Below are positions 1 to 64,000 of a stretch of 64,000 nucleotides of DNA, one piece after another. The notes under the pieces were generated by a model, which had not been told where the DNA came from, did not search any database, and saw only the letters and a list, made by a program, of their open reading frames with translations. Source of the stretch: Amphiscolops sp. MND2022 (lineage: Eukaryota). Every line of letters begins with the position of its first letter. Positions within the stretch are counted from its first letter, which is position 1. Location: assembly GCA_964187785.1 (NCBI GenBank), contig OZ076409.1, positions 28,522,001 to 28,586,000 on the forward strand, written 5' to 3'. The translations under genes were made by a program, and so were the position numbers.

Positions 1-3000
1 GTCATCTTCAGTAAAGAAAACTTGTTCTTCCTCTGATACCCCTGCTGACTGGACATTGACCTCAATGGGCCTTGTTTCAACGTCCTCGCGGATTGTTAAG
101 ACTAATTTCTCCTTGGGATCCATCTCCATGCGGGACAAGTAGTCCGCTGCGGTATTATTTTTCCCGGGAATGTGCGCGATAACAAAATTAAATTGTATGA
201 CATAATCACACGCATTCCACAATGCCGGGGGTATTATCTTCGTTTGGAAGAATCTAGTTACCGATTTGTTGTCCGTAAGGATCGTGATCGGCTTGGGTGT
301 TCCCCAGAATATATGCCCGAACTCTTTGAATGCGTAAAATATCGCTAAGAATTCTTTGGCGTATATAGACATTTTCAATTGAGAAGGAGTAAATGTTTTG
401 GATCCATAGGCTATTGGTGCGTATGATTTCCTGACAGATGTGAATTTTTGGTTTGGGTCGTCTTCTGTGAGTATTGCATATCCTGCTGCCAAGAAGCTAG
501 CATCGGTCATGAGGACCAGCTGGGTGTTGGGCAATGGTTGTTTTAATGCTAGTTGGCTGCATCTGTCAAGGTCCTTGTTGATTTCATTGAATTGTTGTAC
601 TAGTTCGTTTGTCACTAGAACCTTCTCGTCCTTTTTGAGGAGTTGGAAAAATGGCGCTAATTTCTCCGATAATCGTGGGATGTAGTTCCTGTAATAATTC
701 AGGAAACCCAGATATCGTTGCAGGGCCTTTTTGGATTTTGGGAATTTTGTTTTCTCCAGAAAGGTAGTTATTCGTTCTTTCTGTGGTTTCACTCCTTCAG
801 GGGTAATTGTCCTTCCGAGGAAATCTATTTCCGTTGCCCCAAAATGGCATTTGTGCATTGTTAGCTTTAGTCCAGCTTTGCGTATGCACTCGAATGTTGC
901 TCTGAGGTTTTTGAGTAGATGGTCAGCGTCGTTGGCGGCTATGCCTATGTCGTCCACATATTGCGCGCATTGGTCTGCTTTAATAACTTTGTCCAGGTAT
1001 TCGCGCATAAAGCTTGAAAAGGCCGATAGGGATCGACTGAGACCTTGGGCAAGTCTTCGATAGGCAAACGTTCTACTGGCAAAATTAAATGCCAGCATTT
1101 CGATTGATCTTTGGTCCGCCATTGGAAGACAGTGGTAGGCTTGGGAACAATCGAGTTTGCAGAAGAGTTTCTTGCCTGCCATGTGTTGCGCCGCGTCCGT
1201 GAGAGTGCTCACAGGATGGTTGTTGTTGATGTAGTCGTCTGAGATGAGGTTATTGATTTTCCTCAAATCGACTAGTAGGCGTAGTTTCCCATTAGGTTTT
1301 TTCTGTGCGAATATGGGACTGGCGTATTTCGAAAATGGCAGTGTAGTTATTATGCCATATTTGTGTAAGAGGGCCAATTCGACAAGTATGTCCTCTTTTA
1401 AATTGACTGGAGTTGGAAGACTTTGGCTGTAAGCGGGCGAATCGTCCTTAGGGGTCAATTTGACCGTGAATTCTTCATTCATTCCGATGTCAAATCTATG
1501 TCGTGCAAAGATGTCATGGAATTCTACCAGGAGCGATTCTATTTTCTTGATCTCATGTTGTTGTAGCATGGAGTCTTTCCAATCGAAGTTGTCAAGGAAT
1601 TTTTGTCTAGATATGTCATTTTGCTGTGGGTCAAGTTCCTCGGCTTCTTGTAAGTTACGTAATTCCCGCAATATTCGTGCTTGAATTGGTGTGTGGGAAT
1701 TTTCATCTCCTGGGTTCTCCGGAGTTGGGAACCAGTATTGTTCATATTGGTCGTTGTTTTTATTTGCTTTTAATAGACTGCTGACATAATAAATCGCGTC
1801 TTCTTCGTTTTCGTTCAGCAAGTGCCAAGTGGACACAGGGTCTATTGGTTTGACATGTTTCATTTGCTCCGGGGTTAATACTGAGAAATTTGCTATATGC
1901 AGACCCTTTTTAAGTTTGAATGGTTGATCTGTAAAATTATTGATATGGAAACTTGTAGATCCTTCTGCCAAAGTGACAATTGCGGCACAAAATGTGATGT
2001 CGCCTTCTTCGGTTAGGAGGTCGCTTGGCTGTAATACACCTGTTACTAAGTTTTCAGGGTAAATCTGTGATTTGACCGTAATTGTCGCTCGGTCATTGGG
2101 CGGAATAGTCAAATCCTCGGGATTGAGGATTGGTTCCATTACATTGGAGTACTTGTGGTCGGCTGTTTTGAGTTGCATGGAGAAATAGGGGAAGTTGAGG
2201 ATGCCTTGACGCATGTCTAGGACTGTATGATTTCTTTGGAGGAACATTAGTCCAATTATCGGGCCGGTCAATTTTTCCATTACAATAAATATTTCATGGA
2301 ATTCAATGTCTCCTACTTCGAATTTCAGTTCAACGGTGCTTTTTGGGGTTTCCAATTGTCCGTTTGCGACCATAATTTGAAATGTTGGAGCAGGTCCCTC
2401 TTTTACTATTGATTGGGGCGCCAGAAGGCGTATTTTCCTGAGGTCTGCTTCCGGGATTGCACTGGAAAGGGCTCCGGTGTCGATGAGGCCGTCTATGGTC
2501 AATTCCCCAAAGTCCATTGGGAAATACAGCATCCGTCTTTTGTATTTTAATCCGAGGTTCGTAGAGAGAGGTATGTAAGCCGGTTCCCCTTCATTAGTCA
2601 CTAGAACGTGTAAGAAGGCTGTTTCGTCTAGTAGGCTGGGTTCGGTCTGTGATTCGTCTTCACTATTTGTGTCCTCTATTTCTTCCATATCAGTGATCTC
2701 AGAGTTTGTTTGCCACAGTTCGATGAGTGCCCTTGATAGCTTATTGTCTGGTATCTCTGGGTCATCTTCATCGTCTGTTGGTGGGTACTCTTCGCATCTG
2801 AATTGTAGTTTCCGTTGGTCGTATAGAGAATTGTCCCAATAGGGATCTATGCCATATTCAGGGTCAATGTAGTGAGGGTTATAACCTTCAATTAGTTGGA
2901 GCGGTCTAAATCGTGTTTGATAGTCTGCAGTGTAGTCTTTTTCATAGTATCGGTCTGGGCGGTCATTATGGACCAGTTTGTAGGTTTTGATGTAGGCTTT

Positions 3001-3006
3001 TTCCAT
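1..3006 (-). CDS. pol: Gypsy Pol (protease, reverse transcriptase, RNase H), partial
   Basis: Manual translation gives GLIDTGA (~2470-2490), FSKYASPIFAQKKPNGKLRLLVDLRKIN (~1255-1335), QYVDDIGI (~940-963) and RNase H LVLMTDAS (~500-520). Confidence 0.92.
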   Translation of the reverse strand, partial: MEKAYIKTYKLVHNDRPDRYYEKDYTADYQTRFRPLQLIEGYNPHYIDPEYGIDPYWDNSLYDQRKLQFRCEEYPPTDDEDDPEIPDNKLSRALIELWQTNSEITDMEEIEDTNSEDESQTEPSLLDETAFLHVLVTNEGEPAYIPLSTNLGLKYKRRMLYFPMDFGELTIDGLIDTGALSSAIPEADLRKIRLLAPQSIVKEGPAPTFQIMVANGQLETPKSTVELKFEVGDIEFHEIFIVMEKLTGPIIGLMFLQRNHTVLDMRQGILNFPYFSMQLKTADHKYSNVMEPILNPEDLTIPPNDRATITVKSQIYPENLVTGVLQPSDLLTEEGDITFCAAIVTLAEGSTSFHINNFTDQPFKLKKGLHIANFSVLTPEQMKHVKPIDPVSTWHLLNENEEDAIYYVSSLLKANKNNDQYEQYWFPTPENPGDENSHTPIQARILRELRNLQEAEELDPQQNDISRQKFLDNFDWKDSMLQQHEIKKIESLLVEFHDIFARHRFDIGMNEEFTVKLTPKDDSPAYSQSLPTPVNLKEDILVELALLHKYGIITTLPFSKYASPIFAQKKPNGKLRLLVDLRKINNLISDDYINNNHPVSTLTDAAQHMAGKKLFCKLDCSQAYHCLPMADQRSIEMLAFNFASRTFAYRRLAQGLSRSLSAFSSFMREYLDKVIKADQCAQYVDDIGIAANDADHLLKNLRATFECIRKAGLKLTMHKCHFGATEIDFLGRTITPEGVKPQKERITTFLEKTKFPKSKKALQRYLGFLNYYRNYIPRLSEKLAPFFQLLKKDEKVLVTNELVQQFNEINKDLDRCSQLALKQPLPNTQLVLMTDASFLAAGYAILTEDDPNQKFTSVRKSYAPIAYGSKTFTPSQLKMSIYAKEFLAIFYAFKEFGHIFWGTPKPITILTDNKSVTRFFQTKIIPPALWNACDYVIQFNFVIAHIPGKNNTAADYLSRMEMDPKEKLVLTIREDVETRPIEVNVQSAGVSEEEQVFFTEDD

Positions 3007-3070
3007 CTGTTGCTGCCAAACAATAGATGGTGTTTCGTTGATGTCATCATGGTATTGCTTGTAGGTTACA
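1..3070 (-). mobile_element. 5'-truncated Ty3/Gypsy element of a family distinct from A and B; continues off the left edge
   Basis: Minus-strand frame open from ~3070 to base 1 (first ATG 3006) in the stretches I translated; absent from the ORF track because it has no stop in the window. No gag, LTR or PBS is visible upstream. Confidence 0.9.
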
Positions 3071-3374
3071 TTGGGTTACTCTGAAAACCTGCTAAATTGT
3101 AAATAAATATCGATAAATACCTGAAAAATTAGTGACGCAGCATGAAAATATTGAGCATGAAAACTTCTCTAAGCAGCTCCCAAAAACCTAATAAATTAGC
3201 CTTGCAACCTATAAAAGCATGTAAAACTTTCGTGCACTTTCAACTAGGGCCGTGTTTCCTTGAATTCGTATCAAAGTATTCGTTCAACTTTGTTTCTGTT
3301 GATGTTGCGAGAAAATCGCACAACTTCTTTTCTGTTTTCGAATGAGCTTCAGTCATGTCGTTAGTGTACCCTTG

Positions 3375-4108
3375 TGTAAGGACAAGCTCTCACCATTGTC
3401 GCCGTAACCATAAGAGTTAGAGGAACACATGATATGGGTATTTGCCCGGGACAGGCGCCCATGACCATGAGCTCATTTTGCCTCTTTCGGGTAAAAACTG
3501 TCCCGTCAGAGGAGGATTCCGCTTCTTGTGAAGTGCTCGCCGGCCTGATCCAGTCTGTAATTGCTATCAGTAGTGCGCATTACGCTTTTTCTTCGAAACC
3601 AACACTTAGACAGCCTTTAAAAAATGCAAGTGGTGGAGAGGAAAAATCAAATTTTTTCGAAGTTACACAGGAGATCGAAATGAGTAGCTCACGAGCTGTT
3701 ACAACAAGAAAATACGAAAATTACTACATAATTAGCACTTTTGAGGCAGCAATTAGCCGGGGACACAAGCACGGATGCTTGGTCAAGCTAATTGACTCAT
3801 TTTTGGTAATCACAGCGTCTTGTAACGCTTCGCTGAAGAAAGCACTGGTTAGAACAAAGTTCAGTCCGTTTTGGCAGAAATTTGAGTCTTTTTCTGACAG
3901 TGGCCGTGTTTTTCTGCAATCTTCTCGTTTTTTTGGGGTCTCTCTCGAGTCTCTTGCTCAAATCCTCTTCAATTCCGTGGACAGGTACTTGAATAAAGAC
4001 ACGCTACCGTCTGGCGGAATATGACTCTTTAGTAGAGGAGATATAGTCCCTTGAACGAAATTTTCATCGAAATTTTCGAAATCGTACACTCGATAGGTAA
4101 TCGCTACA
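3375..4108 (-). mobile_element. Solo LTR of the element-B family (734 bp), TSD TTG
   Basis: Near-identical to 30256-30991 with a few substitutions and indels. Termini TGT...ACA. Flanks are c-TTG (3372-3374) and TTG-c (4109-4111). Confidence 0.95.
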
Positions 4109-6499
4109 TTGCTGTAATAGTTTCTTAACACGCAATTCCAAAAGAATTTGACCAATAGTTGAATTGATCAGAACAGAGAATACTAGTATTGGCTCGTGGC
4201 ATGGAAACTTTATAGAAATAGTTGAAAACAGCACACAAACAAGAGATCTCCCCTCTCAATCAAGAGTTTCATATTCTGTTGGTTTCGGAATTGTCCCACC
4301 ATTTCCAGATTTGCAAGAAAAAATTGTGTATGTCTAACCTCTGTCTTGTCAATAGAGTTAAAAGGGATTTTTGCTGCTGTAAATGCACAAATTGTTTGAA
4401 TAATAGTTGAAATATTCTGAAGTCGGGACGATGCTGTCGCTGAAAGGGTAGTCGTAACAGTTGTTTGTTTCTTCTCTTTTATATTTTCTTTATATCTTTT
4501 TTGCATTTTTGTATGTTCTCCTGAAATAAGATACGTTTTTAGTGTTCCTTGACGACTGCGATCGCGCAAACTTTACAAAAATTCCCCATCTGCATAAAAA
4601 TCTTTATTTCAGGGTTGGCCAGCTCTTCCTGAAACTGCATAAATACAATTTTTTTCTCTCATTTTAGATTGGTTTTTGGAAATTTCAGGCGTGGAAATTG
4701 ACAGAATTGTTTATAAACACGTAACCCGTATGGGATTCCCATATTAAAGGTCACTATATTTTTTGTTCCCCAAAGTTCCATAAAACAAAAAACTGACAGA
4801 CAACTTTTCTCCCGCTGGGGTCGAATTGTCTAGAACCCTAAATTTGGTTGGAAGGAGCGGTAGACACCTTTTGGTTGGTATCAAAAGGAGCGGAAGACTT
4901 TGCAACAACATATCCTGGGGTCGGAATTTCTATCAGGAAGAATAGGAGCAATTAAAACTTCAATCAGATAAATATGGTAAAAATGTCGGTGATAAGTGCA
5001 AAAAAGCAATTGATTGTTAAAAAGTGATTGTTAAACAAGTGATTGTTAAAAAAACAATCGCCGGCCACGAAAAATTCTACAAATAACTCTCAATAAATTT
5101 GTACTGTGATTCTTCCTTCAATTTCGTAATATTCAATTTGTGTTCTTTGTGTTGTGTTGTGTTATTTTAAAATATATTTTGATTTGTTCATTGTAAAGTA
5201 TGGTTACATGACACTTCGTCCTATACACTTTCAACCTATGCAGATCTTAGGCGTTATATCTTATTCCGTCTTCCAGTTATGCTAATTCCCTATCTTAAAA
5301 TGTTGAGTTTTAGACGTTATTCTTTAAGGCGTTATTCCTGAAACCTTTTTAGAAAAATTACATTTTAGAAATATTTTCAAACCCAGTGTTTGGACCATGT
5401 CATCTATTTCCCCCCAGGTACACCTTGTTGGGAATATCCCCCAACACGAAAGCACATTTTGTTCTTCAATAGAAATATTTCACTAAAAAGAGAATATTAA
5501 ACGAATGTAAATACTTACAACTGTTTGTCTCTACAACTGTTTGGACACTTCAGGTAAAAAAATTACCACAATTGTATGATAATATTGTCCAAAAGCAGAA
5601 ATCACGTTTGGAACAAGCTAAAATTGTATAAAAAGGCGCCTCTTTGAGCGCAAATTTTGTTTGCTATAAAATTTAATGAGCAACGTTCAACTAACAGTCA
5701 ATGTAATGGATAGGATTATGTCGACATCAATTATTTTATTGGACTAAAATTTCAACGCAAACGATGTCGACATAATGGTATTTGAACCTCCTGTCTTATT
5801 CCCCCCGCCGCAGTTTGGGGGGGGGAATAGATGACATGGTCCGAAAAGACAATTGATTGAATTGATTGATTTGGACAAATGAGTTTTGATGAGATCAAAT
5901 TGATTGCGATTTTATCAAAATGTGGAAACCGGCTATTTTCACGGCTTCCGTAATATGTAGGACTCATTTGTATGGATTATACTTTTGGTCGAGTTTTCAA
6001 ATTGCTTGGTTTGAAATCTGCCGACGGCCAGTAGCTGCAAGTCTCTCAGATTTTCGAAAGAGAATTGCGTTTAAAAAAATCAAAAAAATTTGAGTTTAGA
6101 TTTTTATCTATTCTTTAGGGTCATTTTGAAGCTCTTTTCCAACAGGATAATGCAATTGACTCTGAAAAAGCCTTCTGTTTACTGCGTTTGATTGCTCTTG
6201 AGTGTTTTACTTCTTCTAACACACGAAAATTTACAAAAAATTCTGAGATAATCTTCTCCTTGAAAAGAACAGTTTTCCTTCAGAGGCGTACGTACTGCGT
6301 GGCTTGACAAGTCGTCTGGAGCTTTCGGACCGCCTAATGCACGTATAAACTTCGACTTTTCCGACTTTTTTGAAATTGAGACATTTTTCGAAAACAAATC
6401 GGCAAATACCTCCACGAAATCCAACTGCAAAGCAACTGCAATGATCTTTGAACTTTTCTACTTTTTACCCCTCGGAACGTTGCGCAAAAACGTTTGAAA

Positions 6500-7014
6500 G
6501 TTTCACACTTTTTTGACTCACTTATGTCGTTTCGATTAATATAAACAACTGCAATTGTCTCTACAAAAAAGATACTACATAACCAGCTTGTTGTTCTTCG
6601 TGTCTTTTGAGATTTTAAAACCTAAACACTTTCGAAAAACGTACTTAATTTGCCTGAAATTCTACAAAAGTTCGAAATTTTTGGATTTTTCGACTATCAA
6701 TTGCAATCCTTGATGAACGTTTCCAACGTTCTAACCGCGAAACGTCTCGAAAATTTGACGAAACCTGCATAACAAAGACAAAATTGGAACTTTAGAATTT
6801 TTGTCATTTTTGGCCGCATTGTGAGGCATGTTTTCAGTGAAAAACTGCCTTTGTTGCTTCACAAATCCTCCTGGACAACGAATAGTTTCCTTGTTGAATG
6901 TTTTCATCATTCAAAGCCACCAAGTTTTTCACCAAAAGTTGCATGAAAATGTTTATATCTCAAACTTCAAACTTTCGGAACTTTCGTCTATTTCGTTCTC
7001 AATATGAGATATTG
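6500..7014 (-). repeat. Degenerate ~180-bp tandem host repeat, interrupted by element A; resumes at 26124-~26380
   Basis: The reverse complement aligns with 49680-49900, e.g. aacttggtggctttgaatgatgaaaa...ttcgttgtccaggagg vs aactttgtggattggaacgttgaaaa...tttgttgaccagtagg. The outer boundary is approximate. Confidence 0.7.
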
Positions 7015-7723
7015 TGTAACGTCCGGCTAGCGGCGCACATCTAGGAAGAGGGACAATGCCTAGGGTGCTTAAACAGGAGACCGTTGTCTTACTACACTCC
7101 TAAACACTAGTTTTTGATCCCAAAATGGTCTCCATGGGGGACTTTTCTAACGTCTAAGGAGACTCCTCTAATTAGAGCTCCGAGGCGACGTGCCGGCACT
7201 CTCAAAGTCCGGACACGCCCCACAAGCCTGTAAAAACGTATCCTAAGGTTTTAGCGCATTCCTGCTATCTCCTACATACTTCCGAGGTCCAAAAAGGTGT
7301 TTATCCGAAAAATGTCATTTCGACGGTTATGGGCATGAAGTGCCGACCTAGAAGGTCAGGCACGGGAAAAATAACAAAATGCATTAATATAAATTAACAA
7401 AATAAAGGGGGACAGGCCCCGAGTGGAAATACAGTTACTGTTTGCAGGTTTTCGGGGATCCAGTCATGTAGTTCTAGAATGGCTCTGCTTTCCCAGGGAT
7501 GACATGGCACCGGGTAGCGTTCTTCGAATTCTATCCCGTGGATCTTCATGTCGTCAGTCGTCTACTTCTTTTTCATCTCCTGTCGTTCTTCTCGTTCACG
7601 TGTTCTCTCTTTCATTTTTGTGGGCTTTAAGGACCTGCCAGGTCGGCCATTTTGATTCGCACCTTTTTTGGTTCTTGATCGAATTTTTCAACGAAAACTT
7701 GGTGTTGACTGGTGGACGTTACA
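7015..7723 (-). repeat. Element A 3' LTR (709 bp)
   Basis: TGTAACGTCC...GGACGTTACA 10-bp terminal inverted repeat. No differences from 25415-26123 seen by eye. Confidence 0.97.
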
Positions 7724-7758
7724 TCCTCCCCGGGCCGTAGTTTGTCGTCCTCGGCAAA
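7724..7758 (-). promoter_or_regulatory. Element A short polypurine tract plus upstream hairpin
   Basis: The minus strand reads CCCGGGGAGGA against the LTR. Stem-loop TTTGCCG-AGGA-CGACAAA at 7741-7758. Element B has the same arrangement. Confidence 0.7.
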
Positions 7759-8309
7759 CGAGAGGATGCTCGCACCCAAAGGGTACTCTGAGATTCACAG
7801 AAAAGGTCTTATATTAAAGCTATGTTGATTTCACATTACTATTCTTTTCGCTTTACCACTGCATGTCTAGCACCCTAAAGCCATCGAATTCAAAAAGCAC
7901 TGATTTTTAAGTTAAAAACTATACAGTCGGATTTTTTCTTTAAAAAGGGTTTTTTCACTAACTACTCAGTTCAAGTTAAAATTTCTTTTTCTAAAATTGG
8001 GCCCCTGCGCGGCCAAGTGAGTAACAACAACTTTTGGGCTTGGTAGAAGTTTCAAATTCAAATCAAAACGGGAGGGCACCGAACCGGGACCCACCCAGAG
8101 GATGTAACTATATTGCATTGTTGCAATGGTAGTAAAGTAAAATATACATCAAACAAAACTCAGGAATTAAGGTTTATTGCACTGAAAGTTTTCAGCACCA
8201 GTAAGATGGTGTAGCACAACTAAAATCAAGAATTGGCATCAGTACATTGATGATAGGGTCCTTTATGCTCAATTGTGTTCTAACAGTCTTGGGGGTCCAG
8301 AGGACTCCT

Positions 8310-11300
8310 TTATTCCAACAGTTGGTCCTGTGGGGCTTCTTGGACTGAGGTGTTGCCCATGGCATCCACCGTATTCTGATATTCTTCGTCTATGGTCAGC
8401 AAATTATTGAGCTCTGACTCTATGTCCGCTGCCTCCAAGTTCGAGATATTGGTCTCCACTTCGTCTCTTACAGGAGTAGTGGCATCAGAGAACGTGAAGT
8501 TATTGTCAGTCATAGGTTCCTCTGATGGTGGCATGACGCCTGGCACATCATCTTGTGCCCCTTCCACCAATATTTCATTGGAGTCTTGACTTATGTGGGG
8601 TGTGGGAAAGACGGTGCGAGAGCTGCCAGAGGCAGCTTCGCTCAAATCGCTAATCCCTGGGATAGCTTCGACTGATTCCAAGTTCGGCAGGCCGTCCGCT
8701 AATTCTTGATGGCCATATTGGGTGAACAGCTGCCTGAACGTTCGTATTCCCCTAGCATATTCTTCGCCCACGGCTCGAGTGCGTTCTCGCTGGAGACCAT
8801 GCAGACGCACGAATATCTCTAGTGCCATACGCGGGTTGCTGGGAACGTCAGTGTTCACGGGCAAATCTTTCTTGCTTGGTTCTTTTGCTACTGTCGGAAT
8901 AGTTGTTGGCAGCTGTTGGAAGGTCTGGTGTATAGCGAGGTCCACGAGCTCTGGCTGGGCCCAACATGTAATGGTATTCAAGATTCTGGCGGTATGCTCA
9001 CGGGGTTCTGTTCTTGTACAATATATTCTGGAAGTGTCACACGCATAGGGATACAATAACCTAGTAGGTTCTTCTCCTTTTCGACGACCACCCAATCTTT
9101 GGATAATTGTTCTCAAGATACGCAGGACAACTGGCACGTCCCACCCTTCAAATGTCGCCACTGCTCCATTATTTGGATCAATGGGGGTATGTAGCCAAAC
9201 TACCGGATGGATTTCCATTGGCAAAGGGAGCGAGCTACGTGCTCTCGCCTTGATCAAGGTGAGATAGTTGTGCTCCACTTGTTGGCGGTCTTTGATTACG
9301 GTGTACGCCATGGGAGGTCGCAAGTTGGCAAAGCTGTGTATCACTGATTGATAGGTGGGACCCTGAAGGGGCCCATCAGAGGTCACGAAGTGTAGAATCG
9401 AGAGGGATGGGCTCACCGCCGCCACTCGCAGGGCCTGCGTTGGATGGCGCAGTGCCATAACTGCGCCGAAGATAGGCCAGACTACCGGAGCAATGAGGGG
9501 TATTAGGTCCTCTGTTTCCACGAGCATCAACGTTGCAACTTGTGTAGGGAACAGGAACCCAGGAAGTTGATTGGGGTCTCGGTTAATAGCTGGGCACTCA
9601 TCCAGAGGATGCATAACGCCTGAGACATTGACCCAGGTGGAATAAATCCACACTAGAAGTGCTTGAATGTTTAAGTCCAGTTGCGCCTTTAATTTCAAGG
9701 AACCCGCTGGGTCCAGAGTTTCAATGAGCGCAGATATCCAACCTCTTTGATTCTGCGAGAAGACTAGGAAGCTGAACAGGGCTGAGCCTCCCTTGTTGAG
9801 CACGAACTTTTGTATGAGGGCCGACGGTCCTCTGTACATCATGGTCAACCCCACGGCCATCAGATACGCTAGTAGTTCACTAACGGTCGCTCTTTCCATA
9901 GCCTCCATGTAAAGTCGCATTCGCTGCTCATCCAGGCCGTACTCGGCTTTTACTAAGGAAGGAAGCCAGAAGGGAGAGATGTTGTGGAGAAATACGGGAA
10001 ATGTTATGCCCAGTCGGTCCGCGACTTGGCCCAGAGGTTCTCGTAGTTGATCGTGCCATGTTTGGTACGTGTGTGTCGGCTCTTGAATATTCCTTTGTAC
10101 AATGTCTTGAGCCAGTATCAACAGCATGGCCAATGTGGGTGATCTTTGCCCAGGTTCAGCATCCAATGATATTTGTGCTATGGGGAAGATGGAGGAATTC
10201 TTTCTATCACCCTGAATCGTTTCGGTTTCTTTCATTAGATTCGTGAGTTCCTTGTGAAACTTGGGTTCATGTGTTTTCTCGTCTATGGTCGATTCGTCCC
10301 GGCGTTCAAACCAGAGGTTATCCACCAGGTTGTTGCGCTCACTTTCATTTGGATCGTTCACGATTCGGTCTCCACGCTCGTTCAATGATCGACGAGCCAT
10401 TTCCATCCCGTAGTCGAATGCTGTTGCTTCATCTACTACCATTTGGGAGTTTCCGCGGTAACCGACGTATGATTGAAGGGCCTTTGAGACTTCAGCAATG
10501 AAGGCTGGGTATGAGGCTTCACAAGGGCGCCAGCTATTATTGCTGATGCGTAAATTGGGGGCCACAATGTAGAAAGCCAGATCTCTTGCGTACGCTGCCT
10601 CCATTACTAGGTACAAGAATTGCTGAAGGGTCCGGGGAAGGTGCACGTAGCCTGGAGGTGACATAAATACCGTTCCAGTGATAGCTTTCCTTCTGCGCAT
10701 AGTTTGGGCAATATTCGCCATTGTCTCCACGTAGTTGGTCACTTCGTCGGTGACGAACCCCTCAGTAAACCTTTCGTGGTCTGGTCGGAAAAATTCCAGG
10801 GTCCCTCGCAGAGCGAGGTGATCTATCACATTTGAATATACCAGCAACGGAGGTAATGGGATGGTCTCTGTTCCCGCTTGGGTGAATACTTTGTCGGTCA
10901 CCTCTGCCATTTCGTTCAGTGTTGTACAGGGCATGTTCATTATTCTGACATCCATGAGGGTATTGTGGGAGTTGAATGAAGACTTCATCGTCGAGTCGAC
11001 GAAGAAGGCTATTCTGGTTTTCTGCAAAAGGTCCTTTCCCATGGGTAGGATTGTAATGGGGTCCCTCGCATAGTTTTTAGTTCGCAAGCGATCTTCGTCG
11101 AAGCGGCCAGGGCACTGTCGGAGGAAGTTGTCAGGAACACGCATGTATGTTGAGTTTACTCTCTCCAATTCTGCTCGCATGCGGTTGAACCATGGGGGGC
11201 ATCCGTCTCGAGTGAACACTGGTTTCTTGACGGGACGATTGTAGAGTACTCCCACTGTGGCTTTTTCTATTTTCTGCCTTGTGGCGAGGTCCCCAGTTCC

Positions 11301-12404
11301 CGTTGCGGTCTCGAATTTCTGTCGTAGAGGGTCTTCTGGTGACGTTGTGGTTGGTATTTCCCGCTGCAGACGCAGTGCGTCGCGTGCAGTGATATCCAGC
11401 TGCCGTTTTTCCGAATGTGTTAGGAGTTCGTGTGTTATTCTCGGTCTCCTTGTTTCTGGTTGTGTGGGTGAGGCAGACAAGGGTTGCGGGATACTGGTCG
11501 AGCTCGATTGTTTACCTTGCATGGTCGCCTCTCTGGCTCGCTTTCCAGCTTTTATTTTCTCCCGGAGGTCTACCACAGTGTTGGCTGCCTTACTTTCAGC
11601 TTTTTGTTGTTCTCGCTGACGTTCTCGGAATTGTGGGTCCATTTGGAAGCCTACTAGGCTAGCTGGTTCTGAGGCTTGTGGAGGTTCCGAGACTTGTGAT
11701 TCGGTTCTGGAGGACGTCTGAGTTAATTCTTCATATGAGTCTTTGAACGTCACCGTTCTCCTGGGCAGTTCTTCGCTCAGGGTAGCACTTGCTGTATTGT
11801 CTACTTGCACCCCTCCCCCCTGAAAGGTAGATGGAGGCATGAAGGTAGAGGATGGGGTGGTCAGTAGGCGAATGCCTTCCGATGCCAGGGGCATGGGCGG
11901 TGTTAGTACTGGGGGTGGCATGATTGGCAGCGTGCAGCTGAACTGCACCGGGTGCGGTGAGGGCAACGGGGTCGTAGTTTGCGTCTGTAACGTCTGTAGT
12001 GCTGATTGTGAAATACGGAGTGATCGTTCTTGGTCCATGGGGGGCCTAGTAGGCTCTCCATAGACTACGTGAGAGCGAGGATCTATGAGGCTGTGGGTCA
12101 AGTCATACCCTTGCCAGGTACCGTCGCGAAAAGTGGCGGAGCGTTCTATCGGGCCGACTCGGCTGGTGATAGTGAAGCTAACATCAGGGTACTCTGCTTG
12201 AGCTTGGGTTTGGGCGATGATCATGGCGAAGCCAGTGATCATTGTGGGTGTCGCTCCGTTTAGTAGAGTGTCTTGGACAAGAGCTAGCTGGTCGACTCGA
12301 CCATCTATTTCGCTCATCATTGGAGGTGGGTCGTTCCTTGTGGATGGTTGGGCACGCGCAGCGTTCTGGGGTGCAGGCAGGCGGTGTCGCGCAGATGGGT
12401 CCAT
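8310..12404 (-). CDS. Element A ORF3 (~1,364 aa from ATG 12404): conserved N-terminal domain, Pro/Ser/Thr-rich linker, SGNH-like domain, unknown C-terminal region
   Basis: Long intact ORF between pol and the 3' LTR, homologous to 32013-36380. Motifs IAFFVDST, LVYSNVIDH, VFMSPPG and SWRP. The track's start at 12452 is TTG. Confidence 0.85.
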   Translation of the reverse strand: MDPSARHRLPAPQNAARAQPSTRNDPPPMMSEIDGRVDQLALVQDTLLNGATPTMITGFAMIIAQTQAQAEYPDVSFTITSRVGPIERSATFRDGTWQGYDLTHSLIDPRSHVVYGEPTRPPMDQERSLRISQSALQTLQTQTTTPLPSPHPVQFSCTLPIMPPPVLTPPMPLASEGIRLLTTPSSTFMPPSTFQGGGVQVDNTASATLSEELPRRTVTFKDSYEELTQTSSRTESQVSEPPQASEPASLVGFQMDPQFRERQREQQKAESKAANTVVDLREKIKAGKRAREATMQGKQSSSTSIPQPLSASPTQPETRRPRITHELLTHSEKRQLDITARDALRLQREIPTTTSPEDPLRQKFETATGTGDLATRQKIEKATVGVLYNRPVKKPVFTRDGCPPWFNRMRAELERVNSTYMRVPDNFLRQCPGRFDEDRLRTKNYARDPITILPMGKDLLQKTRIAFFVDSTMKSSFNSHNTLMDVRIMNMPCTTLNEMAEVTDKVFTQAGTETIPLPPLLVYSNVIDHLALRGTLEFFRPDHERFTEGFVTDEVTNYVETMANIAQTMRRRKAITGTVFMSPPGYVHLPRTLQQFLYLVMEAAYARDLAFYIVAPNLRISNNSWRPCEASYPAFIAEVSKALQSYVGYRGNSQMVVDEATAFDYGMEMARRSLNERGDRIVNDPNESERNNLVDNLWFERRDESTIDEKTHEPKFHKELTNLMKETETIQGDRKNSSIFPIAQISLDAEPGQRSPTLAMLLILAQDIVQRNIQEPTHTYQTWHDQLREPLGQVADRLGITFPVFLHNISPFWLPSLVKAEYGLDEQRMRLYMEAMERATVSELLAYLMAVGLTMMYRGPSALIQKFVLNKGGSALFSFLVFSQNQRGWISALIETLDPAGSLKLKAQLDLNIQALLVWIYSTWVNVSGVMHPLDECPAINRDPNQLPGFLFPTQVATLMLVETEDLIPLIAPVVWPIFGAVMALRHPTQALRVAAVSPSLSILHFVTSDGPLQGPTYQSVIHSFANLRPPMAYTVIKDRQQVEHNYLTLIKARARSSLPLPMEIHPVVWLHTPIDPNNGAVATFEGWDVPVVLRILRTIIQRLGGRRKGEEPTRLLYPYACDTSRIYCTRTEPREHTARILNTITCWAQPELVDLAIHQTFQQLPTTIPTVAKEPSKKDLPVNTDVPSNPRMALEIFVRLHGLQRERTRAVGEEYARGIRTFRQLFTQYGHQELADGLPNLESVEAIPGISDLSEAASGSSRTVFPTPHISQDSNEILVEGAQDDVPGVMPPSEEPMTDNNFTFSDATTPVRDEVETNISNLEAADIESELNNLLTIDEEYQNTVDAMGNTSVQEAPQDQLLE

Positions 12405-12734
12405 TGGAAACGATGATAAAGGAATGTTTAGCACCGAAGATTGTGATGGCAAGACTGATTTGGCGTGATAAGTATGGGGGCCGCGCAGAGGCGAGGCAAC
12501 AGGACAAAACTGAAAAACAGGTCACAGTTGGAGATAAGACATCACATAGACGGGTGGGCAGTTAAACTTTTTAGGACGAACACACAAACACAAGGTTAAA
12601 AAGTTTCAGTGGTTAGTACTAAAATTTGCGCTCGTCGGCGCGGCTTTGTTAAAATTTTAAGGTGCTTCGAATTAACTAAAGGCAGTGCAAAAGGCCAGTG
12701 GCCTGATATGCCAAGTAGAGGGCGAGACGTGCTC

Positions 12735-15700
12735 TTAACTACCGCCAAAATTGGCAGAGGTAATCGATGCTATCGTGACATAGACGCGATCGTGCAAAAT
12801 TATTGTAATGTTGTGGTCTGCAAAGTGGTCGCGTAGTGTGGCGTACCAGGCTGGAAGGAGGTTCATCGATCGCTCAGGATCATAGATGGGCAAGTGGATT
12901 CTGGTAATGTGGTTTCGATGGAGCTGGGTTATCAAATTTGTCAAACACGCATGGAGTACTTCATGTAAGAGTGGATGCTTGTTCGATGCTCTGGTACATA
13001 GAAGGAAGATTTCGTTATTCCAGGGTGCAGTTGGCGAGCGGGTTAAGCGAATTGCGGTGCCAACTGACGGTCTTAGACGAAATATGTTTTCTTGACCGTA
13101 TTCGCGAATGACGTAACGGATTGTGGCAGAGTAAGAGAGCAAATCCGCAGGGCAGCATAGTATCACAGTGCCAGGTGCCTGCAGGATATCTGTATTGTCA
13201 TAACTTATCCAAGGTAAGTAATTCGGTCTGGTTTTGGGCTGGGTTATGAGCCATTTGCCGGTGGTTTTGCTCTGATCATCGGTGGGTCGGGGTGCCAAAT
13301 GCTGCAAGATTGCTTTTCGGTCTTCCCAGACGGTTCGGCGTAGAGGTCTATCTCCCAAGTTTGTAGATGACCAATCGTGTACTATCGAGAGTGCTTCGCT
13401 AACTGTGACGGGTTTTTCTGGTGTATAAAATTGTCGATCCAGGAAGTGTATCTTCGCCTGCCGGCAGAAGACGACCGCTATTAATTGTAGCCAATGTTGG
13501 CTTAGGAACTTGCCACGATAAATATCGGCCATGTGGAAACAAAGCGTGTTCTCAGGTTCGGTTACTGTACGCAAGCTTTCTAAGCACATCAGTAAAGTTG
13601 TGGGAGATACCAATGTCGTTGCGTCTAGAGAGGTGACAAGTAGCCACCAACCAATGGTGGGCTGATATATGTCTCCCGGTGGGGAGACAATGTGATATTT
13701 CTCCCACAGTTGGTGTGCAGTGATACAGCGAATCATCTCCGGGCTATTATCCTCTTTCGCTAGCTCGCCGAACGTCATCGAGGGTGGCAAAGGCGGTATG
13801 ATGGCATGTAGGGTGAATTCTAGACCGCCTCGATGGGGAGGTGTCCATTCTTTGAATCGGTAAGTCGGGCAGTCGGAGGGAGATGTCGCGTGCATTGCTT
13901 TGAGTGTTTCTTCCAGCGGTGGTATCACTTCTCGTTCCACACTAGTGAAAGTTTTTTCTACCGTGATGATCAAATGGTGTACTAGCGGGGGTGTCTCCAC
14001 TTTTTCTCGCTGGGCTTGCACGGTTAAGATCTCATGTTGTGGGTGACAATGTGTCCTGGCCATCAAGAGATCCCTGGCAGGGACTACCGCTCCCCGGGCC
14101 AATCGGTTGTCCGGTGAATCGCGAGTTAGATGCTTGACGCAACTACAGTTGCGGGAACCACAGGTTCCACACTTGTATCGTGGTGCTCTATTGGCTCGCA
14201 GTTGATATCGTGATGTTCGCGATGGTGGTCTCGGTTCTGAGTCCTGGACATCTGGTGGTTGTTGGCTTTCGGGTATTTCTGGTAGAGTCATCGCTCGGTC
14301 TAATTTTCGAGGGGGTGCACGAGTGCTCATTCTTGTCCTAGGGCCTCTTCTGGATCGTGCGGTTTGGGTTCGCGACGATGTCGTGGTTCTACTGGATGGT
14401 ATAGCGCGGGGTCGTCCTCGACCTGTTGGTCGGCCTCGAGGCCGTCCTCTGCGATTCGTGGTATCGGGTTGTGTTGAGCAATGGCTTGGACTGCGATAGG
14501 TTATCTCTTCTTCGTTCTCAGTTTCTGACTTTGGTTTAATTTCTATCGGGTCGATTGGGTCCTCTAATTGGGGGCCAAACAAGGGAAAGTTACTCAGGGT
14601 GTCCGTTAGGGACGGATTGGATAGTAGGGGGGCTGAGGTCCCTGAGGGTGATGGTATCAGACTTGTAGGTACGGCTGGCTGAATTTCCTCCTGGTCGGAG
14701 TACAGTGGTTCTAGGTCGTCCAAGTCGGGGAACACTACTGGCGGTGGTGGGCTCTGGATCGGCGGCTCATTTTCTTCTCTTTCGGAATCTGAGTTAGAGG
14801 GGTATCCGAAGTGGCTGAATCTTCTTCGGGGTATTCCTTGCTCGAGTGCCGTTTGGGTACGAGTCTGAATGGTACGAGGTGGAATCGATCCTGTTGGTTC
14901 CATTTCGAAGGATGCTTCCGGAAGTTGTTCCGGTAGGAAAGAGTCTTGGGAGATGTCGGACGCTATCTCTTCATTGCTTTCTTCTACGTACGGATCAGCA
15001 ATAATGGCTACGTTTTGATCCGGCCCAAAGGGCTGGTGTGCGGCCCAGTCCCAAGGGGCAGGCACGTGCTTTTTTAATCTTTCGTAATGGACCTTTTGGC
15101 CTGTGTCTAACACATATAATCGTCCGTCCTGTAACACGTCAGTCACCTTGTGGGGTCCACGCCATGCGCGAATCAGCTTGCGGGTGCCACCCTTGGGTAT
15201 GATATGGCAGAATACCCACACCGCATCGCCTACGGTGTGCGCCTTAGCTTTCAGGTGGCGGTCAAACTTCAGCTTCTGCCGTAGCTGTGCTTGGTGTGTA
15301 TTTCTTCTGACAAGTTCATGGATTTCTTGTTGTCTGGCTAGAAGATGTTCTACAAATTCTTCTTTGGAATCGAATCCTCGCGCAGCAAATTCTGGGTAGA
15401 TGAATGACAAGGGAATGGATTTCTCGGCTCCGTGTTGGAGCATATAGGGAGAGAATCCCGTGGTTGCGTGTCTAGTTGAATTGTACGCACCGAGGATTCC
15501 ATCAATATGCTCATCCCAATCCTGCATTCGTCGCGAAGTGTAGACTCTTAGCAGTGTGAGTAATGTTCGGTTCTGCCTTTCCACGAGTCCATTCCCTCGA
15601 GGATGCGCTGGAGTGGATGTCACTTTAGTGACTTGCGAGGCTTTCATTAGCTCTTGTGCGATTTCAGCTGTGAAATTCGTGGCATTGTCGGATTGCATGC

Positions 15701-18700
15701 GTGCTGGAGTGCCGTGTCTGGCAAACCATTTATTAAGGATGATCTTAGCTGTGGTTTGAGCATCATATTCGTCGTGGGCACACGGAACAGCCTCGGCGAA
15801 TTTCGTGAAGTGGTCTATCATGACTAAGAGACCGGTGTTTCCCGATTCGGTCTTGCATAGTTTGAGGTGGTCGAATTGCACTAGGTCGTTGAAATTGCTG
15901 CTATTGATGTTCTGCAAGGGGTAGCAAGGGTTCCCGGCGGGGTGTTTTGTTTGCTGGCAGGTTAAGCAGTGCTTAATGTGATTGACTATGTCACGCTTAA
16001 TGCCCGGCCAGGTGTGCCGCTCTTGTACTCTCGCTAGCACCTTCCCTACGCCCTGATGTCCCGATTCGTCGTGTGCCCTATACAGAATCTCGTGTTGGTA
16101 TAGTTGTGGCATGACTATCATACACGGTCGCACGTGCAGCGCACGTTGTTGCGGAACGTAGTTGACGCAGAGGATGTCGTCTGGGTTCAGGAAGAGCAGG
16201 TCTTTCTTTTGATGGAAGTAGCGTCGCGCGAAGTCCTGCACGTCTTCGGGGAACATTGTTTCTTCCAGTGGTTCGCCGTTCATGAGTTTCCTCAGCGCTA
16301 GGAGGTGCACGTCCCTATTTTGTGCTAGGTGCAGGTCCTTGAGGCCACGTCTAGTCAGAAAGTGTTCATGCAGCTCTGTCCCAACTGTTCTAAGGGCGTT
16401 GGCTTGTGTTTGGCATTCGGGTGGCATCTCTTCAAGCACAGGATCAGGTTCTCCAGTGTCTAGGCGTGCCGGTGGCACTTTGGTCGTGATGCTGAGGATG
16501 TGACTCGGTCGGTGATCCTCGTCTGTGGTGGGTGTCGCTTCCCACTGTATTTGGGGGTACCATGGGGCATCATTCACCGGGGTTTCTTGCAAGCTCGTTT
16601 TGGGCCTTTTTCCCAAGATATACAGCAGTGGGAGTTGGGCTCGAGCTTCCGGCGGGAGCTCTGGATGGTTTGGTATTGGGCGTCCGTGTTTGTCAAAGTA
16701 TGGCACGGTGGGGAGTGCTTCATAGTCTTCTTTGGTCATGAAGTTGAATCCTTCACTCACTTCCGGTAACTTCTCGAGGATTTTCTCCCGGTGCACATAG
16801 TCGTTGGTCCGTTTGCTGAGGCCGTCCACGTTTCGATGCTGTGTGCGAGGTCGGTGGATCGTCTTGAAGTTGTATTGATCCAGACGGGCTATCCAGCGAC
16901 CTATCATGGCTTGGTCCATGGAGTACGTTTTAAGCCATGACAGGGCCTGATTGTCCACACGGAGCGTGAACTCTCGGCCTGCGAGATATGAGTGGAATTT
17001 CTCTATGAAGTAAAATACTGCGTACATCTCCAACTTGGGTGCTCCATAGTTCAGCTGCGTCTTCGTTAGGGATTTGCTCCCGAAGACTATTGGCCGTAAA
17101 ATAGTTTTCCCATTGTGTTCTTGTTCCTGGTGCAGGATTCCAGCTATCGCTACCGCACTAGCATCGGTATCGAGCACGAATCGTCCGTCTTCATTTGGGG
17201 CTGCCAAGGCGGTCGCGTTTGCTAGTGCTTCCTTTACTGCATCGAAGGCTTCTTGGTGTTTTATTTCCCAGTGGAAATGCTGACTTTTCTTGAGCAACTC
17301 TTGCAGGGGTTGCACTTTGGCTGCATGAAACAGTACAAAGTCTCGGTAATAGTTTGCAAACCCTAGGAAGCTCTGAAGCTCCTCTTTGTTTCTCGGGGGC
17401 ATCCATTCTTGGATTTTGACTATTGCTTCGGGGTCTGGTCTGATGCCTTCCGAGGACACCACTCGCCCCAGGTACTTTGTCTCCGTGCGCATGAAATCAC
17501 ATTTCTCGGCACGCATCTTGAATCCAGCCTCTCGGAGACACTCGAATACTTCCTTGATTCGTACGATGTGGTCTTCTATGGTTTCCGTGGCGATAACTAT
17601 GTCGTCAATGTAAGCCATGACGACACTCCCGTGTCGCTGCTGGATCCGTTGCAGGGCTCGTGTAATGGAGCGCTGAAATGTGGCCGATGCATTGCATAGC
17701 CCAAAGGGCATGCGCCGCCATTCGAACAATCCCAGTTCGCAGGCAAATGCTGTTTTCCTTCTATCGCGCTTCTTTAGCGGTATCTGCCAGAAGGCCCATG
17801 CTAGGTCAATACTTGTGAAAATTTTCGCATTGCCTATCCGGGATAGACTTTCATCAATCCTGGGCAATGGGAACGCGTCCTTGACCGTTACGTCGTTGAG
17901 CGGTCGGAAGTCACAGCAGAAGCGAAGTTCGCCTGTTTTCTTTTTGACCATGACTATTCCGCTTGCCCACGGTGAATAGGAGGGTTGAATTAGGCCAAGG
18001 GCCAGTAGATTCCGCACCTCTTGATTAGCCTTTGCTGCCTTATCTGGGGACATGCGCCGAGCGCCTTCTCTATGCGGGATAGCTTCCGGCTCTAGTTCTA
18101 TACGATGTTTCGCTATTTTGCATCTCCCTATGTCAGCTTTATGTTTCATAAAAAGGTCATCGTACTCGCTCAGGACGCTTGCTAGTTGATCTCTCGCTCC
18201 CTCCCCCCATGAAGAAAGGACGGAAGAAAGGTCTGGACCTGGTATAGGTTTTAGTAATTGTGGGTCAGTCTGAGCACGCTTCTCGCTTTCCAATAATCCT
18301 TCTTCAGATATCTCAGTAGAGGACAAGAAGTTTTGAGCAAAAGAACTATATTCTGAACTCGTTTCGTTTAACCACTCTTCGGTATAAACTCTATTGACTT
18401 GTTCAAACAAAGGTTTATCAATTTCGGTAGCCGTGTCGGCAGCTACAGGTTGTAACACAAAGCTTGTAGGTTCTGCCTTACCGAGGACAGTTTTGGTTTG
18501 AATGGTTACGTTTTCAGAGGGGGTAGTGTTTCGTAGGGCTATGAAGACAATGCCTTCATCTCCAACAGACGTCAATGTATCTTCTGAAACAAAGGGGGAT
18601 CGTTTATATACCCCCTGGGGGCGAATCATTACGTTTCGGAAAAGGTACTCGTTGTGCTTTTGAGAAATAACTTGGGCTCGTACTAGCTTACGCTCGTAAG

Positions 18701-20777
18701 GGCCTAGAACTACTTTTTCGGTGGATATCACTAGGGATGGCTCATGATCACTTACCTCATGGACGGGTTTGAAGTGGCGTGGCGCTTTGGGGTCTCGTAT
18801 GGTGACCCTCATGGCCGTCAAGTCCACGAGAACGTTGTAAGTGCGCAAGAAGTTTCTGCCAAGTAGGAAGTCTTCCGCGCCTAGGTGATCGGCAATGACT
18901 ATGAAATTGGTTCGGAGGGTATATCCGCCCAACTGGAAGCTAACATTTTCGGCGATTCCGATGGTGTTGATGGTTTTACCATTGGCGGCATACAGTTGGA
19001 TGTCATATGGTAGGAGGCTCAAGGCGTGGGGTGATGCAATTTTTTGATAGGCTTTGAGGGAGAGAATGGAGACACCGGAACCGGTGTCTATCATTCCGTA
19101 CAAGGGTATTGGTTCCTGGATTGTGTTGCCAAAGGCAACCACCAGGGATGCTCGTTCGTCAATATGAGCCTCCCCCTGGGCATCTTGCACTCCGATGTTA
19201 TAACATCGTAACTCCTGGCGGCCCAAGTACAATCCCTGAGGGAAGTGACCTTCTAAGACTACAATAGCGTCAAATTTCATGTCTACACCGTCTACGTTAA
19301 TGGCTACCGGCACCGGAGAAACGGTCTTAACTTTCTGTATTGGGGCCAGTTTCGTTTCGTCTTCTCTCGCGAAATGTGGGAGCGGTCGCGCTGCGATAGT
19401 ATATTTCACGTTTCTGCATAATTCCTCCTTTAGTTGCGATAGCGTCAGCGTGGGTCGCGTTTTTTGTTCGGCCGAGAGAAGCAAGTGTATCGAGATAAGT
19501 GTCTCTGTGCAATCTGGGGCGGGTGCCTCTAGTGTGGTGAGTACTTGTTTCTCGCCACAAGTGACTACTACAGGTCGGGAGGGACCCCCATCTTCCGCTA
19601 CTGATATTACCCGGACTTGGTCGTCTTGGCTCAGGCCATCGAATTGACTTGGTGAAGGAGCATACCAAGCTGCACGGATTTGTTCTTCGTGACTCATTTG
19701 CTCCAAGGCCATGCATTCTGACGCCGAGTGCTCAGTACGGCCGCAATTAATGCAGAAGGCAACTGTGCCTTGGGTTGGTAGGGATGCTGGGAAAACATCA
19801 TAGTTCAAGCCATGTGGCTGGGAGGGGCACACCCAACTACCTGTCGGGTTCGTGTGACAGGAGTTCACTTGCTGTTGTACCGGCTTCCGTGCACGGTCTT
19901 TCAGGGGGCAGTCCACCACAAAATGCGATGGGTCACCGCAGTTGAAGCACGCTCTTTGGGGTTGCTGTCGATAGGCTGCCGGTGGCATGGGTTGTTGTTG
20001 GTATGCTGCTGGTTGGGGAGGCTGTTGTTGTTGCATTTTTTGGGCAGGCGCGGGTGCTACTGGAGACTGATTTGGTTGTTGGATATTGGCTTGTTGTTGT
20101 GGAGGGGGCATCATTGGGTAGTTGTCCGAACGAGTTGAGCCTCGCATGCGTAAGTATTGTTGTACTGTGAAGCGGAGGGCTTCCACTGTTGGCGGGGTTT
20201 CCACGTATTGTTCCGGTGCATACATTAGCGCGAGGTTCCTTTTTAGTTCGAAGTTGCGTACTCCCTCAATGAATCTTTGCATGATTTCGTATCGACGAAC
20301 TGTCACCTCTTCATTGGGGTAACCTTGACTACGCAGGCCTTCGAGGGCGTCAAGGTACTGCATGTAGTCCTCCTCGCTATTCTGGTTGCGGGTTCTAAAT
20401 TGCTGTTGGATATGGATTTTGCTGGAACCTGTCCCAAAGCGACGCGCCAGCAACGCGAATACTTTTTCGTCAGTGTCCCTCTCGGCTTCGGACTTATTCG
20501 TGATGTAATCTCTGGCTTCATGCTCTAGATACTCAATTATTGTCCACGCTTTATCGAGGGGGGTCGCCTTAGGGTGTGCTTTTTCCAAATGGCGTTTCAT
20601 TAACATCATCCATCCATCTGCGTTTCCGTCTCGGGTTCCTCTATATTTCGTGGGCTTGTTTTTAGATTCCTTGGCGGCGAGCAACGGCTCCAAGCCTTTA
20701 GACATTGCCGTAGATATTGCTTCCGCTAGTGCTTGTCGTTGGGTAGTTCTCGGCGTGTCTGGGGTCTCTTCTGCCAT
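12735..20777 (-). CDS. gag-pol: Element A Gag-Pol (2,680 aa): capsid, 2 CCHC knuckles, protease-like domain + protease, RT, RNase H, integrase, RGRP motifs, Cys cluster, 2 macro-like domains
   Basis: CFNCGDPSHFVVDC, CINCGRTEHSASEC, MIDTGS, YIDD (17601-17612), LDTDAS, HDESGH...CLTC, QFDH/SDNA/VERQN and WRGPHKV. Confidence 0.97.
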   Translation of the reverse strand: MAEETPDTPRTTQRQALAEAISTAMSKGLEPLLAAKESKNKPTKYRGTRDGNADGWMMLMKRHLEKAHPKATPLDKAWTIIEYLEHEARDYITNKSEAERDTDEKVFALLARRFGTGSSKIHIQQQFRTRNQNSEEDYMQYLDALEGLRSQGYPNEEVTVRRYEIMQRFIEGVRNFELKRNLALMYAPEQYVETPPTVEALRFTVQQYLRMRGSTRSDNYPMMPPPQQQANIQQPNQSPVAPAPAQKMQQQQPPQPAAYQQQPMPPAAYRQQPQRACFNCGDPSHFVVDCPLKDRARKPVQQQVNSCHTNPTGSWVCPSQPHGLNYDVFPASLPTQGTVAFCINCGRTEHSASECMALEQMSHEEQIRAAWYAPSPSQFDGLSQDDQVRVISVAEDGGPSRPVVVTCGEKQVLTTLEAPAPDCTETLISIHLLLSAEQKTRPTLTLSQLKEELCRNVKYTIAARPLPHFAREDETKLAPIQKVKTVSPVPVAINVDGVDMKFDAIVVLEGHFPQGLYLGRQELRCYNIGVQDAQGEAHIDERASLVVAFGNTIQEPIPLYGMIDTGSGVSILSLKAYQKIASPHALSLLPYDIQLYAANGKTINTIGIAENVSFQLGGYTLRTNFIVIADHLGAEDFLLGRNFLRTYNVLVDLTAMRVTIRDPKAPRHFKPVHEVSDHEPSLVISTEKVVLGPYERKLVRAQVISQKHNEYLFRNVMIRPQGVYKRSPFVSEDTLTSVGDEGIVFIALRNTTPSENVTIQTKTVLGKAEPTSFVLQPVAADTATEIDKPLFEQVNRVYTEEWLNETSSEYSSFAQNFLSSTEISEEGLLESEKRAQTDPQLLKPIPGPDLSSVLSSWGEGARDQLASVLSEYDDLFMKHKADIGRCKIAKHRIELEPEAIPHREGARRMSPDKAAKANQEVRNLLALGLIQPSYSPWASGIVMVKKKTGELRFCCDFRPLNDVTVKDAFPLPRIDESLSRIGNAKIFTSIDLAWAFWQIPLKKRDRRKTAFACELGLFEWRRMPFGLCNASATFQRSITRALQRIQQRHGSVVMAYIDDIVIATETIEDHIVRIKEVFECLREAGFKMRAEKCDFMRTETKYLGRVVSSEGIRPDPEAIVKIQEWMPPRNKEELQSFLGFANYYRDFVLFHAAKVQPLQELLKKSQHFHWEIKHQEAFDAVKEALANATALAAPNEDGRFVLDTDASAVAIAGILHQEQEHNGKTILRPIVFGSKSLTKTQLNYGAPKLEMYAVFYFIEKFHSYLAGREFTLRVDNQALSWLKTYSMDQAMIGRWIARLDQYNFKTIHRPRTQHRNVDGLSKRTNDYVHREKILEKLPEVSEGFNFMTKEDYEALPTVPYFDKHGRPIPNHPELPPEARAQLPLLYILGKRPKTSLQETPVNDAPWYPQIQWEATPTTDEDHRPSHILSITTKVPPARLDTGEPDPVLEEMPPECQTQANALRTVGTELHEHFLTRRGLKDLHLAQNRDVHLLALRKLMNGEPLEETMFPEDVQDFARRYFHQKKDLLFLNPDDILCVNYVPQQRALHVRPCMIVMPQLYQHEILYRAHDESGHQGVGKVLARVQERHTWPGIKRDIVNHIKHCLTCQQTKHPAGNPCYPLQNINSSNFNDLVQFDHLKLCKTESGNTGLLVMIDHFTKFAEAVPCAHDEYDAQTTAKIILNKWFARHGTPARMQSDNATNFTAEIAQELMKASQVTKVTSTPAHPRGNGLVERQNRTLLTLLRVYTSRRMQDWDEHIDGILGAYNSTRHATTGFSPYMLQHGAEKSIPLSFIYPEFAARGFDSKEEFVEHLLARQQEIHELVRRNTHQAQLRQKLKFDRHLKAKAHTVGDAVWVFCHIIPKGGTRKLIRAWRGPHKVTDVLQDGRLYVLDTGQKVHYERLKKHVPAPWDWAAHQPFGPDQNVAIIADPYVEESNEEIASDISQDSFLPEQLPEASFEMEPTGSIPPRTIQTRTQTALEQGIPRRRFSHFGYPSNSDSEREENEPPIQSPPPPVVFPDLDDLEPLYSDQEEIQPAVPTSLIPSPSGTSAPLLSNPSLTDTLSNFPLFGPQLEDPIDPIEIKPKSETENEEEITYRSPSHCSTQPDTTNRRGRPRGRPTGRGRPRAIPSSRTTTSSRTQTARSRRGPRTRMSTRAPPRKLDRAMTLPEIPESQQPPDVQDSEPRPPSRTSRYQLRANRAPRYKCGTCGSRNCSCVKHLTRDSPDNRLARGAVVPARDLLMARTHCHPQHEILTVQAQREKVETPPLVHHLIITVEKTFTSVEREVIPPLEETLKAMHATSPSDCPTYRFKEWTPPHRGGLEFTLHAIIPPLPPSMTFGELAKEDNSPEMIRCITAHQLWEKYHIVSPPGDIYQPTIGWWLLVTSLDATTLVSPTTLLMCLESLRTVTEPENTLCFHMADIYRGKFLSQHWLQLIAVVFCRQAKIHFLDRQFYTPEKPVTVSEALSIVHDWSSTNLGDRPLRRTVWEDRKAILQHLAPRPTDDQSKTTGKWLITQPKTRPNYLPWISYDNTDILQAPGTVILCCPADLLSYSATIRYVIREYGQENIFRLRPSVGTAIRLTRSPTAPWNNEIFLLCTRASNKHPLLHEVLHACLTNLITQLHRNHITRIHLPIYDPERSMNLLPAWYATLRDHFADHNITIILHDRVYVTIASITSANFGGS

Positions 20778-22433
20778 TCAGGGCATTTCTTCAATGTCGC
20801 TGTGTTCGCCTTTGCCTTGTTCTAAATTCCGCTTGTTTGTCATCTTACGCTGTGTACTGGTGGCCACTGGCCGCGGAACGAAGTCTCTGAACGTCTGCGT
20901 TCGCGCAGGTGGGCGGAATGCTGCACTGGAATCGGCCGTGTAGTAGCTGGTCCTGCGGGTGTTCGTTTCGTCGGCGGCGGAATGAAAATCGCCGGAGGTT
21001 GATGTTCCGCGAGCGTACTGTTCAAACGACGGCGGGTCAGTCATTGGGTCCGTACCTGCGTCTCGTGATTCCGCGTGGGTTACTTTAGCCACCTTGCTAG
21101 CTTTAGACAGGTCACGCCTGTACGTTGCGGGCGGCACTAGTTTTGGAGGCCTAGGAGGCTCTACTGTGTGTTGTGCCACCGTCCTATAATGAGGTTGGGG
21201 AGCTTCGCTTGTAGATGGCATTTCGGTCTGTTGATATTTTTGGGGAATCCGCGGCGCCGTTTGTGCTTGCTGCGCGGGGGTTTGCGACACGATTGCTTTC
21301 ACTCCCAATGTCAAATCTTGCATTGCCATCATCAAGTCCGTCATGCGGACATTGGAGTCTATGTCACGACGCTGCATCGTGTTTGTCATTGCTTTCATGC
21401 GTTCATCTGCTTGGCGGTCTCTTTCTCTCATTATTGCAGACATCTCGGCCATGCGAGCGTCCGCTGTAGCTTCTCTCTGTTTAATCAGATCATTGAGAGA
21501 TGCCATTGACGCTTCCAGTCGACCTTGATTTTGTCGCCCCTCCGCTTGCATTTCCAACAGACCTTTTCGTAGCTCGTCCATGTCCCTCATTATCATGTCG
21601 GCGCGCATCTCATGTTCGTTGTTTTCCCTCGCCAGCCTCGTCTGAACTTGAGCTAGCTGAGCCAGACTACTCTGAAAGTCTTCTCGAACCGTTTGCATTT
21701 CCTTCCTTGCTTTGGTTATTGTTGAGTCAAGATTGGTGTCGGCGCTAGCTTGAGAGTCTGGTGTGTGAGACGTTTGACTCGCATTCGCATAGTTAATCTT
21801 TGGTGTTACCGAGGGTGGCGTTCGAAAAACATATCTCAACGGATTCTCTGTTATGTTCGTCTTCGAGTTTTCCACTGGCCCGTTCGACGTTTTGGCCGGT
21901 GCTTCCGGTAGCGCATATCCGCTTCGGAAGGGATTCCCGCCTACGCTATTGATCATCTCCTGGGAACCCAGGGGGTTCCTTTCGACTTCTGCCATCCTTG
22001 GGTCCGCCCGTGGAGTCATTGGAGTGTCATTTTGTTCGTTGGGGGTATCAACAATGCTGGGCTCACTGGTGGGCCCTTGGTTGGAGTTTGGCCAGTTTTC
22101 CAAGCTGTAGTCAGTGACTTCCAGCGGAGGCCATGTGTTTCTTTGCGTGTTGTTCTCAGTATTATCCGGTAGATTGGTGCTATCGGGGGAGGCTCGCGAG
22201 GAGTTAGGCTGGGTAGTGGCAACGGCTATCTCCGCGTTTTGTTCCTGGCTCGGTACGAAGTCAGACATAGCTTCTGAAATTACGGTGGCTATGGCTGAAT
22301 CTAATCTACATTCGTTTTGTTCGGTTGTGGTTTCCGTTCTTCTTCCGAAAGGGTTGGTGGCATGGAAGTCGCTAATGATGGCGTTAGTCTCGCGTCGTTC
22401 CATGGCCACGAGATGTAATATTTTAGCTTCCAT
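20778..22433 (-). CDS. Element A N-terminal Gag segment (coiled-coil, low complexity), separated from Gag-Pol by one in-frame TGA
   Basis: Same frame as 12735-20777 (CCC TGA ATG). It corresponds in position and composition to the first ~550 aa of the single 3,255-aa ORF of element B. First ATG is at 22433. Confidence 0.85.
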   Translation of the reverse strand: MEAKILHLVAMERRETNAIISDFHATNPFGRRTETTTEQNECRLDSAIATVISEAMSDFVPSQEQNAEIAVATTQPNSSRASPDSTNLPDNTENNTQRNTWPPLEVTDYSLENWPNSNQGPTSEPSIVDTPNEQNDTPMTPRADPRMAEVERNPLGSQEMINSVGGNPFRSGYALPEAPAKTSNGPVENSKTNITENPLRYVFRTPPSVTPKINYANASQTSHTPDSQASADTNLDSTITKARKEMQTVREDFQSSLAQLAQVQTRLARENNEHEMRADMIMRDMDELRKGLLEMQAEGRQNQGRLEASMASLNDLIKQREATADARMAEMSAIMRERDRQADERMKAMTNTMQRRDIDSNVRMTDLMMAMQDLTLGVKAIVSQTPAQQAQTAPRIPQKYQQTEMPSTSEAPQPHYRTVAQHTVEPPRPPKLVPPATYRRDLSKASKVAKVTHAESRDAGTDPMTDPPSFEQYARGTSTSGDFHSAADETNTRRTSYYTADSSAAFRPPARTQTFRDFVPRPVATSTQRKMTNKRNLEQGKGEHSDIEEMP

Positions 22434-25380
22434 TGCGTGTGAAGCTTCCACTATATAGTTGACAAAATTAAAGGTAACAAAAAAAAATTTTTTTTTGGCT
22501 TTTCTCTACTTCCCTTTTCTCTACTTCCTTCCCCCCACAAAACAAATGGCAGATGATGGAATGAGGAGGGTTTGCTTTGACTAAGTAACTCAAAAGGCTA
22601 TTATCTAAACTGCACTGAATAGCTGACTGACTAGGCCATTTAGCGCGCCTTGTCACTCGTCTTTCTTATATTGGGGTAAAGATTTGCTAAATGGGCGTGA
22701 ATTGCCTCCTACATCTGTGGAGTGCACTAGGTACACTATCGCAGGTTTGGCTAACTAAAATTTCCTCCGCTTTCTCCTCACCAAGAAGGTTCGACTTTCT
22801 TCAACGAAAATTTTTCTTCCCTTTTTTTTTTGTGAGTTTGGGAACAATGGGTGGGCTGATTCGGGGACAATGGGTGGACAATGGATTGGAAATAATTTGG
22901 GGCTTGATTGGGAGTGTGTGGTCTAAGTATCGAGTGATGGCCTGGTCTATGGCTTTATGGCTCGTGGGTGAAGGGGTTACAACGATATGGATGGTTTTCC
23001 CTGTCCTTGTTCTAGTTTCTCTACGCGTTCCGCAAACCTGGTCTGTAATTGTTTTGATATTCTCAGGCGCACTCTCGCACCCTCAGGGTATGCGAGGCGT
23101 AGAGTTGAGGTGGTTATGGCGAGTAGATTGCACCTAGGCGACCTTAGCGGCGGGGAAGAAACGAATTTCGATTTTTGGAGTTACCGTCTTTTGATCTCGT
23201 AGAGCGTTTAGTGGAAGATCGTTGATCTTGGGGCCAATTCTATATGGATTTTATAGGTTCGGTAAGGCGTGTGGGGTTTGCCCGATGCGTTAAACAGGTG
23301 GTATCAGCCCTGAATGGGGTGTATCAGGATTGGAAATGCTTGGGTTTTCAACTAAATTTTACTCAGAATCTTGTTTTTCTCGTCAAGTAGTACCTTCGGC
23401 GAAGGTGAAAATCACTTCTAGTGGTGCTAGCGACCTGAAAATTTCACAACGCCTAGTACACTAGCTGAATCGTGGGGAACGAGCTCTCGATTGCGTTAAA
23501 ATTGATTCTGCATGTGTCACGGCCACTTAACAATGTTCACTGAGAAATTGGCTATGTCGCGAATTTCGCAATAAGTGGTCAAACTCGCCTTCTAGGCGTC
23601 CTAGCTATCTGAAATTTTGTATGCGAGCGTGAATTATGCCCACGTAACAGAAAAATAAGTTAGCAGGGTGCCCAGGTCAATATTTCGCAATCCGAGTCGA
23701 CAAAACTATGATGTACCCTGTATGTCACTTTCAGGGGCTAAAATTCACAAAATTGTCAATTTCTTTAAGTTGGGTAGTAGCCGGCTGCTCAAATTGCACA
23801 AATCGTCGTGATCCAGTGCCGTGTGCACGAAAATGCAAGAATTTTAGTGTTGGGGTACCTGCGAGGTATTGCACTATGCTCAACTAAAATTCAACTTTTT
23901 CGACATTTTCGGATCATTTTTGAGCAAAACTGCGGCTAAGATTTCTCGATCACTAGTAATGGTAGCGCTACGAAAATTACACCACTAACGTAACTTTTTG
24001 CCGTCTACACGATGGTGCAATCCGTTTTGGGCTACTCCTGCTATGAGAGATTTCGACTTTTCTTTGAAACACTATTTCAATGTTCCGATAATGTCGCAAA
24101 AATAGCACGTTTTGGGCTATTTCTTAACAACCACTGGTTGGAATCACTCGCGGTTTTCGGCGTTAGTAATCTAGTACTCTCTACTAACAGAAAATAGGCG
24201 AGCGAAACCTGGCAGGTTCCAAATAAGGTCTCTCAAAATTGATTTTAGGTTACACCTTGGACACTCTGGGAACACCTATGAAAAACACGTATTTTCCCTA
24301 GGAACTTTTTATTCTTCGGTTCCCAGAGGTTCGAGATAGTTCTAACAGTATAGTAGGAAGGTGTAACTACTTTATTTAGGGGAGTGGGGTTCTTTCAATT
24401 ATTACTTTTGATGTTATACCTCTCAGGTCTATGGGGTCCTGTACTCAGGTCTATTTTAATGAAAGAAAAGTGATGTTAAAACTTCAATTTATATTGGGGG
24501 TGGTCAAAAACCGTCTTGGTAGTAGTATTGCGTACTACCAAGCACAACAACAAAATTTTTGGGCCTTTCAAGAGGCTTGGGAACAAACACCCAATGCTTC
24601 GCCCTTACCAAAATTGGTCAAAATGGCCAATTTTGACGATTTTTAAACAAAAGTTCGCTGAAATTTTCATGTTTTCTTGAAAAATAGCCCAACAAAAACT
24701 TTTGTTCTCGACCTGGTAGGTCCGACAGAACGTTTTTCAGGTATTCCCACAGGCCGTAAACAATTCTATAAAATTTTGGCTTTCAAAACGGGAAATTTCG
24801 ATATTTGAGCTGTTATTAGTGTCATTTTTGGCGTTTTCGGGTTCAAGTCCTTAAAATAACTGATGTAAATACCCTGTGGGTATTATTCACAGTTAATTTG
24901 TGCAAAAACAGGCCTGGGAATACTAATTTGGGGCTAGAAAACGTAAAGGGAACGAAATAACCCAGTTATTTTCGGTGAATCGGCACCAGGTGGGGAGGAA
25001 GAGGTTATGACGTGAAGCACCTGCAGTCCTGCACTCAGCTAGTTCGGGTCTTCACAAACCGTCCTCGCAGTCCCTATACATTGCTAATTAGCTGAAAAGA
25101 AGCTGGAAAACCCGTTAAAACACGTTCCGGATAAGCCGGAATAGCTCTTTTAATGAGTACAGATAAGGTACAAGGGGGTACACGGTTTCAAACTGTCTTT
25201 TTCAGGCTAGGGACCTCGGAAACATGCAGGAAACGCAGGAAAAACACTAATATAAGGCCCAAAGGGCTAGAATAAAGCAATAAAAACAATCTAGGACTCT
25301 CCCAAAAGCTTCTCCTAGATCCGGACCTTTCGGGGCCGGAAAGCAGAAGTTGCTCCTAGCAGGACGCGGTAAGGAAAAAT

Positions 25381-25398
25381 ATCCCTCTGTGGTCGCCA
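25381..25398 (-). promoter_or_regulatory. Element A primer-binding site, tRNA-Arg-like
   Basis: Minus strand TGGCGACCACAGAGGGAT, 18 nt, starting TGG (complement of CCA). Identical in element B. Resembles the 3' end of metazoan tRNA-Arg(TCG); the isoacceptor call is from memory. Confidence 0.88.
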
Positions 25399-25414
25399 TA
25401 AAAACTATTCCAGA

Positions 25415-26123
25415 TGTAACGTCCGGCTAGCGGCGCACATCTAGGAAGAGGGACAATGCCTAGGGTGCTTAAACAGGAGACCGTTGTCTTACTACACTCC
25501 TAAACACTAGTTTTTGATCCCAAAATGGTCTCCATGGGGGACTTTTCTAACGTCTAAGGAGACTCCTCTAATTAGAGCTCCGAGGCGACGTGCCGGCACT
25601 CTCAAAGTCCGGACACGCCCCACAAGCCTGTAAAAACGTATCCTAAGGTTTTAGCGCATTCCTGCTATCTCCTACATACTTCCGAGGTCCAAAAAGGTGT
25701 TTATCCGAAAAATGTCATTTCGACGGTTATGGGCATGAAGTGCCGACCTAGAAGGTCAGGCACGGGAAAAATAACAAAATGCATTAATATAAATTAACAA
25801 AATAAAGGGGGACAGGCCCCGAGTGGAAATACAGTTACTGTTTGCAGGTTTTCGGGGATCCAGTCATGTAGTTCTAGAATGGCTCTGCTTTCCCAGGGAT
25901 GACATGGCACCGGGTAGCGTTCTTCGAATTCTATCCCGTGGATCTTCATGTCGTCAGTCGTCTACTTCTTTTTCATCTCCTGTCGTTCTTCTCGTTCACG
26001 TGTTCTCTCTTTCATTTTTGTGGGCTTTAAGGACCTGCCAGGTCGGCCATTTTGATTCGCACCTTTTTTGGTTCTTGATCGAATTTTTCAACGAAAACTT
26101 GGTGTTGACTGGTGGACGTTACA
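25415..26123 (-). repeat. Element A 5' LTR (709 bp)
   Basis: Direct repeat of 7015-7723 (offset 18,400); followed by TTG. Confidence 0.97.
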
Positions 26124-28317
26124 TTGTGTCGTCAAAATGTTGCATTTTTGTTTTCAAAGAAGCCTCTTGCACATCGAATTCTTTCGTTTTTGAAGTATTT
26201 CAAGATTCTGAGCCACGAAGTCTGTCGAAAAGTTGACAACATTGCTTGAAAGTAATAAAATATGAAAAATAGCTTTTTTGGGTCATTCTGGAGTCTTTGG
26301 GGTCAACCAAAATGGTCCAAAATTGTGTACAAATACATATCGATACTAAGTTTGCGTCAGTTGAATTCTATGTTTAAAATTTTTTTTTTTGGATATAATT
26401 TTGGAACATGGCAAATCGTGTGAAAAAAACGGGGCTGACTTGAATATTTTCTTTTCCCACATGAAGTATGGACGAAAAATAATAAATAAACGTCGTAAAA
26501 AAAGAATTGGTTTTGGCTGTTTTTTAACTGGTGCTAAACTTACATGTTTTGGAGAGCGAGCGCTCATCTACAAAACGTTTTATCTTCATTCTGGATACAT
26601 TTAAAATGTGTTTTCAGCATAAGTCTTCTCATAGAATAATTTAGAAAAAGTAAAAGCCTACTATAGCAGTGGTTTTTCAAGAGGCTCGAAGTGACAGGTT
26701 TATTCAAGTGACAAAGTTACTTTAAATGACAAGTTATTAATAAGGTAACTTCTTACTGCCACTTGGTCGAAAGGTTACCCCAGATTTTCTGAGGTCTGAG
26801 GAGCACAATTCACAAATCAGAGAAAAATTTAGCCTACTTCTGAGATAAACTTTTGAAATTTTCCATTAAAAATGAAGCTAAACAGGAAAAAGTAAGTGTT
26901 GAAATTTTTATTGCCCAAAGTATCATTCGGTCATTTTTGACTTTTCATTGGTATGAAAATTCACAACGAAACAAGGACACAAAAGTCTCTAACATGAGAT
27001 GATTCATTCAAAATACGGATTTTTTAAAATTCGTCGGTAAGTCGCAGAGTACAAAAAAACCTAAAGTGGCCCTCTATGCTCGGTTACTTTGAGGGTTACT
27101 CGAAACTTCTTAGGTTAGCTTCACAACAATGGTCTACCTCTGTAATTTTTAACGTGCTTGTTTCGGCGGTGATATCATTCAAATTTTAATCCATTTCAAA
27201 TGATTTTGAGTCATATTTTGAGTTTTTTCTATTCCCGCAAAGAGCTTGAAACAAAGTCAAAAGTATCTACAAATGGACTTGCTTTTGAAGTCAAAGATCA
27301 ATTTCACCGGAACTTTCAAATTTCGTCCAAACAACTGAAATTTGAAGATTTTAATTGGTAAAATATTTCAAAAGAACTGGCGTCACACAAAGTTTGCTTT
27401 TTGAACCGTCAACTGAATGTTCGAGAAACTCGTCGTTCAAAATACAGGATATGATAAAAACAATCCAAAGGCTTCTTCTTCAGTCAACAGTTTTTCAAAG
27501 TGTTCCAAAGTTTTCATTTTTTATAGTGTTTTTGAAAGTTCTTTTTCTTCAAACTTTCGGTGGAACAGAAACCAAAGAAAACTTCGGAAAAATGTCGAAA
27601 GTTTCAATTTTTGCAACGTTCTGTGCCTGCTAGGAATGATACTTGCAGAATTAGTATTTAAATACTTCAAGGTGGAAACGTTTTGCGGTGCTCAATGGGA
27701 TGACCAGACCGCTGTTTGCAGTTGCACTCCTGATATCACTCTTTGAGCTTGGTCCATTATAGTGAGCACCTGTTCTTCTATTGCTGTGAAAAAGATGCAA
27801 TTCAGTACATCAACGGACCCAAATCTGTAATGACCCAGTAAAAAAATTAATTCACTTTTTGAAAATTAGAAAATTTGAAAACTCTGATTAGAAAAGTTTC
27901 TGAATTATCAATGGATACTTCAACAACCCTTTTGTCATTAAGGGAACAAAATGTCAATTCATTTTGCAGTAATACCAAGCATGTAATTGTATATAATATG
28001 TTATGGTTCCATACAAATCCATCGAAACAGCATGACATTATTGTATGGAATCATATGGGTTGCATTGGTTCAGGGTTTTGCCAAAATCATAATGTTTCTC
28101 GAACTTTGAAATCATTGTATTTTTGCATTCAAATCAGAAACTACTTTTAGTAATTTAGTAAGTAAAAGTGTGATACTAGTTGAGATTTTGTTTGGGGTCG
28201 TAATCTATTTAAAACCTTAATAACACCATTTTGAATATATATTGATTGGTATAATTTTGAAATAAATGCATTTTTGAGGGGCTGAAATTTATCGATGAGG
28301 TAACTAAATTTATCATG

Positions 28318-28931
28318 TGTAACGTCAGGCATCCGATCCAAAATTTTGATGACACCAAAAATCTGATGTAGAGGCAAAAAACGTGCGAGTCAAAATGGCC
28401 GACCTGGCAGGTCCTTGAAATCATAGAGAAGTGACAAAAAACACACACGAGACCCCCCAACCCTCCCCGAAGAGACTGAAAAACCTGTAGAAGCAGACGT
28501 TCGAAGATATCTGGAAGCAGCAACAGAGCAATACCCACTGATGTGCCATTTCTACCCGAAAAATGCCAAAATAGACCATCTTGCCCCGAAGATGCAGAGT
28601 GATGTCAGATGGTTACAGGAATTTGGATGATGTTTGACCTGCCAGGTCTTCATTTTAGTCCTTATTCCCCAAATACAATGTATTTTGGCTAGATACCCTT
28701 TTTGGACCTCGGAAGTATGTAGGAACTCGCAGGAAGCTTGAGGAATGTTTTTACAGGCTTGTGGGACGTGTCCGGACTTTGAGTGCGCCGGCACGTCGCC
28801 ACGGAGCTCTCATATGAGACCGCTTTGGGACTAAAAACTAGTGTCTAGGTTTTGTTAAGGCAACGGTCTCCTGTTTAGGTAATCTAGGCATCGTCCCGTC
28901 TCTAAGATGTAGCTGCTAGCTTGAAGTTACA
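28318..28931 (+). mobile_element. Solo LTR related to element A LTR (diverged subfamily, 614 bp, opposite orientation), TSD ATG
   Basis: TGTAAC...GTTACA termini. Blocks such as tcaaaatggccgacctggcaggtcctt and tttttacaggcttgtggg match the reverse complement of LTR A. Flanks are c-ATG and ATG-a. Confidence 0.92.
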
Positions 28932-28944
28932 ATGATTTTTCATA

Positions 28945-29212
28945 CTAAAAGAAGGATTTAAAATGCACGCGAAATGTTTTCACAAAGATGAATAAGGAGA
29001 ATGGGTTTCCCGAGCAGTTCAAAATCAAAGCAAGTGACGAGAACTTCTTTCTAATGTTGTAGACTAAAACTTCGGTGGGAGATTGTGGTCCCTCTCGTTG
29101 GAATCGCAGAGCTGCAAGTCGAGAAAACACTTCCAAGAGAAGAGCACAGACGGCCACAGATGTTACACAAAACAGCATACGTGATGCGCTGCCCTTGCTT
29201 CTCTTCAATTTC
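28945..29212 (-). CDS. Rhodopsin-class GPCR exon 3 (TM6, TM7, helix 8, stop)
   Basis: Acceptor tttcag|G at 29213/29212. Translates to SRMLFCVTSVAVCALLLEVF and LILNCSGNPFSLFIFVKTFR. Phase-compatible with exon 2. Confidence 0.82.
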
Positions 29213-29619
29213 CTGAAAGTTTGTTATGAGTGCAAACTGAGTGTTCAAAAGTTAGGAGAAATAGTGTAAATATCGCGTGGAGGTAAAATTTGTTTATTGA
29301 TTTCAGTGAGCTTTGATCAATGGGTGCTAATGAAAACTTGTTCGCACCTGAAGCGATCCTAAGCTCTGCAACCACAGTCAATAGATTTTCATCAATATGA
29401 TTGCCACGGAATTTTTCGAAATTAAAATTGAGTTTTCAATACCCAGAGATGTGAAACATGATTCGCCGTCAACTTGGCCCACCTGTTTTGTGGTCATGTT
29501 GATGAGTTATTATTTTCCGCCTATATTTCATATGGGAAAGGTAAATATTTAAATTAAACGCTTTTTTTTACAAAATTTGCCAAGCACCAAATTTATATTC
29601 AACTTTAAGGGTGATACTC

Positions 29620-30255
29620 ATAGAATTCAACTCACATAAAGCTAGCTTCGTGCGATTTGTATTTGTGAAGATTTCTGGACTTTTTTAGTTGACTCCAAGG
29701 ACCCCAGAATGACAGGAAAATCACCCCAAAAATGAGAAAAATTGCAAAATCTGCCATTTTTTGTTTTAAGGCAATTTTGGTCTATTTTTCGATGAATTGT
29801 CATGGATTAGAATGTTCATGAAGGCAAGAATTCGTTGTCCTGTAGTCATTTATGAAGAGATAAACACGGTTTTTTGGAGAGAAAAAGACCCAAAAAAGAC
29901 AAAAAAGTTCCCGATTTTCAACGTTTCTATGCAATTTCTGTCAAATGTTTTATAGACTTCGTGGATTAGGATGTTGGAAAGGCTTAAAATGGCACTAATT
30001 CGTTGTCCAGTAGGTTTCCCTAAGAAATAACTGCTGTTTCCATATGAAAAAAGTCTCAAATTGACACCGAAACTGACAAAAATCCCATAATTTTTTATTT
30101 TTCAAAGCTTTTACGCATATTTCATCAAATTTTTGACAGCCGTCAAATTTCAACCAGGGTCATAGATTGAAATGTTTTAAAGAGTCAACCAGGAAAGAGT
30201 TGGTTGTTCAGTAGTCTTTTCCGATGCGCTTATTGCATTTTTCTAAATGAAAATG
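29620..30255 (+). repeat. Degenerate ~180-bp tandem host repeat (left part), interrupted by element B
   Basis: Unit landmark gac(a/c)c(c/g)aaa at 29887 and 30063. Its outer end (29620-29715) is the reverse complement of 26281-26372. Confidence 0.75.
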
Positions 30256-30991
30256 TGTGACGACAAGCTCTCACCATTGTCGCCGTAACCATAAGAGTTA
30301 GAGGAACACATGATATGGGTATTTGCCCGGGACAGGCGCCCATGACCATGAGCTCATTTTGCCTCTTTCGGGTAAAAACTGTCCCGTCAAAGGAGGATTC
30401 CGCTTCTTGTGAAGTGCTCGCCGGCCTGATCCAGTCTGTAATTGCTATCAGTAGTGCGCATTACGCTTTTTCTTCGAAATCAACACTTAGATAGCCTTTA
30501 AAAAATGCAAGTGGTGGAAAGGGAAAAATCAAGTTCCTTCGAAGTTACACAGGAGATTGAAATGAGTAGCTCACGAGCTGTTACAACAAGAAAATACGAA
30601 AATTACTACATAGTTAGCACTTTTGAGGCAGCAATTAGCCGGGGACACAAGCACGGATGCTTGGTCAAGCTAATTGACTCATTTTTGGTAATCACAGCGT
30701 CTTGTAACGCTTCGCTGAAGAAAGCACTGGTTAGAACAAAGTTCAGTCCGTTTTGGCAGAAATTTGAGTCTTTTTCTGATAGTGGCCGTGTTTTTCTGCA
30801 ATCTTCTCGTTCGGGTGGGGGTCTCTTTCGAGTCTTTTGCTCAAATCCTCTTCAATTCCGTGGACAGGTACTTGAATAAAGACACGCTACCGTCTGGCGG
30901 AATATGACTCTTTAGTAGAGGAGATATAGTCCCTTGAACGAAATTTTCATCGAAATTTTCGAAATTGTACACTCGATAGGTAATCGCTACA
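30256..30991 (-). repeat. Element B 3' LTR (736 bp)
   Basis: TGTGACGA...TCGCTACA. No differences from 48943-49678 seen by eye. Confidence 0.97.
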
Positions 30992-31029
30992 TACACTCCC
31001 CGGGGTCTAGTCTTGACGTCCCCGTCAAG
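30992..31029 (-). promoter_or_regulatory. Element B PPT-like tract plus hairpin
   Basis: Minus strand CCCCGGGGAGTGTA against the LTR. Perfect 7-bp stem CTTGACG-GGGA-CGTCAAG at 31012-31029. Confidence 0.7.
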
Positions 31030-32012
31030 TGTGGGTTGGCGTCATTGAGTCTGTACCCAGAGTCATCTGTGTCCCACTGAGAAGATAGAGTGCACATCAA
31101 GTAGCGTGGACGGTTTGTTGGGACATCGTCAAGTTGGCCTCGTGGAAGTGTTTTTGACCCAGCGTTGCTGCATTTTGATCAAATCAATACAACTTTGTAT
31201 ACAAATCTTATACGGCAAGGTCATTGCTTTTCGTAGCCTGTCGTGAGCAATTCAGGCGTTAAAATTTCTTTTCGGCCATTCAAAAAAATTTTTATTTGCC
31301 GTTAGTGTTAAAACTTGTTTTAAGGCCAACGACCATCACATGACTGTTCGAAACATATTTTCCGAAGCTCGGGAGCTTCGGACTGCTTGGCGTTTGATAA
31401 AAGTTCTTTTGGTAAGCAGTTGCCATAAAATCAGTTAATAAGTACGATCAATTTAAAATTTTTTTTTTTTTTTTTTTTTGCGAGATTTATTCTCGATCCT
31501 ATCAGGCAGCTCAAGAAAAACAATGGTCGAGGTTCATCAATCTTTTTATTCTATTCATTTCTCATCTCTCCCTCCTTGTTTCCTTTTCCTTTATCTTTTC
31601 TTTTTATCTTTTTCTACAGTGGCAACAGTGTAAACGATAACTAGCAACTAAAAGGGTGTAATAGCACCGAAAATTTCGAGCACGGAGTGCGCACAGCGCA
31701 TCCACATACAGCATAAAGTAGCATGAAAAAGCACTAACTGCAAACACAAATTGCAAATTGAATATTGCATCTAACTAGGGCAAGGCAAAGACACAGTTTC
31801 ATGGTTGGGTTGCCGGTCCCAAAACGGAATAACAAAGAGGATGAAGCCCGGGGGCTTCATCTTCTTTTGGAGATTTTTACCCATGACCAATTGGCATTTC
31901 CATAATCGAAGCTTAGCAACAATAGAGATTGAAACCATGAAATTTCGGAAAATTTTATCTAGCACAAGACTATCGAAGTTGGAAATTAAATGACGACAAA
32001 GTTAGTTCTGTT

Positions 32013-35000
32013 TCACTGGGTGGCAGAGGAGTGACGCGCTCTGGGGGAAACATCTGCCTTTGGTTGCAGTTCAGACAGAGATCCTCTTCGCGTATTTCCT
32101 CCTCGCAGGACTGGCTTTGGTTCTGCGCTGGCAGTTTCGTGGGTCCTAGGAGCCGTATTTGAGCCACCAGGGCCATTTTCTGCGGCTACCGGAGTTGATG
32201 CTTCTGGGGAATGTTCTTGCGCTGCATTGGCTGAGTCGCTAACATTGGCAGAACTTGTGGTTGACGTGGAGATTGGGATCTGTACATCCAGTCTACTAGC
32301 ATTAAACAAGTGCGGTAGATCCAGCGGTCTATTGCGGGTGGTAATCGGACGTTTCTGTTTCGCGCTGAGTTTCGGGCGCAGATCAGGTCGGCCCCAGAGC
32401 CCGCAGGCTCTGGACCAGTTGTCCTTATTCGCATGCTCTATGATTTGCCTAGAGGCTTCCCATTCGGGTCCGAGGGGGTCACTTAGCAATTCCATGACGT
32501 GGTAGCAGGTCTCCGCTGGCATGTCGCTTCCCATAGTAACCCTCGCCTCTGGATTCCAAACAGGCATTGTCAGTGGGGGGATGATCAAATCTTTTAGGCG
32601 TCCTTGGCGCTCCTCCAGGGTTCTTGACATCCACACGCCAAGTTTGTAGTGGTCGCGATAAGCATACTGCTCATCAAAGCCCTTCTCGACCATACTGATT
32701 GGCTTGGCTCGGATGTAACCGATGGGTCCTCGCCAGTACCTGGCTGGAAGCTTAATCATTTGGAAATTGTACTCCTGATTCGTGTGACCGCCCATGGTTT
32801 GCACACATTCCGTCACGTACTTCCTGAGGTGTGCGAAACTCCAATTGAATCGCTGTGGGATTCCGAGGTGGTCTAGGGGAGAATTATACCAATTCACCGG
32901 GCCGTATTCGCGGGGTAAAGGGCACGCCTTCTTTGTTCGGGCTTTGAGAATACCGGCCAGGTTTTCGTCTTGCTGTGTCTCATTCTTTATTGTGGTATAC
33001 ATACGTGGTACTAGCAGAAACAGCCCACGTTCAAGCATTTGTTGATAGTTGTGTGGTTTCACGTTCTTCAGATAAGTTAGGATGGATACCGTTAAGGTCT
33101 CCGAGGCCAGTCTCAGAGGCTTGGTGGGGTATCGGAGTATCCCGGTTGGGCCAAATATCGGAGTTAGCACGGGTGCTAACACCGGTATAAGATCTTCGAC
33201 TTCAGCCAAAGTGAAATCTGCCAGCTGGTTGGGTGTCAAAAATCCAGCTACCTCGGTCACTAGCTGACGTCCATCATATAATGGTTGGTGTTTATCCACC
33301 CCCACGAAGAGTCCCGAGGCAAAGACCAGACTGCAATATATCCAGTGATATAATGAAGTTGTCATACGCTCCAGGTGAGCGGGATAATCCTGAGCATCTT
33401 TCCGTTGCAACAGCTTGGCTAGGGCGGTGAGACCTGAGATGTTCCCTCGTGCAATCACCAGATATGAAAATAGCCATTCCAGATTACACTCGGTAACCAG
33501 GTCAGTCAATATCATCATTGGGCCAGCTACAAAGCGTTTCTGCCCGAAAGTGAGCATTAGTGCAAAGAGTTCGTTCACCTGCACGGTACCGATAATCTCG
33601 CTGATTTCGATCAACCAACTCTCCTCTAAATCGAACTCGACTCGAATAACATCGGGACTCCAACCCAATCCCAAACAGATGGCAAACTGGTCGGTTGACA
33701 TCCCAAGCTCCTTTGCAATGTCTGCTACGGTGGTGGTTTGTAGCCGCTGGTACCAGGCGTCGTAGGTGCTGCTGAAGGCCTGGATTTCAGCCTGAGTTTC
33801 GCTCGTCAATTTTGCAGCAATGTATTTCATTCCCACTGATAATTGATCGATTGTGAGGTCCTTGGCAAATTGAGCTCGCGGGATGGCTCGTTCTACTTCT
33901 CGGTCGTTGGGGACTTTGCTCATTGTGGCAGTGACCTCTGCAAGATCGGTTTTGATACAAGTCTTTCCACCGGATGAGCGCGCGCGCTCTATCCAGTTAT
34001 TCAGGCGGATTGCCTCGCACTCAGCCGTACTGGGCTCTGGGACTCGTCTTTCTCCGTCCTTATTGAACACCAACAAGCCCATGCGAGTGCCGTGATCAAA
34101 GTAAATGGCATCGTCGATTGTCAGCTGCGCGTTCCCTGTTCTCTCTACTGACTGTAGCACTTTAGATACTGAGGCAATGTATCCCATGTAGGACAGCCAG
34201 GAGGGGCGAAAGTCATTGGAGCTAATCCGCATATTGGGCGCGCAGATCGCAAAGTCTATTTCTCTGCACTTGCAAACTTCTGTCACCATGTATATGAATC
34301 TCTGCAAGGCGGGAGGCCATTGGCAAAAACCTGGGGGTGTCACGAACAGGGCTGGCACCTTGAGTTTGTCTTTCAAGATGTTTTGGGCTTTCTCCATGGC
34401 TCGGGCCACGTTCAATGCTGCATTGCGTACCGTTGTTCGCTGAGCCGGGCTTGGATTCATAATCTCAACATTCGCGATCTGGGCCATTAATCCTTCACAG
34501 GCCATGTGATCGAAAACGTTGCTGATGATCACTCTACGTGGAGGTGGCTCTTTGAAGGTTCCTGTCATTTCAGGGTCAAACATGGTGACCAACACTTCGG
34601 CCATCTCGGGAATACGTGACAGCGGTAGGGTAAAAACCATCACGTCTGACAACACGTTGTCAATGGGGACATTCTTGAGGAATGTTGAGTCAATAAGTAA
34701 GGCGAAGCGCGCACGCTGCAACCTTTCTTTTGGCATTGGTAGCTGGGCTTCGAGATCACGGGCGTACCGTGGGTTGATCTCAAAGGTCTCTCCAGCGTTG
34801 AGGAAATATCGATCGGCGAATTGCCCACGAAGGTCAATGTTGAGGGCATCTAGGTAATTGTCGTCCACGTTTGGCAGCATATTCATTGCCTTCCCTAGCC
34901 ATGGCGGCTCATTGGTAGGAGTGTGGTCTGGGCGGATTGGACGATTCATAAATACGGGTACATTTGCCTTCTTCAGTTTCGCGTGCTCTTCGTCATTTGG

Positions 35001-36380
35001 AGGACACATGTTTTTCTCGAATAGCCACTCGGGCGATACTATAACTGCCGATTCCCAGATACGTCGGGAATCCTTAGTGACCAATGTGCCCTTTGTGTTC
35101 TGCATGGGACTCAGGTACGTCGGCTGTTTCGTAAAGGTCCTCTTAGTTGGATGTTGAATCGCCTGTTTCCGGAGCGGGGTTCCAGTTGGACCACTGTTGG
35201 TCACTTTCAACCCTGGATAATCACCCATTATGTCCTTGACAGTTCGCTGGGATACAGGGGTGCCTTGATAACCCACAGTTTGCTCTGATTGTGGCTGTCC
35301 TGACGTGGAGGGCTTAGGAGTCGCTCGTTGAGCCAGCGACTCGCGTGTTGTAGGCTGCGTGGATGGTGGTTGCGGCAGCCCTTGTTGCTCGCCTGTCACG
35401 TCCGATTGTGATTGGAGTGAGGGAAGCACGCATGCTTCCGACACCTTTGACTTCGTTTGGTCTGGCGCTTTGGAGGTTGTGGCCTTCTCGTTGGAAATCT
35501 TTTTGTCAGGTGGTGGCTTGCTCGAGGGGCTGTCACGGGCAGTCAATGGTTGTTGAGTCTTCTTTGTTGGGGAGGGGTCGTTGCGCTTTCTGGAGGCAGG
35601 GCGGCTCTCTCCTCCCCCCTTTTGAGAAGAGCGGGAAGGCGAACGACTGCGTTCCACAGTCACAGTGCGAGAGTGTCCTGGCTGTTCAGACTGAGTATTG
35701 ATATGGGGAATAGTGATGACACCTTGACGTGTTTCAGTGGAGGTCGCATTGTCATTACGAATAGTGACAGTGGGCAGGGCAATTCGACGTAACTCTGGCC
35801 AACACTGTTCCATGGATCGCATGAAGTCATCGTAATTGGGATTGGCAGCCACTGCTTGTAGCGCTGAAATGACTGCTTGCTCCGCCATAGATTGATTGGG
35901 CAGGCTAGACACTATAGGAGCAGGAGTGCGCGCACGCACTACTGCTTGTGGTGTTGGTGCAGGAGGTGGCGGTGGAGGTGGAGGCGGGCAAGAAGGGATC
36001 TGTAACGGTCTAGTCTGGTGGACTCCGCCATTCGCAAGACTATACGAGATTGCCGCACGATCATCTGTGAAGTGATGCGTAAGATCATGGCCATGCCACA
36101 CTCCATCTTGGTACGTCATGGATCGTTGAAATCCAGGAAACCCTGAGGTAATTGATATCGTTAGCATTGGGGCTTGCAATTGTGATTCCATTTGGGCAAT
36201 GATTGCTGCTACCCCGGCCACTGCAGCTGGCGACAGACCTTGGTCGAGTCTGTCTCGAATAAAGGCAATTTGTGGGGTGCGTTGGACACGCGCAGTGTCA
36301 TAGACGCGTTGCCCCAAGGCAGGAGAGTTGTCTGTAGACCTCGGCGGGACGTTGTTACTTCTATCATTATCTTGGTTCAT
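32013..36380 (-). CDS. Element B ORF3 (~1,455 aa from ATG 36380), SGNH-like domain protein
   Basis: Homologous to ORF3 of A: FALLIDST, VIISNVFDH, LFVTPPG, NDFRP. The ATG follows a putative splice acceptor at 36391. Confidence 0.85.
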   Translation of the reverse strand: MNQDNDRSNNVPPRSTDNSPALGQRVYDTARVQRTPQIAFIRDRLDQGLSPAAVAGVAAIIAQMESQLQAPMLTISITSGFPGFQRSMTYQDGVWHGHDLTHHFTDDRAAISYSLANGGVHQTRPLQIPSCPPPPPPPPPAPTPQAVVRARTPAPIVSSLPNQSMAEQAVISALQAVAANPNYDDFMRSMEQCWPELRRIALPTVTIRNDNATSTETRQGVITIPHINTQSEQPGHSRTVTVERSRSPSRSSQKGGGESRPASRKRNDPSPTKKTQQPLTARDSPSSKPPPDKKISNEKATTSKAPDQTKSKVSEACVLPSLQSQSDVTGEQQGLPQPPSTQPTTRESLAQRATPKPSTSGQPQSEQTVGYQGTPVSQRTVKDIMGDYPGLKVTNSGPTGTPLRKQAIQHPTKRTFTKQPTYLSPMQNTKGTLVTKDSRRIWESAVIVSPEWLFEKNMCPPNDEEHAKLKKANVPVFMNRPIRPDHTPTNEPPWLGKAMNMLPNVDDNYLDALNIDLRGQFADRYFLNAGETFEINPRYARDLEAQLPMPKERLQRARFALLIDSTFLKNVPIDNVLSDVMVFTLPLSRIPEMAEVLVTMFDPEMTGTFKEPPPRRVIISNVFDHMACEGLMAQIANVEIMNPSPAQRTTVRNAALNVARAMEKAQNILKDKLKVPALFVTPPGFCQWPPALQRFIYMVTEVCKCREIDFAICAPNMRISSNDFRPSWLSYMGYIASVSKVLQSVERTGNAQLTIDDAIYFDHGTRMGLLVFNKDGERRVPEPSTAECEAIRLNNWIERARSSGGKTCIKTDLAEVTATMSKVPNDREVERAIPRAQFAKDLTIDQLSVGMKYIAAKLTSETQAEIQAFSSTYDAWYQRLQTTTVADIAKELGMSTDQFAICLGLGWSPDVIRVEFDLEESWLIEISEIIGTVQVNELFALMLTFGQKRFVAGPMMILTDLVTECNLEWLFSYLVIARGNISGLTALAKLLQRKDAQDYPAHLERMTTSLYHWIYCSLVFASGLFVGVDKHQPLYDGRQLVTEVAGFLTPNQLADFTLAEVEDLIPVLAPVLTPIFGPTGILRYPTKPLRLASETLTVSILTYLKNVKPHNYQQMLERGLFLLVPRMYTTIKNETQQDENLAGILKARTKKACPLPREYGPVNWYNSPLDHLGIPQRFNWSFAHLRKYVTECVQTMGGHTNQEYNFQMIKLPARYWRGPIGYIRAKPISMVEKGFDEQYAYRDHYKLGVWMSRTLEERQGRLKDLIIPPLTMPVWNPEARVTMGSDMPAETCYHVMELLSDPLGPEWEASRQIIEHANKDNWSRACGLWGRPDLRPKLSAKQKRPITTRNRPLDLPHLFNASRLDVQIPISTSTTSSANVSDSANAAQEHSPEASTPVAAENGPGGSNTAPRTHETASAEPKPVLRGGNTRRGSLSELQPKADVSPRARHSSATQ

Positions 36381-36602
36381 GACGACAGTTCTGAAAGAGC
36401 GTAGGTCGATTGTAGCACACTTCATAATAGGGTAACACCATAGGTCATTTAAGGGTAATACCAGGGAAAGTAATAGAATGTCACACATTAACATTAAAGA
36501 AAAAGATGACGTAATAGTCTCAAATAAACTTCGTGTCGATTCACTAAACTTAACCGAGCGGACAAAAAACGAAAAACAAAAAAAAGCGGACAAACGAAAA
36601 CT

Positions 36603-39600
36603 TTACGGAAAGCTAGCGACGCTTGCAATAGATACGTAAACGCGATCGTGAAGAACGACGGTCAGGGGGGTGTCGGCGAATACGTCCATCAAACAGGTAT
36701 AAAAATCAAAAAGATTACGTATTGGGCGTTCAGGATCAATGATAGCAAAGTGTACTTCTATCGCCTCCAAGCGCTCGAGTAACGTTTTCAAATGATCAAG
36801 ACATCCAAAGAGAATATCAGCGAGCATGGGGCAGCGAGGTGTAGCTCGTGTGATTAGAAGGTGGATAGTCTGAGGATGGCCGCCTATCAAAGACGTGGGT
36901 AGCGTTACAATATTGCCAACCTCCGGTCGAAGTTGAAAGATTGCATCTGCACCATGCTCACGAATGACGTAACGAAGAGCGGCAGAATTAGTTTCCAGAT
37001 TCGCGGGACAACATAAAACGATATGATGGGGAGTTTGCAGGAAGTCCGTATTGGCATACTGCACATAATCAACCAATTGAGGTTTCGCGGCTCCATGATA
37101 CACTAACTCTCGTCCGGGGTCCTTGGAAAGAGCATCGTCACATGCATTCGGGAGGAGGCCCTTGATTGCGCCCAAATCTTGCCATACAGATCGTGGCAAT
37201 GATTGATTATCGATGTTAGCCCTGGACCATGTATCCAGTGCGTGGAGGGCCGATTGGAGGGATACAGGACTAGGAAATGAGTGTGTCCATTCGTCCAGGA
37301 ATCTAATTCGTGAGAAATTTGATAGAACTGCTATAATAAGTTCCAGCCACCATTCAAACTTAATTTTACCACGATATAGGTCTATCGTGTGGAAACAAGT
37401 GATTTTATCAGGAGATGCCATCGTCCGCAAACTCTCCAGACAGGTGTTCAAGTTAGTGGGATGAACCAAGTCGGATGTTTGCTTGGCCGTAACTAGTAGC
37501 CACCAGTTGCTTGTAGGCTGATAAACGTCTCCTGGTTTTGCTGTGACGTTATATTTGTCGTACAAGAGGTCAGCAGGAATACAGCGTATCATTTGGATAG
37601 GCTCTCGCTCATAGTTAAAAGGACCAAAAGCAATATTTGTAGGCAAAGGGGGAACAGTGATGGGTAAGGTGAACTCCAAACCAACAAGATCATAGGTCCA
37701 CTCCTTGAATCTTGGGCACGGAGCCTTTGCTATCGTAGAATCTTTCATTTTGGATAGGATATAGTCCACAGGATATGGAGTTTCACTGCGTTGTAGCCCA
37801 GTGTAGGTTTTCTCGGCTCGAATAACCAAACGGTCAACCATTCCGCTCGGAAGTGATTTCTCCTGTTCAAGGGCTAATAGAACTCCCTGGGATTTGATTG
37901 GGAAGTCCGCGTGGATCATGTAGTTACATTCGCAGTTCCTCAGGCCACATGTTCCGCAACGATATCTGGGAATGCGATTGCGTCGCAGTCCATAACGAGC
38001 GTTGGTCGATTCTGGCGGTGCTGCTTGATCTGAGGTAACCGCCGCGCTAGGGGCAGAAGAGTCAGTGTCCATTGATGGAGTGTTACGAATATGGGTAGGA
38101 GTATTAGGTCTGGCGTGCGTTGTACGAGGAGGTCTACCTCTGGGACGGCCTCTTTTGCGAGCGCCTCTAATAGCACCTCTCCGTTGGTGACCACGTGGTA
38201 GCGAGGCTCGCGGCCTTGCTCTACCTGGCGGACGTCCCCGGGGTCCACGCCCTCTAGGAGCATTGGGGAGCTTCGTGGTAGTAGCTGCATCATTGTTGAT
38301 GGGATTTGTTGTAGGGGGAATTGATCCCTTTTCGTTATTGGTCGTTGGTGCGTCAGCACCGTCGTCGTCCAGGGTTGGGTTGAGGTCATTGTTATCGATT
38401 AGGGGCCAAATGGGAAAGTTACTCAACACATCCGTAAGAGATGGATTTGTCAATAATGGGGCGGATGTACCGGTCAAAGAAGTGGCGGTACTTCCGGTGG
38501 GTACGTGGATATTAGGATTCGGGGCGACATCTAATGCGTCTGGTACTGCTTCATTCTCTGAAAATAGAGCCTCCATAGCAGGTAGTGGTGATATTGGCAT
38601 TTCGGGAATAGGCACAGGCTCGTCTACTTGTGATGACAAGGTAACACTTTCGTCAGGATTTGCCTGAGCACTCGATAGGAGTACATCAGAACGTTCATCG
38701 TCAGATTCAGTTGAAGAGTAGCCAAATTGTTGATAATGCAGGCGGCTGCCACCTGCGCGCATGTGTGTGCGTAATCGTGTGTCCATCCAATGTCTTTGTC
38801 GAGAAGGCAAAGAGGCATCACTGGCTTCCGAAATTGGTTCCTCTGCACGGTAAGAAGGTTGTGAAGCATCGTCTCTTACCTCCTCATGGGATTGTTCTGG
38901 ATCAGGGTCCATGATAATAGCAACCTCGCCGTTATGCGCAGGAACAGCTGCCCATTCTGTTGGACCACCATGATGTGGTTTCAATCGTTCGAAATGCACT
39001 TTCTGCCCAGTGTCAAGTATATAAACACGTCCCTCTTGTAGCACTCGTGCTACTTTGTGAGGACCACGCCACGCTCTCATCAGTTTAGGAGATCCTTTTT
39101 GAGGAATGTATCGGCAGAATACCCAAACAGGTTCGCCCACTTCGTAGGCCTTAGCACGAATTGCTCTGTCGTACTTCAATTTTTGTCGTTGTTGGGCTTG
39201 ATGCGTGTTGCGACGGACTAAGTCATGAATCTCTTGTTGTCGAGCCAGCACATGTTCCACATAGGCTTCGTGTGATTCGAATGACTGAGTTGCAAATTCC
39301 GGATACAAAAAGGTCAGGGGTATAGCTTTTTCCATGCCTCTGGTTAGCATATACGGGGAAAACCCAGTGGTGGCATGACGTGTGGAGTTGTATGCACCCA
39401 TAACTTCATCTAGGTACTGATCCCAGTCACGCATTCGTCTAGAACAGAATACACGCAGTAGGGTGAGTAGCGTTCGGTTTTGTCGTTCTACCAACCCTTG
39501 AGTCCTGGGGTGACCAGCAGTTGAGGTTACTTTGGTCACTTGGGCTGCTTTCATAAACTCAGCAGATACTGCCGCAGTGAAGTTGGGAGCATTGTCTGAC

Positions 39601-42600
39601 TGCATCCTCGTTGGCGTTCCATGGCGGGCAAACCATTTCTGCAACAACAACTTTGAAGTGGTTGCTGCATCATACTCATCATGGTTACATGGCACAGCTT
39701 CTGCGAGCTTAGAGAAATGATCGATAATAACCAATATCCCTGTGTTGCCATCATCAGAGGGACAAATTTTCATGTGGTCATATTGGACTAGCTCGTTGAA
39801 ATAACCGCTTTGGATATTTTTCAAGTGAAAGCGTACATCACCAGGCTTGTCGCGTACTTGTTGACAAGTGATACATTGACTAACGTATTGTCCAATGGTG
39901 CGGCGGATGCCTGGCCAAGTGTGTCGCTCTTGAATTCTGGCCAAGACTTTCGCGATGCCCTGATGTCCCATCGCGTCGTGGGCCTTGAATAGTATCTCAT
40001 GCTGATACAATTGTGGCATCACTATCATACAGGGGCGTTCATGCAAAGCTCTTTGAGTTTTGGAGTATTTTACACACAAAATCCCGTTGGCGTTTATCAA
40101 TAGGAGGTTCTTCTTCTGTTTGTGGTAGTTTTTGGCGAAGGTGCGCACATTTTCCGGAAAGACGTCATTATCTATTGATTCTTGCATTACCAATTTCTTG
40201 ATGGCCAATATATGGACGTCACGGTTTTGTGCTAGTAGTAGATCCTTCAGTCCATGGACTGTGTTAGCATGTTCATGCAGTTCCATTGATATGCTGTTTA
40301 CCACAAACGCGGCTTGTCTTACGTGCTCTGGTGCAGTGCTAGTTGCTTGCTTTTCCATTAGTGGGTAAGTGGTTCTTGATGGTACGTTAGCAGCATGCGT
40401 GGGGAGTAGATAGTCTCGTTGATATTCCTCGGTCAGTTCTAACCAATCCTCAGGATATTCTGGATAAAGTTCGGCGGGCAGTGTCAATTCTGGTTTTGGC
40501 AATGTAGGTAGAGGCGCTCTCATGGCTTCCTCGCGTATGGTCGCACTTCGTTTGCTTCCTCCGCTCTTTCGCTTGGGAGCGGCAACTATGGTCTCGGGTG
40601 AACTTTGGCTACCCAACCTTCGCAAGTGTGCGGGCAATTCTGGGTGATTTGGTATCACACGTCCGTGGATGTCGAACCATGGGGCTAGCGGGAGTTTGTT
40701 ATATTCCTCCTGTGACAGGAAATCCCATTTGTCTGCAATTGCGGGTAAGCCTTTTAGTTGCTTTTCGTGTTTTTTGTAATCATTTGTTCGTTTGCTAAGA
40801 CCATCAGCATTTCGATGTTGCGTTCTGGGTCGATGCTCAATGCTGAAGTGATATTTTTCAAGAGCCATAATCCATCGACCGATAATCGCCTGATCCATCG
40901 AATATGTTTTTAGCCAAGACAGAGCCTGATTGTCTACTCTCAGTGTGAACTTTCGTGGACAGAGATAACTGTGGTTTTTCAAGATGAAATAGTATGCAGC
41001 ATACATTTCCAATTTTGGGGCTCCATACTTTGCTTGCGTGGCAGTTAACTTTTTGCTTCCGAATACAATCGGTCGCAGTTTGCGACTCTCAGGTGGTCCT
41101 TGCCATTGGTGCAAAATACCCGATATAGCTACACCACTAGCATCTGTGTCGAGAACAAATTCGCCTTCAGTGTCAGGTTGCGCCAGAGCGGTGGCTTCCA
41201 TTAGTGCCACTTTGATGCTGTTGAAGGCTCGCTGTTGCTCCTCCCCCCATAAAAATGAAGACGCTCCTCCTGTTATCGCGTGTAAAGGGGCAACTAGTTT
41301 TGCATGCCACGGGATGAAATCTCGATAGTAGTTGGCAAAACCCAAGAAACTCTGCAATTCAGTCTTGGTTCGCGGGATATCCCATTCTTTCAGCTTGGTG
41401 ACAGCTTTTGGATCTGGCTTGATACCATCTGCGGATACGACCCGGCCCAAATATTTGATCTCCGATTTCATGAAGTCACATTTGGAGACTCTCATTTTGA
41501 ACCCGGCTTCACGCAGACATTGGAATACTTCGCGTAGTCTGTCCATGTGATCCTCGATGGTCTCGGTAGCAATCACAATGTCATCGATGTAGGCCATAAC
41601 CATACTACCTTCACGATTCACTATTCTTTGTAGCGCTCGCGCTATTGCCCGTTGAAATGTTGCCGATGCGTTACACATACCAAAAGGCATACGCCGCCAC
41701 TCAAATAACCCAAGTTCACAAGCGAAGGCAGTCTTTTGGCGATCGGCTTTTCGGACAGGAATTTGCCAGAATGCCCACGCCAAGTCAATACTAGTATAGA
41801 TTTTGGCTTTGCCCAATCTGGATAGACTTTCATCGATACGTGGTAAGGGATAAGCGTCTTTGATGGTCACTTCATTAAGTGGTCGAAAGTCACAACAGAA
41901 TCGCAATTCACCACTCTTCTTTTTGACCATGACAATTCCACTCGCCCAAGGGGATAGGGAAGGTTGTATCATTCCCAAAGCTAGCAAGTCACGAACTTCT
42001 TGGTTAGCACGTTCTGCCTTGTCAGGCGACATTCGTCTTGCACCTTCGCGGTGAGGTACAGCCCCTGGCTCTACTTCCACCGGGTGCTTAGCGATTTTAC
42101 ACTTACCAATGTCGGCTTTGAATTTCATAAACAAATCATCAAATTCATTCAAAAGTTTACTGAGCGTGTCGCTGGCGGTCGATCCCCACAAACCGCGCAC
42201 TTCGTCGAGTTGTGCTTCCGGGCCCGGTATCGGAGCCATTAACGCCGGATCGGTTCGTTTTTTTACTTCGCGCTCGGACAAGCCTAGTTCTGACGGTTCG
42301 GTAGAGGACAAAAACTCAAATTCAGATGAAGAACTATATTCAGAAGAAGAATCAAGGTTCATCTGTTCGTAAACTTTACAAACATAATTTGCATTTGACT
42401 GCTGAGTTTCACTTGATTGTCCGGGGACAATCTGGGGGATGGCCTTATGAACCATTGTCACGGGTACCGCGGTTCCTAAAAGGGTGCCCTTTTTTATCCG
42501 CTGCACGTTGCTGGTAAGATTCCCTAAACTGACGTAAAGGAACCCAGTCTCCCCCACGGTCGCCACGGTGTCCTCTAAAAAGATGGCGTTTTTTAACATT

Positions 42601-45600
42601 CGGTTAGGTGTTTGGAAATTGATTAGCACGGTTCGAAATATGAAAGGTTCTAAGTTGTCTACAAGCAGTTTAGCGCGTAGTATTGCGCGTTCAAAGGGTT
42701 GCAACACTACGTCCTGTGCAATCGCTACCGACGAATTGAGTGATTCGTCACTTACTTGTGTGTGGGCATGGTACCACACTGGTTCAGACGGAGCTCGGAC
42801 AATGACCTTCATCGCGGTTAGATCCACTAAGACTTGATAAGCTCTTAGGAAGTTTCTGCCCAGGAGGAAGTCTTCCACTCCCATGGCGTCGTCGACTACC
42901 ACGAAGTTAGTTTCCAGTTCGTAGCCTCCCAATTGGAACTTGACCTTCTCTGCTAGACCAAAAGTTTTGATCGTCTTCCCATTCGCGGCATACAAGTCAA
43001 TACCATAAGGTCGTAAAAGTGTCCCGGTGCGCACAGCGACTCGATTATAGGCTGAGAAGGTGAGGATGGACACTCCTGATCCAGTGTCTATCAGACCACG
43101 TAATGGCACGGGAGCAGCATCGGGAACCACGAACGAAACTACGAGCGACGCACGCTCATCGATTCTCGCTTCACCAGTTGGTTCTTGAGTATCAATGTTA
43201 TAGCAGCGCAGCTCCTGCGGTCCCAAGCAGATCCCAGGAGGGAATGCGTCAGTAATGATGGTGGCACCAAAACGCACGTCAACACCATCTATGCAAACTT
43301 TGACTGGAATCGGAGAATAGGCATGATACGTCGAAGTAACACCTTTTACCTGCCATTCTTCCGGTTGGGGCAGGGTCAATTGTCGGCAATTCTGGTTTGC
43401 GGCTATCTCGTCTATCAGGGCGTCTATGGTGAGTTCTGGGCGGGTTTCCCTCTCAATCGCCAATAGTAATCGGATAGACATGATGGTACGTCCCGAGGGA
43501 TCAAAAGTAGTTGGCTCCGGGTTCGTCTGGATTTGAATCTTGCCACATGTGACGGTAAGGGGCGTTGCCACATGAGCGGTTTCGGCAGGACGAAGCATGA
43601 GCACCATTTCACTGTCACTCATTGTTTGAGAAGCAGGTGGCTGTTCAGCCCAGAGGCTGTAGGCCAAATCCTCATGTACTGGAACATTTTGGCATTGTGA
43701 TGCAGAGTGTTCAGTCATGCCACAATTTACACAGAATACGGGGCCAGAACATGCAGAGGCCACATTATTTTCACATAAGTTTACTCGTTCTTCAGGTGCA
43801 GCGCGAGCCGCTGGCTTCCTTGCTAGGTCTCGATTTGGGCATTCCCTTGCAAGGTGACCTGGTAGTCCACAGTTGAAGCATGCTCCTTGGGGAACCACTC
43901 TCGCTGGTTGCTGTTGTGCAGGAGCTTGTTTCACTGATGCAGGGGCTGGTGGAGCCATTTGGGGTTTAGCCTCTCGTTGTCCTTGGTTAGGAGGTAGTAC
44001 GTTTTGCGGTAGGCCTGGTGCTGGGTGAACCAATTTTCCTGGCACGAAAGGATGAGCCCTCGATCTCATTCCATACCTTGGGTCGTAAGGTTTTGATGTG
44101 TTTGGGCGATGCCGTTGCAATTGTCTCGTGGTGAACCTTAGGGATTCTACAGTTGGTGGTTCGGTCAGATATGCCTCTGCAGCGTATACCACGGCCAACT
44201 CTTGTCGCAGCGTCGGATCATTGACGCCATCTATAAAGCGTTGCAGGATCTCATAACGACGTGTAGTGATGGGCTCATCGGGGAAACCTTGGGTGCGCAG
44301 ACCTTCTAATGCGTCCAGGAATTGCATCCAATCTTCTTTTTCCTGTTGGACACGAGACATGAAGGTTTGCCTTACGTGCATGCGATTTCCACCGGTTCCA
44401 AATCTGCTGGCCAAGAGAGAGAATACCTTGTCGGGCTCGTCTCGTTCAGGTTCAGATTTGTTGATAATATAATTTCTCGCCTCTCCTTCCAGGTGGTCAA
44501 TGATAGCCCAGGCTCTATCGATTTTTGGGGATTTTGCATGCACCCTTTCTAGAAATCGCTTCATCACTGGGAGCCATCCATCGACAGAACCATCTTTAGT
44601 GCCTTTGTATACCGTAGGGCGCACCCTAGTTTGGTCTCGATTAGCAATCAGCGGTGCTAGTTCCTTGGACATGGCTTTAGATATTGCCTCGGTAAACCTG
44701 AGTTGCTCTGGTGATATAGGCGCTTCTTCGCTGATAGCTGGTGGCGGGATACTGCTGCCTCGCGTTGAATTGACAGAGTCATCGGTGTTCTCGGGGAGAG
44801 TCACTTCTCGGCGTCGAGTGCTGCTAGCGCATGGGTTGCCCGAGGGTAATTCGTCGTTCGCGGTTTGGAATTCTGCAGCTGATTCTCCCAAAGTTGCATT
44901 TGCTGTTTGGAAGGTGCTAGTGACTTCGGTTAGTACGTTTGCGCGTGTGGGCTCTCGCAGGTCGCTAATACCCATGCTTGAAGTGTCGATAGTTATCACC
45001 TCGCATGTTGGTTCTCTCTTGTGAGTTTTGGTTATGGGTGGAATATTTTTTGTTGATACCGCAGATGGGATAAATTTCGTCGATGTTGACGCAGCTTCTC
45101 CATTTGAGATCAGAGTTTGTGGCAAGGGCGCGTACCTAGCCAAGTGTTGTTTAGAGCCAGACGGGTTTGTCGAAATCGTCACACTCTCTTTTGGTTTGAG
45201 GGAGACGCTTTTCATGGGTTTTGGCGGTGACATATCAGTGTCTTGCAGTAATTCTTTGATAGTGTTGCTTGCTGGTGCGGGTTGAGGTTGGATATTTTTC
45301 AACATGGTGCCCATTGCTTGTATCTGTGAACATACCTCTTGCAGTTGAGCTTCCATGCGCACCTCTCTTTCGGTCACCATGTCTTTTATTTCGGCCATTC
45401 GATAACCCATGGCATCCATTCGAGCTGCCTGAATTTCATGTCCTTGCGCTTGTCGTTCAGTCGAGGTTCGCAGTTCAGTTTGTACGGCTTCTATCTCCTC
45501 CATTATTGACTGATGCTCTCTGTCGCACCTTGCTTTACGCTCGGACAGTTGTGAAACAGCTTGCTTCACGCCTATCTGGGCATCTAACAGAGCTTTGCGC

Positions 45601-46370
45601 GCTTTCGCTGCTTCATGTACAGCTCGATATGCTGAAGATCGGGCAGATGCAGCTTTTGATGAAGGTGAGGATGAGCGCGAGTCGCCATGAGGTCCTGTAG
45701 TGCCAGTCTGTGCCAGTAAGGCTGGAGGCCGTATTTGCTTACCCTTCCCAGATGCTCGGGGGGCCGTAGCTTCTTGAAGACGTGTCCTGGCATAATTCAT
45801 ACCCCCGACATAAGACATTTGTTGCAATATCTCTGCCGTGTTTGCAGTACTCTCGCTGGCCACGCTGGGAGCTTTGAGTTGTCCAGTGGCATTCAAGCAA
45901 CTCATTTCAGTTTCTTCCTCAGCGTTTGTCCTGTTGGAGTTGGGCCATGTCCCTGCTTCATCAGTACCGAAAGGTGTGACGGCTACTTTGGTGAGTTCTT
46001 GTAACCATTTGGACGTGTGCGCCTGACTTCCTGTTTCGTCTGCTGAACCTCCGATGTCATCGGTAGTCTTAGTAACCGGCTTGGCTTGATACTCCTCCGA
46101 TGCGTCGTCTGACATAGGGTCTGAAAAATCGGGTTCCATAACGAAACTGTCATCAGTTGGCCAATCTTCCTCCTTGGGGTCTGAGGTCAAGTCTGATATT
46201 GCACTGAGGTTTGTCTCGCACCCCGTTGGGTCTGGTGTTTTTGATGCTTCAGTGCATCGCGAGACGTCCTTCCTCCCCCTTTTGGAATGATTAGAGCGTC
46301 GCTGGGTGTTCGTGCGGCTTAATGTTCTCGTCATAGAATTCCAAAGGTTACGCAGACTGTTGGCTTTCAT
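36603..46370 (-). CDS. gag-pol: Element B single-ORF Gag-Pol (3,255 aa), same domain series as A
   Basis: CFNCGLPGHLAREC, CVNCGMTEHSASQC, LIDTGS, YIDD (~41580-41591), LDTDAS, HDAMGH...CITC, SDNA, VERQN, WRGPHKV and C-terminal macro-like domains. Confidence 0.97.
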   Translation of the reverse strand: MKANSLRNLWNSMTRTLSRTNTQRRSNHSKRGRKDVSRCTEASKTPDPTGCETNLSAISDLTSDPKEEDWPTDDSFVMEPDFSDPMSDDASEEYQAKPVTKTTDDIGGSADETGSQAHTSKWLQELTKVAVTPFGTDEAGTWPNSNRTNAEEETEMSCLNATGQLKAPSVASESTANTAEILQQMSYVGGMNYARTRLQEATAPRASGKGKQIRPPALLAQTGTTGPHGDSRSSSPSSKAASARSSAYRAVHEAAKARKALLDAQIGVKQAVSQLSERKARCDREHQSIMEEIEAVQTELRTSTERQAQGHEIQAARMDAMGYRMAEIKDMVTEREVRMEAQLQEVCSQIQAMGTMLKNIQPQPAPASNTIKELLQDTDMSPPKPMKSVSLKPKESVTISTNPSGSKQHLARYAPLPQTLISNGEAASTSTKFIPSAVSTKNIPPITKTHKREPTCEVITIDTSSMGISDLREPTRANVLTEVTSTFQTANATLGESAAEFQTANDELPSGNPCASSTRRREVTLPENTDDSVNSTRGSSIPPPAISEEAPISPEQLRFTEAISKAMSKELAPLIANRDQTRVRPTVYKGTKDGSVDGWLPVMKRFLERVHAKSPKIDRAWAIIDHLEGEARNYIINKSEPERDEPDKVFSLLASRFGTGGNRMHVRQTFMSRVQQEKEDWMQFLDALEGLRTQGFPDEPITTRRYEILQRFIDGVNDPTLRQELAVVYAAEAYLTEPPTVESLRFTTRQLQRHRPNTSKPYDPRYGMRSRAHPFVPGKLVHPAPGLPQNVLPPNQGQREAKPQMAPPAPASVKQAPAQQQPARVVPQGACFNCGLPGHLARECPNRDLARKPAARAAPEERVNLCENNVASACSGPVFCVNCGMTEHSASQCQNVPVHEDLAYSLWAEQPPASQTMSDSEMVLMLRPAETAHVATPLTVTCGKIQIQTNPEPTTFDPSGRTIMSIRLLLAIERETRPELTIDALIDEIAANQNCRQLTLPQPEEWQVKGVTSTYHAYSPIPVKVCIDGVDVRFGATIITDAFPPGICLGPQELRCYNIDTQEPTGEARIDERASLVVSFVVPDAAPVPLRGLIDTGSGVSILTFSAYNRVAVRTGTLLRPYGIDLYAANGKTIKTFGLAEKVKFQLGGYELETNFVVVDDAMGVEDFLLGRNFLRAYQVLVDLTAMKVIVRAPSEPVWYHAHTQVSDESLNSSVAIAQDVVLQPFERAILRAKLLVDNLEPFIFRTVLINFQTPNRMLKNAIFLEDTVATVGETGFLYVSLGNLTSNVQRIKKGTLLGTAVPVTMVHKAIPQIVPGQSSETQQSNANYVCKVYEQMNLDSSSEYSSSSEFEFLSSTEPSELGLSEREVKKRTDPALMAPIPGPEAQLDEVRGLWGSTASDTLSKLLNEFDDLFMKFKADIGKCKIAKHPVEVEPGAVPHREGARRMSPDKAERANQEVRDLLALGMIQPSLSPWASGIVMVKKKSGELRFCCDFRPLNEVTIKDAYPLPRIDESLSRLGKAKIYTSIDLAWAFWQIPVRKADRQKTAFACELGLFEWRRMPFGMCNASATFQRAIARALQRIVNREGSMVMAYIDDIVIATETIEDHMDRLREVFQCLREAGFKMRVSKCDFMKSEIKYLGRVVSADGIKPDPKAVTKLKEWDIPRTKTELQSFLGFANYYRDFIPWHAKLVAPLHAITGGASSFLWGEEQQRAFNSIKVALMEATALAQPDTEGEFVLDTDASGVAISGILHQWQGPPESRKLRPIVFGSKKLTATQAKYGAPKLEMYAAYYFILKNHSYLCPRKFTLRVDNQALSWLKTYSMDQAIIGRWIMALEKYHFSIEHRPRTQHRNADGLSKRTNDYKKHEKQLKGLPAIADKWDFLSQEEYNKLPLAPWFDIHGRVIPNHPELPAHLRRLGSQSSPETIVAAPKRKSGGSKRSATIREEAMRAPLPTLPKPELTLPAELYPEYPEDWLELTEEYQRDYLLPTHAANVPSRTTYPLMEKQATSTAPEHVRQAAFVVNSISMELHEHANTVHGLKDLLLAQNRDVHILAIKKLVMQESIDNDVFPENVRTFAKNYHKQKKNLLLINANGILCVKYSKTQRALHERPCMIVMPQLYQHEILFKAHDAMGHQGIAKVLARIQERHTWPGIRRTIGQYVSQCITCQQVRDKPGDVRFHLKNIQSGYFNELVQYDHMKICPSDDGNTGILVIIDHFSKLAEAVPCNHDEYDAATTSKLLLQKWFARHGTPTRMQSDNAPNFTAAVSAEFMKAAQVTKVTSTAGHPRTQGLVERQNRTLLTLLRVFCSRRMRDWDQYLDEVMGAYNSTRHATTGFSPYMLTRGMEKAIPLTFLYPEFATQSFESHEAYVEHVLARQQEIHDLVRRNTHQAQQRQKLKYDRAIRAKAYEVGEPVWVFCRYIPQKGSPKLMRAWRGPHKVARVLQEGRVYILDTGQKVHFERLKPHHGGPTEWAAVPAHNGEVAIIMDPDPEQSHEEVRDDASQPSYRAEEPISEASDASLPSRQRHWMDTRLRTHMRAGGSRLHYQQFGYSSTESDDERSDVLLSSAQANPDESVTLSSQVDEPVPIPEMPISPLPAMEALFSENEAVPDALDVAPNPNIHVPTGSTATSLTGTSAPLLTNPSLTDVLSNFPIWPLIDNNDLNPTLDDDGADAPTTNNEKGSIPPTTNPINNDAATTTKLPNAPRGRGPRGRPPGRARPRASLPRGHQRRGAIRGARKRGRPRGRPPRTTHARPNTPTHIRNTPSMDTDSSAPSAAVTSDQAAPPESTNARYGLRRNRIPRYRCGTCGLRNCECNYMIHADFPIKSQGVLLALEQEKSLPSGMVDRLVIRAEKTYTGLQRSETPYPVDYILSKMKDSTIAKAPCPRFKEWTYDLVGLEFTLPITVPPLPTNIAFGPFNYEREPIQMIRCIPADLLYDKYNVTAKPGDVYQPTSNWWLLVTAKQTSDLVHPTNLNTCLESLRTMASPDKITCFHTIDLYRGKIKFEWWLELIIAVLSNFSRIRFLDEWTHSFPSPVSLQSALHALDTWSRANIDNQSLPRSVWQDLGAIKGLLPNACDDALSKDPGRELVYHGAAKPQLVDYVQYANTDFLQTPHHIVLCCPANLETNSAALRYVIREHGADAIFQLRPEVGNIVTLPTSLIGGHPQTIHLLITRATPRCPMLADILFGCLDHLKTLLERLEAIEVHFAIIDPERPIRNLFDFYTCLMDVFADTPLTVVLHDRVYVSIASVASFP

Positions 46371-48908
46371 GATTTCGCACGTTTTGAAAAAGTCAAAATT
46401 CGATCTAGGGGTCGTACCGGCGTGAAACTTGCACAGCGCGTTGATACCGTGGTGTGGGGCCGGAAACCGAGCGTTTGGGGCTTACGGAATAGCTGATTCG
46501 CAAACAATTAGGTTTTTAGACAATTTTCGAGTTTTTTAAATTTCTTTGGAAATGACTAAGATCCCTCGAACGCAACGTCTATTCGTCGGAAACACTTGAA
46601 AATTGGCTACCTGACCTTGTGGTAGGTGTACTACACGATAGCAAAATCAAATCCAAGGTAGGGTTTTTATTTCAAGATTTAAGTTGATCCGGACGTTTGG
46701 TACCCTTAGTCATCAAGATACATCAATTTTCATGCTTATTTCGAGATTGTGCTCTACTGAAAAAAGCTAGCGGGCTCAAAATTTGCAAAACAACGTATTA
46801 TTTGGTACAAATGATAGAAATGAATTGCAATTCAACCTCGTTTTTCAATCAAGGTATTCGGATCACTCGGGAAAAATTTGAAAAATCACCCTCTATGCCC
46901 AGCTTTTTGAGTGGTACGTTTTTGTTATTTTTTCACCAAGTACCGGTTGGATTGACACGAAACTTTGTAATTACAGCCGATGAGTGTGTACAATGCCGGT
47001 GAGACCATCAAAAGAAAGCGCGGACGCTTATTTGAGGTTTCGACCTTACTTGGACAACACTCCTAAAGAAAACAATCTTAGGCTACTTTCTTCACAAATT
47101 GGCTAAGAGGGTCACCTCAAAAAGTGGTAGGGTTGAAAAAATGGGGTCTACGTGTTGCCCCACTGTTCGTAACACTAGGATAAACCCTCGAATAGATGTG
47201 CCCGTTAAGTACGAGGCACCGACAGTCCTTCAGTTTTGGATTATTTCGGTAGTTTTACAATTCTCTGAAGTTGAAACGTTAAAGAATTTTTCTCGATTTT
47301 GGTGAAAGTTGCGTTCACCAAATTTTCGGCACTAACGTTAATTTTGGTGGTGGTTACGAAAATGCAACCACTTTTTGGCTAGGGTTCAGGAATTAATGAC
47401 CCGACCCTAGCTCAGGGACAGTCCGGTTTTGTGGAAAATTGATCAGATTCAGTGCGTTTTTCCACTTTTCTCAGCACTGAATGGGAGTTTTTACACGCGG
47501 TTTTCACCACTACACGTTATTTTTTATAGAAAAACAGGAAATGAGAGCGCATAGGCTCCTAGCTAACAAAAACACAGAGTGCCCAGGGGGTTTTAATTGT
47601 GTACTCAGACACTCCTGAAACAGACTAAAAATCAACGTTTTTCAACTTTTCTCAGCACTGAAAAGGAATTTTTGCATGCGGTCTTCACTATAGATCGTTG
47701 GATTTACTAAATAAACTGAAAATAATAGCCCTGGGGCTATTCTAAGTGTAGAAGTGTTCGTCAATGGTTAAGTTGGGTTTCTTCTAAGGGTACTATAGAA
47801 AAACCTTAAAATCACAGTTTTCGTAACTTTTTTCAAGAAGTAGTGGTTATAATTACCAAAATGAGTATTGTTGGGTACCGGCAGGTGTACCCCAACCTAA
47901 TTGCAACCATACGGGGATATTTAAAAGCTTCCATACAAATTTCCCCATAAGTTCGGAGTGCTAAAATGTTCAATCTTTCAAAAACGGGTTTTCCTCCTCA
48001 CAAAACTTGTACTAAGTGCCTTTTTAGGCAACTTTGAGTACTTCATCGCGTTTTTTGCGAACTCGTTAGAGTCCTGAGCTACTTTTATTTAATTTCTGCA
48101 GGTGTGTGGCTAGCACCAAGAGCGCTCGCGCTCATGTAGGTGTTTCGCCTCAAAATGGCCCAATTTGGCACTTTTCGTCGAAAATACATGAGGAAACGCA
48201 CTTTTTTCGCACAAAACTGGTGCAGAAGCACACACTTAGTTACAGAAGGCTCGTAAAAACATTGGCAAATGGTCGTACACAAAATTTTGAGCAACCAAAA
48301 AAAAATTTTTCAACCTGACTCAAAAATATCATACAACCCGGACTGACGAGTCGTGTCTTCTCGTTCTTATTGCTCATCACCCAGAACAGCCAGAGACAAA
48401 CGGGTTGCATCATTAGACACGTCAGCATTTGTAGTACGTCTCCACCAAATTTCATTTCTCTAGATTGCCTATACGGGAAATGGGATCGGTGAGTCGTATA
48501 ACTCGTTTCGGCAGATTGTAAGATTCCTCTGAGCAAGGATCATCCTCTTCTCGATACTCACTTCATTGGTCATAAAAAGCTGAAAAAGGCTGGAAAACAC
48601 CTGTTAACACTTCTAGCAACCTCCCAGCGGCTTGCTAGACCAATTTTATGAATGACCCGTTAAGAGGGTAGACTGTTTCAATCGTTACCTGTCAACTACT
48701 AAAAAAGCATGAAAATCACAACATACAGCGCTTTTTTACAAGATTTACCTTTATCCACCGGGGTTGAAATCTTCAATGACACACACACAGGGTAAAAACG
48801 TGGAAAAACTCTGCTTCTCTCTTCTTTCCATCAGAGTCGGGTCGTACTTGGCGTCAATCACCAGAGGGTCGGCTATTTTAAAACCATTAAGGGAAGCACT
48901 TCGAAGCA

Positions 48909-48926
48909 ATCCCTCTGTGGTCGCCA
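48909..48926 (-). promoter_or_regulatory. Element B primer-binding site, tRNA-Arg-like
   Basis: TGGCGACCACAGAGGGAT, identical to element A although the flanks are unrelated. Confidence 0.88.
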
Positions 48927-48942
48927 AAAAATGATGTCTCTA

Positions 48943-49678
48943 TGTGACGACAAGCTCTCACCATTGTCGCCGTAACCATAAGAGTTAGAGGAACACATGA
49001 TATGGGTATTTGCCCGGGACAGGCGCCCATGACCATGAGCTCATTTTGCCTCTTTCGGGTAAAAACTGTCCCGTCAAAGGAGGATTCCGCTTCTTGTGAA
49101 GTGCTCGCCGGCCTGATCCAGTCTGTAATTGCTATCAGTAGTGCGCATTACGCTTTTTCTTCGAAATCAACACTTAGATAGCCTTTAAAAAATGCAAGTG
49201 GTGGAAAGGGAAAAATCAAGTTCCTTCGAAGTTACACAGGAGATTGAAATGAGTAGCTCACGAGCTGTTACAACAAGAAAATACGAAAATTACTACATAG
49301 TTAGCACTTTTGAGGCAGCAATTAGCCGGGGACACAAGCACGGATGCTTGGTCAAGCTAATTGACTCATTTTTGGTAATCACAGCGTCTTGTAACGCTTC
49401 GCTGAAGAAAGCACTGGTTAGAACAAAGTTCAGTCCGTTTTGGCAGAAATTTGAGTCTTTTTCTGATAGTGGCCGTGTTTTTCTGCAATCTTCTCGTTCG
49501 GGTGGGGGTCTCTTTCGAGTCTTTTGCTCAAATCCTCTTCAATTCCGTGGACAGGTACTTGAATAAAGACACGCTACCGTCTGGCGGAATATGACTCTTT
49601 AGTAGAGGAGATATAGTCCCTTGAACGAAATTTTCATCGAAATTTTCGAAATTGTACACTCGATAGGTAATCGCTACA
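48943..49678 (-). repeat. Element B 5' LTR (736 bp)
   Basis: Direct repeat of 30256-30991; followed by ATG. Confidence 0.97.
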
Positions 49679-50250
49679 ATGTCTCAAGGGACACCGAAAA
49701 GGACAAAAACTCAAATTTTTCCAATTTTCAAAAATTTTATGAATTTTTCACAACTTTGTGATGAACTTTGTGGATTGGAACGTTGAAAAGGGTCAAAAAG
49801 GTAAAAATTTGTTGACCAGTAGGCTTTTCTGAAGATGTAATTACAGTTTTTTAAGTGAACATGTCCCAAATTGACACCGAAAAAGACAAAAAACAAACAA
49901 AAACTTTTAATTTCAAAGTTTTTATTCAATTTTTTCCATATTTTCGACGGACTTTGTGAATTGGAACGCTGAAAAGGGTCAACAAGGAACAACAGGATTG
50001 TTCAGTATGCTTAGAAAAGAAATAAATGCAGTTTTTCAAACGGAAATTTACCAAATTGACATCGAAAAAAGAACAAAAGTTCGAAAATTTCCCGATTTTC
50101 ACTAATTTTGTTCATTGTTTGTCAAAATATCGATAGAGTTCGTGGACTAGAAAGTTGAAATGCCTAAGGCAAGGGCAAACTTGTTGTTTTGGTTACCTTT
50201 AGTCACGAGATGAGTTCATTTTGTAAAAGGAAAATGGCTTAAATTGGTGC
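49679..50250 (+). repeat. Degenerate ~180-bp tandem host repeat (right part)
   Basis: gaca(c/t)cgaaa at 49690, 49873 and 50058 (periods 183 and 185). The right boundary is approximate. Confidence 0.8.
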
Positions 50251-52257
50251 AATTTCTGTACAATTTCCGAGATTTTAGTCTAACACAATCACCTCAACAA
50301 CGAACGAACGAGCGATGCAATAAATTTTTGAAGATAACGTTGCAGCGTTTTGCTTCAAAAACACTTCAGAATTATTCCAAAGGAGTCAAAGTTGCAACAT
50401 CTTCATTTTCGTGCAACTTTTTGCATGTACTTTTTGAATCGTTTTGGTGTCAGAGTGTTGGCGAACGTTCAATCAAGACTGTACTCATAATCCAGTGGGC
50501 TTTCAATAGGAAATACCATAGGCTCAAGAGTGGAACGTGTAGCTACCAGTAGTGTTTCGAAAAGATATCAGACAAGTTTTTTTGCACAATTTTCAAAAAA
50601 TTGACTTGAAAACATAATTGTCGATATCATTTGTCCAATTTTTAATTTTCCAAAATCTTCAAACAAACACTCGTTATGGAGTACAAATGAAAATGTTTCG
50701 AGCTACTTCGTGTGTTCGAATGGTGTAAACACTCACTAACAACTAAACTCGGTTTCCAGTAGGTTTTCTTTTGAAGAGACATCTGTAAATTCAAATTTTT
50801 TAGAAAAGTTCCTCAAATTGACCTCAAAGTTGTCAAAACTATTTCCAATTTTTACACTTCTGGTGAAACCATGTGCAATAATATAAGAAACCGGGATCAC
50901 TCAACATTCCTAAAATTGCAAAGGACCTAGTTCCAAGCTTTTACCATTTTCTCAGTGCCCAAAAATTACCTCAAGAAATAAGTCTGAGACTTGAAAACCA
51001 CTTTCACCAACATGAATCAATCACAAAAAAATCCAATTTTCGCTTTTTCCGTTAAAGTTCTATTATAGCAAAACGCGTTTCAGCTCGCAAAACTACTTTT
51101 TTCAAGCCGAAATCAGCTATGAAGCAAGGGGGTGGGGTACTCTCTGACCAAATGAAAGTTTCGGAAAATCGCACAGAGCCGAGAGAACTGAAATGAGGTG
51201 TTTTCCATAATCAATCAGCAACGTCGTCAGTCCCATATGATCAAAAGTAACAAAGACGTCACCCTCAAGAGTCCGGAAATTTATTGCCTTTACAGCAAAC
51301 CTTAAAAACTAAAAATTGCGAAAAAATGTTTTACGGAAATTATTCTCAAAAAGTTTATTGAAAACTTTTTTTCTCGGTAAGTCGCATAGTGCCGAAAAAA
51401 CGAAAGGTGGCCAGCTATCGCAGAAATAATAAATTAGATGTTTCCTTTGAATCGGGCTGAGATGAATCAAAGCTTTCTTTTCTTCGAACTTCTTTGCCTT
51501 TTATTAGTGCATTAGCTATTCTTGAGCCTCAAATTTATGTAGTTCTAGAACAGGTTGGGGCGGAAAATCTCTCGCTGCTCAGTGGGCGTCTTGTTTGAAT
51601 CGAGCATTGGATATCAATCAAGAAAAGTAAAGAAAAGTTTTTTTTCATTGGAAAGGAGAATAACAACTTTTTCGTTAAGAGGAGATAACGATCCAATCTG
51701 GTCGAGAAAATAGTTATCAAAACTGTTGAGTGCCCGCCCGAAGAGAACCAGTTAGGGATAATGAAATATGTACTAATCCAATACTTAAAATGCGTCGACT
51801 AATATTCATAACTATAATCGTAAGGAAAATTATTAATCTCGTTCACTGTTTGATATCGCCCACCTTAGGATGTGATCTTCTCATAAAATGTTTTTTTTTT
51901 CATTTCGTCTCAGTCAGCCTCTTGCAGCTGAATTATATTGTTCTACATGAAGTATTCTTCGTCGCAGCGTACCGTATGGCAATTGACTTACTTTTTGATC
52001 AATTATATAAAAATGCGTTCGTAATTACGCGATTCCGCGTTTGTTCTTTTATCACCAATGTTTCAAAAGATAGCTTTGGAAATTCGGAATGTTTCATGGA
52101 AAGTCGCACACGAACTCGAAATTAACCAAGTATCAAAAAACCTCAACATTTTGTCAAGCAACAAAAACACCACTTGTAAAGTATTTTGATAATCACGCGG
52201 GCACTTATCATCTAAATGATCAACCTCATTAGGTAAATTTTAATGAACGTAGCTAAC

Positions 52258-52747
52258 TCTTTAGATTTTGAACGAGCCATAATCCGGATGATGACCAGGA
52301 TATTCAGAATAATCACAACTACACCCGGTATAAAGACCATAAACACTCTATGTGCTGTTACCGAAAGAAGTACCACTCGTTCATTGAGGTAGTCAGCTAC
52401 CCCAAAGCAGATCAGAGTATCATCTTTATCATAAAGGGCTGTGAAAGGAGAGCCTGTAAATAGCGCCACAATGAAAGCGCCCCAACACAACTTCGAAGCG
52501 AATGAAAGCCCTGCTTGTTCTCTATACTTGAAGGGAAAATAAGTAGCATAGAATCTATCTGTTGAAATAACCACCATCAAATTGAGAGATGCCGACAAAG
52601 AGACGTAGAATATCCAGATGTGTAGTTTACAAGCCAGTCTGGGCACTTTGGTGGAATCCAAATATCCGGACACCATAATGAGTTCGAATATATTTTCAAT
52701 CAGGGCAAATATGTCCACCACTGACAGCCAGCATATAACAACGTAAC
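52258..52747 (-). CDS. Rhodopsin-class GPCR exon 2 (TM2-TM5)
   Basis: LSVVD (TM2), CK...ISTDRFYATYFPFKY (TM3, DRY-like) and FIPGVVVIILNILVI (TM5). Acceptor ttttag| at 52748; donor |gttagc at 52257. Confidence 0.88.
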
Positions 52748-53563
52748 CTAAAACCAACTTCAACACAGTTATTCCACTAGAAATTGTCAGAAGTTCTCAG
52801 TTTTTCAAGGTTGCCAACCATTTTCCACATGACTTTTAAATGTTCTTGCGGAAATTTTCATGTATCATTTTTCACTGTTGAAATTGCATTTTATCAAACT
52901 GCCGTAGAGCTGCATCTCAAATTTGGCGGAAATTCGAAACAATGGAATTTTGCAAGTTTTTATATGCAATAGTTTTATCATTTCATGCAATGCGAAGTAA
53001 CTCCGCTCACGTTAAATGTTGAAAATAGTGTCATCTTCAATTTGCTTTTTAGTAACAATGAAAATATGACTTGCTGAGAAAGTTTCCATTTTCATTGGAA
53101 TGCAGCAGTGTTAAAACCGCAGCAGTGTAATTATCCTCCTAATAGCGACGTCATTTATTTCGACCGTAGGGTTTCTTTTTTGGGAATCTATTTTATCAGG
53201 TATTCGACATTTGTTAAAATATCAATTATAAAATAGAAAAAATTAGGAAAATTTGAACACGTTGAAGATGTTTTCCATTTTTAGTCAGCGCTTTATGCAA
53301 TAAAATGCAATTTATATAGTGACTTTTCGTCGTGTTTCTTTTCAATCCGGTCGAAGTGACATTTTCGAGCCGAATGTCGAAATCATTTATCCTCCCTTTC
53401 ATTAATTATTTGTTCATTTGGTTTTCAAGCTGTTTGTTGGTTCAGTTTAGGCATTGCGGGACCTTGTTTTCGAAAAATTGAAATTTCACCCCTTTGGTCT
53501 TTTGATGTTTTTCAATATCTTAGATAGATATCAATCTTTTATGCTCAAGGAGCCCTCCTCGGG

Positions 53564-54716
53564 TGTTGGCGCCCCAAACGAGATGCAGAAAACTTAGCGG
53601 AAAAATAGGTCGATATAGCCTACTTAAAAGTGCTGTAAAATTATGTAGAAGTGTATTTGAGTGCTAGTTTTCACCCAATCCCAATTATTTGACCCCTAGA
53701 AGCTATCCAGACCAAAAAAATGCAAGTCGGAGAGAAAAAATTTTTTGTCGTGTTCTACGCCTCATTTTTGATTGTTTTTCCAAGTTTACTTTAAATTTGG
53801 ACTTTATTCTTTTCCTGTTGTATTTAACTTGTTATGAACTCCATATCTGGGCTACATGGGTGTCCGTGGGACCCATGAGGGTTGTTTGTGAACTTCGCTG
53901 AATATTTAACTGCAAATAACACCTGTAGATCTATGCCTTATTCTTGCTTAAATGTATGCTTTTTATATATACTTTTACATACTTTGGTGTATACCTTAAA
54001 CTCAGTTAAATAGTTTGTTTCTGGGCATTCTATATATCACGGCGCTTGTATCGTGATGGTAAATTTAACCACAAACATCCGCCATTAGGTGATTCTTGTA
54101 TGCTATAGTAACCAGAGTTAACGCCTACTAAGACACAACAGCAACCAAGTACAGATCCAAATCAGTCGACTTTGCTACTCAAGTATTGAAGAAAGCGAAA
54201 ACTTGGAAGTTTCTCGTACAATTAATTCAGTTGACTCTGGCTATTGAAGAGCTTTTTGAGTTGAACGAGTGATTTTATATTGTTTTGAAATTCCAACGTC
54301 AATTTGTTATATTGCATATAGTTGCGATATTTTTTCTTGAGAAAGAAAGTTATCGTGGAGGCAAGGACTTAGATTTATCGTTTGGTTTAGCAGATCAACG
54401 ACGCTACCCCTCATCGAGACAGCTAAGTTGATTCCTATAATCACAATTTAGAGCTCCAAAACTACTTTATGTTTGTGAAACAGAATAAGTGGAAAGTCAA
54501 AGATGCAGTAATTGCTTCGCAAAACTTATTCAAAGTAACGCGAGCTAAGTTTTCCATTGAAATTAGTTGCGATATCACCCAATGAAGGTTTTTGAGTAAT
54601 AGTTTTTGCAAGTGCCTTTCCTGGACAAATCAGTTGTAAAATTGTCCGCAAGTTGTCAACCAGGCCGTCGTAAAGCTTGGTAAGTATGTTTGTTAGTTTA
54701 CCTTGAAGACGTAAAA
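53564..54716 (+). repeat. BEL 5' LTR (1,153 bp)
   Basis: Begins TGTTGGCGCC; diverged direct repeat of 60616-61764. Confidence 0.92.
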
Positions 54717-54719
54717 TTT

Positions 54720-54737
54720 TGGTGCCGCGACCCGGGA
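54720..54737 (+). promoter_or_regulatory. BEL primer-binding site (tRNA-His-like)
   Basis: TGGTGCCGCGACCCGGGA, 3 nt after the LTR. The His assignment is from resemblance to TGGTGCCGTGAC-type PBSs. Confidence 0.7.
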
Positions 54738-54744
54738 AGGCACT

Positions 54745-57700
54745 GTGTTGAATCCGATCAACACTGGATTTGTAAAGCACAAATTGGCAAAAACCAATGA
54801 AAGCGATTTCTGGGACCCCACATATATGATTTCATCAAACTGTGGGGATGAACAAAAAGTCTATTTTACTGGCTGTTTGAAAAAATCATCAACAATGAAA
54901 GAATGGATAGAACACGAAAAACGTGTCTCAGATCATATTTTGATTCTGAGACATTTAGAAGCTGATTTCCAAAATCTGCAAGTTCAGGTTCCAACAGTTT
55001 GGGTAGACGTTGGTAAGTTCTTCGTAACTTACACAATTTCAAAGAGCAAGCTATGCAAGGAATTTGAAAAGCATCTGCCTTTTCTGAAAGATAAGTTCCA
55101 AGGCAGTCGTAAGGAGATCCTGAAAGGATTGAAAAGCGAACTCGAAAACCGCTTTGAGATTCGGAACAAAACTTTTGGAAGCCTCTTGAGCGTGAGGAAG
55201 CATTCATTGCACCTAAAGTATGAAAATGATCTATTGAAGTATTTTAAACTCTGCGATCAGTTTTACGACGCCAAACAAGCAATAATTGCATAATAAACTA
55301 CAATAGACAATCTAATTGAACAAAGCGCAAGGTCAAGTAGAGTGAAAATGGCTATTCAAAAACTTCAAGACAACAAAGCCATTTCAGATAAAAGTCTCAA
55401 AACCAGGCGCAGTCTTCTCAAATCCGGTTCCTTGACCGTGCTAACGACCGCAGAAAACGTCGTCACAGAAATGAACCCTATCATTCAGCAAGCAATGACT
55501 GACGCTTTGAATTATGTTGATAGTTGCAATGCAGCGGCAAAAGATCCGTTGGACAACATCAAAATACCTGAAGTTTCTGGTATGGAAAGTTCAGTGTTAT
55601 CAAGGGATGATGAGAACCGTTCACAAGCAAAGCAAACCACAAATGAGACGCTTGACAAAGGCTTGAAATTGCTCAAAGAAGCAAACCAATCAGCACTTTT
55701 TTTGAAAATTGACGACCGGTTAGATAACTCATCTTGCCATCCTCAATCGGCTACTCTTGGATCCCAGAAAATGTTTTTTTTTGTAGACTACTCTCCTACT
55801 AGAACATTAGCTATAAGTGAGCCAGCCAAAAGTTCCGGTTCAAAGATAAGGTCCAATATTTCGAAAATCAGCGAGCGAAGGCGGTTGGAAATACAAGCTG
55901 AACTGATGGATCAAAAATTACAAATGGAAATAGAAAAAAAAAGAACGTGAGTTGAAACTAGAGAAATCTCGTACAGAAATGGAAAGAAGAGAAGTTGAAA
56001 TGCAGAAGAGGCTGCAAGAATTGCAAGCAGAATCGGAAATTGCTGAATTGAAGAGCAAGAAAGATTTTGAAATGCAGCATATGCAATTGCAAATAGAAGA
56101 AGATGAAGGATCAATTCGTGCTTCTTCAATATGTCCTCGCCTGATGTCTCTTACTCTGGAGGACGACAAAAACAGCGACATCAGAAGTCGGTTAGACCAA
56201 GGTAATTAAGACTTCGATAAGTGCTTCTTACAACCGAGTGAATCAAGCAGAGAAGTAGAAAATAAAAGTGAATCAAGTAAGTCGTCTCAGAAGTTCCAAT
56301 CAATTTATAACCAAAAGAATTAACAATCCCGAGTTCAAAGCAGAGTCGTTAGTAAGTCATCTCAGGGAAAAGACGCGGTTTTTTCAATGCCAAAACCCAG
56401 CATGTTGCCGCAGGAAATAAAGCAGGACTTGAAGTCAAAATTCCAGTTCTCTAAGCCTTTATTCAAAGCTGAAAATGACTTTCCTTCCTTTACACCAGCC
56501 ATACCTGTACAGCAACCTGTACATTTTATTCAAAGAAGTTTACCTAAATTGAAATTATCTGCATTTCATGGAGACCCGTTGGAATGGCCTGAATGGTCTA
56601 GTTTATTCACATCTACCATTCATAATGCTCCAATTGATGACAATGCAAAAATGAGTCATTTGAAAACACTCGTTAAAGGCAAAGCCAAAGCTGCAATTGC
56701 GGGTCTCGGATACTCAGGAGTCATGTACATTTCAGCGTGGAACGCTTTGGTTACTAATTTCGGACGTCCACAAACAATTGTCAATGCTCAGATGAAGCAA
56801 ATCCATATGAGTGCGTTCATCAAGTCGCATGACTCGGCAGCTATTATAAAGTACTCTCAGTTGATTACTACATGTGTCAATGTTTTGAAACAGTTTGGTT
56901 TCACAGGAGACTTAAAATCTGAGTCCGTTCTGATTTCAGCCTTGAGGAAGTTGCCTCCTGAACTGAAAACCAAGTGGTTTTTCCTGGCAAAGAGCAAAGA
57001 ATACTACCACGCTGATCTTTGTAAATTCAGCGAATGGCTGAACGAAGTTGCTTATGTCCACGATGAAATGACAGTGCGATTCAAGTCTCAATCAGAAAAA
57101 AAGTTCTACAGTAATACGGAGAAGGTGAAGACATCAACGTTCGTATCAAGTGATCAAACTAAAACAACTTCAGCACCCAATAAACAATGTCCACTGAAGG
57201 ACAGCGAACACAAAATTTGGATGTGCAGTAAAGTCAAAAAGCAAGCGGTAAACGAAAGGTACGAGACTTTGAAAAATTATGTTTCTGTTGTCTTAACACT
57301 CATCTGTTCAAAGACTGCAAACCAGAACGTGTCTGTGTTGTGAATTGTTGCACTAAGAAACACAACAGGCTTCCACACTCTGATGTTCAGCAAACTGAAG
57401 AGGACAAAAAATTCGAAAAACCCCTGTCTCAAAACAGGGCCGACAGTTCTTCATTGCTTTCAAAGGGAAGCAGTGGTTTCTTACAGTTGATACCAATTTC
57501 AATGGGAAATGACAAAAGAAGCGTTGAGACGATAGCTCTATGTGATACTGGATCCACAGTATCTTTTCTGGACCAAACTTTGGTCGACCTGTTGAAATTG
57601 AAAGGTAAAGAATCTGTAATGTCAGTGGCTGGAATGCATGGGAAATTGAAATTGTTACAGCTAGTATTGGTGCCAGTGAAACAGACACTGCTGGGAGGGA

Positions 57701-60615
57701 ATTAGCTTCTGCAGTCATCCAATCTTGAATGTCGGTGACAAATTCTTTGACTTTAGGAAGATGAAAGAAAACTATGCTCATTTGAAGAATTTGCTGGATA
57801 TAAAGGTCTCAATGGCTGACGTCAAAGTCGTTTTCGGTCAAGATGCGTATCACCTGATCAGACCTTTTGAATACAAGTCAAGTTGTAGGTATGATCCTTG
57901 GGCAGTTAAAACTTCCTTGGGATGGACAGTCAGTGGGGCATTACCCACAAAAGAACCAAAGAGTGTAGCAGCTTCGTGTAGTTTTTCCGTATCTTCGGAT
58001 CCCTTAGCAGATCAAATGAAAATATGATGGGACATGGAGACATATGCGTCTGTGTGTGATGTCTCAGGACGTTCTAAGGAAGAAAAGAGAGCCCAGGCAA
58101 TCTTGGAAAAAACTACCAAACATAATGGCGAATGTTATGAAGTTGGGCTTCTATGGGCTGACGACAACCCTAGCCTGCCTAACAATTATTATTCTGCTTA
58201 CCAACAGTTTCTGTCAATGGAGAAAAGATTAGGCAAGGAGCCAGAGTTGAAAGCAGCTTACAAAGCTACCATTGATAAGGATTTGGAAATTCATTTTGTT
58301 CGAAAATTGGAACAGGAGGAAGTTGAAAGTACAGCGAATGACATGCAATGGTACTTACCTCATCATCCTGTTAAGCACCCAAACAAGCTAGGCAAGGTCA
58401 GAAGAGTTTGTAATGCAGCTTCAAATTTTAAAGGCGTTTCGCTGAATGATAAACTTCTTACTGGACCTGATTTATTGCGTAATTTAGTGGGAATTGTTTT
58501 CAGGTTTAGGGAAAATCAAATAGCGATAACTGCTGATATTGAGTCTATGTTTTAACAAGTAGCTGTTCCGAAAGACGAATGCAAAGTACTTCGTTTCCTT
58601 GGAGAGATGAACCTGACTACAATATTGGAATCTTTGAGTACAACAGATAGGTGTTTGGAGCAAAAATTTCTCTTTTGTTTTGGGCAAATAAAGAATAGCT
58701 CCCATCGAACAATTATCTAAACCTTGTTTAGAGCTTCAAGCAGCTGTGTATTCAGTAAGATTCAGAACCTTGATTGTTGAAGAACATGACTTACAGATTG
58801 ACAGTGTTACTCATTGGACTGACTCAGTTACTGTGCTTCAATGGTTACATTCATCTGACAAACGCCAAAGTGTTTTTGTAGCTAACAGAGCGGCTGAGAT
58901 CTTGGAAAATTCCACAATTGACGAATGGAACAACGTTAAAGGTGATTTGAATCCATCCGATATTGGAACACGTGAAATTACTATACAGAAACTGACTGAA
59001 AGCGATTGGTTATATGGACCAATTTGGCTCAAAGACCATCCTGACGATGTGCCTGTTTCTCTGCAACCAATTACCTTGGTGCCTGATGTACATGCTGCAG
59101 TTGCAGTAATTGCGAACACAAGCATGACTCAGGAGCCAATCTGATTGGAACAGATTTAGTAGCTTTTCCGAATGTGTGCGTGTTATAGCATTTTGTCTAC
59201 GTGTGAAGTTTAGAAGTCAATCCAAAGTTGTACATCCCGGTGATTTGAAACGGGCGGAAGAAAAGGTTTTCAAGCTAATTCAACGAGAATGTTTTACTGA
59301 AGTTCATGAAGGAAAGCAAACGTTCGGTAAGACAAACAAAGTTGAAGATTTGGCAAAGTTTTCTCCATTTTTTGATTATACTGGCATAATAGGGGTAGGA
59401 GGACGTATTAAACATGCAAATTTGAGCTTTGAACAACGACATCTAATTCTCCTGTCAACGAAACATGATTTTGTTAAGGTTTTGTTACGTGATTTACATC
59501 TCGAAAACAACCATGAAGGAGTAGAGTACGTTAGAAGCGTATTCCAACAGAAGTTTTGGATTTTGGGATTTCGAAACGCTTTGAGGAGAATCAAAAACAG
59601 TTGTGTATTCTGTAGCAAATTACGTGCGCAGATAAACCTTCCTCTCATGGCCGCCGATTTACCTACAGAGAGACTTGATTATCAGCCTTACCCCTTTACT
59701 CAAATTGGGATAGATTATTTTGAACCGTTCGAAGTTAAACTGTTACGAAGTTCGATGAAACGTTGGTGCTGTTTATTTACATGTTTAACTACCAGAGCAG
59801 TACACATCGAGGTAGTCTGAAGCCTTGAAACAGACTCCTGCTTGGTAGCTATAAATAGATTTATTGCTAGACGTGGCACGCCAACAACCATTATAAGTGA
59901 TAATGGTTCTAACTTCTTTGGATCTGCAAGAGAGTTGAAAGAGTACATCAACTCGTGGAACCAGCACCAAATAACATCAGATCTAGCTAGCACAAAAGCA
60001 TTTTGTGGGAAATTTCAACCCGCCTGGAGCACCTCAATTTGGGGTAATTTGGGAACTATTGGTCAGAAGTTGCAAGAAAGCAATGAGGTCAATTTTTGGA
60101 AATCGTTCAATGACAGATGAGTTTTTGACTACAATTATGTGCAAGGTTGAGCAATCATTGAATGCGCGACCGATTACCCCAGCAAGCGATGATCCTTCAG
60201 ATTTAGAGGCACTTACGCCCAATCATTTTATGTTGGGACGAGCGAATGTTTGGTTACCCTTTATTCCCAATGCCGCAATTTATTCCAATCATTGGAAAAT
60301 GTTCCGATCGTGCCACGCCTAAGCTGATATGATTTGAAAAAGGTGGGTTAGTGAATATCTTCCACAAAACAATGTCCGAACCCAGTGGAACAAATCAGAG
60401 GCCAATGTTCAAGTTGGTGACTTGGTATGTTTAGTTGATAACAATGTGGAAAGATCACATTACAAGATGGCACGGATCAAAGAAATATACCCAGCAAAAG
60501 ATGGTGTAGTGAGATCAGTGCTCATCAAAAGTCATGATGGTACCTTCAAACGACCTGTAGTACGCTTGGCGCCAGTTTGTAATGAGCGTTTTCAATCTGA
60601 AAACGGGCCCGGCAT
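54745..60615 (+). pseudogene. BEL/Pao gag-pol pseudogene with many stops and frameshifts and an internal RT/RNase H deletion
   Basis: LPKLKLSAFHGDPLEWPEW (Gag), ALCDTGS (PR), WYLPHHPV...LTGPDLL...ADIESMF (RT N-half), HWTDS (RH C-half), GIDYF...RAVHIEV...SDNGSNF (IN). Confidence 0.93.
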
Positions 60616-61764
60616 TGTTGGCGCCTCAAACGAGATGCAAAAAACTTAGCGAAAAAACAGGTCGATATAGCCTTTTTAAAAGTGCTGTAAAGTTATATAG
60701 AAGTGTATTTGAGTGCTAGTTTTTACCCATTCCCAATTATTTGACACCTAGAAGCTATCCTGACTAACAAAATGCAAATCGAAGAGAAATTTTTTTTTGT
60801 GTTCTACGCCCCATTTTTGATTGTTTTTCCAAATTTACTTTAAATTCGGACTTTATTCTTTTCCTGTTGTTTTTAACTTGTTATGAACTCCATATCTGGG
60901 CTACATGGGTGTACGTGGGACCCATGAGGGTTGTTTGTGAACTTCGCTGAATATTTAACTGCAAATAACACCTGTAGATCTATGCCTTATTCTTGCTTAA
61001 ATGTATGCTTTTTATATATACCTTTACATATTTTGTGAATACCCTAAACTCAGTTAAATAGTTTGTTTCTGGGCATTCTATATATCACGGCGCTTGTATC
61101 GTGATGGTAAATTTAACCACAAACATCCGCCATAAGGTGATTCTTATATGCTAAAGTAACCAGAGTTAACTCCTACTAAGACACAGCAGCAACCAAGTAC
61201 AGATCCAAATCAGTCAACTTTGCTACTCAAGTATTGAAGAAAGCGAAAGCTTGGAAGTTTCTCGTACAATTAATTCAGTTGACCCTGGCTATTAAAGAGC
61301 TTTTTGAGTTGAACGAGTGATTGTATATTGTTTCGAAAACCCAACGTCAATTTGTTATATTGCATATATTTGCGATATTTTTGCTTGAGAAAGAAAGTTA
61401 TCGTGGAGGCAAGGACTTAGATTTATCGTTTGGTTTAGCAGATCAACGGCGCTACCCCTCATCGAGACAGCTAAGTTGATTCCTATAATCACAATTTAGA
61501 GCTCCAAAGCTACTTTATGTTTGTGAAACAGAATAAGTGGAAAGTCAAAGATGCAGTAATTGCTTCGCAAAACTTATTCAAAGTAACGCGAGCTAAATTT
61601 TCCATTGAAATTAGATGCGATATCACTCATTGAAGATTTTTGAAAATTAGTTTTTGCAAGTGCCTTTCCTGGACTAATCAGTTGGAAAATTGTCCGCAAG
61701 TTGTCAACCAGGCCGTCGTAAAGCTTGGTAAGTGTTTTTGTTAGTTTACCTTACAGACCTAAAA
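60616..61764 (+). repeat. BEL 3' LTR (1,149 bp)
   Basis: Diverged copy of 53564-54716; followed by TSD TCGGG. Confidence 0.92.
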
Positions 61765-62069
61765 TCGGGTTTTTCGGCACTGCGAATTTTTTAAGGGAAA
61801 TACCATTGCACATAAAAGTTCTTGTACTGATTATCCGATGTTTCTGGCGAGCGAAGCAAAATTGTATTGATGAACATTTTTTCAGACAGAAGATATGACG
61901 ACTTGAATTATTTTTTTCGAAGTGCATTTTTCAAGCCTTAAGCGGCGCCCTGCCGACTTAATGCAGTTCTCGTCTTGCTTCTTTAGACTTTCCATCAACG
62001 AAAGTTGTTTGAAATCTTTACAGTACCGCTGCTGCTCTCATTATTTTGTTATATATAATGAAACCTTAC

Positions 62070-62265
62070 CCGCTTTCCTTTTTTTCTTCACGAGCGCCTT
62101 AGAAACTCCAAACAGAAGAAAATTGCCCATGATTCCCATCGAACACATCAAAATCTGCAAATGTGTGGCAAACGGTAGCAATTTGTATATCAGTGGGAAA
62201 CTATCCACCAAGACATCAACACCATGGATAGATGATGTCGTATTTGAGGCATCGGTGACATCCAT
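62070..62265 (-). CDS. Rhodopsin-class GPCR coding exon 1 (N-terminus with NTT sequon, TM1)
   Basis: MDVTDASNTTSS...LMCSMGIMGNFLLFGV (GN motif). Donor G|gtaagg at 62069 joins exon 2 as KAG-YVVI. The start could instead be ATG 62301. Confidence 0.82.
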
Positions 62266-64000
62266 TTCATACAATAAAAAGATCTGTAAAATATGGTTCA
62301 TTGAAGCAAAATACAGTTAGTTGCAAGAACAGATTTCCTGTTGAGTTTCAGTCGAAAAATAAAATTGAAAGAGTTCTGCTCATTATGTCTCTAAAACTAG
62401 AAGGTATTTTAGTATTGAAAAGCATACAACCTAGAACTAGCTATATTAGATGAAAAATTAAATTAGCATAAATAAACGCCCTTGCTCCAAGAAAACTTGA
62501 TGGAAGCATTGGGAAAAATTCACTTTTATTAATGTTCTGAAGACCTGAACCGTCAAAGAAGTGTACAATAGTGTCAGAGATAAATTGAACTTTCATTTGA
62601 AAAAAAAATAACCAAAGCAATACATGTCTGAATTCTGCTATTATCAAGGGTATTCGAAACTCAAATAAACGGACTTCTACAATTTAGTTGGGCACTTGGA
62701 ACGTAGGTTCACAAGTAATGAAAACTTTCATTACTTGCTAACCTAATTTTTAAGCGCCTGACTGTCGAATAGTAGAATTCAATAAAAAATGAAATTTTAA
62801 AACTTCCTAATTTCATTTTTAATCGAAACCCTTTCCACTAAATTTCCATCGGACAGGTACTTCTTCACTCTCAGAGGACATATGACATTTGTTTAATTTT
62901 GAGAAAGTTTGTGTGTATATATTTTTGAACATGAGTTTTCTACTATTCCATTTTCTTCCCTACCTTATAACATGAGGTGCTGTATTTTCACAAAATTCCA
63001 TCTTTTTGATTCATCAAAAAATTTCGAAAAAATTGAACTCGAACCGAATGTGCTAATTAGAGAAATTACACAATTTATCTGGAACTTGAAATGTCATTCA
63101 CTACCATAAATTTATAAATGGAGAAGGAAAAAGAAATCACCATGTGTAAAGCTAGCTGAAATTAAAGAATTCCTGAACTACTCTAGATGCAACAAACTTT
63201 CAGGGCTCGAGCAGAGCCAAAAACATTGCAAAACTTGCTCAAAGCTTGTTCTATTTTGGAGAATAGAAGCTGTTGGCTAAAAAAAGCGTTCTTTGTTTGA
63301 ACGACAAGTTTCGGGTTATTCAACTGATAAATCAAGAGACCCGAATGGCGCTATTTATTTTGAGGGAGCCAGCATTTCGTGAAAATTTTCAATGGGGTAA
63401 AAAGTCTAGAGGGAGAACCTTTTGTCAAAGAAAACTTTCAAATCCTTGAAAAGGCGAAGTATTTGGAAAAGATTTTCCCAGATTCTCCTTGTAACCAAAA
63501 AATTTTAGGCGAAAAGACTAATCTAATACGTTGTAAAATCTGGCGCAAAAAAAACTGGTCACTTCGTTAATCGAGCACTTTTACATGCGCTGACTGAAAC
63601 CGTGCTGCAAGTTCTTTCGTGTTCTTCCTGGTCACACCTGATTTGTTTTTTGAGAATAATGATTATTGAATCAGTATCAGCTCATTTTCCATCGCTAAAT
63701 ACATTACATCAGAAAGCGGTTTTATCATAGTTCAAATTGACAAGTTCCGAATTTTCGCAACTGTTTGGAGTCGAACTTCCGATTTGTCACTTGAATTCGA
63801 ATCGGAATGACGCCAATAAATTGGACAAATTGTGTTTTCATTATTTTATACGTTACATCATCAGAAAACCACTTGCTGTTTGTCCAATTTGGGAAGTTCA
63901 ATTCTAGTTTCGTCCGATTTTTCACTTTCTACACAAAACGCTATTTACTTCGAATTCAACCCCAGAGTTTTTGGATATACCCCGCTTTATTTCTCTGTTC

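Follow-up and report, generated by a model that had tools for sequence, protein, structure and literature searches.

A giant Gypsy-type retroelement lineage with TG...CA ends and 3-bp target-site duplications in Amphiscolops sp. MND2022

Four related insertions at one locus

The window, a stretch of 64,000 nucleotides of the Amphiscolops sp. MND2022 genome (assembly GCA_964187785.1, contig OZ076409.1, positions 28,522,001 to 28,586,000), harbours four insertions of a single retroelement clade together with a BEL/Pao element; a GPCR exon was also detected. The features are as follows, in positions of the window.

3372–4111, minus strand: family-B LTR (3375–4108) with TTG on each side; solo-LTR allele or rearrangement product
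7015–26123, minus strand: element A, 19.1 kb; TTG duplication at 7012–7014 and 26124–26126
7015–7723, minus strand: 3' LTR of A, 709 bp, TG...CA
8310–12521, minus strand: ORF2 of A, 1403 aa stop to stop
12735–22505, minus strand: gag-pol of A with zinc knuckle, PR, RT, RH and IN; one in-frame stop near 20778
25381–25398, minus strand: tRNA-Arg primer-binding site of A, 18 nt
25399–25414, minus strand: spacer of A, 16 nt
25415–26123, minus strand: 5' LTR of A, identical to its 3' LTR
28315–28934, plus strand (opposite orientation): older solo LTR of the related family C (28318–28931) with its ATG duplication
30253–49681, minus strand: element B (30256–49678, 19.4 kb) with its ATG duplication
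30256–30991, minus strand: 3' LTR of B, 736 bp, with a short purine tract just before it in sense
32013–36602, minus strand: ORF2 of B, 1529 aa stop to stop
36603–46481, minus strand: gag-pol of B, an open frame of 3292 aa
38982–40046, minus strand: integrase of B, with HHCC, D-D-E and a GPY/F-type motif (WRGPHK); Ty3/PFV-type fold
48909–48926, minus strand: primer-binding site of B
48927–48942, minus strand: spacer of B, 16 nt
48943–49678, minus strand: 5' LTR of B, identical to its 3' LTR
53559–61769, plus strand: BEL/Pao element (53564–61764) with its 5-bp TCGGG duplication; control

At all four insertions of the clade the junctions combine TG...CA ends with a 3-bp duplication, and they read exactly as an earlier note on this DNA had written them: cTTG[TG 3375–4108 CA]TTGc, aTTG[7015–26123]TTGt, cATG[28318–28931]ATGa and aATG[30256–49678]ATGt. 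The 5-bp duplication given there for the BEL element was likewise recovered, with TCGGG on both flanks. From the base composition of the flanks, four matching 3-mers would be expected by chance with a probability of about 1e-7. The paired LTRs of element A (709/709) and of element B (736/736) are identical. The solo LTR at 28318 is in sense on the plus strand, as set from its relatives, whose primer site comes after the LTR when that strand is read; A, B and the LTR at 3375 are in sense on the minus strand.

The LTR at 3375, previously called a solo LTR, lies in a duplicated and rearranged segment of 1035 bp: together with 300 bp of its left flank (3075–4109) it is duplicated, at 99.7% identity, in sequence that lies 31.5 kb upstream. 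The two LTRs agree at 731/734 positions, and because the upstream copy continues into family-B internal sequence the LTR at 3375 is not a plain solo LTR; its TTG duplication stands on either reading.

Duplication length across the genome

Genome-wide, four related families contributed 81 intact insertions, and the flanking 3-mers are identical in 80 of them. Exact 4-mers and 6-mers were found at none of the 81 and an exact 5-mer at one, which lies within a TA run, while shuffled pairing of the flanks produced a mean of 3.4 matches and a maximum of 11. The unmatched intact insertion, a member of family A, reads ATA against AAT in sense; two insertions with damaged ends have no matching 3-mer. 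This main count left out old family-C loci, mostly with eroded ends. Among the 21 rows that contain the family-C solo LTRs, a 3-bp duplication flanks four with TG/CA ends, and one whose left end was extrapolated has none; one further solo LTR, situated in a T-run, reads 4 bp. Many copies have 100% identical LTRs, and a single left-end pattern has 493 matches in the genome, equivalent to hundreds of LTR ends in this family. The tabulation bears out the 3-bp length first noticed in the window, since most copies are not of the 4–6-bp class.

Empty target sites provide a second measure. An element nested in its own LTR can be compared with 70 empty copies, all of which possess the 3-mer once. Element B resides in a dispersed host repeat, other copies of which have the 3-mer once: in a gapped alignment it is single in 28/29 paralogs, and the overlap of 2 obtained for 27/29 in an ungapped version reflects a 1-bp indel that lies shortly after the single ATG. 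Candidate empty paralogs were available for 14 insertions, and the commonest overlap was 3 in 11 of them; the remaining three comprise one damaged end (overlap 0) and two alignment artefacts (54 and 83). The LTR boundaries as originally called thus hold against paralogous empty sites. Five other Gypsy families of the same genome served as controls, and 17 of their 20 insertions have exact 5-bp duplications (8/10 and 9/10 in the two sets) and none has 3 bp. With 5-bp controls in the same host, the 3-bp trait belongs to the element and not to the host.

A weak palindromic target signature

The earlier note had combined a short stagger with a sequence preference for WTG. The short, lineage-specific duplication is upheld by the genome-wide count, the empty sites and the 5-bp controls; the WTG preference is not. 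All four window 3-mers are indeed WTG on the plus strand and read CAA, CAA, ATG and CAT in element orientation. Genome-wide, WTG occurs at 6/80 sites and its complement CAW at 4/80, and four of those ten are the window's own. Outside the window the two together account for 6/76, against about 5.6 expected from background composition.

The target signature is a weak palindrome, A-N-N-[N-W-N]-N-N-T, symmetric about the middle base of the duplication. The central position is A or T at 72/80 sites (p = 8e-8), and A at −3 (48/80) and T at +3 (49/80) are each enriched (p about 1e-7). This outer bias is clear in family B (35 and 36 of 55) and weaker in family A (8 and 9 of 16); in family D (n = 8) it is only one of A/T. 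The prototype foamy virus (PFV) integrase, which has the same fold and generates 4-bp duplications, likewise has a symmetric preference at target positions three bases beyond the duplication. PFV prefers a central YR step, whereas no central YR enrichment was seen at the 80 sites (18 and 24 at the two central steps). Published work on retroviral target choice describes T/A biases located two to three bases beyond the duplication and governed by the residue equivalent to PFV Ala188/HIV-1 Ser119, and a preference for flexibility that grows as duplications get shorter (Serrao 2015, PMC4422553).

Gypsy-type proteins and a second large ORF

Across families the elements measure 15–19 kb, with an internal part of 13–18 kb in full-length copies, and LTRs of 614–736 bp that end in TGT...ACA in families A–D. 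Pfam positions place the domains in the order PR–RT–RH–IN with Gypsy-type RT and RH, and in element B the gag-pol frame runs from a CX2CX4HX4C zinc knuckle (CFNCGLPGHLAREC) through PR, RT and RH, a linker of about 250 aa and IN to a long C-terminal extension. The best PDB match of RT–RH is Ty3 (E 3e-100), those of the integrase are Ty3 and PFV, and WRGPHK aligns with YVGPFR of Ty3 and with GPF/GPY of relatives. The primer-binding site of B is complementary at 18/18 nt to the host tRNA-Arg(TCG) plus CCA. In A and B, 16 nt separate it from the LTR end, compared with 0–1 nt in the control families. The BEL-type domains DUF1759 and Peptidase_A17 are absent from A and B, as is an IN before RT, since IN follows RH; in the window BEL domains are confined to the neighbour at 53.6–61.8 kb. 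A single Gypsy-type RH directly follows RT, a point tested against the tether plus newly acquired RNase H of Retroviridae, Loki and Odin; with regard to their env, ORF2 gave no Pfam match.

Domain order, RT–RH and integrase similarity, TG...CA LTRs, a tRNA primer site, a purine tract and the GPY/F motif are thus shared with Metaviridae (Ty3-Gypsy; yeast Ty3, PDB 7q5b). The duplication of Ty3 itself is given as 5 bp (bioRxiv 10.1101/2021.07.27.453949) and the group is described as 4–6 bp (PMC12440569), in contrast to the 3 bp, 15–19 kb and primer site displaced by 16 nt seen here. Because the duplication is 3 bp rather than 4–6 bp, the elements are a variant that works in the Gypsy manner and not typical members. 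In a midpoint-rooted FastTree phylogeny of 46 rows, which took in neither Troyka sequences nor named Gypsy-clade references, A, B, a D-like protein and one unnamed relative form one clade (support 100). The 25-row group to which A and B belong (local support 100) consists of large, unnamed polyproteins and adjoins fish, amphioxus and frog proteins. None of 80 relative loci in metagenome contigs retains both outer ends, so they yield no duplication length outside this genome; IMG/VR returned no relatives, and the 71 candidates scored in this genome do not include the sister lineage (query P0105). Two clade-wide integrase traits, a 2-residue loop extension and a Gly-to-Ala change next to the second Asp, were considered as causes of the 3-bp spacing and are leads only: the loop of Ty3 (5 bp) is shorter by just one residue, and the same Ala occurs in a 5-bp control.

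ORF2, with 32% identity between A and B over 755 aa, has no Pfam match; Foldseek found nothing at E<=0.001, the best ESM Atlas value was 0.76, and a profile comparison with P0070 gave a probability of 0.6%. The middle of ORF2 of B is weakly predicted to adopt an SGNH/GDSL-hydrolase-like fold (VIA search; Z 6.7, rmsd 6.2, 160 aligned; model pLDDT 50.6), and GDSL also matches a protein of a sister lineage, below the Pfam cut-off (E 9e-7). The rotifer element Vesta (PMC5408684) is likewise large and carries an extra same-strand ORF after pol with a predicted SGNH/GDSL-like domain; unlike its GDSL ORF3, ORF2 measures 1400–1500 aa and is without a clear GDS motif. Planarian Burro (over 30 kb, PMC6431247) is another large Gypsy element with extra ORFs. 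Both likenesses concern features. We found no statement on TSD or PBS in the Vesta paper, and no 'TSD' in a review of giant transposable elements.

Probable integration with a 3-nt stagger

We consider it highly likely that these elements constitute a recently active, giant (15–19 kb) Gypsy-type lineage whose DDE integrase attaches the two CA ends to target phosphates that are just 3 nt from each other and thereby creates the 3-bp duplication. The genome itself presents the TG...CA ends, the uniform 3 bp, the single 3-mers at empty sites, the 5-bp controls, the intact integrase and the symmetric signature; a 3-nt stagger in strand transfer is the best inference from these repaired insertion products. 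By analogy with retroviral biochemistry, strand transfer with this stagger would be followed by ordinary gap repair. At its central A/T pair the target would have to be kinked or melted to a greater degree than integrases with 4–6 bp require, and the A(−3)/T(+3) bias would reflect the core-domain contact equivalent to PFV Ala188/HIV-1 Ser119. Given the position of the primer site, a cDNA started on tRNA-Arg(TCG) would extend 16 bp past the CA at its U5 end. This extension would have to be trimmed during integration or earlier; retroviral 3' processing removes 2–3 nt.

An ordinary stagger of 5 (or 4) nt, with one base per side lost in lineage-specific repair, for instance via a long cDNA overhang, would leave the same duplication. 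The predicted 16-bp extension is unusual, central YR enrichment is absent, and a bias three bases outside a 3-bp duplication is two bases outside a 5-bp cut, a spacing among those reported in PMC4422553. Such repair is nevertheless difficult to reconcile with uniform lengths that include no exact 4-bp case among 81, with a signature that is symmetric although the long extension would sit at one end only, and with a host in which repair yields 5 bp for five other Gypsy families and for a BEL element. We know of no precedent for lineage-specific repair loss of one base per side, and we judge this course of events unlikely.

A probable origin independent of Troyka

LTR retrotransposons other than Troyka are reported to make duplications of 4–6 bp (Kojima 2025, PMC12440569), and the range given for retroviruses is 4–6 bp as well (PMC5329712, PMC4422553). 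The earlier note was right that 3 bp is unusual for an LTR integrase but had missed Troyka (Kuafuorterviruses), the only LTR group for which we found duplications of 3 bp described, which is aquatic-animal specific and shares the PR–RT–RH–IN order (PMC12440569; Gong and Han 2024, PMC11673190). Were the present elements aberrant members of Troyka (Kuafuortervirus), their duplication would be inherited and already known. Compared by published description, however, Troyka has CG...CG termini (CGCCA...TGGCG) rather than TG...CA, LTRs of 100–400 bp rather than 614–736 bp, an internal part of 1.6–7.7 kb rather than 13–18 kb, a CX2CX8–10HX4C rather than a CX2CX4HX4C knuckle, and an integrase without the GPY/F motif present here; the second large ORF is a further difference. 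With RT–RH matching Ty3 best and the clade placed among Gypsy-like proteins, membership in Troyka is very improbable. Because the five Troyka features tested fail and the proteins fall among Gypsy-like ones, the 3-bp stagger probably arose a second time, independently of Troyka.

No published TG...CA Gypsy lineage with 3-bp duplications was found in the literature searched (Repbase lay outside that search); an annelid survey lists pipeline-called duplications of 3 to 5 bp in a form that carries no lineage assignment (PMC8220671). A broader proposition, which we offer tentatively and as doubtful, is that an unnamed clade of giant Metaviridae-type elements, widespread in aquatic animals, evolved independently of Troyka both the shortest stagger (3 nt) among TG...CA retroelements and the removal of 16 bp from a cDNA end in place of the usual 2–3 nt.

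Two further accounts can be set aside as having next to no probability. LTR ends that read TGT...ACA formally allow GT...AC as the true ends, the duplication then being A-NNN-T (5 bp), and decay from a greater length is the other possibility; but the former demands A at −1 and T at +1 everywhere, which occur together at 9/80 sites, and is refuted by empty sites that have the 3-mer once with nothing else lost, while the many copies with 100% identical LTRs left no time for decay. Chance in AT-rich DNA does account for the WTG motif, which outside the window stays at its expected frequency, but as a source of the duplications it is refuted by 80/81 against a shuffled maximum of 11.

Implications

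The lineage is a high-copy exception to the 4–6-bp rule with otherwise ordinary TG...CA ends, and it implies that evolution within the Gypsy radiation can alter the length of the stagger. Integrases of the same fold that yield 3 and 5 bp in one host form a natural pair with which to ask what sets the distance between the cuts, and the 6-5-4-bp series used in arguments on target bending is extended by 3 bp. For annotation, a duplication of 3 bp no longer suffices to diagnose Troyka. Programs for LTR discovery that demand, as in their defaults, 4–6-bp duplications and a primer site near the LTR would miss, or misplace the boundaries of, a family that contributes hundreds of LTR ends to this genome.

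Target-site duplications in the window and across the genome

Each of the four insertions in the window carries the same three bases on both sides, namely TTG at the family-B LTR at 3375, TTG at element A, ATG at the family-C solo LTR and ATG at element B; the fourth base differs, and all four have the TG...CA termini that the earlier note had read. The two LTRs of A (709 bp) do not differ from each other, nor do those of B (736 bp), indicating that both insertions are very young. The neighbouring BEL element (53564–61764) shows the 5-bp duplication TCGGG, as described before; its LTRs are 94.5% identical and end in AA, not CA, and a coding stretch for a rhodopsin-type GPCR (52212–52796, minus strand) lies between it and B.

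The 3-bp length holds genome-wide. A single script scored 85 insertions (56 of family B, 18 of A, 10 of D with elements of 14.8–15.1 kb, and 1 of C), 81 of them intact once two unreadable D copies and two insertions with damaged ends were set aside. They were drawn from top LTR hits, position lists and 22 of 38 pairs first matched by eye; all 38 pairs gave 3 bp, hence none was discarded for mismatch. Excluded were LTR hits without a partner end (8 + 3) and old family-C loci with eroded ends. In this sample, which is biased to young copies, the flanking 3-mers are identical in 80/81 intact insertions, and exact matches occur at 4 bp in none, at 5 bp in one (within a TA run) and at 6 bp in none. 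Shuffled pairing of the flanks yielded a mean of 3.4 matches and a maximum of 11.

Control Gypsy elements of the same host, read by eye from their flanks, behave differently. Ten elements from four other families comprise eight exact 5-bp duplications, one with a mismatch and one unreadable; ten of a 15.9-kb family comprise nine exact 5-bp duplications and one without a match. None of the 20 has a 3-bp duplication, so neither host repair nor large size accounts for the trait. The 15.9-kb family, whose gag-pol part occupies window 1–3074 (minus strand), has LTRs of 1.7 kb, encodes a dUTPase-like domain, carries ORFs on the antisense strand and is present as young copies elsewhere in the genome. 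Another control family (L291–L296) is represented by a 14–16-kb element with 3.2–3.9-kb LTRs and a 5-bp duplication.

Empty sites and the LTR at 3375

Paralogous empty sites agree with the LTR boundaries as originally called. Where one B element is nested in another B LTR, its 3-mer is single in 70/70 empty LTR copies, and at window B, which sits in a dispersed repeat, the overlap is 3 in 28/29 paralogs and 4 in 1/29; an ungapped comparison at this site gave 2, owing to a 1-bp indel close by. In an insertion within a short tandem array, TGT alone is duplicated. We conclude that the 3-bp duplication in these elements is genuine. An alternative reading of the ends, GT...AC with a 5-bp duplication, fits only 9/80 sites.

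The LTR at 3375 belongs to a more complex segment:

Window 1–4109 and G000:C1:28493605–28522000 (host contig): rearranged or misjoined segment, a B copy with a nested truncated Gypsy element, then a second flank and LTR

The B copy upstream of the window has the same 300-bp left flank as the LTR at 3375, and near its 5' end is nested an element of the 15.9-kb family that is cut short at window 3074, the point at which the 300-bp flank and LTR appear a second time. Either the segment has been rearranged or the assembly has fused two alleles; the TTG duplication holds on both readings, and the LTR is not a plain solo LTR. At G000:C4:921–943 kb and C4:27.99–28.02 Mb, pairs of LTR ends spaced by 2 kb and 19.6 kb are followed by one and the same right flank, and these are local duplications of insertion junctions.

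Target preference

The proposed preference for WTG disappears outside the window. In element orientation WTG accounts for 6/80 and CAW for 4/80 duplications, four of these ten being window sites; elsewhere they make up 6/76 against 5.6 expected, that is, background level. What remains is a symmetric signature, strongest in family B: the middle base is A or T in 72/80 (background 63%), A lies three bases before the duplication in 48/80 and T three bases after it in 49/80. Serrao et al. 2015 (PMC4422553) link target biases at −3 to the amino acid corresponding to PFV Ala188/HIV-1 Ser119, and shorter duplications to more central flexibility. Central YR steps are not enriched (18/80 and 24/80 at the two central steps), which speaks against a simple extension of that flexibility rule.

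Structure and abundance of the elements

Elements A and B, each 19 kb long and lying on the minus strand, share one gag-pol order of zinc knuckle, PR, RT, RH and IN; in A the frame is interrupted by a single in-frame stop. Among proteins of solved structure, Ty3 Gag-Pol is the closest (E 3e-100). Both HHCC and D-D-E are present in the integrase, together with a GPY/F-type motif, and a model of it (pLDDT 82) resembles intasome chains of PFV and Ty3. Beyond gag-pol proper they carry:

36603–38900 (B), minus strand: extension of ~760 aa C-terminal to the integrase
32013–36602 (B) and 8310–12521 (A), minus strand: second ORF, 1400–1500 aa, on the same strand after gag-pol

The extension has no Pfam match at E<=1, and two stretches of it resemble, by eye, a macro domain. 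The second ORF has no Pfam match and only six longer homologues in a homologue search; a low-confidence model weakly predicts an SGNH-hydrolase-like domain (best Z 6.7, rmsd 6.2, 160 aligned), in which no clear GDS motif was found.

The families are abundant: one outer left-end pattern of B has 493 genome matches, and all 137 RT candidates scored are 99–100% identical to B. A 4.8-kb relative at G000:C4:65.49 Mb (L222–L223) has an internal deletion, retains LTRs and is flanked by a 3-bp duplication, ATA.

The primer-binding site is set apart from the LTR:

48909–48942 (B) and 25381–25414 (A): spacer and primer-binding site

Its 18 nt, beginning TGG, fully complement the 3' end of host tRNA-Arg(TCG) plus CCA. 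The matching tRNA pattern occurs 255 times, nearly all of the matches listed lying in one tandem array of tRNA-Arg genes (G000:C9:57.54–57.58 Mb, L202–L204, ~173-bp spacing), the predicted primer source of families A and B. Among 63 junction reads, which include some junctions twice, the site starts 16 nt past the CA of the LTR in 61, 15 nt in one and 7 nt in one, the last from a metagenome relative (L343). The spacer is fixed at 16 nt in families A–D and its sequence differs between them; control families have an offset of 0–1 nt. If reverse transcription follows the standard scheme, linear cDNA would reach 16 bp beyond the end that becomes integrated; retroviral integrases, in contrast, take off 2–3 nt (PMC5329712).

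Mechanism and relation to known systems

The earlier note had suggested an integrase with an unusually short stagger and a sequence preference; the uniform duplications and the 5-bp controls make the short stagger the likely reading, and the preference is not WTG. Very probably the DDE integrase transfers strands in the ordinary way, its joining points staggered by 3 nt, into target DNA deformed at a central A/T pair, and the gaps are then repaired. A 5-nt cut trimmed during repair could in principle yield the same product, but the uniform lengths, the symmetric signature and the 5-bp controls of the same host make it highly improbable. When integrases are aligned, those of A, B, a D-like protein and one further relative show a loop lengthened by two residues ahead of the first core helix, and Ala replaces Gly at the second position after the second Asp; the Ty3 loop is shorter by one residue only and one 5-bp control has the same Ala, so both features are leads to the 3-nt stagger.

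The elements have the structural features of Ty3/Gypsy and work in the same way as that group, a placement made by structure and not in a named clade. In a FastTree tree built on 46 of 49 proteins, the other three lacking one of the two segments, they form a 4-row clade within a 25-row group of large polyproteins without clade names. The layout of a long gag-pol plus a second ORF recurs in two metagenome relatives, whose second ORF is 1800–1900 aa; in two distant relatives (P0282, P0286; 3700–3900 aa), Pol is fused to Pfam helicase domains of superfamily 1.

Troyka is the LTR group described with 3-bp duplications, other LTR groups having 4–6 bp (Kojima 2025, PMC12440569), and is counted among the Kuafuorterviruses, mostly 5–6 kb (Gong and Han 2024, PMC11673190). 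The elements described here share the 3-bp duplication with Troyka, but none of the five other Troyka features tested. Vesta (PMC5408684) and Burro (PMC6431247) are parallel in build only, and an annelid survey gives 3–5 bp duplications with no lineage (PMC8220671). Our literature search found no TG...CA Gypsy lineage with 3 bp; Repbase and the Troyka supplements may contain such entries. LTR elements overall span 3–6 bp and many IS3 members make 3 bp (Kojima and Bao 2023, PMC10045372), so that a 3-nt stagger lies within the reach of this enzyme family.
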